From positions 64,001-128,000 of the forward strand of contig JAZSKX010000015.1 of NCBI GenBank assembly GCA_045535075.1: a DNA stretch of 64,000 nucleotides, read 5' to 3'. A program made the translations under genes and the position numbers. The DNA is from Candidatus Spyradenecus sp. GTDB lineage: Bacteria > Verrucomicrobiota > Verrucomicrobiia > Opitutales > UBA953. The notes under the pieces are model-generated. The model saw nothing but the letters and a program-made list of their open reading frames with translations. It did not search any database and was not told the DNA's origin. Every line of letters starts with the position of its first letter. The stretch's first letter is position 1. Below are positions 1 through 64,000 of this stretch, one piece after another.

Positions 1-1061
1 ATAAGCTGGATTAATGCAAGTTCGCCGTACCACAAACCGTCTACGACAACCGGAAACGCTTTGTGAATATCCAGTCGCGCAATGGGATCTATCGTCCACT
101 TATCTTCCTGCCCTTTCCACTCGTCCTGCTTTCCTGAATCGTCTTGCGTTCCCGCGAGCAGTTGCCGCAAATTCGCTCCTTTTGCCTTTAAAAGAGCAAT
201 GAATTTCACGTATTGAAGATTTTTTTCGGCGGCTTTTTTCCCTGCATCGGCTTCGCTCAAAAGCGCATTATAAATCGCGGAAGCGGAATCAAGCCCGTCG
301 GGAACGTTGCGTTCGTCTTTTGTCGTTTTATAAAACGCGCAGGCTTTTTCGAATTCGTCCGAGTTAAAGTTTGAGCGGTCGCCGGCATCTTGAGGTTTTT
401 GAGAAAAAACACGTTCGCGGCTTTGGTAAGCGTCCGATTCATATTTTGTTTTTTCAAAAAGCGTATTTGCTCTCAGCAATTCGTCTGCATTCAGGCGCAA
501 TGCTTCATTAATATCGCTGAGATTCCCGTAGCGCGGGAGCGCATTTTCGTTTTCCTCGATTTCATATTGTCCGCGAAAATAACGCAGAGCCAAGGTCGCG
601 CAGTTTTCGCCGAATGTGTTCTCGTAATTCGGATTTGCGCCGAGATTCAGGAAAAATTCCGCGCGGGAACAATCGCCTGCGCGCGCCGCGCGTTCCAGCA
701 AATTATTTTTTTGGTGCTGAGCAAATTCGCCGCCGCTGTGCATGATGTAGGCGCAGAGCGGCTTGTCGTCGAACCAATGCCAGACCGACCACATCGCCGC
801 CGACCAACCGGACGGATCTTTCACATTCACGTTCCCGCCTTTTTTGACGCAGTCTTTGACGGTTGCCAAGTCCTTCGCGTGCGCCGCTTTGAGCAATTTC
901 AAATCCAATTCCTTTTGCTTGTCGACAGATGGCTTCGCTGCCGACTTTGCGACGGCGCGGCGCACGGGTTGCATTTGCGGTTTTTTTTGTACGCATCCCG
1001 TCGGGAACGCAAATACGCTCAGAGCGATTGCCGTGAAAATAATCGGGTTAAAAAATTTCAT
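1..1061 (-). CDS. Ankyrin-repeat lipoprotein, 3'-partial (runs off the left edge)
   Basis: Translated by hand; absent from the ORF track because no stop falls in the window. Starts MKFFNPIIFTAIALSVFAFPTGC (lipobox-like Cys), then ankyrin-like units LLKAAHAKDLATVKDCVKKGGNVNVKDPSGWSA and AEFFLNLGANPNYENTFGEN. Open to base 1. Confidence 0.75.
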   Translation of the reverse strand, partial: MKFFNPIIFTAIALSVFAFPTGCVQKKPQMQPVRRAVAKSAAKPSVDKQKELDLKLLKAAHAKDLATVKDCVKKGGNVNVKDPSGWSAAMWSVWHWFDDKPLCAYIMHSGGEFAQHQKNNLLERAARAGDCSRAEFFLNLGANPNYENTFGENCATLALRYFRGQYEIEENENALPRYGNLSDINEALRLNADELLRANTLFEKTKYESDAYQSRERVFSQKPQDAGDRSNFNSDEFEKACAFYKTTKDERNVPDGLDSASAIYNALLSEADAGKKAAEKNLQYVKFIALLKAKGANLRQLLAGTQDDSGKQDEWKGQEDKWTIDPIARLDIHKAFPVVVDGLWYGELALIQL

Positions 1062-1089
1062 GAATATAAATCCTTTCCTGATAAAATTA

Positions 1090-1755
1090 TTACTTTTTGA
1101 GGCGCGTGATGACTTCCCGCACAAACGGATTGCGTTTCCCTTCCGGAGTTTGCGCATACGTTTTTAGGCGATTCGCCAGCTCCGCATCCGTGCGGAAACG
1201 CTGAAGCGCAAGACGATTCCCCTGCGATGCCGCACGCAAAAGCCGCTGAAAATCATCGACCTGAACGGCAGGTTCTTCCGCCTCAACCTCGTCAGCCTCT
1301 TCAATTTCTGCGGGAACGGATTGTTTGGGCGTAGCCGCTTCCGGCTCGGCTTTCGAAGCACCGAGAGAAAATGCCGGGAGAAAATTTCCGAACGGCGTCG
1401 ATGCTTTCGGCTCCTCTTTTGCTTGCTTCGGCGCAACTTTTTTCGGCTTCTCCGATTCCGATTTCCCGCGTTCTTTTGCCTGTTTCGCCTGCAATGCCGC
1501 AAGAGCGTTTCCGCCGGACTTCGCGCTCATATTCGGGTCGGCGCGAAGCAGCCATTGCTCCGAAAGCAAATCATCTTTTACGACTTCGTTCCCGCTTGCA
1601 TAGCGCGCCGCCAGCTGCTTTTGAGCGTCGTCTTTTCCGCGATTTGCGTCGTGCGCGATTTCCTCGATTCCGGCAAATGCCGTTCCCGCAAAGCCTGCAA
1701 GCGCGGCAGTCAAAATCATTTTTCTTAATATTGTTTTATCGGAGGTCATAAGCAT
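1090..1755 (-). CDS. Secreted protein with a Sel1-like repeat
   Basis: Signal peptide (ILTAALAGFAGTAFA), Sel1-like DAQKQLAARYASGNEVVKDDLLSEQWLLRA, and a low-complexity K/E/P linker. Start could be 1718. Confidence 0.6.
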   Translation of the reverse strand: MLMTSDKTILRKMILTAALAGFAGTAFAGIEEIAHDANRGKDDAQKQLAARYASGNEVVKDDLLSEQWLLRADPNMSAKSGGNALAALQAKQAKERGKSESEKPKKVAPKQAKEEPKASTPFGNFLPAFSLGASKAEPEAATPKQSVPAEIEEADEVEAEEPAVQVDDFQRLLRAASQGNRLALQRFRTDAELANRLKTYAQTPEGKRNPFVREVITRLKK

Positions 1756-1773
1756 CTTTCATTTGGGTTAAAA

Positions 1774-2232
1774 TCATTCGTTCGCGGAGGATTTATTGCC
1801 TTCGGAAACATTCATTAAAACAACGTCTCCGTCGTAGAAGCGCATTTGTTTCTCGCCTTTTAAAAGCAACGGTACGCAGATATCGTCTTCGTTGAACGAT
1901 TCTCCCGCGCCGGCACGCGCATCAACCAGCATGCCGGGGACGAGTCCGGTAAAAATGTCGAGCACCAGCCAGCCGTTTATGCTTTTTTTCAATTTTACGC
2001 GTGTGTCGGCGTAACCTTCTTTTTTCAGAACGACGTACGGTTCCGTGTCTTGGTCTAAATCAATTTCGCACGGTGTCGTTCCCGCCAAATCGCCGTTGAC
2101 ATAGACGCTTGCGCCGGACGGTTTCGAGTCGATTTCCACTTCCTGAAACGTTCCCGTCATAATTGTCGCGCAAGCGCTTTGAAGCAAGGCTGCAAGCAAC
2201 AGAGGAATGAGCATTAAAGAATTTTTTTTCAT
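1774..2232 (-). CDS. PEGA-domain lipoprotein
   Basis: MKKNSLMLIPLLLAALLQSAC lipobox; PEGA pattern IDSKPSGASVYVNGDLAGTTP...LKKEGY. Confidence 0.75.
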   Translation of the reverse strand: MKKNSLMLIPLLLAALLQSACATIMTGTFQEVEIDSKPSGASVYVNGDLAGTTPCEIDLDQDTEPYVVLKKEGYADTRVKLKKSINGWLVLDIFTGLVPGMLVDARAGAGESFNEDDICVPLLLKGEKQMRFYDGDVVLMNVSEGNKSSANE

Positions 2233-2246
2233 TGTTTGCCTTTCGT

Positions 2247-3026
2247 TTAATCTTCGTATTTTACGGGAACGGAAAGCGTCAGCGGGCAAACCGATCTCAA
2301 TTCTTCCGGAAGAACAAATTTCGACTTCATTTTTTGAAATATCTTGCGAGCGCCGTTGTTTACTTCCGAAGCTCCTTCATGTCGCGTCGCTTCGAAATCG
2401 AGAATCGTCCCGTCGTCGGAAATCGTTACGTCTGTCCAAGCCGTTCCCGTCGCGCGATGGCGTCCGGCAATCTTGCCGTGCGTATCACGCACAAATACCC
2501 AAAGCGGCTCGATATATTTTTCGATTTCCAGGATAAGCGTTTCGCGAATTGCATTTTCTAAGGCCTTCATCTCCTTTGACGGATTCAGATTCGACACTTT
2601 CACGTTTCCTTTGTAATAAACGTTTTGAAGCGAATCCTTCGTCAGCACGGGAACGACAATGTAATTTTCCGTGTATTCCCGCGTCGCGCCGCTCCGTGTG
2701 TCGAGAATCCATCCCACCGGTGCAAACGGGAGAAAGAACGTGTTGAGCATCGTGGTGCCGTTCCACTCGTCTTTGATTTGCACACGCGTGTCGGCGTAAC
2801 CGTCTTTTTTCAAAACAATCAGCGGGTGCGAGTCGCGGTTCATGTCAAGTTTCACCGGAGTTCTTCCGACGTATTCACCGTTTGCATACAGCGAAGCGCC
2901 TTGGGGGAACGACGCGATTTCAATTTCTTCTTCCGTTCCGCAGAACATCGTTGCACAGCCGCTCAGCGTTCCCGCAAGTGACAACACAGGCACAACCCGG
3001 AGCGTTTTTTTCAGTAAGTTTTTCAT
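2247..3026 (-). CDS. PEGA-domain lipoprotein with a C-terminal extension (possibly TonB-C/TolA-like)
   Basis: LSGC lipobox; IASFPQGASLYANGEYVGRTP...LKKDGYADTRV; paralog of 1774-2232. C-terminal domain assignment is tentative. Confidence 0.7.
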   Translation of the reverse strand: MKNLLKKTLRVVPVLSLAGTLSGCATMFCGTEEEIEIASFPQGASLYANGEYVGRTPVKLDMNRDSHPLIVLKKDGYADTRVQIKDEWNGTTMLNTFFLPFAPVGWILDTRSGATREYTENYIVVPVLTKDSLQNVYYKGNVKVSNLNPSKEMKALENAIRETLILEIEKYIEPLWVFVRDTHGKIAGRHRATGTAWTDVTISDDGTILDFEATRHEGASEVNNGARKIFQKMKSKFVLPEELRSVCPLTLSVPVKYED

Positions 3027-3037
3027 AAGCAAAAAAA

Positions 3038-3730
3038 TCAGAATGAAACGTTGTAGCCCACGGAGAAAAGAATCCACTTGGGATTAGATACAGAAAATCC
3101 TTCGTCGTCGTGGTTGCTCGAGCACATCAGGTAGTCTGCTCCGAAACGGATAGCGTCTCCGCGATTTCCAAGGTGAATTAAAACGCCTGCACCAACACCG
3201 TAAGTCACAGTAGAACTTGCCTTATGCTCGCTAAGAAGTATCCCCCCGCCCAAGCGAACTCCGCCAAAAACGGAAACAGAGTCTGAAAGCGGCATATGCA
3301 TATTTCCTCCTGCTGTACACGAAAGCAGTGTAAGTTGTTCGTCAACGTCCTCTTGTGTCGAGCCCGTCATAAATCCGAGAAGAAGGTACACTTCCGGTGT
3401 GAACATGGAATCTTCGTCCGATGAATTTTTCAGCCAATTCAATCGAAAGTTAAATCCGTAAAAATTTTCGAAATCCGTCTTCTTGCGAACGTATTCTCCC
3501 CGCCACCAGTAGTATTCGTCTCGAATATAAGCATCTCCGTAGCCGGACATTTTAGCTTTTCCAAAAACGCCTTCGATTCCGACGGAAAATTCCCATTCGG
3601 ATTCTTCCTGAACTTCCGGGAGGTCGTTTATTTCAAATTCGTCGTAAGAAAATTCGTTCTCGAAAGCAAATGCGGGAACGAGCGTGAGAAGCGGGAACGC
3701 CAAAGCGCCTAAGCATATTTGTGTCTTCAT
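3038..3730 (-). CDS. Outer-membrane beta-barrel protein
   Basis: Signal peptide, amphipathic beta strands, terminal aromatic motif VGYNVSF. Confidence 0.7.
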   Translation of the reverse strand: MKTQICLGALAFPLLTLVPAFAFENEFSYDEFEINDLPEVQEESEWEFSVGIEGVFGKAKMSGYGDAYIRDEYYWWRGEYVRKKTDFENFYGFNFRLNWLKNSSDEDSMFTPEVYLLLGFMTGSTQEDVDEQLTLLSCTAGGNMHMPLSDSVSVFGGVRLGGGILLSEHKASSTVTYGVGAGVLIHLGNRGDAIRFGADYLMCSSNHDDEGFSVSNPKWILFSVGYNVSF

Positions 3731-3911
3731 AGTTTTAGGTTAGATGGGGGTTAAACGAGTTTTCATTTTACCCCCCCTAAAAGTTGTCAAGATGTTTTCG
3801 GAGCGCATTTTGAGGCGGTTTTACGTTTTCGCGGGGCGTTGTAATTTCGGATTAAGAATCACAAAGCTTTAAAGTCGCAAAGATTCGGATTCCCGGCGGG
3901 AACGCAATTTT

Positions 3912-4613
3912 TTAGAAGCTAATCGTGAATCCGAGCGAGTAAACGGTGTATGTTTGACTGCCGAGATAGATTCCGTCGACTTCCGGGGCCGCTTCAGTGC
4001 TCAAGCGCTCAACGCCGAAGTTCATCGCGAAATTTTCCGAAAAAGCGAGGCTACAGCCCATACCCCAGCCGTAAGTCAGTCCGAGATCGTATTCCTGATC
4101 TGTGTCGTGATTTCCGTAGTCAACAGAAAAGAGAATGGCTTCGCCTCCCATGCGTGCGCCGACATAGAGCGAAAACGCCGAGCCGATGTTGTAGCGCAAA
4201 TTCGCGCCCAGCGTGCACATGAAGTGGCGAACTTCGTATTCCAAAAAAGACTCTTCGTATCCGTAGTTGACCTTGTAAACATCTCCGCACCCGAATCCGA
4301 ATCCGCCGGAGATGAAGAATTCCGGAGAAAGCGTTTGAGGTTCATTGCTTGCGGGGATTTGGCGAATCGAATAACAGAGGTTTAGACCGTAAAAATCCGG
4401 ATCGTCCTTGAAGTAGCTGCCAGCTGATTCCGCGTAAAAAACCGACCCGCCGAATCCGGATAAATGCGTAGCCGGGGCGAATTCTTCCGGCGCGGTATTT
4501 TGCGTCAAGTCGGTTTCGTATTCGGTAAATCCGTCATAATATTCCTGCGCAAAAGCGCCTGCGGGAACGGCAAAAAGAAGAGCAAGGGTTGTGAAAAAAG
4601 AGGAGAATTTCAT
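3912..4613 (-). CDS. Outer-membrane beta-barrel protein
   Basis: Signal peptide AFA-Q; LGANLRYN..YVGARMG shared with neighbours; ends LGFTISF. Confidence 0.7.
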   Translation of the reverse strand: MKFSSFFTTLALLFAVPAGAFAQEYYDGFTEYETDLTQNTAPEEFAPATHLSGFGGSVFYAESAGSYFKDDPDFYGLNLCYSIRQIPASNEPQTLSPEFFISGGFGFGCGDVYKVNYGYEESFLEYEVRHFMCTLGANLRYNIGSAFSLYVGARMGGEAILFSVDYGNHDTDQEYDLGLTYGWGMGCSLAFSENFAMNFGVERLSTEAAPEVDGIYLGSQTYTVYSLGFTISF

Positions 4614-4664
4614 GGTGTTGGAGTTTTGGATTAAGGGGGTTATGCTTTTTTTGAGTTCGTAATT

Positions 4665-5153
4665 TTAGCGGGAACGGCGTTTGGTTGAGCTCGGACGTTT
4701 GGTAGGAGCTTGCTGTTTTTTCGGAGTGGCGCGCTCGGGAACGGTACGACGCGGAGTTTCTTCGTAAATGATTGCGCTTACGGATTCCGGAAGTTCCCAC
4801 ATGGCTCCGGTTGCGGGATCGACAATGACAAGCCCGATGAGTCCGCCGAAGATCGCGTTCCCGAAATACCACGGGTCAATCGAGCTATCAATCGTCAGCG
4901 TGTTGCCGGCGGCGAATTCGACCTTATAGGTTGCTCCGTCGAAAAAGCCGTCTCCGGCTTCCAACGGAATCGTCTGCGGCGTTTTGCCCGTAATAACTTT
5001 TTCGCCGTCTTCGTTTTTTACAACGAAACTTTTTCCGGGCGGAAAAGAGTCAATCATAACCGGATATATGCTTTCACTGACAATCGATGCGCAACCGGAG
5101 CTCGCAACAACAAAAGCGAGCATCGCGGGAACGAGGATGGGAGATTTTTTCAT
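4665..5153 (-). CDS. Lipoprotein related to the PEGA lipoproteins
   Basis: SSGC lipobox; IDPWYFGNAIFGGLIGLVIVDPATGAMW hairpin similar to the C-terminal part of the two PEGA lipoproteins. Confidence 0.7.
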   Translation of the reverse strand: MKKSPILVPAMLAFVVASSGCASIVSESIYPVMIDSFPPGKSFVVKNEDGEKVITGKTPQTIPLEAGDGFFDGATYKVEFAAGNTLTIDSSIDPWYFGNAIFGGLIGLVIVDPATGAMWELPESVSAIIYEETPRRTVPERATPKKQQAPTKRPSSTKRRSR

Positions 5154-5176
5154 GGTTGAGTCGCGTGGTTTTGGAA

Positions 5177-5962
5177 TTAGAACGTGTATTTGTAGCCGAG
5201 AGAGAACATGTTGAATTTCTGCTTTTCAACCGTGACATTTTCTCCTCCGTATGTGTTGATTTCGGATTCTGCCGTGCTTCCGACAAATGCGTATCCGAGC
5301 GTCATCGCATGATGTTCATTAAACTTCCATTGAATTCCGGCTCCGACCCCGTAAGCGAATCCGAAGCCTGCTTCCGAGTCGTAGTTAGCATCTTCAACGT
5401 AAAGCATGCTTCCGCCGATACGTGCTCCCGCATAAATGGAAAAATTATTGCTGATGTGCCAACGGATGTTGGCTCCGAGTGAAGTTTCTACAAACCAAAC
5501 GCCGTATTCGCTCCAATAACCTCTCCAGCCGCTACTTCCGGAATATTCGCCTTCCCCGTAAGAATAGCCGCTGAGCCAATACAAATCATAAGAGAAATTA
5601 TCGGAGAGTGAGCGTTCTATCCCAAATTTCAGATTAAATCCGATCATGTCGACAGACGTGTCGTAAAGCATGTCTTCTGTCGGCGATACGGAAGTAATCT
5701 CTGTTTCCATGTAAAACGGAAATTGAGAAATATTGCTGTCTTCATATTCGTACTCAAATTCATCCCAAATCGAGCTGTCGTATTGATATCGTTTGGGAGT
5801 TGCGTCGGGATTTTTGGGTTTTTGCCCGGGGAGCGAACCGAGCGATCCGCCCGTATTCAGCCAAAGGTTTTTGTTGATAGCTTCTTCGTCAAAAGCCCAA
5901 GCATTCAGAGTACCGCATGCGTGGACACAAACTGCGAGTGCTAGAATTTTTGCAAGTTTCAT
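5177..5962 (-). CDS. Outer-membrane beta-barrel protein
   Basis: MKLAKILALAVCVHACGTLNAWA signal; LGANIRWH..YAGARIGG; ends LGYKYTF. Confidence 0.72.
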   Translation of the reverse strand: MKLAKILALAVCVHACGTLNAWAFDEEAINKNLWLNTGGSLGSLPGQKPKNPDATPKRYQYDSSIWDEFEYEYEDSNISQFPFYMETEITSVSPTEDMLYDTSVDMIGFNLKFGIERSLSDNFSYDLYWLSGYSYGEGEYSGSSGWRGYWSEYGVWFVETSLGANIRWHISNNFSIYAGARIGGSMLYVEDANYDSEAGFGFAYGVGAGIQWKFNEHHAMTLGYAFVGSTAESEINTYGGENVTVEKQKFNMFSLGYKYTF

Positions 5963-6006
5963 AAGTGTCAGAGTTTTTTGGGGTAAAATACAAATCGTAT
6001 CTCTTT

Positions 6007-6023
6007 GCAATGCAAAGCATTGC
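6007..6023. promoter_or_regulatory. Inverted repeat GCAATGC-AAA-GCATTGC, candidate operator in the divergent promoter region
   Basis: Perfect 7-3-7 inverted repeat between the secreted-protein cluster and the RHH gene; function inferred. Confidence 0.35.
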
Positions 6024-6088
6024 GTTTATTTCAAAAAGTTTCAAGGGTTTTGTTTCGCTTTGTCTGATATTGCACGACAATAGCTTGC

Positions 6089-6292
6089 ATGAAACCGAAG
6101 AAAAACGCTCAGATGAGCATTCGCATTGACGACGAATTTCAAACCCGAATAAAGCAGTTTGAAGATGAGACGGGCGTTCCGATGGCGACGCTTGTCCGAG
6201 CGGCGACGGAGGCGGCGTTGAACTACTATGATCGGGCGCAATCCATCACGTTTCCGCTGAAATGCGAGCCCTTGCGAAATCCGAAAAACTAA
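6089..6292 (+). CDS. Ribbon-helix-helix (CopG/Arc-like) DNA-binding protein
   Basis: 67 aa; MSIRIDDEFQTRIKQFEDETGVPMATLVRAATEAAL fits a beta-helix-helix pattern; followed by a terminator. Confidence 0.7.
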   Translation: MKPKKNAQMSIRIDDEFQTRIKQFEDETGVPMATLVRAATEAALNYYDRAQSITFPLKCEPLRNPKN

Positions 6293-6321
6293 AAAATCCC
6301 GCACGAAATGCGGGATTTTTT
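6291..6321. terminator. Bidirectional intrinsic terminator
   Basis: AAAAAATCCCGCA-CGAAA-TGCGGGATTTTTT between convergent genes. Confidence 0.8.
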
Positions 6322-6359
6322 ATTGGTGCTTCGGGAGGCGCGTCCGTCGGGCGGTGTTA

Positions 6360-7001
6360 TTATTTGCATTTTATCCAACCGCGTTGCGGCGTGATAAGAT
6401 ATTGCAGGGGAATGTCCGTCGGTTCATGCGGGATCGACTCCAAAACCTGGCAATCAAAAGCAAGCCCGACGGTAACCGCGCTCGGCGGCAGTTTTTCCAA
6501 AAATCGATCGTAATAGCCTTTTCCGTAGCCGATTCTGTTCCCGTGAATATCGAAGACGACGCCGGGAATTATGTGGAGTGTCGGTTGGTTAAGAGGGATT
6601 TCTTCGCAATGCGGGAGCGGCTCAAGCACGCCGAACGTTCCCGTTGCAAGATCTTCCGCCATGTTTTGAACGCGAAAAAGTTTGATTTCGTTGCCGAAGA
6701 CTTTGGGAACGCAGGTGATTTTCCCCGATTCAATGGCACGAAGAATTCCGCCGTGATTACTGACCTCGCTACGGACGGAAATGTAACTCGAAATGCAATT
6801 CGCCTGATGATAAAGCGGATGTGCACGCACCTCATCACGAATAATCGAAGAAAGTTGGAGAAATTCCGGTCCGTTGATTTGATCCCGCAACGCCAAGTGC
6901 CGAATGCGCAACTTCTTTTTCTCGTTTTGAATTTCCGAGAGAGCGGAGTCTGCGACAAATCCGGGATATTGGACTTCTCTCGGTTTGCGGGGAAAGCTCA
7001 T
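6360..7001 (-). CDS. 5-formyltetrahydrofolate cyclo-ligase
   Basis: IIPGVVFDIHGNRIGYGKGYYDRFL signature. Confidence 0.92.
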   Translation of the reverse strand: MSFPRKPREVQYPGFVADSALSEIQNEKKKLRIRHLALRDQINGPEFLQLSSIIRDEVRAHPLYHQANCISSYISVRSEVSNHGGILRAIESGKITCVPKVFGNEIKLFRVQNMAEDLATGTFGVLEPLPHCEEIPLNQPTLHIIPGVVFDIHGNRIGYGKGYYDRFLEKLPPSAVTVGLAFDCQVLESIPHEPTDIPLQYLITPQRGWIKCK

Positions 7002-7012
7002 TGCAGAAGGCG

Positions 7013-7420
7013 TTAAGAATTGGAAAAAGCGGCTTGGAGCTTCTCAATGAAGAACGTCGGCGGCTTGATTGCCTGTCCTTCACGATTCATAAAGGCGTGC
7101 TGCGTGTGCCCCGTCGCCAACAATTCGTTCCCGCGAAAAATTTCATAATCGATGTGGATGCGTACACGCGGCATTTCCGGCATGGTGGCACGGATGGAAA
7201 TCACATCGTCGTAGCGCGCGGGAGCACGGTATTTCAGATTAGCTTCCAAAACCGGAAGTAAAAAACCGTTTGCCTGCAATTCTGCATACGGCAAGCCGAT
7301 TCCCGCGAGCAACTGCGTGCGCGCAACCTCGCACCACGGCAAATAATTGGCGTGATAAACGACACCCATGGCGTCGGTTTCGGAAAAGCGGACTCGAATT
7401 TGTGCGGTTGTTTGAAGCAT
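7013..7420 (-). CDS. Acyl-CoA thioesterase, YbgC/FadM (4HBT) family
   Basis: VRFSETDAMGVVYHANYLPWCEVAR motif. Confidence 0.9.
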   Translation of the reverse strand: MLQTTAQIRVRFSETDAMGVVYHANYLPWCEVARTQLLAGIGLPYAELQANGFLLPVLEANLKYRAPARYDDVISIRATMPEMPRVRIHIDYEIFRGNELLATGHTQHAFMNREGQAIKPPTFFIEKLQAAFSNS

Positions 7421-7438
7421 GAAATATAAACGATTTAA

Positions 7439-7522
7439 TGGTGCCGAAGGCGGGACTCGAACCCGCACGCCCGAAGACAACGGATTTTAAGTCCGCAGCG
7501 TCTACCATTCCGCCACTCCGGC
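7439..7522 (-). tRNA. tRNA-Leu (anticodon TAA)
   Basis: Reverse complement GCCGGAGTGGCGGAATGGTAGACGCTGCGGACTTAAAATCCGT...GGTTCGAGTCCCGCCTTCGGCACCA; long variable arm, encoded CCA. Confidence 0.95.
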
Positions 7523-7612
7523 AACATTGAGCAAGAATTCTGACATTTTTGCGGAATTACTCAAACGGATTTTTATTTTCCTTTTGACTTCGTAGCGGGA
7601 AACGCGCCGCAC

Positions 7613-8542
7613 TTAATGCTTTTTTTGTGTGCGGAGGTAATTGATAAGGTCTCGGGGAAAATTGGTTTCGATAAGGGAAAAACCTTGGCGCGTGAGCCAG
7701 CCCCAGCCGTTGTCGGGCGAATCGAAAAACGAGGCGCGGTCGTCGTGCCCGGCGGTGTGGCTTGCCCACGTTGCGGCAACAAACGCTTTGCTGCCGGAAT
7801 CCAAAATTCGGGGAAGCATGCGAAACGTTTTTGAATTCTCCGATGCCATGCGAAACTGAAAGGCAGCGGGCTTGAGTTTTTCGAGATATTCGTTCACGTA
7901 AGCATCGAGGTTCGGAACGGTATCGCTAATCACCGGACAATAAATAACGCGCTCTAAGTCGTTCCCGAAGACCTCTTTCGCCTTTGCGTAAGGCCAATCC
8001 AAAACGAAAATCGCTTCCTCCAACGCATTGTGTTTTTTTAGAATTTCGAGCAATCTGCGAATGAGCGTTCCCGTGGCGTTGCCCGGCAAGTCGTAGCCGG
8101 CTTTGTCGAGGTAAAGATACGCCTTGCCTCTGACAACGCTGAGGTACTCGTCGAGTGTAGGAACTTGAAATTGCGTGTTCCCGCCCCAATTGGTTTTCAG
8201 ACGCAGTTTTTTGATTTCCGCGAGCGTCATGCGGGAGACGAGGCCGTTCCCGTCGGTTGTGCGGTCAACGCTGTAATCGTGCATGATTACAACGTGTCCG
8301 TCGGCGGTCATGCGCACGTCGGTTTCTATAATATCGGCACCGAAGGCAAGGGCGTATTTCAAGGCAGGAATCGAATTCTCCGGGGCGTGTTGCCACGCCG
8401 CACGGTGCGCCGCTACCCAAACGTAGTTTTCGGGCGCTTTTCCGCGCAAGGGGACAATTGCGCCGTGGCTTTGTGCGGCAAACAGCGTTCCCGTCAGCGC
8501 CAACAAAAAGGCTTTTGCACATTTCCCGAGAAAAGATTTCAT
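7613..8542 (-). CDS. Secreted glycerophosphodiester phosphodiesterase
   Basis: AAHRAAWQHAPENS, IETDVRMTADGHVVIMHD..VDRTT GDPD motifs; signal peptide. Confidence 0.88.
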   Translation of the reverse strand: MKSFLGKCAKAFLLALTGTLFAAQSHGAIVPLRGKAPENYVWVAAHRAAWQHAPENSIPALKYALAFGADIIETDVRMTADGHVVIMHDYSVDRTTDGNGLVSRMTLAEIKKLRLKTNWGGNTQFQVPTLDEYLSVVRGKAYLYLDKAGYDLPGNATGTLIRRLLEILKKHNALEEAIFVLDWPYAKAKEVFGNDLERVIYCPVISDTVPNLDAYVNEYLEKLKPAAFQFRMASENSKTFRMLPRILDSGSKAFVAATWASHTAGHDDRASFFDSPDNGWGWLTRQGFSLIETNFPRDLINYLRTQKKH

Positions 8543-8597
8543 CCTCGGAATCCTCGCAAAAAATTCTTTCTCCGACAAGCGCACGATTTTCTCCTAA

Positions 8598-8675
8598 GCG
8601 GCTTCCCGCGAAATCTTCATGAAAGGCATCGACTACTCCTACTACTACGAAGCCCACGGGAACGAAATTTTCTAA
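8598..8675 (+). pseudogene. C-terminal relic of a class III Fic adenylyltransferase gene
   Basis: Translates AASREIFMKGIDYSYYYEAHGNEIF*, resembling the REx(F/Y)MKGIDxSYYYE inhibitory helix of NmFic-type proteins; an in-frame TAA lies just upstream and the Fic core is absent. Confidence 0.6.
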
Positions 8676-8736
8676 TAAAATTTCATTTGCGCCCTTGAAA
8701 TAGTGCGGGCAATTAGCGGATAATAAGTCCGTCGCT

Positions 8737-10275
8737 ATGGCTAAGAAAAAAGAAACCTCAGACGAACCTCTGGAAAAACAGCTTTGGAAAGCTGCCGATA
8801 AGTTGCGAAAAAACATCGATGCCGCAGAATACAAGCACGTTGTGCTCGGCCTCATTTTCCTGCGCTATATTTCCGTTTCGTTTGAGGCCCTGTATGCCAA
8901 GTTGCAGGCGGAAGTCGCAGAAGGGGCTGACCCGGAAGACCGTGAAGAATACAAAGCGGAAAACATTTTTTATGTTCCCTCCGTCGCTCGCTGGAGCAAT
9001 CTGGTCGCCAATGCCAAAGATCCGAAAATCGGAAAATTTATCGACGATGCGATGGATGCCATCGAGCGGGAAAACCCGATACTTAAAGGCGTTTTGCCCA
9101 AAGTGTTTGCGCGTCCGAATCTCGATCCCGCGAGCCTCGGCGAGTTGATCGACCTCATCGGCAACAGCACACTCAGTGCCGCCACCAACAGCGCAGACCT
9201 CCTCGGGCACGTATTCGAATATTTTTTGGGCGAATTCGCACTCGCCGAAGGCAAAAAAGGCGGGCAGTTCTATACGCCGAGAAGCGTCGTCGAACTTCTC
9301 GTTAAGATGCTTGAGCCGTACAAAGGGCGCGTTCTCGACCCGTGTTGCGGTTCCGGAGGAATGTTCGTTCAAAGCGAGAAATTCGTCACGGAGCATCGCG
9401 GTCGACTCAACGATATCTCCGTTTATGGGCAGGAAAGCAATCAGACGACTTGGCGCCTCTGCAAAATGAACCTCGCCATTCGCGGGATCGACGCTTCGCA
9501 GGTCGCGTGGAATACTGAAGGCTCTTTTCTGAACGACGCGCACCGCGACGTGAAAGTTGACTACGTTATCGCCAATCCTCCCTTTAATGACAGCGACTGG
9601 AGCGGAAATTCGCTCCGTTCCGACGGTCGTTGGAAATACGGCGTTCCTCCCGCCGGGAACGCGAACTTCGCGTGGATTCAGCACTTCATTTATCACTTGG
9701 CTCCGAACGGACAGGCCGGATTTGTTTTAGCAAAAGGCGCGATGACGTCCAAGAGCGGCGGCGAAGGCGAAATCCGAAAAGCCTTAGTCGATGCCGGCTT
9801 GGTGGATTGTATCGTAAACCTTCCCGCAAAGCTTTTTCTGAATACCCAAATTCCTGCTTCGCTCTGGTTCCTCAGCCGCAACCGCACTGCGACTGACCGT
9901 TTTCGGGAACGCAACGGAGAAATCCTTTTCATTGATGCCCGCAATCTGGGGCATCTCATCAATCGCCGCACGCGCGAATTCAGCCCGAAAGATATTGCCC
10001 GCATCGCCGATACTTACCACAGTTGGCGCAATAAGAACGGAACCTACGAAGACGTTCCCGGCTTCTGTGCTTCCGTTCCCGTAGCCCGTGTTGCCGAACT
10101 CGATTACGTCCTCACGCCCGGTCGTTACGTCGGGCTTCCCGAGGAGGAAGACGATTTCAACTTCGCCGAACGCTTTTCCGCGCTCAAAGCCGAGTTTGAA
10201 GAACAACTAAAGGAAGAAGCCCGCCTCAACAAGCTCATCTTGGAAAATCTGGCGACGATCAAAGTCGGAAAATAA
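8737..10275 (+). CDS. hsdM: Type I restriction-modification methyltransferase subunit
   Basis: LWKAADKLR N-terminus, GQFYTP, DPCCGSGG (motif I), ANPPF (motif IV). Confidence 0.96.
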   Translation: MAKKKETSDEPLEKQLWKAADKLRKNIDAAEYKHVVLGLIFLRYISVSFEALYAKLQAEVAEGADPEDREEYKAENIFYVPSVARWSNLVANAKDPKIGKFIDDAMDAIERENPILKGVLPKVFARPNLDPASLGELIDLIGNSTLSAATNSADLLGHVFEYFLGEFALAEGKKGGQFYTPRSVVELLVKMLEPYKGRVLDPCCGSGGMFVQSEKFVTEHRGRLNDISVYGQESNQTTWRLCKMNLAIRGIDASQVAWNTEGSFLNDAHRDVKVDYVIANPPFNDSDWSGNSLRSDGRWKYGVPPAGNANFAWIQHFIYHLAPNGQAGFVLAKGAMTSKSGGEGEIRKALVDAGLVDCIVNLPAKLFLNTQIPASLWFLSRNRTATDRFRERNGEILFIDARNLGHLINRRTREFSPKDIARIADTYHSWRNKNGTYEDVPGFCASVPVARVAELDYVLTPGRYVGLPEEEDDFNFAERFSALKAEFEEQLKEEARLNKLILENLATIKVGK

Positions 10276-10373
10276 TGGAATTTATCTCGGAACGCGGTAA
10301 TTACCAAGAGCAGGAATCGTATCGGAACTCCGTTCTGATACACGACGCCACGGTGGAATTCTCCGCCAAGTGA
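10275..10373 (+). pseudogene. Truncated N-terminal relic, possibly of a four-helix-bundle-suffix protein
   Basis: ATG overlaps the hsdM stop; MEFISERGNYQEQESYRNSVLIHDATVEFSAK* recalls the G(N/G)Y..L.SY....IYDATV.F N-terminus of that family (from memory). Confidence 0.4.
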
Positions 10374-10453
10374 AAGAAAATTGCCGACAACTTGAAATCC
10401 CGAGCAAAGAAATATTAAACTTTAGAACCATCTAACACTCTCCCCGAAACAAA

Positions 10454-11581
10454 ATGCCTAACGAATCAAAATCTTCGGAGCACTCCGAACCAATCCTCCA
10501 AAAGAAAATCGAGTGGAAAGAGTATAAGTTGGGGGAAGTCATTACCTTGCAGAGAGGGGTTGATTTGCCGAAAAATAAAATGGAGAAAGGTCGTTATCCT
10601 GTTGCAGGATCGAATGGAATTATTGGATATCACAATTGTCATACGACGAATGGTCCGGGGGTTACTATTGGTCGAAGCGGAAATATTGGTGCAGTACATT
10701 TCTATGAATCAGATTTTTGGGCACACAATACGTCCTTGTATGTAAAGGACTTTAAGGGGAACGACGAGAGGTATATCTATTATTTTCTAAAGACTATTGA
10801 CTTTTCACAGTTCAATACAGGAAGTGCGGTTCCCTCTCTGAATAGAAATCATCTACACGAATTGAGCGTCCGACTTCCACCTCTCTCGGAGCAAAAGCGG
10901 ATTGCGTCGATTCTTAGTTCTTTGGACGACAAAATCGACTTGTTCCACCGCCAAAACGTCACCCTCGAAGCCATGGCGGAAACCCTCTTCCGCCACCACT
11001 TCATCGAAAACCCCAATCCCAATTGGAAGGAAGTATCTTTAACAGAAATAGCGACGTTTACCAATGGGCTTGCATGCCAAAAATATCCGCCTAAAAATGA
11101 AGCCGAAAAACTTCCGGTTTTAAAAATTCGAGAATTGTCCAACGGAATCGGAAATGATTCGGATTGGGCGACAACGAATGTCGGGAGTGAATATGTCGTG
11201 CATGCCGGAGATGTAATTTTTGCATGGTCAGCTTCTTTGATGGTGAAGATTTGGGATGGAGAAGATTGTATTCTCAACCAACACCTTTTCAAAGTAACCT
11301 CCGAGAAATACCCGAAATGGTTTTATTATTTTTGGTGTAAACACCACCTCAACGAATTTATTTCTATTGCTCAAAGCCACGCAACCACAATGGGGCACAT
11401 TAAGCGAAAAGACTTGGATTCTGCGCGAGTGCTAGTTCCGTCAGATGATGAATTGCTTGGTTATAGCGACGAGATTTCTTTCCTCATACAAAAAATGGAA
11501 GTAAATAACAGAGCGATACTTCAACTCACTAATTTGAGAAGTATACTGCTTCAGACCTTTTTTAATAGAGAAAGGGAATAG
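10454..11581 (+). CDS. hsdS: Type I R-M specificity subunit
   Basis: Two TRDs, central conserved LPPLSEQKRIASILSSLDDKIDL; lower GC. Confidence 0.93.
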   Translation: MPNESKSSEHSEPILQKKIEWKEYKLGEVITLQRGVDLPKNKMEKGRYPVAGSNGIIGYHNCHTTNGPGVTIGRSGNIGAVHFYESDFWAHNTSLYVKDFKGNDERYIYYFLKTIDFSQFNTGSAVPSLNRNHLHELSVRLPPLSEQKRIASILSSLDDKIDLFHRQNVTLEAMAETLFRHHFIENPNPNWKEVSLTEIATFTNGLACQKYPPKNEAEKLPVLKIRELSNGIGNDSDWATTNVGSEYVVHAGDVIFAWSASLMVKIWDGEDCILNQHLFKVTSEKYPKWFYYFWCKHHLNEFISIAQSHATTMGHIKRKDLDSARVLVPSDDELLGYSDEISFLIQKMEVNNRAILQLTNLRSILLQTFFNRERE

Positions 11582-11583
11582 CG

Positions 11584-12234
11584 TTGGAAAAATTAAAGGA
11601 TAAAATATCTCGGTACGGGAGATGAAGCCCTATTAACGATTATATCAACCGAATACAGACACACTTAGATGATGACTTTTCAGTGTGTGTAGAGAATGCC
11701 AAAGCGTTACTTGAGACAATCGGAAAGGAAATATGTAAATCTAAAGGAAAACCACTAGGGAAATCACCTTCTATGAATAGTGTATTGAAGAATGCATTTT
11801 CGGCAATGGGGTACACGAATTCCGATATGATTACTCAGATTTCCTCTGCACTTGGGACGATTGGGCAGAAATTAGGTTCTCTGAGAAACGATGTGGGAAG
11901 TAGTTCCCATGGACGATCGTTAGAGGACTTGAAAAAAAGAAATGATATTGTTAACGAGACAACAAAATTATTTTTAATTGATAGTGTGGATTTGGTTGCA
12001 TGTTTTTTAATTGGGTTGTTTGAAGGGGAGCATATCGAGTCTTCTTCTGTTGAAGAAGTTGAATATAGTGCGTGCGAAGATTTTAACGCGTATTGGGACG
12101 ACCAATACGGAGAATTTTCAATGGGGGATTACTCGTACACGGCAAGTGAGATCTTGTACAGTGTAGACCCTCAAGCTTACAAAAGCGAATACAGTTCATA
12201 TCTAAATGAGGGTGAAGAGAACCTGGCTTATTGA
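11584..12234 (+). pseudogene. Abortive-infection (Abi C-terminal, HEPN-like) protein with an in-frame TGA at codon 14
   Basis: TTG at 11584 is in frame with ORF 11683-12234: LEKLKDKISRYGR*SPINDYINRIQ...ENAKALLETIGKEI...LRNDVGSSSHGR. Confidence 0.6.
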
Positions 12235-12246
12235 TCGTTCCTATCT

Positions 12247-13143
12247 ATGAATGACTTGACGACAAAGAGACTTGCGGTAATAAAGCAATTATACCTCCAG
12301 GGGGTAAATCAATCTTATGAAGTAGAGCCGATAAACGGATTCTCTATATTGTCATTTCACGACAGTGTCGAAATGTTTATGAAGCTTTGTGCAGAACAAA
12401 AAGGCATCCGAATAGATAGGCATACTAATTTTTCAGATTACTTTTCTAAGATTCCGGATTTGAAAGGAGGTTCCCCTATGGTTTCTTTGAACAGTAGGCG
12501 TGTCAGCTTGAAGCACAGTGGGCTACTCCCGTCGAAATTAGATATTGAAATATCGCGAAGAAATACCATGGATTTTTTCGAAGAAAATACACCAATTTTC
12601 TTTGGCAAAAGATTTGGTGAGATTTCTTTGATATCACTAATAAAGTATCCGTCGGTCTGTGAATATTTGGAAGACTCACAGGTCGCAATTAATGAAAATA
12701 AGTATGAGGAGGCGATCAAAATATCACAAGTTGCATTTAAGGAACTCCTGCATTGTCATCACGAAGAGAATTCCAAAGACTTTCTAAATCCGTTTTCTGA
12801 GGTAAAAAGTTTTACGTTTCATAAAAGCTTTTTTATAAAGCCGGAGATAGGCAAGAGGTTTGACAAATTTGTGGACGATGTATCCCTTTCTATTCCCAGA
12901 TTAGAAGAAGCCGTAAAGATAATTGGGTTTGGCATAGATTATAGACAGTATTGTAAATTCAGATTATTTACACCGATAATCTGTGTTGAATATGTCAATG
13001 ATGAGAGACAATACTCTGTTGGTGCGAGTGATGGTCGGTTGATTTTCAATCTGCAAAATGCAAGATTTTGTTTTGATTTCGTGGTATTATCGGCCCTGAA
13101 GCTCCAAGAGTTTTGTGTGGACCTCAAAAATACCATAAAATGA
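12247..13143 (+). CDS. Hypothetical protein with a HEPN-like RxxxxH motif, embedded in the R-M locus
   Basis: 298 aa, AT-rich; SILSFHDSVEMF and LNSRRVSLKHSG (R-x4-H). Confidence 0.6.
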   Translation: MNDLTTKRLAVIKQLYLQGVNQSYEVEPINGFSILSFHDSVEMFMKLCAEQKGIRIDRHTNFSDYFSKIPDLKGGSPMVSLNSRRVSLKHSGLLPSKLDIEISRRNTMDFFEENTPIFFGKRFGEISLISLIKYPSVCEYLEDSQVAINENKYEEAIKISQVAFKELLHCHHEENSKDFLNPFSEVKSFTFHKSFFIKPEIGKRFDKFVDDVSLSIPRLEEAVKIIGFGIDYRQYCKFRLFTPIICVEYVNDERQYSVGASDGRLIFNLQNARFCFDFVVLSALKLQEFCVDLKNTIK

Positions 13144-13150
13144 TTTTCCT

Positions 13151-16100
13151 ATGCTTTCGCTCACTGAATCCAAGATAGAAACCTTTGCGATCGAGTTGTT
13201 GGGATGGCTCGGGTATCGCTATTTTTACGGGCCGGAGATTGCGCCGGACGGGGAAAAGCCGATGCGTGCGGCGTTCGGCGAAGTCGTCTTGGAAGCGGTG
13301 TTGCGTGAGGCCGTTTACCGCATCAATCCGGGCGTGCCGCAGGCGGTGTGCGACGAGGCGGTCAGCCGGGTGCTCCGCATCGCGTCGCCGGATTTGTTGG
13401 CGAACAACGAGCAGTTTCACCGTATGCTGACGGAGGGCGTTCCCGTGTCGGTGCATCGCGACGGTGCGGAGCGGGGCGAGTTGGTTTGGTTAGTAGATTT
13501 TGACAATCCGGAAAACAACGATTTTGCCGTCGTTAATCAATTTACGATTATCGAGAACGGGCACAACAAGCGCCCGGACGTTTTGCTTTTTGTGAACGGC
13601 TTGCCCTTGGTGGTGATTGAGCTGAAAAATGCCGCGGACGAGAATGCGACGGTGCAGAGCGCGTTCCGGCAGATTGAGACTTACAAGCAGATGATTCCGT
13701 CGCTGTTTACCTACAATGCGTTGACGGTGATTTCGGACGGCTTGGATGCGCGCGCGGGAACGCTTTCGTCGGGATTTTCCCGCATGATGGCTTGGAAGAG
13801 TGCGGACGGGAAGGCGGAGGCATCGCACCTGATCGGACAGTTGGAAGTGCTGATTCGCGGGATGTTGAACAAGGCAACGCTCTTGGACCTTGTCCGCTCG
13901 TTTACGGTGTTTGAAAAAACCAAGACGGAAGACAAGGTAACGGGGCTGACGACGATTCGCACCGTGAAAAAAGTTGCCGCGTATCACCAGTATTACGCCG
14001 TGAACAAGGCGGTGGAATCGACCGTGCGCGCAACGGGAATTAACTTGGACGATCGTTTTGTTTTGCGGGAAGATCCTGCGAAATACGGTTTAAAAGACGT
14101 GTCGGAACAGCCCCGGGGCGACCGCAAGGCGGGCGTTGTGTGGCACACGCAGGGCTCGGGCAAGTCTTTGTCGATGGTGTTTTATGTGGGCAAGGTTGTG
14201 CGCATACTGAGTAACCCGACGATTGTGGTCATCACGGACCGCAACGATTTGGACGACCAGTTGTTCGGGACGTTTGCGGATTGCCGCCAGTTGTTGCGGC
14301 AAACGCCGGTGCAGGCGGAAAATCGGGACGAGTTGAAACGCCTGTTGCGCGTGGCTTCCGGAGGTGTGATTTTTACGACGATTCAAAAATTCCAACCGGA
14401 GAGCGGGAACGTGTATGGGACGCTGACGGAGCGGAGCAATGTCATTGTAATCGCCGATGAGGCGCACCGCACGCAATACGGTTTCAAGGCAAAGACGGTC
14501 GATGTGCGCAACGAAGCGGACGAAGTGGTCGGCTCGGAAATTAAATACGGATTTGCGAAATATTTGAGAGACGCATTGCCCAATGCGACCTACTTGGGCT
14601 TTACGGGAACGCCGATTGAGGCGACGGACGTGAATACGCCCGCCGTATTCGGAAATTATGTGGACGTTTACGATATTGCTCAGGCGGTGGAAGACGGCGC
14701 GACGGTGCGCATTTTCTATGAAAGCCGATTGGCAAAGGTGGAACTGAGCGAGGCCGGACGCAACTTAATCGAAAGCCTTGATAGAGAGCTGAAAACGGAA
14801 AAGCTGGATGACGTACAGAAAGCAAAGGCGAAATGGACTCAACTTGAAGCGCTCATCGGAAGCGAATCCCGGATTCGCAACATCGCCAAAGATATTGTTT
14901 CCCACTTTGAACAGCGGCAGGAAGTATTTGAAGGAAAAGGAATGATTGTGGCGATGAGCCGTCGTATTGCTGTCGAGCTTTACGAGGCGATTATCGCTCT
15001 GCGTCCGCAATGGCACAGCGAAGATTTGTCGAAAGGTGCGATTAAGGTGGTTATGACTTCCGCTTCTTCGGACGGCACAAGTATTTCGAAGCACCACACT
15101 TCAAAAGAACAGCGGCGAACTTTGGCGGACAGAATGAAAGATCCGAAGGATGAGCTGAAATTAGTCATCGTTCGGGACATGTGGCTGACCGGATTTGACG
15201 TTCCCTGTTTGCACACGCTTTATATTGATAAGCCAATGCAGGGGCACAACCTGATGCAGGCAATTGCCCGTGTGAATCGTGTTTACAAGGATAAACCGGG
15301 CGGGCTTGTCGTAGATTATCTGGGAATTGCGTCGGATTTGAAAAAGGCGCTTTCGTTCTATTCGGATTCGCAGGGAAAGGGAAATCCCGCAGAGCAGCAG
15401 GAGCAGGCGGTTGCTTTGATGGAGGAAAAAATGGAAGTAGTTCGGCAAATGCTGAACGGAGTGGATTATTCATCGTATTTTTCGGCGGACGTTGCCAAAA
15501 AACTGTCGCTAATTCTTCACGCCGAGGATTATGTACTCGGTTTGGACGACGGGAAAAAGCGTTTTGTAAGGGAGGTTTCGACGCTTTCAAAGGCGTTTGC
15601 CATCGCGATTCCGCACGACAAGGCGATGGAGGCGAAGGACGAGATTTCATTTTTTCAGGCGGTAAAAGCGCGCCTTTGCAAATTTGATATAACTTCATCC
15701 GGTAAAACGCTTGAAGAAATTGAGACTACAATACGGCAAGTTGTCGATAAAGCTTTAGTTTCGGAGCAGGTCGTCGATTTATTTGACGCTACGGGAATTA
15801 AAAAGCCGGATATTTCCATCCTTTCTGAAGAGTTCCTCATGGAACTCAAAGGGATGCAACACAAGAATATTGCATTGGAGGTTTTGAAGAAGCTTCTGAA
15901 CGATGAGATTAAGGCCCGGATGCGGCGAAATCTCGTGCAAGGAAAAACGTTGATGGAAATGCTCGAAAACTCTATCGCCCGGTATCACAACAAGGTGGTT
16001 ACTGCCGTGGAAGTTATCGATGAACTGATCGCGTTGAGCAAACACATTGTCGGACAAGATAAAGGCGCGGAAGAACTCGGCTTATCCGGATACGAATATG

Positions 16101-16372
16101 CGTTCTACTCTGCGGTCGCCGACAATCAGAGTGCCGTGGACTTAATGGGGCAGGATAAACTGCGCGAGTTGGCGGTAGCGTTGACGGAAACGATTCGGAA
16201 AAATTCTTCGATTGATTGGGAAATAAAGGAAAATGTCCGCGCTAAAATGCGGGTCGCGGTCAAGCGGCTTTTACGGCGCTACGGCTACCCGCCGGACATG
16301 CAACTACTGGCAACCGAAACGGTCATCAAGCAGGCGGAAATGATTTCGGCGGAATTGATAAAATCCGCATAA
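13151..16372 (+). CDS. hsdR: Type I R-M restriction subunit
   Basis: RPDVLLFVNGLPLVVIELK nuclease motif, HTQGSGKS Walker A, DEAHR, FTGTP, QAIARVNR. Confidence 0.96.
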   Translation: MLSLTESKIETFAIELLGWLGYRYFYGPEIAPDGEKPMRAAFGEVVLEAVLREAVYRINPGVPQAVCDEAVSRVLRIASPDLLANNEQFHRMLTEGVPVSVHRDGAERGELVWLVDFDNPENNDFAVVNQFTIIENGHNKRPDVLLFVNGLPLVVIELKNAADENATVQSAFRQIETYKQMIPSLFTYNALTVISDGLDARAGTLSSGFSRMMAWKSADGKAEASHLIGQLEVLIRGMLNKATLLDLVRSFTVFEKTKTEDKVTGLTTIRTVKKVAAYHQYYAVNKAVESTVRATGINLDDRFVLREDPAKYGLKDVSEQPRGDRKAGVVWHTQGSGKSLSMVFYVGKVVRILSNPTIVVITDRNDLDDQLFGTFADCRQLLRQTPVQAENRDELKRLLRVASGGVIFTTIQKFQPESGNVYGTLTERSNVIVIADEAHRTQYGFKAKTVDVRNEADEVVGSEIKYGFAKYLRDALPNATYLGFTGTPIEATDVNTPAVFGNYVDVYDIAQAVEDGATVRIFYESRLAKVELSEAGRNLIESLDRELKTEKLDDVQKAKAKWTQLEALIGSESRIRNIAKDIVSHFEQRQEVFEGKGMIVAMSRRIAVELYEAIIALRPQWHSEDLSKGAIKVVMTSASSDGTSISKHHTSKEQRRTLADRMKDPKDELKLVIVRDMWLTGFDVPCLHTLYIDKPMQGHNLMQAIARVNRVYKDKPGGLVVDYLGIASDLKKALSFYSDSQGKGNPAEQQEQAVALMEEKMEVVRQMLNGVDYSSYFSADVAKKLSLILHAEDYVLGLDDGKKRFVREVSTLSKAFAIAIPHDKAMEAKDEISFFQAVKARLCKFDITSSGKTLEEIETTIRQVVDKALVSEQVVDLFDATGIKKPDISILSEEFLMELKGMQHKNIALEVLKKLLNDEIKARMRRNLVQGKTLMEMLENSIARYHNKVVTAVEVIDELIALSKHIVGQDKGAEELGLSGYEYAFYSAVADNQSAVDLMGQDKLRELAVALTETIRKNSSIDWEIKENVRAKMRVAVKRLLRRYGYPPDMQLLATETVIKQAEMISAELIKSA

Positions 16373-16412
16373 TAGTGTTCCCGTGAGTTTTCTGCGGGAA
16401 TTTGCGGAGGTT

Positions 16413-19241
16413 TTACAGAAACTTGGCGGTGGGGGTGGAGGCGCGGGAGCGAAGTTCCTCGGGCGTTCCCGTGAAGATGAGTTGACCGCCTGCGTTCCCG
16501 CCGCAGGGACCGAGCTCGACGATCCAATCCGCGCAGCGCACGACGTCGCTGTTGTGTTCGATAACGATGAGCGTGTGCCCGGCGTCGCGCAGTTTAAAAA
16601 GCAAATTCATGAGCAGGCGGATGTCGTCCCAATGCAGGCCCGTCGTCGGTTCGTCGAGCAGGTAAAGTGTGCGTTCCCGCTTGCGCTTGGAAAGCTCGAG
16701 CGCGAGTTTGAGGCGTTGCGCTTCGCCGCCGGAAAGGGTCGGCGCGGGTTGCCCGAGTTTCAGATAGCCCAGCCCGACTTCGTCGAGCGTTGTAAGTAAA
16801 TTTCGGATACTCGGTTGAGCGCGGAAAAACGTGCACGCGTCGGCGACGGTCATATCGAGCACTTCCGCGATGTTCAGCCCTTTGAAAAGCACTTCGAGTG
16901 TTTCGCGGTTGTAGCGCGCGCCGCGGCAACTCGGACACTCAACCCAGGTTTCGCCGAGAAACTGCATGTCGAGCGCGATTTGCCCTTCGCCCTGGCATTT
17001 TTCGCAGCGTCCGCCGCGTTTGTTAAACGAAAATCTTCCCGCGTCGTAGCCGCGCATTTTGGCGAGCGGCGTGGCGGCGTAAAGTTTTCTCAACAAGTCA
17101 AAAATCCCGGTAAACGTTGCCGGATTCGAGCGCGGCGAGCGCCCGATAGGCGCTTGGTCAATGCGAACGAAACCTTCAAAATTTTCCAATCCGTCTATTC
17201 CTGCGTGCTTGCCGGGAACGCATTTCGCACGATTGATTTTGCGCGCGGCGGCGTTGCCGAGAATGCCGTTGACGAGCGTGGATTTGCCCGAGCCGGAAAC
17301 GCCGCAGACAACGGTCAGCGCGCCGCACGGGAACGCGACATCGATGTTTTTCAAATTGTTTTCCGCCGCGCCGCGCACGGTAAAAAATCGCTTCGCGGGA
17401 ACGCGCGGAAAAACTTCGGTGAGCTCACGGGAACGCGCGTCCGATGAAGTATTCAGAAATTGAGCCGTGCGTGATTTCCCTTCGGCAAGGCATTCGGGGA
17501 GCGTTCCCGAAAAGACGAGCGTGCCGCCTTGCGTTCCCGCTCCGGGACCGATTTCTACGACGTGATCCGCCGCCAAAATCGTGTCGCGGTCGTGTTCGAC
17601 AACGAGAACGCTGTTCCCGCGTTTGCGCAAATCTTTCATCTGCGCAATCAGCCGCGCGTGGTCCGCCGGGTGCAAGCCGATGCTCGGTTCGTCCAAAATA
17701 TAAGTTACGCCGACGAGGCCCAAGCCGAGTTGCGCGGCAAGGCGCACGCGCTGAACTTCGCCGCCGGAAAGCGTCGAGTAGGCGCGATTCAGCGTCAGGT
17801 AAGAAAGCCCGGTTGTATCCAAAAATCGGAGACGTTTTTCCAAGCCAGCGCGCGCGTCTTCCACGGGCGCAACTGCGGGAACGCTTTTCAGATTTTTGAC
17901 AAAATCAAGCGCGGCGGGAACGCTCATCGCGAAAAAATCGCCGACGGATTTTCCGCCGAGTTTCACGGCGAGTGCGCGCGGATTCAGGCGCAATCCGCCG
18001 CACGCAGCGCAGGGCGCGGAATGCTGAAACGCGAGTAAACGCGTGCGCAGAAGCAGGCTCGATGTCGAGGTTGCCGTTTTTTTCAAGTCGGCGAGCACGC
18101 CTTCGAAGGGGCGCGGCGCGGGCTTGCGGCGACCGTTTTTCAACAGGAATTCTTTTTCTCCGCTCCCGAAAAGGATGAGCTTTTGCGTTCCCGCGTCGAG
18201 TTTTTCCCAAGGCTCTTTCAGTGAAAACGGCACTTGCTCGGCGAGCTGGCGCAGCCACGCGTTGCGCTGGGTAATCATTTTTTTCGAGCCGTAGCGCCAA
18301 GGCTTGATCGCGCCGTCTTTGAGCGATTTTTTCGGGTCGGGAACGATGAGTTCGGGTAAAAATTGCGGTGTTTCGCCGAGTCCGCCGCACGCGGGGCACG
18401 CGCCGTCGGGGTGGCTTTCGGAAAAATTTTTCGGCGAGAGTGCCTCGTAGGTTTTTCCGCAGATTGTGCAGGAAAAATCGAGGCGAAGGGGAATTTCCTT
18501 TTCTTCTGCGGGAAGCAGGGCGAAGGCGCGGTTTTTGCCTTCGCGAAAGGCGAGTTCGAGCGAGTCGGCAAGGCGGGAACGCGCGTCGGCGGAAACGACG
18601 AGGCGGTCGACGATGAGATCGAGTGCGAGGACTCCTTTTTTTTCAAACTTGGGCAATTCGTCGTCGAGGTCGAAAATTTCGCCGTCGATGCGAATGCGCT
18701 GGAAACCGCGCCGGCGGAGGTTTTCGAGCTCGTCGTCGAGTAGTTTTCGTTTAATTTGCGTGTAGGGAGCGCCAAGGATGAGTTTCGTTCCCGCGGGCAG
18801 GGCGCAGAGTTGTCCGAGGCAATCGTCGAGCGTGCGGCGCGTGATTTCGCCGCCGTCGTCCGGGCAAAATTGCGTTCCCGCGACGGACCAGAGCAGGCGG
18901 GCGTAGTCGGCGATTTCGGTGGCGGTGGCGACGGTGGCGCGCGGGTTGTTGTTGGCGGAGCTGCGTTGTTCGATGGCGATGACGGGCGAGAGTCCGTGGA
19001 TGAAATCGACGTCCGGGCGCGGAATTTGCTCCAGATTCGCGCGCATTTTTGCCGAAAGGCTTTCCAAATATTGGCGTGCGCCCTCGGCGTAAATTGTGTC
19101 GAACGCGAGCGAGGATTTCCCGGATCCGGAAACTCCGGTAATTACGACGAGCTTTCCGCGCGGGATCCGAAGCTCGATGTTCTTCAGATTGTGTTCCCGC
19201 GCGCCTTTGACGTGAATTGTTCCCGGGGAAATTTCGCTCAC
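16413..19241 (-). CDS. uvrA: Excinuclease ABC subunit A
   Basis: [10 protein letters not shown], two GVSGSGKS Walker A motifs, LSGGE signatures, zinc fingers. Confidence 0.96.
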
Positions 19242-19247
19242 GGCGAT

Positions 19248-19445
19248 TTAGCGTTGGCGATTGATGGCGTCAATAAGCGCTTGATTGCGTTCCCGTGCTT
19301 TTTCGTCGGCGACAACGAGAATGGCATGAATCATTCCCGGCACCCAGCCGAGGAAGCACAGCAACAGATTGAGCAGAAATTGAAACGGCTTTCCGCAAAG
19401 CAGGACTGCCAGCGGCGGAAGCAAAATTGCAATCAGATACAGCAT
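19248..19445 (-). CDS. YqaE/Pmp3 family small membrane protein
   Basis: YLIAILLPPLAV...LGWVPGMIHA. Confidence 0.85.
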   Translation of the reverse strand: MLYLIAILLPPLAVLLCGKPFQFLLNLLLCFLGWVPGMIHAILVVADEKARERNQALIDAINRQR

Positions 19446-19525
19446 AATGATTCCAATTATCGCCTCCTGCGGGAACGTCGCAAAGTTAAAATAAAAAAAG
19501 TGTTTCAGTTGCGGGGACGGGACTT

Positions 19526-20623
19526 TTAGCTTTTTACGTAAACGGTTTGCGTCGGAAACGCAAATTCAAGTCCGGTTTCGTTGAATCGCCTCAGAATTGC
19601 GAGATTGAGATTGTGTTTAAAACGAAGAAATTCGGCGTAGTCCGACGATGCGAAATGATAAACGGCAGTGATGTTGAGTGAGGCGTCTTGGAAGCGACTG
19701 AAATAGACGCGCGGGGCGGTTGTTCCGTTTTGAACGCAGAGCGGGTCGTTAAGTAATTGACGAATAATTACAACGGCGTTTTCGATTTGCTCGGGTTGCG
19801 TCGAGTAAATCAGCCCGAGGTTGATTTCGTCACGGATTGTTTCCCGAGCCGTTACGGTTCGGATTATTCGATTGGCGAGATCGCCGTTGGGAATGCTCAG
19901 TACCGAGCCGTCGCGGGATCGAATCCGCGTTGAGCGCACGCCGACTTCTTCGACCGTTCCCGCGAGTTCGGTTCCGATGTCAATCATGTCGCCGACTTGA
20001 AACGGGCGGTCGAGAATCAACATCAGCGAGCCGAAAAAGTTTTTGACGGTATCCTGCGATGCTAAGCCGACGGCGAGCCCGCCGATGCCGAGCATCGCGA
20101 TAATTTCGGCGGGTTGGGTGTCGGTTGCAATGCGGATAATGATCAGGATTCCGATCCCGAGGATGCCGATTTTCATTAGTGCGGCAAAGAGCGGAAGTAG
20201 CGTTGCCGCCGATTTACTGCTTGGAGAGGCGTATCGGCGAATCAACGCGAGCGGCAGGCGAACGAGGTTCCAAGTGAAAACGGCGAGCGAGCAGGAGACA
20301 AAAATCCAAAAGAGGCGCGACAGAGCTTTCGTGGCTTCGGGCGGAAGATTTGCCGTGTTTCCGGAATAAATCGCGAATGCGATGAAGCCGATTCCGGTAA
20401 AAAGGAAAATTCCGGTTCGCGCGAGTGCTTCGAGGATTGTTCCCGCGATTATTTTTCGCGTCGGGATTGCTGCCGTTCCCGTCGGCTTCAACAGTATTTT
20501 TGACGCAAATAAGAAAAATTTTCGTAGTGCCCCTCCGATTGCAATTCCGCATAAAACAAAGGCAACAAGTTGAATTGCCGAGATTGCATCGGGAATCAGA
20601 GCCTTAAAAACAACAGAAATCAT
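19526..20623 (-). CDS. Small-conductance mechanosensitive channel family protein
   Basis: GIGGLAVGLASQDTVKNFFG..DRPFQVGD, VEEVGVRSTRIR, IPNG. Confidence 0.92.
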   Translation of the reverse strand: MISVVFKALIPDAISAIQLVAFVLCGIAIGGALRKFFLFASKILLKPTGTAAIPTRKIIAGTILEALARTGIFLFTGIGFIAFAIYSGNTANLPPEATKALSRLFWIFVSCSLAVFTWNLVRLPLALIRRYASPSSKSAATLLPLFAALMKIGILGIGILIIIRIATDTQPAEIIAMLGIGGLAVGLASQDTVKNFFGSLMLILDRPFQVGDMIDIGTELAGTVEEVGVRSTRIRSRDGSVLSIPNGDLANRIIRTVTARETIRDEINLGLIYSTQPEQIENAVVIIRQLLNDPLCVQNGTTAPRVYFSRFQDASLNITAVYHFASSDYAEFLRFKHNLNLAILRRFNETGLEFAFPTQTVYVKS

Positions 20624-20752
20624 ATTAAAGAATAAGCGTCGGAGTGTCTGGTATTTGACCGGGAATTTCGGATTTTCGTTCTCGTTTTTGCCGGATTCTT
20701 TTGTTTTGTGTTTGTGATAAATTCGGGAAAAATTAAGCCAATTTATTTTTAC

Positions 20753-21865
20753 ATGGACACGGAACTCTTCGATTACGACTTGCCGGAACGCTTAATCGCG
20801 CAAACGCCCGCCGCCCGGCGGGAAGATTCGCGTCTGCTTGTCGTAGAGCGGAAATCGGGAACGCTCAGGCACTGCATCTTTCGCGATTTGCCCGATTTGC
20901 TGCCTGCGGGAACGCGAATGTTTCGTAACAATGCCGCTGTCTTGCAGGCGCGGCTTCCCGGTGTCCGCGAAGGCTCCGGCGGCAAGGTCGAATGCCTGCT
21001 GCTGCGCCCGGGCGAGATCCCGACGCGTTGGTGGTGCCTGCTCAAACCCGGGAAGAAAGCCGCTTCGGGAAGCTTCGGAATTGAAGGTGTCTATCGTGCG
21101 CACGTTGTCGCAAAAGAAGATTGCGTTGACGGCGGCGGAGAGTACTTGGTCGAGTTCGAAATCCTTCTTCCGCAGGGCAATGTGCTTGATGTTGCCGCGC
21201 AAGTCGGCTCGCTCCCGCTCCCGCCTTATATTACGCGTTCGCGCCCGAAGGACGCGGATTTTTCCGAGCTGGATAAAGAGCGTTATCAGACCGTTTACGC
21301 GTTTCGGGAAAATCCCGTTGCCGCTGCTGCGCCGACAGCCGGATTGCATTTTTCCGACGCGTTGCTGGAACGCTTGCGTTCCCGTGATGTTCCGCAATTC
21401 GATTTGACGCTTCACATCGGACTGGGAACATTCCAGCCGATTAAATCCGCAACGATTGAAGCGCATCCGATGCACAAGGAATTTTACACGATTCCTGCGA
21501 AAACGCGGGAACAGCTTGAAATCATTTGCCCGGAAAAATCGCCTCGCCTTGCCGTCGGAACAACCAGCTTGCGTGCCATGGAAGACTTCGCGCGCCGCCG
21601 CGCCGCCGGAGATCCGCTTATTCCCGAGGCGGGAAGCGTTGCCGCAACCGCCGGGCTTTTTGTCTATCCTCCGCAAACGATTTCCGGCGCGGATATTATG
21701 ATCACGAATTTTCACCTGCCGAAATCGACGCTTATGTGTTTGATTTCGACATTTCTCGCTCCGGGTGAAATGCGCGGAATTCAATGGCTAAAGGAAATTT
21801 ACGCCGAAGCCGTTTCCCGCGAATACCGATTTTACAGCTACGGCGATGCGATGCTGATTCTTTAG
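20753..21865 (+). CDS. queA: S-adenosylmethionine:tRNA ribosyltransferase-isomerase
   Basis: FDYDLPERLIAQTP, AAPTAGLHF, TNFHLPKST, YRFYSYGDAMLI. Confidence 0.95.
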   Translation: MDTELFDYDLPERLIAQTPAARREDSRLLVVERKSGTLRHCIFRDLPDLLPAGTRMFRNNAAVLQARLPGVREGSGGKVECLLLRPGEIPTRWWCLLKPGKKAASGSFGIEGVYRAHVVAKEDCVDGGGEYLVEFEILLPQGNVLDVAAQVGSLPLPPYITRSRPKDADFSELDKERYQTVYAFRENPVAAAAPTAGLHFSDALLERLRSRDVPQFDLTLHIGLGTFQPIKSATIEAHPMHKEFYTIPAKTREQLEIICPEKSPRLAVGTTSLRAMEDFARRRAAGDPLIPEAGSVAATAGLFVYPPQTISGADIMITNFHLPKSTLMCLISTFLAPGEMRGIQWLKEIYAEAVSREYRFYSYGDAMLIL

Positions 21866-21934
21866 GTGATTGCAAATCCGAGGCTTGATGTTTGAGAGTT
21901 GAAATTTAAAACTTAGAAAAACCCCGTTAAAATT

Positions 21935-23317
21935 ATGAATAAACTTTCCGTTAAAAATGCTCTTTCCGCGAGCGTTCCCGCAGACGAAGTGCTTGTCCAA
22001 GGTTGGGTGCGTACGCGCCGCGATTCCAAGGCGTTTTCTTTTATCGAGCTCAACGACGGCTCGTGCCAAAAGAACCTGCAAATCATCGTCGATGCAAATT
22101 GCCCCGGCTATGAGAATGTAAAGAATACGCTTACGGGAGCGGCGGTTTCCGTTGTCGGCGCGCTCGTCGCCTCGCAAGGGAAAGGACAAAGTTGGGAAGT
22201 TCACGCGAAAGATTTTCGCCTCGTCGGGACGGCGCCGGATTCGTTCCCGCTTCAGAAAAAAGGACACACGGTTGAATTTCTGCGCGATATTCCGCACTTG
22301 CGCGCCCGGACAAATCGCCTCGGCGCGATGTTCCGCGTGCGTTCCCGCCTTGCGTACGCCGTGCATAACTTTTTCCAGTCCCGCGGCTTCGCTTATGTTC
22401 ACACGCCGATTATCACAACCAGCGATTGCGAAGGCGCCGGCGAACTTTTTCGCGTGACGACGCTCCCGCAGGACGCGCTTCCGAAAACGCCGGACGGCAA
22501 AATTGATTACGCGCAGGATTTCTTCGCCCGCCAATCTTTCCTCACCGTCAGCGGACAGCTCGAAGCCGAAACGCTCGCCTGTGCCCTCGGCAACGTTTAT
22601 ACGTTCGGGCCGACGTTTCGCGCGGAAAATTCGCACACATCGCGCCATGCCAGCGAGTTTTGGATGATTGAACCCGAAATGGCATTTTGCGATATTTTCG
22701 GCGATATCGATATGGCGGAGGCGTTTATTAAACATCTCATCGCCGATATTTTGGAAAATTGCCCGGATGAAATCGCGTTCTTCGACAAATTTGTCAGCAA
22801 AGGCTTGCGGGAACGCCTGCAGGCGGTTTTGGACAATCCGTTTGTGCGCGTTTCTTACACGGACGCGATTGAGATTCTTCAAAAATCCGGTGAAACGTTC
22901 GAGTTTCCGCCGGTTTGGGGCGAAGCGCTTCAGTCTGAACACGAGCGCTTCCTGACGGAAAAACACTTCCGCTCGCCGGTCGCCGTTTACAATTATCCGC
23001 GCAAGGCAAAACCGTTTTACATGCGTCAAAATGACGACGGGAAAACCGTCGCGGCGGCGGATTTGCTCGTTCCCGGAATCGGCGAAATCGTCGGCGGGAG
23101 CCAGCGTGAAGAACGCTTGGAGCGCCTTTTGGAGGCGATGCGGGAACACGGCTTGAGCGAAGAGGATTACGGCTGGTATGTTGATTTGCGCCGCTTCGGC
23201 AGTGTGCCGCATTCCGGTTTCGGTTTGGGCTTCGAGCGTATGTTGATGTTTGTTACCGGCGAAGGGAATATCCGCGACGTCATTCCGTTCCCGCGTACGC
23301 CGGGAAATGCCCGCTAG
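21935..23317 (+). CDS. asnS: Asparagine--tRNA ligase
   Basis: [39 protein letters not shown]. Confidence 0.96.
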
Positions 23318-23342
23318 GAAATTTTGCTCCCGGATCGGCAGA

Positions 23343-23720
23343 TTACAATGCCGGTTCGGGGCGGGAAATGCGGACGGAAATGTCGCCGAACGGCGTCGGA
23401 ATCGGAGCTTCCGGCTTGTGGATTTCAACGTCGATGCTTTTCAGAAGCGGAAATTCAGCCAAGAGAGTTCCCGCGATTTTTTCGGCGAGCGCTTCAATTA
23501 AATTAAAGCCGGGCTTGGCTGAAACGATTTCGACGACACGCGCGATGACGGCGGCGTAGTTGACGGTTTTTGCCAGCTCATCGCTTGTTCCCGCAGGTTT
23601 TAAATCGAGCGAAAGCGTGAGCGTGATGTAGAAATTTTGTCCGTTCTCTTTTTCTTCCGGCAAAACGCCGTGGTAGCCGAATGTATGTATTTTTTCGATA
23701 CGGATTTTATCGCTTGGCAT
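23343..23720 (-). CDS. folB: Dihydroneopterin aldolase
   Basis: GYHGVLPEEKENGQNF, TVNY, NLIEALAEKIA, HKPEAP. Confidence 0.9.
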   Translation of the reverse strand: MPSDKIRIEKIHTFGYHGVLPEEKENGQNFYITLTLSLDLKPAGTSDELAKTVNYAAVIARVVEIVSAKPGFNLIEALAEKIAGTLLAEFPLLKSIDVEIHKPEAPIPTPFGDISVRISRPEPAL

Positions 23721-24750
23721 TTTGAATTTCCTCCAGCATGACGGCGACGTTTTCGATGCAGGCTTGCGGTTGAATGCCGTGTCCGAGATTAAAAATAAAT
23801 CCGCTTTCTCCGTGCATTTCGTCAAGAATTTCCCGTGTGCGTTCCCGTACGATTTGCGGATTTTTCAAATTTAAGATGCACGGATCGAGATTGCCCTGAA
23901 GCGCGAGGCGCGTTCCCGCAGGAAGGTTTTTACGGATGCCGGAAAGCGAATGCGTCCAGTCGACGCCGAGGACGCTTGCGCCGGTTTTTGCGACGGAGCC
24001 GGCAAGATGAGCCATGCCTTTTGCGAAAACGATAACGGGTACGTTTGCGGGAACGGCGGCGATGATTTTACGAATCCAGCGCAGTGAAAGTGCTTCGTAT
24101 TCCCGTGCGGTACAAAGCGAAGCCCAGGAGTCAAAAAGCTGAACGGCGTCAACGCCCGCCGCAATTTGCATTTGTAAGTAAGCGATAATTGCGTCGGAAA
24201 GTTTTTCCATCAGCGCGTTAAAATCAGCGGGATGTTCGGCGGCAAGCTCTTTAATTTTTGAAAATTGTTTGGAAGAGCCGCCTTCCACCATATAGGTCGC
24301 CAGTGTCCACGGCGTTCCCGCGAATCCGAGCAAGGCTCGCGTGCCGCCGAGGCGTTCCCGTACGATTTTTTGCGCGGCGGGAACGTAGGCGAGTTTTTCG
24401 TAAACTTCATCGGCGGTTCCGAGACGTCGGATTTGTTCGGCGGAATCGAGTGTAAATTCCATGGAAATGCCGCCGTTGCCGAAGCGGTAATTTTGCCCGA
24501 GGGCTTCGGGAATGACGAGGATATCGCTGAACGTGATTGCCGCATCCAGCGTTTCAAAGCGTTGCACGGGCTGGAGCGTTACCTCTGCCGCCAGTTCCGG
24601 CGTTTTTACCAAAGTGAGAAAATCGTAGCGTTCTTTGAGCGCGCGATATTCCGGCAAATAGCGTCCGGCTTGGCGCATAATCCAAACAGGCGGGCGATCC
24701 GTCGGTTCACAACGGGCGGCGGCGAGAAAACGTTCGCGGGAAGAAATCAT
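23707..24750 (-). CDS. hemE: Uroporphyrinogen decarboxylase
   Basis: PVWIMRQAGRYLPEY, FSDIL, QGNLDP, NLGHG. Confidence 0.95.
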   Translation of the reverse strand: MISSRERFLAAARCEPTDRPPVWIMRQAGRYLPEYRALKERYDFLTLVKTPELAAEVTLQPVQRFETLDAAITFSDILVIPEALGQNYRFGNGGISMEFTLDSAEQIRRLGTADEVYEKLAYVPAAQKIVRERLGGTRALLGFAGTPWTLATYMVEGGSSKQFSKIKELAAEHPADFNALMEKLSDAIIAYLQMQIAAGVDAVQLFDSWASLCTAREYEALSLRWIRKIIAAVPANVPVIVFAKGMAHLAGSVAKTGASVLGVDWTHSLSGIRKNLPAGTRLALQGNLDPCILNLKNPQIVRERTREILDEMHGESGFIFNLGHGIQPQACIENVAVMLEEIQNAKR

Positions 24751-24756
24751 ATTTTT

Positions 24757-26427
24757 TTATTTGAGGAATCGTGAGGCGGCATCGATGCGTTCCCGCGCTG
24801 CTTTTGTTTGTGCGGCGTGTGCGCTTCCGAAACCGGCTTCGACGGTGAAGGTTTCGCTTAAAAACTTTTCCAGCTCGGCGACGGCATTTTTGAGTTCGGC
24901 GGGAGCGCCGGGTTCACGGGCGGCTTCGCGGAGGATGCGGATTTTTTCAAAATCTTCGATGCCGTCGCGTAGTGTTTCGAAGCGCAAAGTCGTGCGATTT
25001 CCCGGATAGACAAGGAAACAGTCGCCGGCGGGCCAATAGCGTTTCGGCCAGCGGCAATCCGCAAACGGATTGTCGACCCACGAGTTGTACGCCCAGCGCA
25101 GAAGACCGTCGAAGCGGTTTGCTGCCGTGTAGAGCAAAAGCCAGTGCGGTTCGGCGGCGGTCGAATGCGGGAACGTGTTCGGTTTTGCCGGATTCGTGCA
25201 GACGTAGCAAGTCGTTTTGCGCTTGTCTTCTCGGCGGGAATTTGTGAGCTCGGTGAGCCCGTTCGAGTGCTGAAAAACAACCGAAATGTCGTGGACGAAA
25301 TGCGCCATCTTGGTCGGGCGATCGACGGCTGAAACGATTTTGAGTTCCGGAGCGTATTTTTCGACGACTCCGCGTGCGGCGTTGACGAGATGATCCGGGC
25401 GTTCGTCGAGCGCGATGCAGGTTTTTTCAAGCAAGCCGCGTTTTTTCAGGTGCGCGCGAAAGTTTGTCAAAAATGCTTTCCACGTGGCATCGTAATCGGG
25501 CGATTTCGGGTCGAGCGAAATTGTTTTTTCCGTTCCCGCGGCTTCGTCGAAGTAAGTTGTTTTAAGCGACCATGAAACCATTGTATAGCAGGAGATTTGC
25601 TCTTTGATTCCGATTTCTTTCGTCATGAAATCGACGTATTTGTCGAACGCCGTGTAGTCGAATTCCCATTTTCCGGATTTATTTTTGCGCCATTTGACCA
25701 TCGAACTCCAGTGGTCGCGCGTTTGGTGATCCCAAGGTTCTTCGATGATGGAGCAGGTAATGACTTTTTGCCCGGCGGCGGCGAGACGTTTCATAATCGG
25801 CTTCATCGCCTCGAAGTGTTCCCGCGACCAAAGCTTTGTTCCCGTCCAACGGGCAATCGCCTCCGGATGTTGCCAAAGGTCGAGGTGAATTGTCCAATCC
25901 TGCGGCGGGGGAAGTTGCGCGGGAAGGACTTCGATTTCCGCTATTTTTTGAGATTTCCCGTTAATTTCGAGAAACAGGCGATATTTCCCGGGAGAAATTT
26001 GCGCTTGTGCGGTATCGACGGAAACGAGCAGGACGGCTTCGCCGGCGGGAATTTTAAAGCCCGTTCCCGCAGGCTCGACGATGTCGGCGACGGATGTGCC
26101 GCCTTGACCGATTGTCGATCGGACATATTCCGCGACTGCAGGCGCTTGTATTCTTATGGAACGCCCGCCGGAGCGAGCTTTTTTTTCGCTCTTAATAAAT
26201 GCTCCCAGCTTTGCGTTTTCGGGAAGCGTGGTTTTGATACGAAAAAGAAGAAGTTCGCCGCGCCATGCGACGCGTTTTTCGCCGAGAAAATTTTCGGAAG
26301 CTGCCGTGAGATCGCCCGCGGGAACGAAGGTCATTTCGTCGGCAACTTGGCTTTGTGTGTAGGCTCCGGCTACGGGAACGCCGAACAAGGCGAGTGCGGA
26401 GAAAGAGATGAATTTCCCTAAATTCAT
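24757..26427 (-). CDS. Secreted glycoside hydrolase, GH123-like (DUF4091 C-terminus)
   Basis: LDLWQHP, IALDER, GLLRWAYNSW, GDCFLVYP, RFETLRDGIEDFEK. Confidence 0.78.
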   Translation of the reverse strand: MNLGKFISFSALALFGVPVAGAYTQSQVADEMTFVPAGDLTAASENFLGEKRVAWRGELLLFRIKTTLPENAKLGAFIKSEKKARSGGRSIRIQAPAVAEYVRSTIGQGGTSVADIVEPAGTGFKIPAGEAVLLVSVDTAQAQISPGKYRLFLEINGKSQKIAEIEVLPAQLPPPQDWTIHLDLWQHPEAIARWTGTKLWSREHFEAMKPIMKRLAAAGQKVITCSIIEEPWDHQTRDHWSSMVKWRKNKSGKWEFDYTAFDKYVDFMTKEIGIKEQISCYTMVSWSLKTTYFDEAAGTEKTISLDPKSPDYDATWKAFLTNFRAHLKKRGLLEKTCIALDERPDHLVNAARGVVEKYAPELKIVSAVDRPTKMAHFVHDISVVFQHSNGLTELTNSRREDKRKTTCYVCTNPAKPNTFPHSTAAEPHWLLLYTAANRFDGLLRWAYNSWVDNPFADCRWPKRYWPAGDCFLVYPGNRTTLRFETLRDGIEDFEKIRILREAAREPGAPAELKNAVAELEKFLSETFTVEAGFGSAHAAQTKAARERIDAASRFLK

Positions 26428-26432
26428 TTTTT

Positions 26433-26939
26433 TTATTTTGCTTGTTTTTTAGAGGCGGGAAGAGTCTTTTGGCACGGAGCATTGGGATCTTCCGCATTGT
26501 TTTTACAAGTGCAATTCGGGCATTGTGCCGTGATTTGCAGGTGTTGAGAGATGAAAGTCAGGCCGTTTTTTTCGGCAACGGCGCGCCCGTACCAATCCAT
26601 AAACGGCGCATCGAACTCGATAATTTTTTCGCAGTTGGTACAGACGATATGACCTTTAAACGTTCCCGCGTTGCGCGTACTTTCGTAGTACTTGAAGTCG
26701 CGCCCGACATTAAGTTCCGTTAGGATTCCGGAACGAATTAAATCCGGGAGCGCACGATAAACCGTGGCTCGGGAAATTTTAGAATATTTCCGGCGGGCGA
26801 CGGTAAGCAAATCTTCTGCGGTAAAATGCCCGTCGTAATGATATGCGGCTTCCCAAATTGCCAAGCGAGGTTGGGTGTTTCTGAGCCCGACGGACGCGAG
26901 CACTTCTCCGAAATTCAAGGTGGGCGGGGGATTTTTCAT
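26433..26939 (-). CDS. Fur-family transcriptional regulator
   Basis: GLRNTQPR, HFTAEDL, ISRATVYRAL, HIVCTNC...CPNC. Confidence 0.9.
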   Translation of the reverse strand: MKNPPPTLNFGEVLASVGLRNTQPRLAIWEAAYHYDGHFTAEDLLTVARRKYSKISRATVYRALPDLIRSGILTELNVGRDFKYYESTRNAGTFKGHIVCTNCEKIIEFDAPFMDWYGRAVAEKNGLTFISQHLQITAQCPNCTCKNNAEDPNAPCQKTLPASKKQAK

Positions 26940-27049
26940 GCTAAAATTTGAGACAGTTTTGCGAATAAAGGCAAGCGCGTTCCCGTAGGGCGAGATTGCG
27001 CTTGCAAGCTTGGCGGCGGATAAAGGAGAATTGCGCATAGGCGCTAACG

Positions 27050-28474
27050 ATGAACAAAAAACTTTCTGAACTTTGCTGTGCCGGAATGCTGATTGCGGGA
27101 GCCGGGATTTTTTCCGGGTGTGCATCTTATTCCGAAAAATCTGCAGACATGCGCTCGGCGTGGATTCAGGGGAATTTTGCTCATGCCGAAAAAATTACGG
27201 CGGAAGAGGCGGAATCTGCCTCGGAGGAAGATCGCCTTCTTTGGCAACTTGAGCATGCTTCGGTTTTGCGCGGAATGCAGAAGAATGCGGAAGCGCAACA
27301 TGCACTTGAGGCAGCGGCGAAAACCTTGGAAGCGTGGGACGAAAAGGCGGAAATTCTGCTCTCTAAAGAAGCGGCGGCAACGCTTTCAAATTTGTCGGCG
27401 CTTCCGTATCGCGGGCGCGGGCTCGATCGTATCATGCTTCACACCTACCGGAGCCTGAATTTTTTGGAAGCGGGAAAAATCGATGCCGCGCGAGTTGCCC
27501 TCAATGCCGCGTTTCAGGCTCAAAGCGAAGCGGTCGAGCGCAATGCAAAAAGCATCGAAGCCGCTCAGACGACCGCGACTGAAAACGATGTCGATTTGGC
27601 GGATTTGAAAAAGAACCAAAGCGTCGCGAATGCGATTGAAATCGGGAAAAGCGGACTCTCCGGATTCTCCGCTTACGCCGATTATGTTAATCCGTTTACG
27701 ACTTGGCTCCACGGAATTTATTTTCTCCATGCGGGAACGGATGCGTCCGACCGCGAGCGTGCACGCAAATCGCTGGTGCGCGTCGCGCAGATGGAACCCG
27801 AAAATACCTTTGTTTACGAAGACATTAAGCTCGCAGAAAAGGCTGTTCCCGAAGACGACGCAATAACGTATGTTATTTTTGAATACGGAGTCGCTCCGAC
27901 CTTATCGTTTGTCCGCGCCGACCTTTTCCTGGCGATTCCCACCGGAACCGGAAGCTCGACAATCGCGCCCGTTTGTATCGCATTGCCGAAACTTTCTCGG
28001 GAACACTCCGCGGGGCTTCCCGTGATGCGTGCAAACGACGTTCCCGCGCAGACCGTTTGCGATATGAATCGAGCCGTTAAAACGGATTTCGAAAACGCTT
28101 ATCCGGTGGTGCTTGCACGAACGCTGACGACGGCATTTCTGAAGACGGCGGCGAGCGTCATCGCCAACACTGCCGCGCAGGAATACGCTCTCAGAGACGG
28201 GAGCGCCGCCGCGTCGTTGATTGCGCTCGGGACGATGATCGGAACAAGTGTCGCAACTTACGCGACAACGGATGCGGATTTGCGTACTTGGCAAACGCTC
28301 CCGGAATATTTTTCCGTTGCCCGGATTCCGACGCCGAAATCACGCTGTGTTACGGTAGAAATTGCCGGACATCGCACGACAACGAAGTTGCTTCCGGGAA
28401 AGGTGAACGTCGTTGTCGTCAAATCGGTCGGTTTTGCATTGGAACCGAGGGTGAATCAATTTATCCTCAAGTAA
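27050..28474 (+). CDS. COG3014-like TPR lipoprotein
   Basis: FSGC lipobox, ARVALNAAFQAQ, YADYVNPF, ADLRTWQTLP; upstream of ycfL/lpoB-like genes. Confidence 0.75.
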   Translation: MNKKLSELCCAGMLIAGAGIFSGCASYSEKSADMRSAWIQGNFAHAEKITAEEAESASEEDRLLWQLEHASVLRGMQKNAEAQHALEAAAKTLEAWDEKAEILLSKEAAATLSNLSALPYRGRGLDRIMLHTYRSLNFLEAGKIDAARVALNAAFQAQSEAVERNAKSIEAAQTTATENDVDLADLKKNQSVANAIEIGKSGLSGFSAYADYVNPFTTWLHGIYFLHAGTDASDRERARKSLVRVAQMEPENTFVYEDIKLAEKAVPEDDAITYVIFEYGVAPTLSFVRADLFLAIPTGTGSSTIAPVCIALPKLSREHSAGLPVMRANDVPAQTVCDMNRAVKTDFENAYPVVLARTLTTAFLKTAASVIANTAAQEYALRDGSAAASLIALGTMIGTSVATYATTDADLRTWQTLPEYFSVARIPTPKSRCVTVEIAGHRTTTKLLPGKVNVVVVKSVGFALEPRVNQFILK

Positions 28475-28482
28475 TGATTTCT

Positions 28483-28914
28483 ATGAAACGTTTTGCTTCA
28501 AAAATTCTGTTTGCGGGAACGGCTTTATTGCTCGCCGTTTGCTTTGCCGGATGCGCGGCGTCCGTGAATACGCTTGAAAATGCCGATGCGGGATCGGGGA
28601 AACGACTTTTGAACGACCGGCGTATCGTTACCGATTCGGGGACTCTCGATATGGCAACGCCGCTTGAGGTGCGCACGGGAACGACGCCCGACGGCACCGT
28701 AATGCGCATTCAGCTTGAGCTGATGAACCGCACGGACGAAATCGGTCGCGTGTTTTATCTCGTCGAATGGTTTGACGAACAGGGCATGAAAATCGAAGTT
28801 CCCTCCGCGTGGAAGCAACTTAATATTCAGCCGGCAAAAATCGAATCCGTTACCGCCGTTGCTCCGAATGCCGCCGCAAAAGATTTTCGCATTTCATTAA
28901 AACGCAGTGAATAA
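28483..28914 (+). CDS. YcfL/DUF1425-like lipoprotein
   Basis: FAGC lipobox; YLVEWFDEQGM...VAPNAAAKDFRI. Confidence 0.75.
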   Translation: MKRFASKILFAGTALLLAVCFAGCAASVNTLENADAGSGKRLLNDRRIVTDSGTLDMATPLEVRTGTTPDGTVMRIQLELMNRTDEIGRVFYLVEWFDEQGMKIEVPSAWKQLNIQPAKIESVTAVAPNAAAKDFRISLKRSE

Positions 28915-28939
28915 AAACAACAAACGTAAGGAAAAAATA

Positions 28940-29518
28940 ATGACGCTTAAAAAATCCTTTTTCATGACGGTTCTTGCCGCGGGAACGCTGGTGTTCGGCG
29001 CGTGCGCTTCGCAAAAAGCTCGCTACATCGATTCCACGGGAACGGAAACCGTTGTCTCGTTGAACCGGGTCGATATTCAGGATTTTCAATCTGCAACGGA
29101 CGCGCTTGTCGCCGATATGTTGACTTGGGACGCGTTTGCGGGAACGAAAAAACCGGTTGTGGCGCTTAGCCGCGTTGTCAACGATACGACGAATAATTTT
29201 GATACGGCTTTGCTGACGAATCAGGTTCAGGAAGCCATTCTGAAATCCCGCAAAGCGATTATTTCGATGTCGATGAGCGTTGATCGCAAAGACGACGTGG
29301 TACGCCAGGACGTTGCTTCGCTCGGCGGAACGGAAACGGTTGTTCCGGATTTGACGCTTATCGGAAAAATTTCCGAAGTCGCCGCGCGCGCGGATTCGAC
29401 GAAACAGGTTTCGTATGTTTTTGCGATGCGACTCGTGGAAACCAAGACCGGAAACGTCGTGTGGATGAATTCGAAGACCATTACGAAGCAGGGCGAGAAA
29501 AATTCGGTCGGCTGGTAG
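28940..29518 (+). CDS. Penicillin-binding protein activator LpoB-like lipoprotein
   Basis: FGAC lipobox; VVNDT, YVFAMRLVETKTGNVVW. Confidence 0.75.
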   Translation: MTLKKSFFMTVLAAGTLVFGACASQKARYIDSTGTETVVSLNRVDIQDFQSATDALVADMLTWDAFAGTKKPVVALSRVVNDTTNNFDTALLTNQVQEAILKSRKAIISMSMSVDRKDDVVRQDVASLGGTETVVPDLTLIGKISEVAARADSTKQVSYVFAMRLVETKTGNVVWMNSKTITKQGEKNSVGW

Positions 29519-29521
29519 TCG

Positions 29522-31285
29522 ATGACGGGAACAAATTTTTTTGAACGACAGGACAATGCGCGCCGGGCGACGCGTTGGCTTGTCGTTTGGTTTGCGCTTG
29601 CAGTGTTGGGGACGGCGGCGGCGGTTTACGCGGCTGTGATGTTTGCGTTGATTCGCGCGGATGTCGTTTCTCAAGCATCGTACTGGAATGCGGAGATTTT
29701 TGCTTATGCGTTCGGCGGGACGCTCCTGCTTGTCGGCGGTGCGAGCTTTTTCAAAAGCCTCGAATACGGGAGCGCGAGCGGAGAACTGATTGCGCGGGAA
29801 CTCGGCGGTGCTGCGGTTAATCCGAATGCGGACGAACCGTCGCGCCGTCAACTCGTGAACGTCGTTCAGGAAATGTCCATCGCCTCGGGCGTTCCGATGC
29901 CGAAGATTTTTATTCTCGAACACGAGCGGAGCATCAATGCGTTTGCGGCGGGAACGCGGATTGAAAATGCGGCGATCGCCGTTTCGCGCGGTGCGCTCGA
30001 TAAACTTTCCCGTGACGAGTTGCAGGCGGTTGTCGGGCATGAGTTCTCTCATATTCTTAACGGCGACATGCGTTTGAACGTCAAGCTCGTCAGTTGGATT
30101 TTCGGCTTGGTTGTTTTATCGCTTGTCGGGCGTATTCTGATGCGAAGTGCCGTGTTTTCGGGAAGTTCGCGTTCCCGAAAAAATGACGGCGCGCAGGTTT
30201 TGGTTTTCTTCGGCTTGGTGATTATGATTATCGGCTTTGTCAGCCAATTTTTTGCAAGCATTATTCAAGCTGCTATTTCGCGCCATCGCGAGCGCTTGGC
30301 GGACGCTTCGGCGACTCAATTTACGCGCAATCCGATCGCACTTGCCAATGCGCTTTCCCGCATCGGCGGCGATTCGAGCCTGCTGAATTCTCCTCATGCG
30401 GGCGAATATTCGCATTTCTTTTTTGCCTCCGGCGTGCATTCGCTTTTTGACACGCATCCGCCGTTGGAAGAGCGTATCCGCGCGCTCAATCCCGCTTGGG
30501 ACGGAAAATTTTTGCGTTCCGCCAATCCGCCGAGCTGGACTGCTGAGGAAACGGAAGCTCTCACGAGAAAATGGGCGCTTGCCGACTTGGCCAAAGATGT
30601 TAAGGGCGCTCGGGCGCTTGTTTTTCTGTTGATGATGACGCATTCCCGCGACGACGATCGCGCGCAGGCGGAGTTGCTTTTAAAGACGGAACGGAAAGAC
30701 GTTTTTGCAATGTTGGAAGCGAATTGGGATGCCGTTTTGGCGCTCCCGCCGGAAAAACGGCTTTCTCTCGTGATTCTTGCCGCGCCGCAATTGCGCGAAT
30801 ATCCGCAGAAAGAACGTAAGGCGATTTGCATGACGCTGAGGCGCTTGGCGGAAATTGACGGCGAAATTGCGCTTTTTGAGTTTTTGATTATTCGCATCGT
30901 CGAAGGTCTTTTGCTTTGGGAAGAACATTCGAGCGTTTCCGAGTCCCAACGTTTTGCCGCCGCCGAAATTGCCTTTTCCGTCGTTATGCGGGAAAATCGC
31001 TTTTCCGCTACCGAGGCTTCGCGGAAAATGCAGGCAATTCTTGATGTGCAGGATTTCTTCCCGAAAAGCCTTCGCCTCGTTCCCGCAACACAACTCTGCG
31101 TTCCCGAGTTGGACAAGGCATTTGATATTTTGCGGGCAACGCCGATTATTTTCCGCGAAAACCTGATTAAGGTTTGCGATGCCGTGGCGCTTGCCGACGG
31201 GAACGTTTCCGCTCAGGAAACCGATTTGATTAACGCGATTGCGCTTGCGCTCGCTTGCCCGATTTATAAACGCATTCGACTCTAA
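29522..31285 (+). CDS. M48 (HtpX-like) zinc metalloprotease with a TerB-like C-terminal region
   Basis: INAFAAG, HEFSH zinc motif, RERLADA, THPPLEERI; ADGNVSAQE-type C-terminal motifs. Confidence 0.85.
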   Translation: MTGTNFFERQDNARRATRWLVVWFALAVLGTAAAVYAAVMFALIRADVVSQASYWNAEIFAYAFGGTLLLVGGASFFKSLEYGSASGELIARELGGAAVNPNADEPSRRQLVNVVQEMSIASGVPMPKIFILEHERSINAFAAGTRIENAAIAVSRGALDKLSRDELQAVVGHEFSHILNGDMRLNVKLVSWIFGLVVLSLVGRILMRSAVFSGSSRSRKNDGAQVLVFFGLVIMIIGFVSQFFASIIQAAISRHRERLADASATQFTRNPIALANALSRIGGDSSLLNSPHAGEYSHFFFASGVHSLFDTHPPLEERIRALNPAWDGKFLRSANPPSWTAEETEALTRKWALADLAKDVKGARALVFLLMMTHSRDDDRAQAELLLKTERKDVFAMLEANWDAVLALPPEKRLSLVILAAPQLREYPQKERKAICMTLRRLAEIDGEIALFEFLIIRIVEGLLLWEEHSSVSESQRFAAAEIAFSVVMRENRFSATEASRKMQAILDVQDFFPKSLRLVPATQLCVPELDKAFDILRATPIIFRENLIKVCDAVALADGNVSAQETDLINAIALALACPIYKRIRL

Positions 31286-31291
31286 TTCTTT

Positions 31292-31975
31292 ATGCTCCCG
31301 GATTTATCGAAAATTCAAACCGTTTTCTTTGATTTGGACGGTACGCTGATTGATAATTTCAGCGCCATTCACAAATGCTATGCCGATATTGCGCGGGAAA
31401 TGGGGCTGATCCCGAAAAGCTACGAGCAGTTGCGCGCCACCGTCGGCGGATCAATTACGCTCACGTTGTCCCGACTCATCGGCGACGACCTCGCCGAAGA
31501 AGGCGTGCGGCGTTTCCGGGCGCATTTTCCCGAAGTAATGTTCGACGACGTTTTCGTTTTGGACGGGGTTGAATGGATTTTGAAAAAGCTACGGGAACGC
31601 GGTATCAAAACCGCCGTTTTTACCAACAAAGAACATTCGGCAACGCTCGCGCTTTTGGAGTATTTGAACTTGTCGGCGCTTGTTGACGGCGTTTTCGGAA
31701 CGAATCTTCCCGACATGCCTTGGCGAAAACCGAACCGCGAGTATTCCGAGTATGTTTTGAAAAAAATGGGCGTTCCTGCAGAAAACGCGATGCTTATCGG
31801 CGATTCGCCGTTCGATGTCGGAGCCGCGCGAATTGTCGGTATGCCCGTTGCTTGCGTAACGACGGGAACACACATGCCGGAAGCGCTTATCGAATGCCTC
31901 GGGACGCAGGAACTTGTTTTCCCGAACATGTTTGCTTTGGGACGGGATTTGTTTAATTTTAGTCCGCAAAATTAA
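31292..31975 (+). CDS. HAD-family phosphatase (phosphoglycolate phosphatase-like)
   Basis: FDLDGTLID, FTNK, KP, IGDSPFD. Confidence 0.88.
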   Translation: MLPDLSKIQTVFFDLDGTLIDNFSAIHKCYADIAREMGLIPKSYEQLRATVGGSITLTLSRLIGDDLAEEGVRRFRAHFPEVMFDDVFVLDGVEWILKKLRERGIKTAVFTNKEHSATLALLEYLNLSALVDGVFGTNLPDMPWRKPNREYSEYVLKKMGVPAENAMLIGDSPFDVGAARIVGMPVACVTTGTHMPEALIECLGTQELVFPNMFALGRDLFNFSPQN

Positions 31976-31991
31976 ACACTATTTGTTTGCT

Positions 31992-33572
31992 ATGAAAAAA
32001 ATATTGCCCCTGTTTTTGAGTTTTGCCGGAATTTTTGCGGGAACGGCTTTGCCGCTTGGCGCCGCCGGGTGGAAGCCTGTTTCCGACCCCGGAAAAATCG
32101 TTCCCGTCGCTGGAGAATATGCGATTTTGATTTCAAAGAAAACGGCACGAAATGCTTCGTGGAAACAGGTTGCCGAGATGCTTAAAAAGCGCTACGCGGG
32201 AACGCTGATTTTCTGGGAAAAAGACATTGCCGAAGTCGAAGCCGAACTGAAAAAAAAGAAGCCGCGCTACATTGCCGTTGTCGCGCAACCCGAAGAACTG
32301 GATCGGGTCGTTGTCGCGAAATTACATCGAATGACGCGTCGCATCGAGCCGGATTTCTACGGCGATGCCATTTTCGGGATTATCACGGCGCGCACGCCTG
32401 CCGCAGCCAAGCGCCTTGCCGAAGAACAGAAAGCGCCGTTGTTAATTGAGCGCGGTGTGAGCACGACGAATTGCGACTTGGAGCGTTTTAAGCATCAGTT
32501 CTTCGTTACGGATTGGGGACGGGACGAGTATATCGAAACCCGGAACGGCGTATCGGGAGAAAAAAAGAAGCTCCCGCGAGGGGAAGAAATCGTTGAGCTT
32601 TTTGCCGAAAAATTCGCGGAAATTAACCCGCAGTATTTGCTTTCGGCGTCGCATGCAACGGAATTCAATCTTGAAATGCCGTTCGGGCGCGGCTTAATCG
32701 CTCCCGCCGGCGGAAAGTTTTATTGTTTCAAAAACGCGGATATGCCGGCGTTCAGGCGCATGCTCGGAAAACCGGAGCAAGTCGCCGATTACGCAAAAAA
32801 ATCCGAACTGACCGTTCTTCGGGCGACCGACGATCCGAAAATTTGGATTGCCGCCGGGAACTGTCTCTTCGGGGATGTTTTGCGCAGCCCGGATTCCGTT
32901 GCCGCGACCCTGCTTTCCGATTACGGCGTTCGCCAACTCGTCGGCTACACCGTGCCGACGTGGTATGGTGTCGGCTGGGATGTCCACGGGAACTTTTTCA
33001 ACGGGCATCAGGATGTTAGCGTCGGGCAGGCGTGGTTCTTTACGAACCAGCGTTCGTTGGAGAAATTGCCGCCGGCATTGCGTTCTGCGGAATATCCGCT
33101 GACGGCCGAAGATATGAACGGCATGGATTTTAATGCGCTCCAGCGCTGCGTCGTTGAAAATAAAATTCCGCTGACGCGCGATGACGTCGGGCGATTCCAC
33201 GACCGCGATGTTATCGCGTTTTACGGCGATCCTCTGTTTCGCGCCGGCTTTGATCAAAACGCGAAAAATTGTCAGCCTTGGGAATATACGCTTCGAGCGC
33301 GTGGGAAGGAGCGGCGTGTCGTTGTCGCGGGAACGCAGGGAAAAACGCGCAAATCCGAGTTCCGTTTTTGGTTCCCGGAACAGCGTGATACGGCCAAGGA
33401 TATTAAGATTTTCCGTAAGAAAATGAAGTCCGCCGCCGGAGGAGAATCGATTTCGAGCGGAGAAGCTCTCGCTCCGGAGATGTTTACTTCGACGAAAAAC
33501 TTCGTGATGCTTTCCGATTCGCTTGAGTTGGCTCCCGACGAGCGTTTGGTCATTACATATCGCGTCCGCTGA
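31992..33572 (+). CDS. Secreted hypothetical protein, possible clan CD (gingipain/C25-like) cysteine protease
   Basis: Signal peptide; LLSASHATE, WIAAGNCLFG and IAFYGDP motifs; the protease call is an inference. Confidence 0.5.
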   Translation: MKKILPLFLSFAGIFAGTALPLGAAGWKPVSDPGKIVPVAGEYAILISKKTARNASWKQVAEMLKKRYAGTLIFWEKDIAEVEAELKKKKPRYIAVVAQPEELDRVVVAKLHRMTRRIEPDFYGDAIFGIITARTPAAAKRLAEEQKAPLLIERGVSTTNCDLERFKHQFFVTDWGRDEYIETRNGVSGEKKKLPRGEEIVELFAEKFAEINPQYLLSASHATEFNLEMPFGRGLIAPAGGKFYCFKNADMPAFRRMLGKPEQVADYAKKSELTVLRATDDPKIWIAAGNCLFGDVLRSPDSVAATLLSDYGVRQLVGYTVPTWYGVGWDVHGNFFNGHQDVSVGQAWFFTNQRSLEKLPPALRSAEYPLTAEDMNGMDFNALQRCVVENKIPLTRDDVGRFHDRDVIAFYGDPLFRAGFDQNAKNCQPWEYTLRARGKERRVVVAGTQGKTRKSEFRFWFPEQRDTAKDIKIFRKKMKSAAGGESISSGEALAPEMFTSTKNFVMLSDSLELAPDERLVITYRVR

Positions 33573-33595
33573 CAACGCTATTGCTCGGGAACGCT

Positions 33596-33636
33596 AAAAA
33601 TGCGCGGGAGGATTGGCTCTTCCGCGCATTTTTTTG
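33596..33636. terminator. Bidirectional intrinsic terminator
   Basis: AAAAATGCGCGGGAG...CTTCCGCGCATTTTTT between convergent genes. Confidence 0.75.
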
Positions 33637-33647
33637 TTTCTCTGAAT

Positions 33648-34541
33648 TTAGACGACGGGATTGACGCTTCGGATAAAAGCGCTCTCGCCCCAAGCGGAGC
33701 GGATGCTTTGCGATATTGACGCTAAATCGCTTTCGGGAGCGATTTCTGCAAAGCACGCGCTCCCGCTCCCGCTCATGTGCGGATTGAGCCCGTGGCGTTC
33801 CCGCAAAATTTCAAAGAGCGCGGGAAGGGCGAGGTGCTTGCGGAAAACGGCTCGCTCCATATTGTTGAAAAACGGGAGCGGTTCGGCTTGCGGGGCGGAA
33901 AGCCACGTCGCGAGGCGGGATTCGGCTTCGTCTTCGGAAATATAATCGTGAGGCGCATTCCGCCTCATGGCGCGGTAGGCTTCGAGCGTGGAAACTCCGA
34001 ATGCCGGCTTGAAGAGCAGAAATCGCCGGCGGCTTAGCGCTTCGATTGCGGGAACCGGTAAAATTTCAACGCGCTCGCCGCGTCCGCGCATGACGACCGG
34101 GCGGTTTGCAAGGAAAAGCGGGACATCGGAGCCGAGCTTTGCGGCAATCGAGTTCAGCGTTTCTGCGTCGAGCGGATTTCGGCAAATTGTATTTAAAATT
34201 TTCAGAGCTGTCGCCGCATCCGAGCTCCCGCCGCCGAGCCCGGCTCCGTGGGGCGTATTTTTTTGAAGCTCCCAGGCAATCGGCGGGCACGCGGGAACGC
34301 GCTCCCGGAAAAGCGTTGTTGCCCGACAAACAAGATTGGTCGAATCTGTCGGGACGCCGGGAGTGTTGCAGGAGAGCGAATCGCTTGTTGCAATCGTCGC
34401 CGTAAGCGTATCGCCGAGCGAAATCGGAGCAACCAGCGAGATAAGCGAATGAAAGCCGTCCGGGCGCGTTCCCGTGATTGCCAAAAACAGATTGATTTTC
34501 GCGGGAGCGAAGTCGGTAAATGTGTTATTTTCGATAATCAA
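33648..34541 (-). CDS. ispE: 4-diphosphocytidyl-2-C-methyl-D-erythritol kinase
   Basis: APAKINLFL, PHGAGLGGGSSDAA, LGSDVP, MSGSGS. Confidence 0.94.
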   Translation of the reverse strand: MIIENNTFTDFAPAKINLFLAITGTRPDGFHSLISLVAPISLGDTLTATIATSDSLSCNTPGVPTDSTNLVCRATTLFRERVPACPPIAWELQKNTPHGAGLGGGSSDAATALKILNTICRNPLDAETLNSIAAKLGSDVPLFLANRPVVMRGRGERVEILPVPAIEALSRRRFLLFKPAFGVSTLEAYRAMRRNAPHDYISEDEAESRLATWLSAPQAEPLPFFNNMERAVFRKHLALPALFEILRERHGLNPHMSGSGSACFAEIAPESDLASISQSIRSAWGESAFIRSVNPVV

Positions 34542-34687
34542 AGCGCATGAAATTACCGCTCAAACACGGGGGCGGGGCAAGTTTTTTCTGTTTTATATTG
34601 CGGGAACTCAAAAAAAGAGAAAAAGACTGTTGACATCCGGAGGGTGGAATCGCTTGAATAGTCGTTCAACAATTTTTTCAGAAAGCC

Positions 34688-34813
34688 ATGAAAGTTTCAT
34701 CTTCACTTAAAAATCTTAAGGTGCGTCATCCGAACTGCCAGGTCGTTCGCCGCAAAGGTCGCATCTACGTTATCAATAAAACCCACCCGCGCTACAAAGC
34801 GCGCCAGGGATAA
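34688..34813 (+). CDS. rpmJ: 50S ribosomal protein L36, type B (no zinc ribbon)
   Basis: Translated by hand (too short for the ORF track): [41 protein letters not shown]. Confidence 0.93.
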
Positions 34814-34850
34814 TTCTCGCGTCTTAATCTTAGCTTAGGAAGTTTTTACC

Positions 34851-35102
34851 GTGAAAAAAGATATTCATCCTTCGATCAACAACGTCTGCTTCCGTGACGT
34901 TTCCTCCGGTCGCCAATTCTTGACCAAATCCACGCTTTCCTCCAAGGAAAAGATCACGGTTGACGGCGAAGAATACTATGTTATTCCGCGTGACGTGACG
35001 GCGGATTCCCACCCGGCTTACACCGGCGAAAAACGCTTCGTTGACACGGCGGGTCGCGTCGAAAAATTCCAAAACAAGTTCTCCCGTCGCCGCGCGCGCT
35101 AG
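34851..35102 (+). CDS. rpmE: 50S ribosomal protein L31, type B
   Basis: MKKDIHP...DSHPAYTG..RFVDTAGRVEKF; no CxC/CxxC pairs. Confidence 0.93.
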   Translation: MKKDIHPSINNVCFRDVSSGRQFLTKSTLSSKEKITVDGEEYYVIPRDVTADSHPAYTGEKRFVDTAGRVEKFQNKFSRRRAR

Positions 35103-35122
35103 TTCGGGATTTTCCTTTCCGG

Positions 35123-35157
35123 GCGCATCTCCTTTTCAAGAGGGAGATGCGCTTTTT
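35123..35157 (+). terminator. Intrinsic terminator after rpmE
   Basis: GCGCATCTCC...GGAGATGCGC followed by TTTTT. Confidence 0.75.
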
Positions 35158-35224
35158 GTTTAGTTAATTGCCGTTTGTCTTTTTCGCCCGGAAGGCTTAT
35201 CTTTTCGTAAACAAAGACAATTTT

Positions 35225-36979
35225 ATGGACGAAGTTCAAAACGTTAATCGCGAGAAGAGATTGCGGCGGATTACGCTTTGGCTCAACGGGCTGATGCTCT
35301 TTTGCACGCTGTTTAGCGTCGTTTCGATTGTTGTCGCTTTGGGCTGGCAGTTGGATGAATTTCAACTTGCGGTTTTGCGCAATCTGTCTTTCGCGGGAAC
35401 GGGAATTTTCTTCGCAGAAGAGATTGCCAGGGTATTTTGCCTTCATAAAACGCTAATCAAATACCTGAGAAGCTGTTCGGCGGAATTGCTTTTTACGCTG
35501 GCAATTCCCGTCGCGTTTGTTTTCGGCGGAGAATACTTCTTCAAACCGGATTCCGCGAAAGGATTTATCTGCCTGATTCACTTACTCGTAATTGCGGTTG
35601 CGGGCGTGCGCGCACTTCGTTTTCGCGGGAAAATCGAGGCGGTAAAACGTTTGTCGCCGGGACGTGTTTTTATACTCAGCTTCGCCTTGCTTATTTTGTG
35701 CGGAACGCTGATGTTGCTGACGCCACGCGCGACTGTGTCCGGAATCAGTTTTACGGACGCTCTGTTTTTTGCAACAAGCGCGGTTTGTGTTACGGGGCTC
35801 GTTCCCGTGGCGGATCTTCCCGCAACGCTGACCGAATTCGGGCAGTACATCCTGCTTGTGCTCGCGCAACTGGGCGGCTTGGGCGTGATGTCCATCACCT
35901 ACTTCTTCGCCTATTTCTTCGCCGGAGGGCTTTCGATTCGTAATCGCTTCGCGTTTCAGGATTTATTTAACGAAGACAATCTTACCCAAATCGGACTTGT
36001 CCTCGGCGTGCTTGTCGGGTTTACCTTTTCCGTAGAAGCTCTCGGCGCGATTTGGATTTATTTCGCTTACGCAGCAGAAAATGTGGCCGATCCCGTGTTT
36101 TTTTCCGTGTTTCACGCTGTAATGGCGTTTTGTAATGCGGGATTTTCGACCTTGCCGGAAGGCCTGGCGAGCGGGCTCGTTCCCGATCAAACGGACTTTA
36201 TTTTCGCCGTGATTGCCCTTTCGATCGTCGGAGGAATCGGATTTCCGGTATTCAAAAATTTTTGGTTGGTCGCTCTTAGTTATGTGCGACGCCATTTGTG
36301 GCGGCATCGCGGATTTATTCCTGCAAGGCTCTCAACTCATTCAAAAATTGTTTTGACTACGAGCGGATTCGTGTTGGTCGCGGGAACGGTTTTGCTTTTG
36401 CTTACCGCGATGAATTCCGATCAGGTGGATTTCATGCGGGCCTTTTTCCTCGCCGCGACAACACGAACAGCCGGGTTCGACATCGGAAATACCGCCTTAC
36501 TCCCGACGGGAACGCTCCTCGTCATGATGGTTCTAATGTTCATCGGCGGTGCTCCGTTTTCTACCGCCGGCGGAATTAAGGTAACAACTTTCGCCGTTGC
36601 CGTGTTGTCGATTCGCCAATTCCTTTCGGGAAAACGGGATCTGGAAATTTTCGGACGGCGGTTGAACGGCGATATCGCGCATCAGGCGCTTGCGCTTGTT
36701 TTATTGACCGGATTGTTCTTCGCGTTTGTCGCAATCGCCCTTTGCACTCTGCATCCGGAAATAGACGGAGAATTTTTGATGTTTGAAGCGATTTCTGCGG
36801 TCGCGACGGTCGGAATTTCCTGCAACGTAACCCCTCTGCTCGGGGATGCCGCCAAATGCGTTCTTATCGCGGCGATGTTTATCGGACGTATCGGAATCCT
36901 ACTTTTCCTGGCCTCGTTTATCCAGCGTCGGGAAAACTCCGGAGCACGCCTCCCCGAAGATTCCATTGCACTTTCATAA
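35225..36979 (+). CDS. trkH: TrkH/KtrB potassium uptake membrane protein
   Basis: ATSAVCVTGL, AFCNAGFS, RTAGF, STAGGIK, ATVGIS pore motifs. Confidence 0.88.
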   Translation: MDEVQNVNREKRLRRITLWLNGLMLFCTLFSVVSIVVALGWQLDEFQLAVLRNLSFAGTGIFFAEEIARVFCLHKTLIKYLRSCSAELLFTLAIPVAFVFGGEYFFKPDSAKGFICLIHLLVIAVAGVRALRFRGKIEAVKRLSPGRVFILSFALLILCGTLMLLTPRATVSGISFTDALFFATSAVCVTGLVPVADLPATLTEFGQYILLVLAQLGGLGVMSITYFFAYFFAGGLSIRNRFAFQDLFNEDNLTQIGLVLGVLVGFTFSVEALGAIWIYFAYAAENVADPVFFSVFHAVMAFCNAGFSTLPEGLASGLVPDQTDFIFAVIALSIVGGIGFPVFKNFWLVALSYVRRHLWRHRGFIPARLSTHSKIVLTTSGFVLVAGTVLLLLTAMNSDQVDFMRAFFLAATTRTAGFDIGNTALLPTGTLLVMMVLMFIGGAPFSTAGGIKVTTFAVAVLSIRQFLSGKRDLEIFGRRLNGDIAHQALALVLLTGLFFAFVAIALCTLHPEIDGEFLMFEAISAVATVGISCNVTPLLGDAAKCVLIAAMFIGRIGILLFLASFIQRRENSGARLPEDSIALS

Positions 36980-36989
36980 TTTGTATTTT

Positions 36990-37019
36990 GCGTTCCCGCG
37001 GCGAAAGTCGCGGGAACGC
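36990..37019. terminator. Stem-loop formed by an inverted pair of the GCGGGAAC motif, after trkH
   Basis: GCGTTCCCGCGGC-GAAA-GTCGCGGGAACGC. Confidence 0.6.
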
Positions 37020-37021
37020 CG

Positions 37022-37148
37022 TTGACTTACGCGGCAAACAATCTGAATCAATATACGGAAATTTGCTCGGCGGAGTTGATTCACCAGACGGAAACGCCGT
37101 CGGCTCAGCCTTCAGCTTTCGTATGATGCTGACGGGAACGCGACTGTG
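37022..37148 (+). pseudogene. Rhs/YD-repeat gene relic
   Basis: LTYAANNLNQYTEI... then, after a frameshift, SYDADGNAT; both are typical Rhs core repeat motifs. Confidence 0.6.
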
Positions 37149-37585
37149 GCGTTTTGGTGCGAACCTTTCAAAAATATGAAAAATTTATCGGAAGGGAGAA
37201 TTCTTTCCGCTGTTGTTGACGTATATTCCCAGGAGAAATAGTCGCTTTCTTGTGCGAGACATTGCGTCCGGAAACCTCGTAAAAACCGGTGATTATCCCT
37301 ATGGTTCATATCACAAGGTTTTTATGAATGTTTTGATGCGTTGGTCGTAAAAATTATTGCGGGACGGTCTTTTTTCTGTCCATGGGAATTCTACATCCGA
37401 AGCGAAAAGTGGATTAAGAAGAGACGTTTCTCTGAACTCAACCGAGCGGTCGATCTGTATTGTAGTAATCCTGATATCCGATTTCTTACTCCCATGATTT
37501 GTGCTTTTTTTACCGCTTCTTTGCTAAATTTCAATTTGCGCGGGAACGCGGGAAGGCGTTTAATCAATCCTTAAAATTTTTTGTT

Positions 37586-40573
37586 ATGACATCCTCCGAA
37601 ATTCGTCAGTCGTTTCTTGATTTCTTTAAATCGAAAGAGCACCAGATCGTGCCCTCGTCGAGCCTCATGCCGGACTCGCCGAACCTGCTTTTCACGAATG
37701 CGGGAATGAACCAATTCGTGCCGATTTTCCTCGGGCAAATTCCTTGTCCGTATCCGACGCATCGCGCCGCAGACACGCAAAAATGCATTCGCGCCGGAGG
37801 CAAGCATAACGACCTCGAAGACGTCGGCATGGACACGTATCACCACACGTTTTTCGAAATGCTCGGAAACTGGTCTTACGGCAACTATTTCAAAAAAGAA
37901 GCCATTGCGTGGGCTTGGGAACTGATCACGGAGGTTTGGAAATTCCCGAAAGAACGCCTCTACGCGACCGTTTATTGCCCGGACAAATCCAAGGGCGATC
38001 CCGCCGAGTTTGACCAAGAAGCCTACGATGCGTGGGAAAAACTCTTCGTCGCCGCTGGGCTTGACCCGAAAGTCCATATCGTCAACGGCAACAAAAAAGA
38101 CAATTTCTGGATGATGGGCGACACGGGTCCCTGCGGTCCGTGCTCGGAACTCCACATCGACCTTACGCCGAAGGGCGACACGGCGGGAACGCTCGTTAAC
38201 GCCGGCTCGCCGCTTTGCATCGAAATCTGGAACCTCGTGTTCATGGAATTTAACGCGAATCCGGACGGCTCGTTTTCGCCGCTTCCCGCCAAGAACGTCG
38301 ATACCGGAATGGGCTTTGAGCGCGCTGCGAGCATTATTCAATGCACGAAAAATTTCACTGATTTCACCGGCATCATTTCCAATTACGAAACGGACATTTT
38401 TGCGCCGATTTTCCGCGAAATCGAAAAACTTTCCGGCAAAAAATACACATCCACGCTTCCCGCCGCGGGAACGCAGGGCGCAACCGAACAGGAAAAAATC
38501 GACATTGCCTTCCGCGTCATCGCTGACCACATTCGCACGCTTTCTTTTGCCATTGCCGACGGCATCGCTCCCGGCAACAGCGACCGCAACTACGTTCTGC
38601 GCCGCATTTTGCGCCGCGCCGTCCGCTACGGGCGCACGCTCGGCTTCAAGGAACCGTTTTTCTACAAACTCGTCGACGTGCTCGCGGAAACGATGGGCGA
38701 TGTCTTCCCGGAAATCCGTTCCCGCCGCGAGTTCGTGCGCGACACGATTCGCGTCGAAGAAGAAGCGTTTAACAAAACGCTCGATGCCGGGCTGACGATT
38801 TTTGAAGAAATTATTGCGCTGAAAAATTCCGCCAAGGAATTGCGTATCGGAATCGCGGATACAATGAGCCTTTCCGAAGAAGCGCTCAAAGGCGGGAACG
38901 CAACACTCGCGAAAATCGCCGATCACATGGCTCTTAATATCGCGAAATTCGTTCTCGGCTTCGGCAAACCCGTCAACACTGAGCTTGCGCGCCGCATTTT
39001 CACGCGCTCCGATGTTAAAGCTCTTTACACGAGCGCGCACGCCGTGCTCAACGCGCCGGAAGATAAAGACGCGCTCGCGAATTTCCGGGGCACGCTCGCA
39101 AACTTCCTCGCCGTCAGCACCGAGCTGAACGATGTTTTCAACGGAGAAGCGGCATTCCTGCTTTACGATACTTACGGATTTCCGCTCGACCTCACCGACC
39201 TCATGGCGCGGGAACGCGGCTACACGGTGGACGAAAACGCGTTCAACACGCTTATGACCGAGCAGCGGGAACGCGCTCGCGCCGCGCAGAAAAAGCAGAT
39301 CGTTACGCTTTCCGAAATCGAAACGAAGGACGCAACGGAATTTCTCGGCTACGAAACGCTTTCTGCCGAAGCGACGATTCTCGAAGTCGTTGACAACAAA
39401 GGCAAAATCGCCGTCATTCTCGACCGCACGCCGTGCTACGCGGAAATGGGCGGGCAAGTCGGCGACACGGGAACACTTTCCGCGCGCGGCAAGGCTTGGA
39501 AAATCGTCAACACGCAAAAGAGCGGGAACGTGTTTCTGCATTTCGTCGAAGGCGCGGAACCGCCGCCCGTCGGCGCAAAAGCCGCCGTCGTTGTCGATGA
39601 AACACGCCGCCGCGCTATTGAGCGCAACCATACGGCGACACACCTTTTGCACTTTGCGCTTCACAGTGTTGTCGGCAAAGACGTGGCGCAAAAAGGTTCT
39701 TTCGTTTCCGACGAAAAACTGACCTTCGACTTTAATTCCGCCGCGCTCACGCCTGCGCAAGTTTCCGCCGTTGAAAAGAAAGTGAACGAACTCGTGCTCG
39801 CCAACAGCGGGATTTCCTGGACGGAAATTGCGCACGAACAGGCGAAGGAAAATGAAAATATTATCCAGTTCTTCGGCGATAAATACGGCGACGTTGTCCG
39901 CGTAATTCAGGTTGGCGGGAACGCGCACGCGCTCGACGGCTATTCGATGGAACTTTGCGGCGGCACGCACGCGCGCGCCACGGGCGAACTCGGGCTTTTC
40001 CGCATCGTCAGCGAAAGTGCGATTGCCGCCGGTGTGCGCCGAATTGAAGCTTGCACGGGAATGTCCGCTTACGCACACGGAGTCGAAGAAACGCAGTTGC
40101 TGAAAAAACTTTCCGAAAAAACGAAAACGCCGATTGCGGATTTGCAGAAGAAATTCGAAGCGCTCATGGAAGAAAAATCCGCGCTTGAAAAGCAACTCGC
40201 GGCGGTGCGCCAAAAGGAACTCGCGCAACTCGCAAACAAGCTTGTTGCCGAGGCGAAAGATACGGGAACGGCGAAGCAGGTCGCGGCGGTCGTTCCCGCA
40301 ACTTCGCCGAACGATTTGCGCGAAATCGCTTCGCAGCTCGTGAAACAGCTCGGCGACAACGGCGTCGTCATTCTCGGTGCGGCACTCGCTCCGGATAAAG
40401 TTTCCGTCGTCGCCGCCTGCGCTCCCGCCGCCGTCAAATCCGGCGTTGCGGCGGGCAAAATCGTTTCCGCGCTCTGCGGCAAGCTCGGCGGCAAAGGCGG
40501 CGGAAAGCCGGACTTTGCGATGGGCGGCGGGAAAGACGCTTCCGCGCTTCCCGGCGTTTTCGCCGAGCTTTAA
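37586..40573 (+). CDS. alaS: Alanine--tRNA ligase with an insertion of about 100 aa
   Basis: LLFTNAGMNQF, HHTFFEMLGN, DTGMGFER, NHTATHLLH, ELCGGTH, GGGKPDFAMGG. Confidence 0.97.
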   Translation: MTSSEIRQSFLDFFKSKEHQIVPSSSLMPDSPNLLFTNAGMNQFVPIFLGQIPCPYPTHRAADTQKCIRAGGKHNDLEDVGMDTYHHTFFEMLGNWSYGNYFKKEAIAWAWELITEVWKFPKERLYATVYCPDKSKGDPAEFDQEAYDAWEKLFVAAGLDPKVHIVNGNKKDNFWMMGDTGPCGPCSELHIDLTPKGDTAGTLVNAGSPLCIEIWNLVFMEFNANPDGSFSPLPAKNVDTGMGFERAASIIQCTKNFTDFTGIISNYETDIFAPIFREIEKLSGKKYTSTLPAAGTQGATEQEKIDIAFRVIADHIRTLSFAIADGIAPGNSDRNYVLRRILRRAVRYGRTLGFKEPFFYKLVDVLAETMGDVFPEIRSRREFVRDTIRVEEEAFNKTLDAGLTIFEEIIALKNSAKELRIGIADTMSLSEEALKGGNATLAKIADHMALNIAKFVLGFGKPVNTELARRIFTRSDVKALYTSAHAVLNAPEDKDALANFRGTLANFLAVSTELNDVFNGEAAFLLYDTYGFPLDLTDLMARERGYTVDENAFNTLMTEQRERARAAQKKQIVTLSEIETKDATEFLGYETLSAEATILEVVDNKGKIAVILDRTPCYAEMGGQVGDTGTLSARGKAWKIVNTQKSGNVFLHFVEGAEPPPVGAKAAVVVDETRRRAIERNHTATHLLHFALHSVVGKDVAQKGSFVSDEKLTFDFNSAALTPAQVSAVEKKVNELVLANSGISWTEIAHEQAKENENIIQFFGDKYGDVVRVIQVGGNAHALDGYSMELCGGTHARATGELGLFRIVSESAIAAGVRRIEACTGMSAYAHGVEETQLLKKLSEKTKTPIADLQKKFEALMEEKSALEKQLAAVRQKELAQLANKLVAEAKDTGTAKQVAAVVPATSPNDLREIASQLVKQLGDNGVVILGAALAPDKVSVVAACAPAAVKSGVAAGKIVSALCGKLGGKGGGKPDFAMGGGKDASALPGVFAEL

Positions 40574-40868
40574 AGGAATTCCTACAAGTAGAGTTTTCGG
40601 GAGAGTAAAGAAGTCGTCGGTACCCGGTAATTGGGAATCGACGGCTTCTTTGCTTTCTTAAAAAGAAGCGTTCCCGCGGATCTCTCCACGGGAACGTAGT
40701 ATCTAACACTAACTCTATCTAACACTAACACATAAACAAATTTTTAAAACGTTCGTCTGAGCTTCTAAAAGTTTCAAACTAAGCGTTGTTTAATTTCCTA
40801 CTAATATAGTAGGAGAGTTGTAATTATGTCAAATAGTTTTTCGGTGTTTTTTATTTTTTTTTGAAATT

Positions 40869-42695
40869 TTATTCGACAATGCGGACGCCGCCTTTATCGG
40901 CAGAGGCGACCATTTTCGCGTAAGCGCGCAAGGCTTTGGAAATCTTGCGGTTGCGCGTTTTCGGAGTCCACGCTGCGTTCCCGCGGGATTCTTCTTCCCT
41001 GCGGCGAGCGGCGAGCTCTTCGTCGGAAACGCAAACGCGAATCGTGCGCGCGGGAATGTCGATTTCAATCAAATCGTTGTCGCGAATCAGTGCGACGTTC
41101 CCGCCCGCCGCCGCTTCCGGCGAAATGTGTCCGATGGAAAGCCCCGACGTGCCGCCGGAGAAACGTCCGTCCGTAATCAGTGCGCAGAGTTCGCCGAGGT
41201 GTTTCGATTTGATGTAAGACGTCGGGTAAAGCATTTCCTGCATGCCCGGGCCGCCGCGCGGACCTTCGTGCGTGATGACGACGACATCGCCCGGCCCAAC
41301 CTTGCCGCCGAGAATGCCTTCGCACGCGTCGTCCTGCGATTCAAACACGCGCGCGGTGCCTTTGAATTTGAAAACCTTTTCGGAAACGCCCGCCGTTTTG
41401 ACGATGCAACCGTCCTGCGCGATATTGCCGAAGAGCACGGCGAGCCCGCCGTCACGCACGTACGCGTGTTCGACATCGCGAATGCAACCGTTTGTGCGGT
41501 CTGTATCCAAATTTTCATAACGCGTTTCCTGCGAAGCCATTTCGATGTTGCGCGTTCCCGCGGGCGCGGCGTGAGCGCGTTCGAGCGCCTCGGAGGAGAC
41601 GGTCGGCGAATCGATGTCGTTTTGTGCGATGGCTTCGGTAAGCGTCAGCCCGTCGGCGCGGTAAACGTTCCCGTCGATGAGTCCTTCGGCGGCGAGGCGT
41701 CCGATAATCGTCAGGATTCCGCCGGCGCGGTTCACGTCTTCGATGTGATATTTTTTTGTATTCGGCGCAACTTTACAAAGCACGGGAACGCGGCGGGAAA
41801 GGAAGTCGATGTCCTTCATCGTGAAATCCACGCCGGCTTCCTGCGCGATGGCGAGCAGGTGCAAGACCGTGTTGGTCGAGCCGCCCATGGCGATATCGAG
41901 CGTCATCGCGTTCAGGAACGCGGCGCGCGTGGCGATTTGGCGCGGGAGCACGGTGGCGTCGCCTTTTTCGTAATACGCGTAAGCCATTTCGACGATGCGC
42001 TTGGCGGCTTTTTCAAAAAGTTTCATGCGCTCTTTGTGCGTTGAAAGCACGGTACCGTTGCCGGGAAGCGCCATGCCGAGCACTTCGTTGAGGCAATTCA
42101 TAGAATTTGCCGTAAACATGCCGGAGCAGGAGCCGCAAGTCGGGCACGCGAGGCGTTCGAGCTCGGCGAGTTTTTCGTCGGAATATGATTCGTCCGCGCC
42201 CTTGACCATGACGTCGATCAGGTCGTATTTTTCGCCTTCGAAATCGCCGGCTTCCATCGGTCCGCCGGAAACGAAAATCGCGGGAATATTCAGGCGCATT
42301 GCCGCCATGAGCATGCCGGGCGTAACTTTGTCGCAGTTGGAAATGCAAACGATAGCGTCCACGCGGTGCGCGTTGCACATGTATTCGACGGAGTCGGCGA
42401 TGAGGTCGCGCGACGGGAGCGAGTAAAGCATGCCGTCGTGCCCCATGGCGATGCCGTCGTCGATGGCGATGGTGTTAAATTCTGCGGCGAAGCAACCTTG
42501 CGCTTCGATGAGCGCTTTCATCTGTTGCCCGATTTTGTGCAAATGCGTGTGTCCGGGAACGAACTGCGTGAATGAATTGACGATACCGATAATCGGCTTG
42601 CCGAGTTGTTCTTCTTTCATGCCGTTGGCGCGCCAAAGTGCGCGCGCGCCCGCCATGCGGCGACCTTCCGTGCTGAGTGAACTGCGAAATTTCAT
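40869..42695 (-). CDS. ilvD: Dihydroxy-acid dehydratase
   Basis: [41 protein letters not shown]. Confidence 0.97.
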
Positions 42696-42779
42696 AGTGA
42701 GGCGAAATTCTACGCGCGTTCCCGCGGGAACGCAAAGCGTTTGTTTTTGAATTTTTGGGGAGTCGGGGGAAGGGAATTT

Positions 42780-43403
42780 TTATTCCCAGATGAATTGGTG
42801 TTCCCGTGAGAGCCAGGATTCGAGGCGGTGGACGTAGTGCGCGATATCCCGGGAATCGACGCAAAGTTGCTCTAGAGGCGTTTTTAAAACGGCGGCGATG
42901 CCTTCGCGGTCTTCAAAGCAGGAGTTTTCAAACCAATCTTCCCGAACGGGATAGCCGTTGTCGCGGGCGAGCGTCCAAAGCGCCTTGAGATAGGTTGCGT
43001 CCGGATTGGGTTTTTCTCCGAATGCGCGGAATACATTTTCGCTTAATCGGTAAATTCCGGCGTGCGAATCCGGCGGGAACGTATTTTTTGCCAGAAGCGA
43101 CGCAAATTTGCTGGCGCAGACCAAAGCGCTGTAATTTCCGGAAATTCCGACGTTTCGGCGGACAAGGCGATATTCTTTCGCAAACCGCAACGTCGAATCC
43201 GTTCCCGCCTTCGGTTTATCCAAAAGGATTTCCGCTTCGTCGAAAAGATCCGGGACACAGGTGGTTTTGTTCTTGCCTGCAATGCGCACCAAACAAGGCT
43301 GCGCGCCGTATTCTCGAGTGAGAATGACGACGCGCCAGAATTTTTCTCCTTGAACAATCCTATCGAGGATGAATCCGGAAAATAATTTTGCCTTTTCGGG
43401 CAT
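42780..43403 (-). CDS. recO: RecO-like DNA repair protein
   Basis: N-terminal OB-fold pattern GEKFWRVVILTREYG...DLFDEAEI; helical C-terminus with no zinc finger. Confidence 0.6.
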   Translation of the reverse strand: MPEKAKLFSGFILDRIVQGEKFWRVVILTREYGAQPCLVRIAGKNKTTCVPDLFDEAEILLDKPKAGTDSTLRFAKEYRLVRRNVGISGNYSALVCASKFASLLAKNTFPPDSHAGIYRLSENVFRAFGEKPNPDATYLKALWTLARDNGYPVREDWFENSCFEDREGIAAVLKTPLEQLCVDSRDIAHYVHRLESWLSREHQFIWE

Positions 43404-44962
43404 TATTTTGCCTTGCGAACTTCGTCCGCCGGAATGCTGAGGAAGAAGAGCGTTTGCGAGTCCGGAGAACCTTCGTAGAGAACGCCGATGCGCTGATTTT
43501 TATCATCGGCAAACGCAAGTGTCGAGTACCCGGCACAACGGCGTTCGTCGTAAAGCAATCCGTCCGACCACGTTTTTCCGCCGTCTTTCGAGTATTTCAG
43601 CGTCATGTTATTGCGTACACCGGAATTCGGGTTTGAGAAGAAAAGATTTTTCCCGTCAGCGGTGAGTAACGCCGCTTGGCACAAGTTGCCGGGTTGGCGA
43701 AGCTTTTCTCCGTCGAATTTTTTCCAGGTTTCGCCCATGTCCTTCGTGGTGGCAACGATGCGTTCTCCCGGGGAGCCTTGGCGAACGTTCAGCATAATCG
43801 AGCCGTCTTTGAGCTGGACGCAGGTCGACTCGGATCCGCCCCACGGCATTGCCTTCGAGGACGTCCAGGTTTTTCCGCCGTCTTTGGAATAAACAAGCAC
43901 GCCTTTAACGCCTTTGCCTTTGTGCCCCCAAATTTGCGACGGGAAAATCAACGTTCCGTCTTTCGTGCAGATTCCGGCTCCCGGACCTTGGAAGACTAAT
44001 CCCCAATCCTGAGTATCGGAATCCTGAAGGCGCTTGATTTCGGAAGTGATGTTTATCGGTTTGCTCCAGCTTTTCCCGTCGTTGTCGGAAGAAATAAGCA
44101 CCATTTGTCCGCAATTTTGCGGCGAGTCCGTTCCCGTGGAGCTTGTCCAGATCGGGTGTCCGCTTTGCGGCGCCCAAAGTGCGGAAATCCAAATTTTCCC
44201 GGTTTTATCGTCAACGAGGATTCCCGGATCGCCGATACCTTTTTTCACTTCCATGTTTTTCGAGGAAAGAACGGATTCCACGGGCGACCACGTTTTTCCG
44301 CCGTCGGTCGATCGGCTGACGCCGACATCAATGTTTGCGGGAAGGTCGCCGGCGTGATTGTAGCGAATGTCGAAAGTTGCAATCAGTGTTCCCGTCTTCG
44401 GATTTCGCGCAATTGCGGGAATGCGGTAGTTTTTGGATTTCAAGTCACCGGCTTTCGCAACCGCGTAGCCGATGCGTTGTTCGGTTTTGGCGCCTTTGAT
44501 GGCTTGCTTGCGCGCGTTGACCGTGGCACCTGTTGCCGCAAGGACAATTTTGCCTTCGATGTCCGCATTTTTCTTCATCGTGACGCTGACCCAAATATCA
44601 TTGGCGCCGTGTTCGAGTTTCTTGCGCCCGACTACCGTAACTTTCGGAGCTCCCGTGACTTTCGCCGAGCCGAATTTTTCGCCGACCTTGCCGACGGAGT
44701 TCCCGCCGAAATAGACATCGATACTCGCGATGTCGGAAATTTTTGTCGTTCCCGTGAGATTAAATTCAATGCCGGTGAGCGTTTCGCCGTCTGCCTGCAT
44801 TTTAAGATTCATGACGGGATTGTAATCCATGCGTACCATGACGGGCCAGACGTTGGTGGCGGCGGTTGTGTCAACGGCGGCAAGCGCGTTTGCGGCTCCT
44901 GCGAGGCAAAGTGCGGCAAGCGCAATTTTAGCTAGGACGGATGAGATTCGGGTAAGCTTCAT
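43403..44962 (-). CDS. Secreted sialidase (GH33)
   Basis: YRIP motif and five Asp-boxes (e.g. STDGGKTW, SKDGGKTW); signal peptide. Confidence 0.9.
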   Translation of the reverse strand: MKLTRISSVLAKIALAALCLAGAANALAAVDTTAATNVWPVMVRMDYNPVMNLKMQADGETLTGIEFNLTGTTKISDIASIDVYFGGNSVGKVGEKFGSAKVTGAPKVTVVGRKKLEHGANDIWVSVTMKKNADIEGKIVLAATGATVNARKQAIKGAKTEQRIGYAVAKAGDLKSKNYRIPAIARNPKTGTLIATFDIRYNHAGDLPANIDVGVSRSTDGGKTWSPVESVLSSKNMEVKKGIGDPGILVDDKTGKIWISALWAPQSGHPIWTSSTGTDSPQNCGQMVLISSDNDGKSWSKPINITSEIKRLQDSDTQDWGLVFQGPGAGICTKDGTLIFPSQIWGHKGKGVKGVLVYSKDGGKTWTSSKAMPWGGSESTCVQLKDGSIMLNVRQGSPGERIVATTKDMGETWKKFDGEKLRQPGNLCQAALLTADGKNLFFSNPNSGVRNNMTLKYSKDGGKTWSDGLLYDERRCAGYSTLAFADDKNQRIGVLYEGSPDSQTLFFLSIPADEVRKAK

Positions 44963-45008
44963 AGTAGTCTTAATCTGCCTTAAAACGTGTTTCGGGGAAA
45001 GTAAAATT

Positions 45009-45632
45009 TTATTCGAATCCCCGTTCCCGTACGGCACGGCGGAGTGTGTCAAGATCGACGGAAATATTGTTTTGCGGGAGCATATTATTTTTTTCAAACC
45101 AAGACCGATTCATTTCGAGACAAAATCGAATGTCGTCGGATTTTGAATACGTAGAAGTCGTGCTGTTCGCACGCATTGTGTAAACTTCAAGGAGTTTCCC
45201 GGTGGCATCAAAATAGCCGATGTCCAAATCAATCGGAACGTTTTTCATCCAGAAGGCGCGCTGTTCCGATGTATGATAAATGAAAAACATACCCTCGTCC
45301 TCATCGAGCTTGCGGCAACCCATCAAGCCGCGCATGCGTTCGATTTCCGTTAGTGCGAGGCGTGCGTGAATTATTTTTCCGTTGTTAAATGTAATCGGGA
45401 AACGCGTTTGTGCGGACGGATGTTCTTCCGGCTTCGCAACGGCAGGAACGATATACCGGCGGAAAATCGGTTCTTTCCCGAGGTGAAAGCGGACGAAATT
45501 TATGATTTCAATCGGCGGGAATGCTCGGATTACCACGAAGATCCCCAGAGCACAAAGAAACACGCCGCCGAAGATTTTCCAGCGGAGTTTTACGGTGTCC
45601 TTGAGCGGGCGGCGGCGTTCGCGCTTAGGCAT
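45009..45632 (-). CDS. DUF192-domain protein
   Basis: ERMRGLM...GMFFIY...FWMKNVPIDLDIGYFD...LEMNRSWF. Confidence 0.85.
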   Translation of the reverse strand: MPKRERRRPLKDTVKLRWKIFGGVFLCALGIFVVIRAFPPIEIINFVRFHLGKEPIFRRYIVPAVAKPEEHPSAQTRFPITFNNGKIIHARLALTEIERMRGLMGCRKLDEDEGMFFIYHTSEQRAFWMKNVPIDLDIGYFDATGKLLEVYTMRANSTTSTYSKSDDIRFCLEMNRSWFEKNNMLPQNNISVDLDTLRRAVRERGFE

Positions 45633-46284
45633 TGGCTTCGCAGGCGGCGATGACGCGTTGCGTGTGGCGCCGCAGGGCAGAGTCCGGATCGATTTTTGCC
45701 TGGCGGCATGCGGCAATGATTTCAAAAAGCTTTTCGCCTGCGGCTTCTTCGGTGAGTGTTCCCGCGAGAGCATCAATTTTGCGGCGATCGGCGGTTTCTC
45801 CCGGATTGAGATTTTTCTTTTCGACGGCTTTCCACGTGTCGCGCGCGCGCAAGATGTTGTTTAACGTTGCGGGAAGGTCTTTGAAGAATGCCGACGTTTG
45901 TTTTTTCGTGCTATTGCTTTTTTCTCCGGCTTTAATTTCGTCCCATTTTTTGAGGACGGCATCGGAATTCTCAAGCTTCATTTCTCCGAAAACATGCGGG
46001 TGGCGGGAAATCATTTTTTCGTTGACGACACGGGCGACATCCTCGAAGGAAAAATCGCCGTTTTCCCGCGCAATTTCCGCGTGCATGACAACTTGAAGAA
46101 GCAAGTCGCCGAGCTCTTCGCACATATGTGCTTTCTCGTCTAAATCGACCGTCTCAATGAATTCGGCGACCTCTTCGACGAGGCAATCACAGAGTGAACG
46201 GTGCGTTTGTTCCCGATCCCAAGGGCAACCGCCCGGAGCGCGCAGGCGCGTGATGGTTTCGAGTAAATTATCAATGGAAGCCAT
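45625..46284 (-). CDS. mazG: MazG-family nucleotide pyrophosphohydrolase
   Basis: LRAPGGCPWDREQT, EELGDLLLQV, RHPHVF. Confidence 0.9.
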   Translation of the reverse strand: MASIDNLLETITRLRAPGGCPWDREQTHRSLCDCLVEEVAEFIETVDLDEKAHMCEELGDLLLQVVMHAEIARENGDFSFEDVARVVNEKMISRHPHVFGEMKLENSDAVLKKWDEIKAGEKSNSTKKQTSAFFKDLPATLNNILRARDTWKAVEKKNLNPGETADRRKIDALAGTLTEEAAGEKLFEIIAACRQAKIDPDSALRRHTQRVIAACEANA

Positions 46285-46470
46285 AATACGCTAAGGCTAA
46301 GCGTTCCCGCAGAAACCTGCAAATCGGAATTCGACGATTCGGAAAACGGACCTTGTAAATAAAATTCCCGGCCTTGCCAAAGCCGTTGACACCGAAGATG
46401 GCTCATTTCTGCCAAAACCTGAGTTTTGCGTCGTGGGTGCTTAAAGAACGTTGGGTTTTACCTTCGAGAG

Positions 46471-46497
46471 CCACGGAATACACGGAAAGCACGGAAA
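46471..46497 (+). repeat. Three CACGGAA units with a 9-nt period
   Basis: CCACGGAATACACGGAAAGCACGGAAA in the mazG-lnt intergenic region. Confidence 0.7.
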
Positions 46498-46760
46498 TTT
46501 TGACCGCAAAAAATTACAAAATCTCTCTCAGTTTTCCGGATAAGAAAATTCAAGCGCAGAAAGAATAAACATTTCTCATCTGCGTTTATCCGCACAATCT
46601 ACACACGTTTTTTGCGTTCCGAGGTAAAAATATTTTTTTGTTGCCGACGTTTTTCGAAAGCGTCGTTCCCGTGTTTGTTTTGAATTAGACTTTGTCGGAT
46701 AAAGGCGCTTTTCCCGGCGAATGAATTGTGTTAAGTTGCGTGCTGTTTTATCTCAAGGCT

Positions 46761-48470
46761 ATGGATTTACTTCGGAAGTTCCCGCGGCGTTTTTTGGTTC
46801 CCGCACTGATTTTAATTTCGACGATACTTTATGTTTTGTCGATGCCGGGTCCGGATTGTTCGGCTTGTGCGTGGTTTTTTGCCGTACCGCTTTTGGTTTG
46901 GGGAATGCAACGGCCGTCGTGGAAAACCTGGCTTTGGGCGACGTGGATTTTCTGCTACGGATCCGGCGTCATCAACCTGATTTGGCTGAGGCATTTGTAT
47001 CCGCCGCTGGGCTGGATCGCGGTTTTTTCGTTGCCGCTGGTTTACACGGCGTTCATGTGGGTTTGGTTCGTCGCGGCGCGTTCGGTGCTTCCGCTTTGCA
47101 CGGGCGAGCGTTCGCTTTTTTACCGGCTTGCGAATTTTTTCGGTCTGACGGGACTTTGGATCGTTCTTGAGTGGATGCTGACTTGGTTTCTTACGGGATT
47201 CCCGTGGATGCCGCTCGGTGCGACGCAATGGGATTTTCCGGCGATGCTTTCGCTTTGCCGCTTTGCGGGAACGCCTGTTGTCAGCGCGATGCTTATCTTT
47301 TTCAATCTCGGATTGGCGCGCTATATCCGCCGCCAGTTTGTCGAAGTGCGCGGAATGATGGGAATTCCGTCGCCGCTCGCGTTTTTACGTTCGATTTGTC
47401 CGGAATTTTATCTCGCGCTCGTTCCCGTATTTGCGTCGGTTATTTTCTTTGTGTATGCATGTATTAATTACGATGAGAATGCGGAAAAGAAATTTTCTTT
47501 TGTTGCCGTGCAAACGGATTTTGACCCGAATGCCAAGTGGAACGCCCGACTTGTCGCAGAAAATATTTATGTTTTAAAAACGCTGACAGAGGCGGCTCCT
47601 CGGCTTACGCGGGAGACGCCTTGCGTAACGTTCCCGCAGGCGGAAGCTCTCGTAAAACAGGCGGCAAATGCTTCGCCGGGAGACTTGCCGGATTTCGTGC
47701 TTTGGCCGGAAGCGGCGATGCCGATTTACCATATTCAAAAAAATGACAAATTCGGGTTCGCGCGCTTCCTGGAAAATCTTTCCCGAGAAATAAAGATTCC
47801 GCTTGTGCTTGGCGGGATTGCTCCGGCGGAGCCACCGGAAAAATCGGGTTCGTATTATAATTCCGTGCATGTCGTTGATCCGCGATTCGGTTTGGCGGAA
47901 AGTTTTGTTGCGAAACGTCATTTGGTGCCGTTCGGGGAATACGTGCCGTTGGCGGACGTGCTTCCGCTCCGAAAAGTCGTTCCCGTCGAACACGATTGCC
48001 TGCCCGGGAAAAATTTCGAAGCGCTCAAAGTTCGTTCCCGCAAAAACCGGGTTTTGCGACTCGGCGTTCTTGTTTGCTATGAAGACGTTTTTCCGGAGCT
48101 CGGACGGGCGTGTGTCAACGCGGGGGCGGATGCGCTTGCGGTTGTTACCAATGATGCGTGGTACGGGCGTGAGGCGGGCGCGTATCAGCACATGGCGCAT
48201 TCGGTGATGCAGGCGGTCTCGCTCGGCGTTCCCGTGGTGCGTTGCGGGAACGCCGGCTGGAGCGGCGTAATTTCACCGATCGGGCAAATTCAGGCGATGA
48301 AAAATGCTTCGGGAAGTATTTATTTCCGCGGAGCCGAGCGCTTTGACGTTTACGGGACAAAAGATTATGCGCCGACATATTATGCGCGCCACGGCGATTG
48401 GCTCGTTCCCGTCGGTGCGGCATTCTTTGCTCTTGCCGCAATTTTGCGCGTCCGAAAACGTTATCGTTAA
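46761..48470 (+). CDS. lnt: Apolipoprotein N-acyltransferase
   Basis: TGFPW, LWPEAA, KRHLVPFGEY, VCYED, TNDAWY. Confidence 0.93.
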   Translation: MDLLRKFPRRFLVPALILISTILYVLSMPGPDCSACAWFFAVPLLVWGMQRPSWKTWLWATWIFCYGSGVINLIWLRHLYPPLGWIAVFSLPLVYTAFMWVWFVAARSVLPLCTGERSLFYRLANFFGLTGLWIVLEWMLTWFLTGFPWMPLGATQWDFPAMLSLCRFAGTPVVSAMLIFFNLGLARYIRRQFVEVRGMMGIPSPLAFLRSICPEFYLALVPVFASVIFFVYACINYDENAEKKFSFVAVQTDFDPNAKWNARLVAENIYVLKTLTEAAPRLTRETPCVTFPQAEALVKQAANASPGDLPDFVLWPEAAMPIYHIQKNDKFGFARFLENLSREIKIPLVLGGIAPAEPPEKSGSYYNSVHVVDPRFGLAESFVAKRHLVPFGEYVPLADVLPLRKVVPVEHDCLPGKNFEALKVRSRKNRVLRLGVLVCYEDVFPELGRACVNAGADALAVVTNDAWYGREAGAYQHMAHSVMQAVSLGVPVVRCGNAGWSGVISPIGQIQAMKNASGSIYFRGAERFDVYGTKDYAPTYYARHGDWLVPVGAAFFALAAILRVRKRYR

Positions 48471-48519
48471 ATTCGCTTTAATTTTTATTTTTAAACTCTT
48501 AAGCTTTTCGAAACTGTTC

Positions 48520-48755
48520 TTTGTCAGCCCAAATCCTTCCGTTCGGCGCGAGGGAATGCCGTGAAAATCGGCAACAGACGCGCTGCGGTAACGAATGACT
48601 TTTTTCCGCGAGCTGCCGCAAACGGGCGGGCAGTCTCGAAAAGCCAGTGAAAATCTTGCGACAAGCCTTCGGGATGTCGGAATTTTTGCGAAGGCGGAAA
48701 GAGGGCGAATCGCTTGTCGGTTCATAGTTCGAAGTCCGAATATCTTGCTGAGCGG
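48520..48755 (+). ncRNA. Cobalamin (B12) riboswitch
   Basis: AGGGAATGCCGTGAAAATCGGCAACAG...GCTGCGGTAA, GCCAGTG, GCGAAGGCGG and B12-box-like GAAGTCCGAATATCTTGCTGA upstream of a TonB-dependent receptor. Confidence 0.8.
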
Positions 48756-48806
48756 AATTAACGGGCGTGGCGTCCACAGAGCGCTTCGCCTCTTCACGCG
48801 TATAAA

Positions 48807-50807
48807 ATGAAGTCAAAAAAAATCTCAACGGCGGCGGGAACGCTTGTTTCCTTCCGTCTTTCAATGAACTTTCTCCGCGCTTGCGGAGCCTTAATTCCGG
48901 CGGTCGCTTGCTTAGTCGCAAGTCCGATCGCTCGTGCGGAAGACGTTCCCGCGTCGCCGCCTCCGAATCAAACCACGGAAAAAGTCACGCAGTTACCGCC
49001 GGTCGTTGTTGTGGCTTCCCGCACAGAACTTGAACTGAGCAAAGTCGCACCGTCGGTTTCCGTTGTCTCCGGTGAAGTGCTGGCGAGCGAGCAGATTTAT
49101 ACGGTCGCGGAAGCGCTTGCGACGCAGCCGGGAGTCGTCGTTACGGGTGGAACGATGACGGGAACGCCGACCTCGATTTTTATGCGCGGTACGAATTCTC
49201 AGGACACCGTTCTCATGCTTGACGGACGTCGCATGAACGGCGGAATTTACGGACAATACGGGATCGGGACGCTGACGACCGATAACTTGGCGGATATTCA
49301 GATTCTTCGCGGGAGCGCGTCGACGCTTTACGGCTCGGCGGCAATCGGAGGAGCGATTGACTTGCGTACGAAGAGCGGACTTGATACGGATGCGCCGACG
49401 GGAAGCCTTCGCGTCGAAGGAGGAAGTTGGGGAACGCGTTCTTTCGGACTCGAATTTGCGGGAAATTCCGATTACGAAGGCGCAGATTTGCCAAGCGGAA
49501 TCGGCTTTAGCGCCGGTTTTTCTTATACGGCTTCCGACGGATATAATTGGAATAACGACTACGAACAAAGCACGTTCCTCCCGCGTTTGGATTGGAGAGT
49601 GAATGACAAATTGGCGTTTGATTTCGTCGCCCGTATTTTCCAACGGGATTACGCTTGTCCGAATTCGGAGGCTTCAAAATCCTATACGGATCGTCAGAAG
49701 GATTCCGGCTGGCTGGTTTCTCCGGAAGTTATTTTGACGCCTTTTGAAACTCTTACGGGGAAAATCCTGTATTCATATTCCGAATACAAATCAACGGGCT
49801 ATGTCGGCGGTCTTGTTGACAACGAAAACAAGTCTCAGCAGATTTCAACGCAGTGGGATTGGCAGGCGATTGAAAATCTCGAAATTTCGTTCGGCTACGA
49901 TTTTTTGCAGGATGATGCTTACGGGCGCGGTGAACCGGCTTGGGGCGGCGTTCCCGCGAGCCTGCTTCAATACAGCAACTCCGTTTGGACAAATGCGCGT
50001 TGGGAAATTGTGAAAGATTTTTGGGTTTCCGGCGGCGTTCGTTATACGGATACGAATAAATACGGGGACAAAACGACTTACGAGCTCGCAGCACAATACC
50101 GTTTTGATTCCACGGGAACGAGTGTTTTCGCGAAAATTTCTACGGGATTCCGAACCCCGAGTTATATGGACTTGTCTCCGAATTGGAGCAATATGCCGTC
50201 GGATTCTCTCGAAGCCGAAAAGTCCGTTTCCTATGAAATCGGAGCGAAACAGGAACTCTTTGACGCTCAACTCAATCTCGGGGTTTCGCTTTTTCTCATC
50301 GACACGAAAGATAAATTTGTCGTCGATTACAGTGTTTATCCTGCCGTCGTCCGCAATGTTGACAAAGCGCGTTCCGAAGGTATTGAGCTTACGGCGGAAT
50401 GGACCCCGGATTCCGTTGCCGGTTTGCGTGTCTACGGGAACGCAACGATTCAAGAGGCTCGGGACCGTAAAACCGACGTACGCTTGAAGCTTATTCCGCA
50501 GTTTACGGGAACGCTCGGCGCGGAATACGTTTTTGCCGAAGATTTTACTGTCGGCGTATCCGGAACGTTTGTTAAAGGGCGCGAAGGCAGCTTGCCGGTT
50601 TATCCGTATTCGACGGCGGACATGGGCGATTATTTCGTTGCGCGTATTTACGGGAACTGGGTGGCGTTGCGCTACGGGGACGGACGTGAAAAATGTTCCG
50701 TTTTCGCCCGTATCGAAAATGCGCTCGACCGTGAATACGACGATTACAACATCGGCTATGAAGCCCCCGGAATCGGCGCCTTCGTCGGAGCCAAGCTTTC
50801 GTTTTAA
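48807..50807 (+). CDS. btuB: TonB-dependent receptor, probably for cobalamin
   Basis: TonB box VVVVASR, plug IFMRGT..LRGSASTLYGSAAIGG, ENALDREY, terminal F; preceded by the riboswitch. Confidence 0.82.
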   Translation: MKSKKISTAAGTLVSFRLSMNFLRACGALIPAVACLVASPIARAEDVPASPPPNQTTEKVTQLPPVVVVASRTELELSKVAPSVSVVSGEVLASEQIYTVAEALATQPGVVVTGGTMTGTPTSIFMRGTNSQDTVLMLDGRRMNGGIYGQYGIGTLTTDNLADIQILRGSASTLYGSAAIGGAIDLRTKSGLDTDAPTGSLRVEGGSWGTRSFGLEFAGNSDYEGADLPSGIGFSAGFSYTASDGYNWNNDYEQSTFLPRLDWRVNDKLAFDFVARIFQRDYACPNSEASKSYTDRQKDSGWLVSPEVILTPFETLTGKILYSYSEYKSTGYVGGLVDNENKSQQISTQWDWQAIENLEISFGYDFLQDDAYGRGEPAWGGVPASLLQYSNSVWTNARWEIVKDFWVSGGVRYTDTNKYGDKTTYELAAQYRFDSTGTSVFAKISTGFRTPSYMDLSPNWSNMPSDSLEAEKSVSYEIGAKQELFDAQLNLGVSLFLIDTKDKFVVDYSVYPAVVRNVDKARSEGIELTAEWTPDSVAGLRVYGNATIQEARDRKTDVRLKLIPQFTGTLGAEYVFAEDFTVGVSGTFVKGREGSLPVYPYSTADMGDYFVARIYGNWVALRYGDGREKCSVFARIENALDREYDDYNIGYEAPGIGAFVGAKLSF

Positions 50808-50821
50808 TCCGGATAAATAAG

Positions 50822-50858
50822 GAACCCGTTCCCGCAAAACGCGGGAACGGGTTCTTTT
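50822..50858. terminator. Terminator built from an inverted GCGGGAAC pair
   Basis: GAACCCGTTCCCGC-AAAAC-GCGGGAACGGGTTC-TTTT between convergent btuB and sod. Confidence 0.85.
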
Positions 50859-50875
50859 ATGTTTTTTTTTATTAA

Positions 50876-51535
50876 CTACGCTTTGCAGACACCTTCACAA
50901 TTCCAGTCGTTGAAAAGCTTTTCGGCACGATCCCAATCAATGATTTCCCAGAAAGCATTGACGAAATCGGCGCGCACGTTGCGGTAACGCAGGTAGTAGC
51001 TGTGCTCCCAGAGGTCGAGCGCGAGAAGCGGTTTCCCGTGGGCGTAGCCGACGAGGTTTTCCGGCATGAAAGGCGAATCCTGATTCGGCGTTGTTGCAAT
51101 GGCGAGCGAGCCGTCGTCTTTCAAGACAAGCCAAGTCCAGCCCGAGCCGAAAAGCCCGTTTGCCGCCGCCGTAAATGCTTCGCGAAATGCCTGGAAAGAC
51201 CCGAATTGCTTTTCAATCGCTGCTGCGAGCTTGCCGACAGCGACATTGTTCGCACGCGGAGAGCGGAGCGATTTCCAGAAGAACGCGTGATTAACGTGCC
51301 CGCCGCCGAAATTGCGAACAGCATTAAAAATTGCCTGCGGAACATTGTCGAGTTCCCGCAGAAGCATTCCCGGGCAGGGCGGCGCCGTGAATTCCGGATG
51401 CTTCTCAAGCGCGGCATTCAAATTTTTCGTGTAAGTCGCGTGGTGTTTCCCGTAGTGAATCGAGAGCGTTTCTGCATCCATGACGGGTTCGAGTGCATTT
51501 ACTTCGTAAGGAAGCGGTGTTTGTGTGTATGACAT
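50876..51535 (-). CDS. sod: Fe/Mn superoxide dismutase
   Basis: HYGKHHATY, NFGGGHVNH, FGSGW, DLWEHSYY. Confidence 0.95.
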   Translation of the reverse strand: MSYTQTPLPYEVNALEPVMDAETLSIHYGKHHATYTKNLNAALEKHPEFTAPPCPGMLLRELDNVPQAIFNAVRNFGGGHVNHAFFWKSLRSPRANNVAVGKLAAAIEKQFGSFQAFREAFTAAANGLFGSGWTWLVLKDDGSLAIATTPNQDSPFMPENLVGYAHGKPLLALDLWEHSYYLRYRNVRADFVNAFWEIIDWDRAEKLFNDWNCEGVCKA

Positions 51536-51607
51536 ATTTTATTCTTTCTAGTTTAGGATTAATTAAAAAGCGTTATGAATTATCGGAATTGTCTGTTTTT
51601 ATAACAA

Positions 51608-51626
51608 TATTGTAATAATTACAATA
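51608..51626. promoter_or_regulatory. Perfect 9-1-9 palindrome, PerR/Fur-box-like, upstream of sod
   Basis: TATTGTAAT-A-ATTACAATA in an AT-rich promoter; resembles the 7-1-7 PerR box TTATAATnATTATAA. Confidence 0.6.
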
Positions 51627-51691
51627 AAAATTTAAAGGGGCGCGCCAAAGAAACGGGAAAACGCAATAGAGTTCCCGTTTTTTTGAAAAAA

Positions 51692-52657
51692 TTAAATTTT
51701 CTCGACGCTCAGATTTGCCATTTCGCTTGCGGCAACGGCGGCGAGCGGCGTGGAGAGATAACGTTCCGTAGCGCTCGCGGCAATTGTGACGATGCGCTTT
51801 CCCGCGAATTCCGGGCGTTGTGCGATTTGAAGCGCTACCCAAACATTGGCTCCGGTAGAAATTCCGCAGGGCAAACCTTCTTCGCGTGCGATCGCGCGCG
51901 CCGTTTCGAGAGCGTCTTCGGTTTTCACGGGAACGATTTCGTCGATAAGCGCGCGATTGAGATTTTGAGGAACAAAGCCGGCTCCGATTCCTTGGATTCC
52001 GTGCGCGCCGGGAGTTTGTCCCGAGAGAACTGCGCTTTCCGCCGGCTCAACGGCGATACCGAAAATATCGGGGCGTTTTTCTTTGAGAAATTTCATCGTT
52101 CCCGAGAATGTGCCTCCGGTGCCGACGCCTGCGATAAACACATCCATTTGGCCGTCGAGAGCATTGTAAATTTCCGGTCCCGTTCCCGCGTAGTGGGCGG
52201 CAGGATTTGCGGGATTTTCAAATTGCCGCGGTCCGAAAGCATTCGGGAGTTCCCGTAATTGTTTTTCAGCATAATCAATCGCGCCTTTCATTCCGAGATT
52301 TTTAGGCGTGATGACAACTTCCGCTCCGAGCATCCGCAACAGCGTACGGCGTTCAAGAGACATGGATTCCGGCATGACGAGCATGCAACGATAGCCTTTG
52401 GCGGCGGCGACGGCGGCGAGCGCAATGCCGGTATTACCGCTTGTCGGCTCAATGATAACAGAGCCGGGACGAAGCTGCCCTGACGATTCTGCGGCTTCAA
52501 TCATCGCCTTGGCAACGCGGTCTTTAACAGAAAAAAGCGGATTGCGAAATTCACATTTGAGAAAAATTTCCGCCGGGCAATTTCGCGTGAGGCGATTGAG
52601 GCGAACAAGCGGCGTGTTTCCGATGGTTTGAATAAAAGAAGATTGCGCTTTTTTCAT
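51692..52657 (-). CDS. cysK: Cysteine synthase A
   Basis: IGNTPLV, SVKDR (PLP lysine), EPTSGNTG, GVGTGGT, HGIQGIG. Confidence 0.94.
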   Translation of the reverse strand: MKKAQSSFIQTIGNTPLVRLNRLTRNCPAEIFLKCEFRNPLFSVKDRVAKAMIEAAESSGQLRPGSVIIEPTSGNTGIALAAVAAAKGYRCMLVMPESMSLERRTLLRMLGAEVVITPKNLGMKGAIDYAEKQLRELPNAFGPRQFENPANPAAHYAGTGPEIYNALDGQMDVFIAGVGTGGTFSGTMKFLKEKRPDIFGIAVEPAESAVLSGQTPGAHGIQGIGAGFVPQNLNRALIDEIVPVKTEDALETARAIAREEGLPCGISTGANVWVALQIAQRPEFAGKRIVTIAASATERYLSTPLAAVAASEMANLSVEKI

Positions 52658-52787
52658 AATCAGAAACGCAAGCGTATAAGACGCTTCAGATTTTTCCAAA
52701 TGATTTTTCCGGGAAGCGGATTTTGTCGAGTCGGAATAACGTCTTTTTTGTCGCCCCCACCGACGTTCCCGCATAAATTTTTGAAAT

Positions 52788-53882
52788 ATGGCTAAGAAAA
52801 CGACGAAAAAAGAAACGGAAAAAACCTTCGAAATTCCCGCCTTCCTGCGGGAACTCCTCGAAGCTAAAGCTCCCACCGGACATGAATTCGAAGCGCAGGC
52901 GGTTTGCGATAAATACATGAAAACCGTCGCCGACGAGTATCGCAAAGACGTGCTCGGCAATCGCATCGCGACGCTCAATCCGAAGGCAAAAACCTCCGTC
53001 ATGTTTGCCGGGCACATCGACGAACTCGGGCTTCAGATTTCCTACGTCGACGACAAAGGTTTCCTCTACTTCAACCTGCTCGGCGGGCACGACCTGATTA
53101 TTCCGAGCGGCCGCCGTGTTTTGATTTTAACGAAAAACGGCATCGTACTCGGCGTTACCGGAAAGCGCGCCGTTCACCTGATGAGCCCGTCCGAACGCAC
53201 GAAAGTGCCCGAGGTTCACGAAATGTGGATCGATATCGGAGCGAGTTCCCGCGAAGACGCGCTCAAACGCGTTGCCATCGGCGATCCCGCCGTTTACGAC
53301 GAAACCGTCGAGATTCTGAACGGTTCCGTCGCCGTTGCCCGCGCTTTTGACGACCGTGCCGGTTGTTACATCGCGATGGAAGCCGCTCGCCGCTTGGCGA
53401 AAGAAAAGAAACTCGCCGTGCGTGTTGACGCCGTCGCAACAACGCAGGAAGAAATCGGCACGCGCGGCGCGCAAACCGCCGCCCAAGGGCTGAATCCGAC
53501 CGTCGGGATTGCCATCGACGTTACGCACTCGACCGACCATCCGGACGCCGACAACCGTAAATTCGGACGCATCACGCTTTCCGGCGGTCCCGTGATTTGC
53601 CGCGGTCCGAACATCAATCCGATTGTGTTCGACAAGCTCGTTGCCGCCGCCGAAAAACTCGGCATTCCGTATCAGCTCGAAGCGGAATCGCGCCCGACGG
53701 GAACGGATGCACGCGTCATTCAAATGGCAAACGGAGGCGTTGCCGCCGGCTTGATTTCCGTGCCGTTGCGCTATATGCACACGCCGGGCGAAGTCGTCGA
53801 TATCGCCGTCGTCGAACAATGCGTGCAACTCCTCGTTGAGTTCACGAAATCCGTTTCCGCCGGCGAATCTTTTGCTTGGTAA
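52788..53882 (+). CDS. M42-family aminopeptidase
   Basis: GHIDE, FDDR, QEEIG, IDVT, RYMHT. Confidence 0.9.
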   Translation: MAKKTTKKETEKTFEIPAFLRELLEAKAPTGHEFEAQAVCDKYMKTVADEYRKDVLGNRIATLNPKAKTSVMFAGHIDELGLQISYVDDKGFLYFNLLGGHDLIIPSGRRVLILTKNGIVLGVTGKRAVHLMSPSERTKVPEVHEMWIDIGASSREDALKRVAIGDPAVYDETVEILNGSVAVARAFDDRAGCYIAMEAARRLAKEKKLAVRVDAVATTQEEIGTRGAQTAAQGLNPTVGIAIDVTHSTDHPDADNRKFGRITLSGGPVICRGPNINPIVFDKLVAAAEKLGIPYQLEAESRPTGTDARVIQMANGGVAAGLISVPLRYMHTPGEVVDIAVVEQCVQLLVEFTKSVSAGESFAW

Positions 53883-53948
53883 ACGAAATTCGTTTTTTAG
53901 AAAAATCTCTCGCGAGGCGCGTGCTTCGCGAGAGATTTTTTTGAAATA

Positions 53949-53988
53949 AAAAAACGTTCCCGTGAATTATTCCACGGGAACGTTTTTT
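53949..53988. terminator. Bidirectional terminator built from an inverted CGGGAAC pair
   Basis: AAAAAACGTTCCCGTG-AATTATTC-CACGGGAACGTTTTTT between convergent genes; a second hairpin lies at about 53901-53942. Confidence 0.85.
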
Positions 53989-54001
53989 AATCGGAAGGCT
54001 C

Positions 54002-56569
54002 TTATTCTTTAATGGAGATAGCCCATTCGACGTTGTTTTGTTCAACGGTGAGCGGGTTGAGCTTCCAGATGTCGTTGGCGTATTCCGAGATCGTGCGGTC
54101 GGAAGAGAACTTGCCGACGCGAGCCGTGTTGAGAATCGCCATTTTCGCCCATTTCGCCTTGTCTTGGAAGGCTTTGCCGACGCGTTCCTGGCATTCGACA
54201 TAGGAACGGTAGTCCGCGAGGACGAGGAACGGGTCGCCGCCTTCGAGAAGGCTACGAACGACCGGCGAAAGCGAGCCGGGCTGATTCGGCGTGAAGTAGT
54301 CGCCCGTGAGCCAGCCGAGAATCGCTTTGAGTTCTTCGTCGCGATTGTAGTAATCCCACGGATTGTAGCCGCGCTGACGGAGTTCTTTCACTTCTTCGAC
54401 GGTCAGACCGAAGATGAAGATATTGTCATCGCCGACTTCTTCGCCGATTTCGACGTTCGCGCCGTCGAGCGTGCCGATTGTGAGCGCACCGTTGAGCGCG
54501 AGCTTCATGTTACCCGTTCCCGAGGCTTCTTTGCCGGCGGTGGAAATCTGCTCCGAAAGATCCGCTGCGGGAATGATTTTTTCCGCGAGAGAAACGCGAT
54601 AGTCCGGAAGGAATGCCACCTTGATTTTACCGTTCACGCGCGGGTCGTTGTTGATTTTTTCGCCGACCGCATTGATGGCGTGAATGATGTGTTTCGCCAT
54701 GTCGTAGCCCGGAGCTGCTTTCGCACCGAAAACGAAGACGCGCGGCGTCATTTCGAACTTCGGATCGTTGAGCAGACGATAGTAAAGCGTCAGGATGTGA
54801 AGCAGGTTCAGGTGCTGACGTTTGTATTCGTGCAGGCGCTTGATTTGGACGTCGAAGAGCGCATCCGGGGAAACTTCGATATTGCAGAGTTTCTTGATGA
54901 TGCGTGCGAGTTCAACTTTGTTTTCGCGCTTGATATCCATATAACGTTGCTGGAATGCAACGTCGTCGGCGTATTTTTCGAGACCGCGGAGCAGGTCGAG
55001 ATCCTTCGGCCAATCTCCGGAGATTTTTTCGTTAATCAACGCGGAAAGCCCTTTGTTGCAGGAGAGCAGCCAACGGCGCGGCGTGATGCCGTTCGTCTTG
55101 TTGTTGAAGCGTTCCGGATACATTTCGTAGAAGTCGCGGAAAAGCGTTTGTTTGAGCAATTCCGTGTGGAGCGCGGCAACGCCGTTTGTCGAGTGGCTCG
55201 TGATAACGGCAAGGTAAGCCATGCGAACCTGCTTGACCGAACCTTCTTCGATAATGGAGAGCTGGCGTTTTTTGAATTCGTCGCCCGGCCATTTCTTGTC
55301 GACTTCGAGGAGGAAGCGGCGGTTGATTTCGTAGATAATCTGCAGGTGGCGCGGAAGAACTTTTTCGAACAGCGGAACGCTCCACTTTTCGAGTGCTTCC
55401 GGAAGCAGGGTGTGGTTCGTGTAGGCAAAAACTTTTGTAACCGTGTCCCAAGCTTTATCCCAAGAGAAACCTTCAACGTCCATGAGAAGGCGCATCAGTT
55501 CCGGAATCGCAATTGTCGGGTGCGTGTCGTTGAGCTGAATTGCCGCTTTTTCGACGAGCGTGTCGAGCGTGCCGTTTTCTTTCTTGTGGCGGCGGATGAT
55601 GTCTTGAAGCGAGCAGGAAACAAAGAAAATCTGCTGAACGAGACGAAGTTGACGACCGACAGCCGTTTTGTCGTTCGGGTAAAGCACTTTCGAAACGGTT
55701 TCGCTGTTGGCTTTTTCGCGAATTGCTTCGATGTAGCCGCCTTCGTTGAACTTGTGGAAATCGAATTCACGCGTGGCTTTGGCTTCCCAAAGACGGAGGA
55801 AGTTAATCGTTTTTGCCTTGTAGCCGACAATCGGAATGTCCCACGGAACGCCGATAATCGGAGTCGTGTTTACCCAACGCGGTTTGAGGTGCCCGTTTTC
55901 GTCATAAGAAAGTTCGACGTTCCCGTAAAGCGGAACTTCGACGCGACGTGTTGCGCGGCGGACGTGCCACGGATTGCCGGAGAAAAGCCAGTTGTCGGCG
56001 TTTTCAACCTGATAGCCGTTCGAGAACGTTTGGCGGAACAGACCGAATTCGTAATGAATCCCGTAGCCGATCGCCGGAAGGTCGAGCGTCGCAAGCGAGT
56101 CAAGGAAGCAAGCCGCAAGGCGGCCGAGACCGCCGTTCCCGAGGCCCATGTCCTTTTCTTCTTCGAGGACGGCTTCCGGGTCGACGCCGAGTTCTTTGAG
56201 CGCAGCCTGAGCCGTTTCAAGCAGTCCGGCACTGGAAAGATTGTTGCGAAGCAGGCGCCCCATCAAATATTCGACGGAGAGATAGTAGCAACGGCGCGTT
56301 TTTTCATTAACGTGAACCGATTGCGTATTGATAAAACGGTGGTGGATCAAGTCGCGGACGGCACAGCTCGTCGCGAAAAGCCAGTCGTGCGTTGTCGCTG
56401 TATTCTTATTGCAGGCGAGTGTGCAACGCAGGTGGTAGAGAATCCATTGCTTGAAGGAATCGACTTCCGATTGCGTCGGCGTAGGAATAACTTCCGTTTG
56501 AACGGGAGCGTCGGCGGCTTCGATTTTTAATTTGGAAACCGCTTTTTTGGTTTTAGTTGCTTTTGCCAT
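54002..56569 (-). CDS. glgP: Glycogen/starch phosphorylase
   Basis: [39 protein letters not shown]. Confidence 0.96.
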
Positions 56570-56721
56570 TATGTGTTTTGTTTTCTGTGTAAAAATTAAA
56601 AGGTAGACGCTATCAAAATCCGCTATCGATGAAAAGAGAAATCGCATTTAAGCGTTCCCGCGCTGTCTCGACTTCGGGGAGGAAATCAAGCTCGAATATC
56701 ACGAAAGAGTCCTAAAATAAA

Positions 56722-56752
56722 AACGTTCCCGCAGCTTTCCTGCGGGAACGTT
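56722..56752 (-). terminator. Terminator after rplT built from an inverted GCGGGAAC pair
   Basis: AACGTTCCCGCAG-CTTTC-CTGCGGGAACGTT with a flanking A-run. Confidence 0.8.
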
Positions 56753-56779
56753 CCCTTTTTGAAATTCGGTTAATTTAAC

Positions 56780-57136
56780 TTATGCGATAGCGGCCTTTGC
56801 TTTTTCGACAATTGCGGCGAACGCAGCGGCGTCGTGGATGGCGAGTTCGCTGAGGTTCTTACGGTCGATGATGATTTCCGCTTTTTTCAAACCGGCAACC
56901 AAGCGGCTGTAGGTGATGCCGAGAGGACGGCAAGCCGCGTTGATGCGGACGATCCAAAGTTGGCGGAAGTCCTGCTTTTTGTGGCGGCGGTGAACATACG
57001 CATATTTCTGTGCGCGATTGACCGCATCGTTAGCGTGCGTATAAGCACGGGATTTCAACCCGAAGTAGCCTTTCGCTTTCTTCAAAACGCGTTTGCGGCG
57101 CGCGCGGGTTGCGGGAGAATTTGTTACACGTGACAT
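56780..57136 (-). CDS. rplT: 50S ribosomal protein L20
   Basis: RRKRVLKKAKGY, FRQLWIVRINAA, IDRKNLSELA. Confidence 0.96.
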   Translation of the reverse strand: MSRVTNSPATRARRKRVLKKAKGYFGLKSRAYTHANDAVNRAQKYAYVHRRHKKQDFRQLWIVRINAACRPLGITYSRLVAGLKKAEIIIDRKNLSELAIHDAAAFAAIVEKAKAAIA

Positions 57137-57231
57137 GTTTTTACTTCTACTTTTTTAAGACCGCCGGGTCGTCGTTTGTTTCACCCGGCAAGTGCAGTTA
57201 TTGTCTGGGTTCTTAATTTCCTTAATAGAGA

Positions 57232-57423
57232 TTAAGCAAACGGCATTGCAGACTTAAACGTCTTTTCGAAGCCTTCATCGACTCGCTTGTCTGCTCCGGA
57301 GCGACGACGTGCTTTCGTGCTCTTGTTGCGGAGAAGGTGGCGAGTGTTAGGCGAACGACGCATTAGTTTGCCGCTGCCGGTCACTTTGAACCGTTTTGCG
57401 ATGGATTTCTTAGTTTTTTGCAT
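57232..57423 (-). CDS. rpmI: 50S ribosomal protein L35
   Basis: [17 protein letters not shown]; adjacent to rplT. Confidence 0.93.
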
Positions 57424-57573
57424 AAGAAGAATACCATGAAAACGATTTTGTTCGTGATTGTAAAGCGGTTTTTCGTGAATTCCGAAAGGCTGTTGTTTTA
57501 TTGCGGAAAATAAAATTTCGATTTTGCGTTCCCGCGGGAACGAAGATTAAACTGGCGGGAAAAATTTATTCCG

Positions 57574-58767
57574 ATGGACGCTGCAGAACAAATCGCACTT
57601 CTGAAACAACGCACCGAAGTTTTTCTCGGTGAAGAACAACTTATCGAACGCATCAAAGCGGGGAAAAAACTCCGCGTCAAACTCGGCGTCGATCCCACGC
57701 GCCCCGACCTCACCTTCGGGCACATGGTCGTTTTCAACAAACTGCGCCAGTTTCAGGATATGGGGCACCAGGCCGTGCTCGTCATCGGCGATTTCACGAC
57801 GCGCATCGGCGACCCGTCCGGCCGCAGCACCACGCGCCCAGTTTTGACCGAAGAAGAAATCGAGGAAAACGCCAAAACCTACCTCGAACAGGCGTTTAAA
57901 ATTCTCGATCCCGAAAAAACCGAAGTCCGCCGCAACAGCGAATGGTTCGGCAAATGGTCGATGATCGACACGCTCCAGCTCGCCCGCCAAATGACGGTGG
58001 CGCGCATGCTCGAACGCGACGATTTCGCCAAACGCTACGCCTCGAAAACGCCGATTTCCATCATCGAATTTCTTTATCCGCTCTTGCAGGGACGCGATTC
58101 CGTCGAGCTTCAAAGCGATGTCGAAATCGGCGGCACCGACCAGCTTTTTAACAATCTCGTCGGTCGCCAGCTCCAAAAAGAAGCGGGAATGCCCGAGCAA
58201 GCCGTGCTCACGATGCCGCTCCTCGTCGGCTTGGACGGCGAACGCAAAATGTCCAAAAGCTACGGCAACTACATCGCGCTGAACGATTCCGCGAAAGATA
58301 TGTTCGGCAAAATCATGAGCGTTCCCGACGCCACGATGTGGATTTACTACGAACTTCTTTTGGAAAAAACGCCCTCGGAAATCGCCGCCATGAAAAACGA
58401 GCATCCGATGGAAATGAAAAAACAACTCGCCGCCGCGCTCACCGCCAAATTCTACGGCGAAGAAGCCGGGCGCTACGAACGCGAACAGTTCGAAAACGTT
58501 TTCTCCAAAAAACAGGTGCGCGCCGATATTCCGGAATTTGCTTGGGACAAACTCGTTCCCGCGGGAACGCCCGACGCAAGCATCATCGATTTGCTCGCCG
58601 CAACGAAAATTTTCCCGAGCAAAAAGGAAATCCGCCGCCTCATCGAAGGCGGAGCCGTTAAAGTAAACGACGAAAAACTCTCCGACGTGAACGCGCGCCT
58701 CGCACGCGAAACCGCCGCGGGAACGGTTATTCAAGCCGGTAAACGCAATTTCGTGAAAATCGTTTAG
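57574..58767 (+). CDS. tyrS: Tyrosine--tRNA ligase
   Basis: KLGVDPTRPDLTFGH, GGTDQ, KMSKS, S4-like C-terminus. Confidence 0.96.
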   Translation: MDAAEQIALLKQRTEVFLGEEQLIERIKAGKKLRVKLGVDPTRPDLTFGHMVVFNKLRQFQDMGHQAVLVIGDFTTRIGDPSGRSTTRPVLTEEEIEENAKTYLEQAFKILDPEKTEVRRNSEWFGKWSMIDTLQLARQMTVARMLERDDFAKRYASKTPISIIEFLYPLLQGRDSVELQSDVEIGGTDQLFNNLVGRQLQKEAGMPEQAVLTMPLLVGLDGERKMSKSYGNYIALNDSAKDMFGKIMSVPDATMWIYYELLLEKTPSEIAAMKNEHPMEMKKQLAAALTAKFYGEEAGRYEREQFENVFSKKQVRADIPEFAWDKLVPAGTPDASIIDLLAATKIFPSKKEIRRLIEGGAVKVNDEKLSDVNARLARETAAGTVIQAGKRNFVKIV

Positions 58768-58777
58768 CAAAACGACA

Positions 58778-59416
58778 ATGGAGTCGTTTAAGAAAATTTC
58801 CGTCGAAACTTGGGAACGGCGGGAACTGTTTCGATTTTATCAAAAATTTTCGAGCCCGAATTACAATGTCTCCGTGTCGTTGGATGCGTCGACGCTTTAT
58901 CGCTTCGCGCGGGAACAGGGACATTCGTTTTTTCTGCTGACTTGCTATGCGATTGCGCGGGCACTTAATGCCGTTCCCGAAATGCGCCGGCGTTTTGTCG
59001 ATGAGAACACGGTTGCCGAATACGAAATAATCCATCCTTCGTGTCCGCTGGCACGGGAAGGGAGCGACCTTTTTGTTCAGGTGCTGCTCCCGTACAAATC
59101 GAGCTTTTCCGCATTTCGGGAAACGGCTCAGCCGATTATTGATGCCGTACGAATCGGAAAAATCACAGAAAGCGATTTCAACGAAACCCCGAATCTTTTT
59201 TGCGCTTCTTGCGTGCCGTGGTTCGAATCCTTGGGCGTGGCTTCCGCCGAGTATTCCCGCAATCAGGCGGAACAAATTATTACTTGGTTTAAAATGAGCG
59301 AGGCGGGAAAAATGACGGTTTCCGGACGCTTCAATCACACTTTCACCGACGGCATTCATCTGGGCCGCTTTTTCAACGGAATTCAGGAAAATTTCCTAAA
59401 TCCGGAAAAGCTCTAG
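58778..59416 (+). CDS. CatA-like chloramphenicol O-acetyltransferase family protein
   Basis: WERRELFRFY, NAVPEMR, SCVPW, NHTFTDGIH (HxxxD). Confidence 0.8.
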   Translation: MESFKKISVETWERRELFRFYQKFSSPNYNVSVSLDASTLYRFAREQGHSFFLLTCYAIARALNAVPEMRRRFVDENTVAEYEIIHPSCPLAREGSDLFVQVLLPYKSSFSAFRETAQPIIDAVRIGKITESDFNETPNLFCASCVPWFESLGVASAEYSRNQAEQIITWFKMSEAGKMTVSGRFNHTFTDGIHLGRFFNGIQENFLNPEKL

Positions 59417-59432
59417 GCGCGGGAAGAAAATA

Positions 59433-59822
59433 TCAGTGTTTCTTCGGCGGCTTACGGCCCTGATCCGGATTTTTCGGCGGAGGTTTTTTCTTCGGTTTTC
59501 TTTTTTTCTTTTTGTGCTTTTTCCTGGGCGGATCGTCATCGTCGAAGAAATCATCGTCGTCTTTTTCGTCGGCTACTTCTTTTGGCGGCGGATAAACGAC
59601 GGGATGCGGCGGCCCGTGGCGGGAATTCGGATCTCCCGGTTTTCCGTCCGGAGCCGGGCGTCGGCTTCTGTCGGGAATCCAACCGACGCGATTCATGCGA
59701 TAAAGCGGATGGTAGGGATCGTCGTAGCAGGTGGCAGGTGTCGGTTCTGCACAGCCGAACAGCAGAAATACACTCAATGCGCAAATCTGCCGAATCCCGA
59801 AGATTGTAGGAATTCCGTTCAT
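59433..59822 (-). CDS. Small low-complexity putative lipoprotein
   Basis: LLFGC lipobox-like, followed by P-rich, acidic and basic tracts. Confidence 0.5.
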   Translation of the reverse strand: MNGIPTIFGIRQICALSVFLLFGCAEPTPATCYDDPYHPLYRMNRVGWIPDRSRRPAPDGKPGDPNSRHGPPHPVVYPPPKEVADEKDDDDFFDDDDPPRKKHKKKKRKPKKKPPPKNPDQGRKPPKKH

Positions 59823-60013
59823 CGTTTCCCCGATAGAGTTTCGGGAATAGTGTAAATGTTGAGGCAATCGTGCAATGAAATAAGGAACCGCCGCAAATTC
59901 TTGCCTTTACGTACAAATCCGTAACCGCAAGGACGATGAGATTGTCGTTCCCGCAAAAAAAACGTTCCCGCGAGAAAATCTCACGGGAACACACGTCTCA
60001 AGCGTACAAAAAA

Positions 60014-60102
60014 GAACCGCGAATCAACACGGATTTACACGAATCGTTTTTTTTCTTCTTTCGAAGGAAATAATCCGTGTTTTCTCGCGTCTTCCGTGGT
60101 TC
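60014..60102. repeat. Imperfect palindromic element built from short periodic CACG(G/A)A units
   Basis: AACCGCGAATCAACACGGATTTACACGAAT ... AATCCGTGTTTTCTCGCGTCTTCCGTGGTT; AACACGGATT/AATCCGTGTT is a perfect inverted 10-mer. Confidence 0.6.
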
Positions 60103-60121
60103 CTTATTTTTTATTTTTTGC

Positions 60122-60850
60122 TTATTCCAAACCGAGAACGGCGTCCATCCCGTAAATTGCCGGCGTCTTGCCGACAACCCAGTTCGCTGCATGTACTGCG
60201 CCGTTTGCAAAAATCGCACGCGACTCCGCCTTGTGCGTGAGTTCGACGCGCTCGCCTTCTCCGGCGAAAATCACCGTATGATCGCCGACGACGCTTCCGC
60301 CGCGCAACGCGTGCACGCCGATTTCGTCGCGGGAACGCTCACCGACCAAGCCCGAGCGCCCGTGGCGTTCGACGGATTTATTCAAGCCGCGTGCGGCTTC
60401 GACGACGGCGAGCAGCTTTTCCGCCGTTCCCGAAGGCGCATCTTTTTTGTGACGGTGGTGCATTTCGACAACTTCAATTTCGAAGGACTCATCGAGTAAT
60501 TTCGCAGCTTTGCCGACGAGCCAATTCAGCACGTTTACGCCGACGGAATAATTTCCCGCCCAGACAATCGGAATTTTTTTTGCCGCAGCTTCGATGCGGG
60601 AACGTTCTTCCGCCGTGTGCCCGGTCGTGCCGATGACGAGCGGTTTTCCCGCTTCCGCGCAGGCTTCCGCGAGCGCCGGCGTTACTTCGTGAAAAGAAAA
60701 GTCAATCGCGACGTTGCAGGCGGCGACGGCTTCCGGCGTGAACGTTTCGCCTACATCGCATTTGGCGATAACTTCCGTTCCCGCCGCTTGTGCTGCTGCG
60801 AGAATTGCCTGTCCCATGCGTCCTTTGTAGCCGTTTAATAAAATTTTCAT
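60122..60850 (-). CDS. dapB: 4-hydroxy-tetrahydrodipicolinate reductase
   Basis: GYKGRMG, IGTTG, EMHHRHKKDAPSGTA. Confidence 0.95.
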   Translation of the reverse strand: MKILLNGYKGRMGQAILAAAQAAGTEVIAKCDVGETFTPEAVAACNVAIDFSFHEVTPALAEACAEAGKPLVIGTTGHTAEERSRIEAAAKKIPIVWAGNYSVGVNVLNWLVGKAAKLLDESFEIEVVEMHHRHKKDAPSGTAEKLLAVVEAARGLNKSVERHGRSGLVGERSRDEIGVHALRGGSVVGDHTVIFAGEGERVELTHKAESRAIFANGAVHAANWVVGKTPAIYGMDAVLGLE

Positions 60851-60906
60851 ATGTATTTTTTAATCACGAATTTGTTTGAAAGAAAACAGAAATTTGCCGC
60901 ATCGGT

Positions 60907-61839
60907 TTAGCTCGCGCTTTTCGGAAGAAAATAGCCGCGTTGTTTGTCGGAAATCGGCATTCCGAGCGTTTGCATCATAACAAGAAAGTCTTCCCAGACC
61001 ATGCGTTTGGATTTTACGGTCCCGTTGCGAAGCAGGTACGAAGGGTGGTAAGTCGGAATCACGGGAACGCCGTGAAACTCGAATTGCTTCCCGCGAATCG
61101 CGCCCATTTTGCGGTCCGGATCGTTTCCGAGCAAACCGTTAACCGCTGTCAACCCGAGCGCAACGATGACTTTCGGTTTAATGATTTCGATTTGGGCGAT
61201 GACGTAGGGCAGGCAGTACGCCATTTCTTCCGGCGTCGGCGGGCGATTGCCGACGAGCGTCGGCATTTCCGGACGCCATTTCATGATGTTGCCGATGTAA
61301 ACGTCCTTGCGGGAAAGTCCGGTCGCGGCGATGATCTTGTCGAGTAATTGGCCTGCCGGTCCGACAAACGGAATTCCTTGCGTTTCTTCTTCCGCGCCCG
61401 GCGCTTCGCCGCAGAAAAACACGGGAGAATCCGGATTCCCGTCGCCGAAAACAAGCTGTTTCCCCGCGTGTAAATGTTTTTTACATACGGAATCTGCCTG
61501 CATTTGCGCGGCAACGGAGGCGAGTTTTTCCGCTTTCGTTCCCGCGTCGGGAATTTTGACAATCGGCGGTTTCGGGAACGCCGGTGTTTTCGGTGTCGTT
61601 TTTTTCTCGACGGGAACGCTCGCTGAGGGAAACACACCGCGCGAGGGCGATGTTGCGCGCGGCGCTTTTCGCGTTTCCGGCGGCGGACTTGCGGGCGCTT
61701 CGGAAACTGCGGGAACGCCCGCTGACTTTACGGCATTACGCAGTTGCGCGAGCGATACGTCGTCTGCGACAACGCGCTCCAGACCTTCTTCTTTCAAGGC
61801 TTGAAGCGTGTCGAGCAGGATTTCGAGCGCGTCGCGCAT
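60907..61839 (-). CDS. Family 4 uracil-DNA glycosylase
   Basis: GEAPGAEE, PFVGPAG, NRPPTPEE, TYHPSYLLR. Confidence 0.9.
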   Translation of the reverse strand: MRDALEILLDTLQALKEEGLERVVADDVSLAQLRNAVKSAGVPAVSEAPASPPPETRKAPRATSPSRGVFPSASVPVEKKTTPKTPAFPKPPIVKIPDAGTKAEKLASVAAQMQADSVCKKHLHAGKQLVFGDGNPDSPVFFCGEAPGAEEETQGIPFVGPAGQLLDKIIAATGLSRKDVYIGNIMKWRPEMPTLVGNRPPTPEEMAYCLPYVIAQIEIIKPKVIVALGLTAVNGLLGNDPDRKMGAIRGKQFEFHGVPVIPTYHPSYLLRNGTVKSKRMVWEDFLVMMQTLGMPISDKQRGYFLPKSAS

Positions 61840-61860
61840 GGCGATTTTCGCTTGCGGAAA

Positions 61861-62289
61861 TTATTCCATCCCCGGGACGAATGCGAGCGTTTCGCCGTCC
61901 TGAAGATTGAGTGTGCGGTAGTAGCACGAGCGGCGCGGCAAGCCGTTTTGTCCCTTGGTGTGGCAAGCGCCTTTACCTGCCGGGCGGACAAGGTAGAGCA
62001 GGGAATTTTGTTCGCAATTGATGCGGACTTCGACGAGTTTCAGAAAATCGCCGGATGTTTTCCCTTTAATCCAAAGTTCATTGCGGGAAGTGCTCCAAAA
62101 CGTCGCCATGCCTTCCTTTAGCGCCGTTTCGAGCGCAAGTTTGTTCGCGTAAGCAACAATCAGCACTTCCTTTGTGTCGGCATCTTGTGCGACCACGGGA
62201 ACGACATCGGATTCGCATTGCGCCATGGCTTTGCGCAGTTTCGTGAAGTCAAAATCCAGCTTCAAACCTTCTTCAATTTCTTTACTCAT
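61861..62289 (-). CDS. hisI: Phosphoribosyl-AMP cyclohydrolase
   Basis: FWSTSRNELWIKGKTSG, NCEQNS, ACHT...SCYY. Confidence 0.92.
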   Translation of the reverse strand: MSKEIEEGLKLDFDFTKLRKAMAQCESDVVPVVAQDADTKEVLIVAYANKLALETALKEGMATFWSTSRNELWIKGKTSGDFLKLVEVRINCEQNSLLYLVRPAGKGACHTKGQNGLPRRSCYYRTLNLQDGETLAFVPGME

Positions 62290-62444
62290 AGTGGCGCAAG
62301 ATTCTGCCTCTCCGGCGGGAATTTGGCAAAAGAATTTGTGAACTCTCGATCTTTCGCGTTCCGGATTTCGCGATTTTTTTCGTTCCCGCGTGATTTTTGA
62401 AATTTTTTCGCGAATGTAGAGTAAATGCACTCTCTAAAACACCG

Positions 62445-62689
62445 CTACACGGCAGATTTTTTATCTGCGTTTTTCGCCACGGGAACGCCCGGAGGCGCTT
62501 TGCGTGCGCGCGGTTTGAAGTCGTACGGGAGCTCGATTTTTCCTCCGCTTTGCTTGGCATCTTCCAAGAGCGATTTAATCGCCATGCGCACGATATCCGC
62601 CGCATTCAAATGCCAGCGCTCCGCCAACGCTTCCAGCGTTTTGCGGTCTTCGGGATCAAGGCGAATCCCATGGAAGGTTTAATGTTCAT
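62445..62689 (-). pseudogene. Ribbon-helix-helix protein with an apparent 1-nt frameshift near its start
   Basis: GIRLDPEDRKTLEALAERWHLNAADIVRMAIKSLL is preceded in frame by TAA; the upstream ATG AAC ATT AAA CCT TCC ATG is one base out of frame. Confidence 0.5.
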
Positions 62690-62754
62690 TGCACCCGCAA
62701 CGATGCGCTCCCGTAGCCATTCCCGCAAACAGAAGGGCGGGAACGCAATTGCTG

Positions 62755-63213
62755 ATGAACCTTGTGTGCTATGACAAAGGCGTCGTGCGTCTTTTTAGTC
62801 TGCAGAGCGATCCGAGAAAGGCGGCATCGTTTATCGGAACTTCGGAGCGGCAGGAGCAACTTACCGTGGAAAAAGCGATGAACCAGATTGAGGAGCCGCT
62901 TCATAAGCGAATTCAGGCGGCGGTGAATGATATGGTTAACAATGGACGATCCGTCCGTTTGGTTTTCCGCGGGATCAAAACTAAGGAGCAGGCGGAAATG
63001 CTTCAGGCATTGTGTGATGAAATAGCTGAAGTTCCGAATGCATCCGTTGCCACTTACTCAATCAACGAGCAAGTTCAAACCGCGACGATCCGATTCAATC
63101 TGAAGGGGAATTCCGCAGATTTTCTAAGTGAATTGAAAGAGCGTTGTCCGGATCTCCCGCCAACGATTTCGGTAAAACAGAATAAGATTATTTTTGAATC
63201 TAAAGACATTTAA
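62755..63213 (+). CDS. Hypothetical protein, possibly an N-terminally truncated fragment
   Basis: Open frame with protein-like composition, no signal peptide, lower GC; start uncertain. Confidence 0.5.
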   Translation: MNLVCYDKGVVRLFSLQSDPRKAASFIGTSERQEQLTVEKAMNQIEEPLHKRIQAAVNDMVNNGRSVRLVFRGIKTKEQAEMLQALCDEIAEVPNASVATYSINEQVQTATIRFNLKGNSADFLSELKERCPDLPPTISVKQNKIIFESKDI

Positions 63214-63236
63214 GCAACATAAATAAAGGATTAAAT

Positions 63237-64000
63237 ATGGATACATACAAAAAATTAAAGACATTGGCTTGCGTTTTTTCTTTAGCATTGGCCCCGTTTT
63301 GCGTTTATGCTCAAGAGGAGCCGATGATGAACGTCTCTGAAGAGTTGGCGGCGGAATCCGAGGTTTCTTCTGAGCAAACGGTAGATGCTTTAATTAAGCG
63401 GTTCCTTGACGATCGTGGTTGGACGACGGAGAAGGAAAACGTCAAGAGCAACGGATCTAAATTCTATGTTTCGGTCGGCATCGGAACCATTTCGGCTCCT
63501 ATTGATCATAAAAGCTATAATAGTTCGCGAGTACGTGCATTTGACAAAGCGATGCTTGATGCGAAAGCTCAGATGGCGGAAAGCCTTGAGCAAACGATTG
63601 CAGCTTCCGTTTCTAATAGCTACGAAGAGCAATCCGGGGGCATAGCCAAAAGCCCGAATCAGGAAATATCTGATGCCGAAAAAAATGCTCCGCCGTCCGG
63701 GATTCTCGACAAGGCAAGTTTGTGGGTTTCCAAAAAATTGGATAATGCGCTTAAGGAAGAAGGCTACGATATTGATGCCGAAAACGAGAAATCGCAGGAA
63801 GAGTGTGAACGGATTGCGGCGCGAGCTAAAGAGCTGCTCAGTACGGATACGTTTAAAAAAAGCGTAAGTTCACTCGCAACTGTTTCTATTTCCGGGTTGC
63901 AGGCATTCTACACTGTTGAAGCGCAAAAGGGCAATAAAGGTGAAATCGGAGTCGTTGCGATTTGGAGTCCTGCATTGGCAGAAATGGCGAGTTCTTTTGT
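63237..64000 (+). CDS. Secreted hypothetical protein, 3'-partial (runs off the right edge)
   Basis: Translated by hand: AAGGA RBS, MDTYKKLKTLACVFSLALAPFCVYAQEEP signal peptide, open to the window end. Confidence 0.75.
   Translation, partial: MDTYKKLKTLACVFSLALAPFCVYAQEEPMMNVSEELAAESEVSSEQTVDALIKRFLDDRGWTTEKENVKSNGSKFYVSVGIGTISAPIDHKSYNSSRVRAFDKAMLDAKAQMAESLEQTIAASVSNSYEEQSGGIAKSPNQEISDAEKNAPPSGILDKASLWVSKKLDNALKEEGYDIDAENEKSQEECERIAARAKELLSTDTFKKSVSSLATVSISGLQAFYTVEAQKGNKGEIGVVAIWSPALAEMASSF

Follow-up and report, generated by a model that had tools for sequence, protein, structure and literature searches.

The question raised by this locus is why one short motif, CGGGAAC/GTTCCCG, should recur so densely along a bacterial chromosome segment, and whether it acts there as a signal for the uptake of self DNA. 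The window (the whole stretch of DNA analysed, 64,000 nucleotides of a contig from Candidatus Spyradenecus sp.) contains 229 copies, located on both strands, in genes and in spacers, with the first and last sites at positions 148..62738. In 100 dinucleotide-preserving shuffles of the window, the mean was 13.8 copies (sd 3.3, maximum 23), and none of the 100 reached 229, corresponding to an enrichment of 16.6-fold. The preliminary description had counted, by eye, 22 copies at positions 1-6000 (13 forward, 9 reverse) and 19 copies in uvrA at positions 16413-19241 (8 forward, 11 reverse), and both counts proved exact on recount. The window figure, ~17-fold over the dinucleotide null, is somewhat lower than its estimate of a 25-50-fold enrichment.

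Of the window copies, 188 extend to CGGGAACG and 107 extend to GCGGGAACG. In the genome (1.95 Mb), CGGGAACG is the commonest 8-mer, with 5159 copies, or approximately one per 380 bp. The word is asymmetric, i.e. non-palindromic. A genome-wide logo yields the consensus yGCGGGAACGc, with information limited to ~10 bp and with flanks lacking conservation, so that CGGGAACG qualifies as a word rather than a repeat element. One-mismatch analysis identified positions 1, 2, 3, and 5 of CGGGAACG as strict and the other positions as loose. The 10-mer GCGGGAACGC has 1614 genome copies, compared to 8 for the reversed control, and CGGGAACG exceeds 19-fold the number expected under an order-2 Markov model, a number that the motif itself raises. 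Called genes hold 4134 of the 5159 CGGGAACG copies (80%), and the density is 2.56/kb inside called genes and 3.05/kb outside, in agreement with the earlier claim of sites both in and between genes.

Comparison with related genomes reveals CGGGAACG saturation in a single clade only, a genus-level group of gut Opitutales (Verrucomicrobiota). The 10-mer GCGGGAACGC is present in 19/19 genomes of genus g1, at 138-3301 copies each, whereas 0/102 genomes of four sister genera (at most 64 copies) and 0/193 genomes of the rest of the order sample (at most 66 copies) are motif-rich. Among 76 uvrA loci, 17 have CGGGAACG as their commonest 8-mer, and these span GC contents of 0.48-0.69. No motif dialects were seen; the identical word is present throughout the clade. 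Motif sites are under DNA-level constraint at silent codon positions. In particular, silent third positions of the window and its relative L014 are 87% identical inside motif sites and 46% identical outside, and those of the window and its relative L013 are 100% identical inside and 65% identical outside; comparison with motif-less outgroups yielded no excess of silent-site identity at motif sites. In two lineages of the genus the motif is eroding, and its sites are not kept. Bacteria of this clade are known mainly from metagenome assemblies.

The description of the motif as saturating the core genome holds across the window, with one exception: a type I restriction-modification island at positions 10082..16376 (GC 0.46), which carries 4 copies, or 0.64/kb, compared to 3.5 and 4.0 copies/kb in its flanks. 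The island contains hsdR (13151-16372), and hsdM (8737-10275) is located just upstream. Genome-wide, 28 gaps of >2 kb separate motif copies, where 7.5 would be expected; of the 11 motif deserts of >3 kb, 8 have GC contents of 0.40-0.46. At the other extreme, uvrA (16413..19241, minus strand), with 19 copies or 6.7/kb, has the highest motif density among the 308 genes of 1.5 kb or longer called in the genome, and 13-14 of its sites are common to relatives at 83% UvrA identity. LigA ranks 2, RecN ranks 7, and a UvrA paralogue ranks 17 among the 308 genes; as support for an uptake tag, the high rank of DNA-repair genes is suggestive only.

The word has left an imprint on the proteome. The tripeptides AGT and VPA occur at 4.9 and 5.1 times expectation, respectively, compared to 0.9-1.1 times for the reversed tripeptides, and the word accounts for the coding sequence of 1068 of the 1152 AGT tripeptides.

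Inverted pairs of the motif are predicted to form ~150 intergenic terminator-like hairpins. The genome contains 170 GTTCCCG-N6-16-CGGGAAC hairpins, of which 147 are intergenic (60 between convergent, 85 between tandem, and 2 between divergent genes); the intergenic pairs are nearly all located at gene 3' ends, and A/T runs lie beside most of the 60 hairpins listed among the 170. In the window, a GTTCCCG-N12-CGGGAAC pair at positions 53956..53981, located between convergent genes and bordered by A- and T-runs, has the features of a bidirectional terminator-like hairpin. A second pair with a T-run (50828..50848) is also located between convergent genes, a TonB-dependent receptor gene ending at position 50807 and a minus-strand gene ending at position 50876. 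Three terminator-like pairs are oriented on the minus strand: one at positions 40670..40695, downstream of minus-strand ilvD, with a T-run after it on the same strand; one at positions 56725..56749, with an A/T-run, downstream of a minus-strand gene at positions 56780-57136; and one at positions 59964..59990, with a plus-strand A-run, downstream of a minus-strand gene at positions 60122-60850. A further pair (36992..37017) is located 13 bp past the stop codon of a TrkH-like gene and has no clear T-run, and the motif also forms an abutting palindromic pair, GTTCCCGCGGGAAC, at positions 42718..42731, with the same arrangement at positions 57528-57541 and 58555-58568. USS and DUS pairs are likewise described as making terminators in the portion of PMC1852404 available to us.

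The genome encodes ComEC, DprA, a type IV pilus secretin, seven prepilins, and three T2SSE ATPases (two PilB-like and one PilT-like), all outside the window. ComEC and DprA are frequent in bacteria without known competence, and the same searches for them yield matches in 10-11 of 14 control genomes. A search for ComEA revealed no match past the family cut-off, the best HhH match being a Tex-like 805-aa frame. The DUS of Neisseriaceae is bound by the minor pilin ComP; a Pfam search of the seven prepilins here revealed no ComP-type domain, with matches to N_methyl only, plus sub-threshold matches to T2SSG and PT-TG. One pilin is clade-specific. Its globular domain is acidic to neutral, with a pI of 5.0-6.8 in 11 of 12 orthologues, and contains no cysteines, in contrast to basic DNA-binding pilins; in a fold comparison of this pilin, FimU was the best match, a weak one (E 0.023, TM 0.32). 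The lineages with eroding motif retain intact ComEC, PilT, DprA, and the clade-specific pilin, and thus no known competence-gene loss accounts for the erosion. Our literature search found no report on competence in these bacteria.

We give about an even chance to the proposal that CGGGAACG, with consensus yGCGGGAACGc, is an independently evolved self tag that resembles DNA uptake sequences and belongs to a single genus-level clade of gut Opitutales. We infer that a surface or periplasmic part of a type IV pilus/ComEC uptake machine would bind CGGGAACG preferentially; same-clade DNA would therefore be taken up and recombined more than foreign DNA, and point mutations creating CGGGAACG would be over-transmitted, a form of molecular drive. 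On this proposal, the word would build up wherever coding permits, skewing codon choice and even amino-acid sequence, inverted pairs would be recruited as terminator stems, recently acquired islands would lack the word, and the word would decay in lineages whose uptake bias had lapsed. The preliminary description had proposed the same kind of signal and had suggested codon-preserving nulls, a replichore-polarity check, a comparison with related genomes, and a search for competence genes. The proposal came through the codon nulls and the polarity check (both below) and the clade comparison. The search for competence genes recovered ComEC, DprA, and pilus genes but no ComEA above the family cut-off and no ComP-like domain in the seven prepilins, and the eroding lineages keep their competence genes. 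The proposal is thus partly supported, and the alternative raised in the preliminary description, another motif-driven process, retains some probability. The high density of the word, ~3 times that of known USS and DUS, is something that a drive model must still account for, and all the sequence hallmarks would equally follow from any other process favouring the word genome-wide.

Two simpler explanations are contradicted by the counts. The word might merely reflect codon or peptide usage, or it might consist of copies of a small mobile repeat, and in favour of the former its commonest coding register encodes xGT, in which giant adhesin-like genes are rich. The excess nevertheless survives both coding nulls: the 4134 coding copies compare to 444±21 after a synonymous-codon shuffle that keeps protein and codon usage (9.3-fold) and to 151±9 after a codon-order shuffle (27-fold). 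All six register/orientation classes in coding DNA hold the word, its density outside genes is equal or higher, and the reversed tripeptides are not enriched. A mobile repeat, including one of REP/MITE type with a long unit, conserved flanks, and confinement to spacers, conflicts with information of only ~10 bp and with 4134/5159 copies in genes. Logo, shuffles, and tripeptide controls together leave this explanation a negligible probability. A polar signal of Chi or KOPS type, marking recombination hotspots or guiding an FtsK-type translocase, is very improbable. Chi and KOPS/SRS are likewise 8-mers in excess, and the strand bias of the word shows a weak positive correlation with GC skew (r = 0.42, 20-kb bins; GC skew serves as the stand-in for replichores in this draft assembly). 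Chi and KOPS/SRS, however, show strong co-orientation with replication and are much less frequent than one copy per 380 bp, whereas the word is distributed 53:47, with 2991 of 5642 copies (53%) on the G-rich strand and with 3168 forward and 3359 reverse occurrences genome-wide. The residual bias follows gene orientation (r = 0.46), and two giant genes each contribute 57 copies in the sense orientation in one coding register, with a further 12 and 7 in a second register.

Explanations that invoke a different genome-wide process carry more weight. One is that the word, like HIP1 (GCGATCGC) of cyanobacteria, is kept by a methylation- or repair-coupled process with no role in uptake specificity, through motif-directed mismatch correction, gene conversion, or selection on a methylation mark; we regard this as unlikely. 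HIP1 is an octamer of long unknown function that, according to the portions of PMC5861425 and PMC4390886 available to us, is hyper-abundant in genes and spacers, is under silent-site selection, and is associated with orphan methyltransferases; like the word here, it occurs more than once per gene and is clade-restricted. The available portion of a recent preprint (bioRxiv 10.1101/2024.09.10.611283) links HIP1 to transformation efficiency. The lead of repair genes in the density ranking and erosion without loss of known competence genes also favour a HIP1-like process. HIP1, however, is palindromic around a GATC core and has cognate orphan methyltransferases, whereas the word is asymmetric, and our search, which used a catalytic-motif pre-filter that may miss atypical enzymes, followed by Pfam, detected no clade-wide DNA methyltransferase, the MmeI-like, D12, and C5 enzymes and the window HsdM being patchy or associated with an island. 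The word shares its terminal AC with known MmeI-type recognition sites, and an MmeI-family gene is present; the MmeI-like enzyme, however, occurs in 9/19 genus genomes, and very motif-rich genomes, such as G176, lack it. A D12-class methyltransferase occurs in 3/19, a C5 methylase is located in a motif desert of GC 0.40, and, of three HsdM proteins in the genome, that of the window adjoins the motif-poor island. The deamination-product variants TGGGAACG and CGGGAATG are at 1.0 and 2.9 times expectation, leaving no selective hole, and restriction targets are normally avoided rather than enriched. Somewhat less probable still is an array of sites for a DNA-binding protein that is peculiar to the clade and acts across the chromosome, for example in nucleoid compaction or organisation, or through a self-mark that lets a defence or recombination system spare word-rich DNA. 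A sharp, strand-symmetric word of 8-10 bp with strict and loose positions, as in a protein-DNA interface, its absence from foreign islands, and its retention at silent sites all fit such an array; against it, we know of no nucleoid protein that uses thousands of exact 8-mers, our analysis identified no candidate protein, and the 5-fold tripeptide distortion is not better explained by an array than by drive. In a further reading, the word would be no uptake tag but the footprint of an unrecognised genome-wide process in Verrucomicrobiota that actively turns near-matches into the word or protects word-bearing DNA, the candidates being a motif-directed repair or gene-conversion drive and a self-marking code with a clade-specific protein as its reader. 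We hold this reading to be possible, if doubtful. Such a process would have altered the usage of several tripeptides 5-fold and then lapsed twice within the genus, and it accords with the lack of ComEA and ComP matches, with competence genes that are intact in eroded lineages, and with the repair-gene density.

For the uptake-tag proposal, the closest comparisons are DUS and USS. Like the DUS of Neisseriaceae, the word is short and non-palindromic, has few strict core positions, has copies numbering in the thousands, spread over both strands and over genes and spacers alike, forms inverted pairs at terminator-like positions, is clade-specific, and is sparse in acquired DNA. It differs in sequence, in phylum, in having a core of 8 bp instead of 10-12 bp, in the lack of dialects and of a ComP-type domain in the seven prepilins, and in a density ~3-fold higher: the portion of PMC2817400 available to us gives 1892 DUS in N. 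meningitidis, with 34.5% in genes (80% for the word here), and 1471 USS in H. influenzae. With the USS of Pasteurellaceae, the word shares a strict core with weaker neighbours, a tripeptide imprint, terminator pairs, a predominantly genic location (65% in H. influenzae), and absence from genes without homologues in relatives. The imprint is ~5-fold here, unlike the approximate doubling of their tripeptides by USS and DUS given in the same portion of PMC2817400. The word also lacks the AT-rich flanking segments of USS, its flanks carrying no information, and ComEA was not detected here.

To our knowledge, sequence-specific DNA uptake is established in two proteobacterial families only. If the uptake-tag proposal is correct, the word would be a third, independent case and the first in Verrucomicrobiota, implying that self-biased transformation evolves repeatedly, and it would provide a first handle on gene exchange among uncultured gut Verrucomicrobiota. 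Donor DNA carrying the word might then make these bacteria genetically tractable. The density of the word would then be the highest yet seen, and the two sister lineages with a decaying word amount to a natural experiment through which the gene responsible for its maintenance might be found. The word also serves as a sharp marker in genome binning and in the recognition of foreign DNA within these genomes.

The heptamer CGGGAAC/GTTCCCG is strongly over-represented in the window, with 229 copies within 64 kb compared with 13.8 ± 3.3 (maximum 23) in 100 dinucleotide-preserving shuffles. Counts made by eye for the preliminary description, 22 copies in positions 1-6000 (13 forward, 9 reverse) and 19 copies in uvrA (8 forward, 11 reverse), proved exact on recount. 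In the genome as a whole (assembly of 1.95 Mb in 18 contigs, GC 0.52, completeness rated 99.45%), the most frequent 8-mer is CGGGAACG/CGTTCCCG (hereafter the word), with 5159 copies, or one per 378 bp; the corresponding counts are 6528 for CGGGAAC, 3244 for GCGGGAACG, and 1614 for the 10-mer GCGGGAACGC. A logo of all heptamer copies carries information from position -3 to position +8 and background beyond, indicating a word of about 10 bp, yGCGGGAACGc, rather than a longer repeat. Specifically, C or T occupies position -2, G (0.62) or A (0.24) occupies position -1, and the core is followed on its 3' side by G (0.79) and then C (0.46). Single-mismatch variants are scarce at positions 1, 2, 3, and 5 (26-266 copies each, compared with 5159 for the word) and commoner at positions 4, 6, 7, and 8 (CGGGAGCG, 857; CGGGAACA, 800; CGGAAACG, 608); genome-wide variant counts reveal no selective depletion of deamination-type one-mismatch variants.

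The enrichment persists under codon-preserving nulls. Genes were called crudely, by ORF and codon score, giving 1344 genes that cover 83% of the genome, so that some real genes were missed. The called genes contain 4134 copies of the 8-mer, whereas a synonymous-codon shuffle within each gene, which keeps the proteins and the per-gene codon usage, yields 444 ± 21 copies, and a codon-order shuffle yields 151 ± 9 copies (20 replicates each). The word occurs at 2.56/kb in called genes and at 3.05/kb outside them, in agreement with the earlier observation that the motif occurs both in genes and between them. All six register and orientation classes are occupied, with 360 (RER), 1427 (A/T/S/P-G-T), and 691 (x-G-N-x) sense copies and 252 (RSR), 270 (x-F-P), and 1134 (x-V-P-A/V) antisense copies. 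The difference between the two coding nulls indicates that the protein sequences themselves have shifted. In particular, relative to the product of residue frequencies, the tripeptides AGT, VPA, RER, and GNA occur at 4.9x, 5.1x, 3.7x, and 2.3x, the reversed tripeptides TGA, APV, and ANG occur at 0.9-1.1x, and the word encodes 1068 of the 1152 AGT tripeptides. The imprint on AGT and VPA thus exceeds that of the uptake sequences of Pasteurellaceae (USS) and Neisseriaceae (DUS), whose encoded tripeptides are roughly doubled according to an extract of Findlay and Redfield (PMC2817400).

The strand balance noted in the preliminary description holds genome-wide: 20-kb bins across the ten contigs longer than 40 kb place 2991 of 5642 copies (53%) on the G-rich strand, and the residual bias correlates with gene orientation (r = 0.46) and with skew (r = 0.42). 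The two most lopsided bins correspond to two giant genes, G000:C5:125845-140217 (4790 aa) and G000:C8:185333-198142 (4269 aa; G000 is the window's genome and C denotes its contigs), each of which carries 57 sense copies in the xGT register, accounting for the sole strongly strand-skewed bins. Strong replichore polarity, which the preliminary description had named as grounds against its own reading, is absent when GC skew is used as a proxy for replichores in this draft assembly; the strand share, together with a bias that follows gene orientation, rules out a Chi-like or KOPS-like signal.

Heptamer spacing is near exponential (mean 295 bp, CV 1.09), with an excess of gaps longer than 2 kb (28 observed, 7.5 expected), and 8 of the 11 deserts longer than 3 kb have a GC content of 0.40-0.46. 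One such desert is at window positions 10082-16376 (4 copies, GC 0.46). A type I restriction-modification island at window positions 8737-16372 (hsdM, 8737-10275; ORFs, 10454-13143; hsdR, 13151-16372) is probably a recent acquisition, since it has a GC content of 0.46 and nearly lacks the word.

At short range, the arrangement GTTCCCG-N-CGGGAAC shows a sharp excess that peaks at N = 12 (58 cases). The inverted pairs with N6-16 number 170, of which 147 are intergenic (60 convergent, 85 tandem, and 2 divergent), and an A-run and a T-run flank most of the 60 pairs printed (aaaaaGCGTTCCCGyG...CrCGGGAACGCttttt). Judged by their sequence, the intergenic inverted pairs are predicted intrinsic terminators, often bidirectional; within the window, terminator-like pairs start at 40670, 50828, 53956, 56725, and 59964. 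The word shares this arrangement with USS and DUS, pairs of which are used as terminators in Pasteurellaceae and Neisseria, as stated in part of Kingsford et al. (PMC1852404). Motif-saturated phages were rejected as a candidate: the terminator-pair pattern matched 30 IMG/VR contigs, all of which have 0.2-0.8 copies/kb and represent chance hairpins. The window also contains two long open frames, at 37571-40228 (-) and 54038-56530 (+), antisense to alaS and to the glycogen phosphorylase gene; their lengths of 885 and 830 aa are unusual at GC 0.52, and they are probably shadow ORFs arising from codon bias.

Judged by its UvrA relatives, the genome belongs with gut Opitutales (Verrucomicrobiota); the records of these relatives are named Opitutales bacterium, Candidatus Spyradosoma, or Candidatus Spyradenecus and come from ruminants, chickens, and other gut sources. 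Of 76 uvrA loci, 17 have the word as their top 8-mer (0.7-5.3/kb), over GC contents of 0.48-0.69 and with UvrA identities as low as 65%; the other 59 carry it at no more than 0.33/kb. In an even sample of the order (201 genomes), the 10-mer has 1614-3301 copies in 8 genomes of g1, the window's genus-level clade, and at most 66 copies, not above a reversed control, in the other 193. In a sample of the family (121 genomes), it has 138-3301 copies in 19 of 19 g1 genomes and at most 64 copies in all 102 genomes of four sister genera. One 7.4-kb uvrA locus (L016) has no word; its UvrA, 72% identical to that of the window, is closer to it than those of the motif-rich loci L014 and L015, and the locus comes either from a fully eroded lineage or from a sister genus whose UvrA evolves slowly. 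In three Opitutales loci with 54% identical UvrA (L022, L024, and L073), the top 9-mer is TTGCCGAAA/TTTCGGCAA, at 13-15 copies per roughly 22 kb. The enrichment is modest and could reflect coding bias or a weaker word belonging to the sister group.

Sites of the word are conserved at silent positions. In aligned uvrA, 13-14 of the window's 19 sites are common to relatives at 83% protein identity, and 8-9 are common to relatives at 66% identity. Comparing third positions of same-amino-acid codons inside and outside the window's uvrA sites, we found identity inside sites at 35/35 (L013), 32/35 (L012), 20/23 (L014), and 18/22 (L015), versus 0.46-0.65 outside (L012-L015); motif-less outgroups have no such excess (0.30-0.54 inside, 0.40-0.55 outside). 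Copy numbers are 5- to 20-fold lower in four g1 genomes, namely G226, G241, and G243 (318-341) and G247 (138). The uvrA counterparts of these eroded genomes (L004, L005, and L049) have lost sites that deeper branches retain and have no silent-site excess (0.67-0.74 inside, 0.65-0.70 outside). Samples of G226 (112 kb) and G247 (64 kb) contain no replacement word, arguing against a new dialect; they retain the same word at a residual 0.36-0.61/kb, compared with 4.3/kb in genome G176 and 0.05/kb in the sister-genus genome G030. ComEC and pilin identities separate the G247 lineage from the other three genomes, so erosion probably occurred twice. Repeats of the CCACCAACCC and ACCACTAACC types, occurring in runs, dominate the k-mer lists of L016 and of the G247 sample (L167-L172); they are probably arranged in tandem within a single gene or spacer.

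The competence-related and pilus genes found in the genome specify a ComEC-family channel of about 570 aa, with a Competence domain but without a recognised beta-lactamase domain; DprA; a secretin of 984 aa, whose pilM-like operon is on the window's contig and about 50 kb upstream of the window; a cluster comprising two PilB-like ATPases, one PilT-like ATPase, and a PilC-like gene, and seven prepilins, four of them in one operon. This machinery permits DNA uptake without proving it, since many bacteria that are not known to be competent carry the same genes. No match to ComEA exceeded the family cut-off in the genome (best match, a Tex-like 805-aa frame), and no ComP-like receptor was found, the seven prepilins matching the N-terminal methylation motif only. 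Orthologues were sought for five prepilins, all except those of 246 and 249 aa. Four of the five (228, 345, 236, and 221 aa) were rejected as receptors, because orthologues occur in motif-less sister genera. For the fifth, an orphan pilin of 141 aa (G000:C5:99026-99451), full-length orthologues at 46-91% identity were recovered from all 19 g1 genomes, and the family's 102 other genomes yielded none at E <= 1e-10. The modelled structure of this pilin (pLDDT 84.8) is a pilin fold, with FimU as the best, weak solved match (E 0.023, TM 0.32), and its globular part is acidic and without cysteines; a profile search detects distant relatives of full length in several further families of the order, though only a few. 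The pilin is a weak lead, because co-occurrence with the word inside one clade is a single event, and because the protein is acidic and cysteine-free, has remote relatives elsewhere, and is intact in the eroded lineages; it may simply be the major pilin of the clade. Loss of a competence gene in the eroded lineages was likewise rejected, with ComEC (5/5 handles) and PilT, DprA, and the small pilin (19/19 each) all intact.

We regard as evenly balanced the proposal, drawn from sequence comparisons, that the word is an independently evolved uptake sequence of the DUS/USS class. A receptor would recognise the word, DNA carrying it would be taken up preferentially, and the word would spread by drive through recombination. 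We rate this the best explanation because the word shows every sequence-level property of DUS and USS testable here, because it does not have the defining properties of Chi/KOPS, REP-type repeats, or HIP1-type palindromes (cyanobacteria), and because, to our knowledge, the two known hyper-abundant words of such sort with established function are both uptake signals. HIP1 is now being linked to transformation too, according to part of a preprint (bioRxiv 10.1101/2024.09.10.611283). Confidence is held down by the missing ComEA and ComP-like receptor, by competence genes that are intact where the word decays, and by a word density about 3-fold that of known uptake-sequence cases. The same three points leave room for two other readings. 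Maintenance of the word by repair-coupled or methylation-coupled drive is unlikely, and its methylation form must contend with the enzymes recovered by a catalytic-motif pre-filter and Pfam scan, which atypical enzymes could escape: one C5 methylase inside a GC 0.40 motif desert, one MmeI-family enzyme, three HsdM, and two adjacent D12-class genes. Specifically, the MmeI-family type IIL restriction-modification gene (G000:C2:15704-18763), which has all five MmeI domains and adjoins a low-GC motif desert, is patchy (9/19 g1 genomes, 35-80% identity) and absent from very motif-rich genomes, and the D12 class, represented by two adjacent adenine methyltransferase frames (G000:C16:218552-220265, 47% identical), is present in 3/19. 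None of the enzymes recovered tracks the word, and a methyltransferase link is rejected as far as tested. An array of binding sites for a clade-specific DNA-binding protein, which the same points would also accommodate, appears slightly less likely still.

As for precedent, the matches listed for the word itself were unrelated and primer-type only, and none of the papers listed on uptake sequences, natural transformation, or Verrucomicrobia brought these subjects together. A search for uptake sequences or HIP1 in Opitutales returned nothing, and titles and abstracts under the Candidatus genus names held none on motifs. Outside supplements, then, these searches turned up no publication about the word, nor any about uptake sequences in the group.

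Uptake sequences are reportedly biased towards genome-maintenance genes (a finding credited to Davidsen et al. in 2004), an idea that the density ranking of the word echoes in a way that is suggestive only. When the 308 called genes of 1.5 kb or longer are ordered by density, uvrA is 1st, LigA 2nd, RecN 7th, HrpB 14th, a second UvrA-family paralogue (941 aa, G000:C5:156578-159406) 17th, and Uup 19th, the remaining top-20 genes being metabolic or unassigned. For USS and DUS, an extract of Findlay and Redfield (PMC2817400) describes density as correlating just poorly with functional category.
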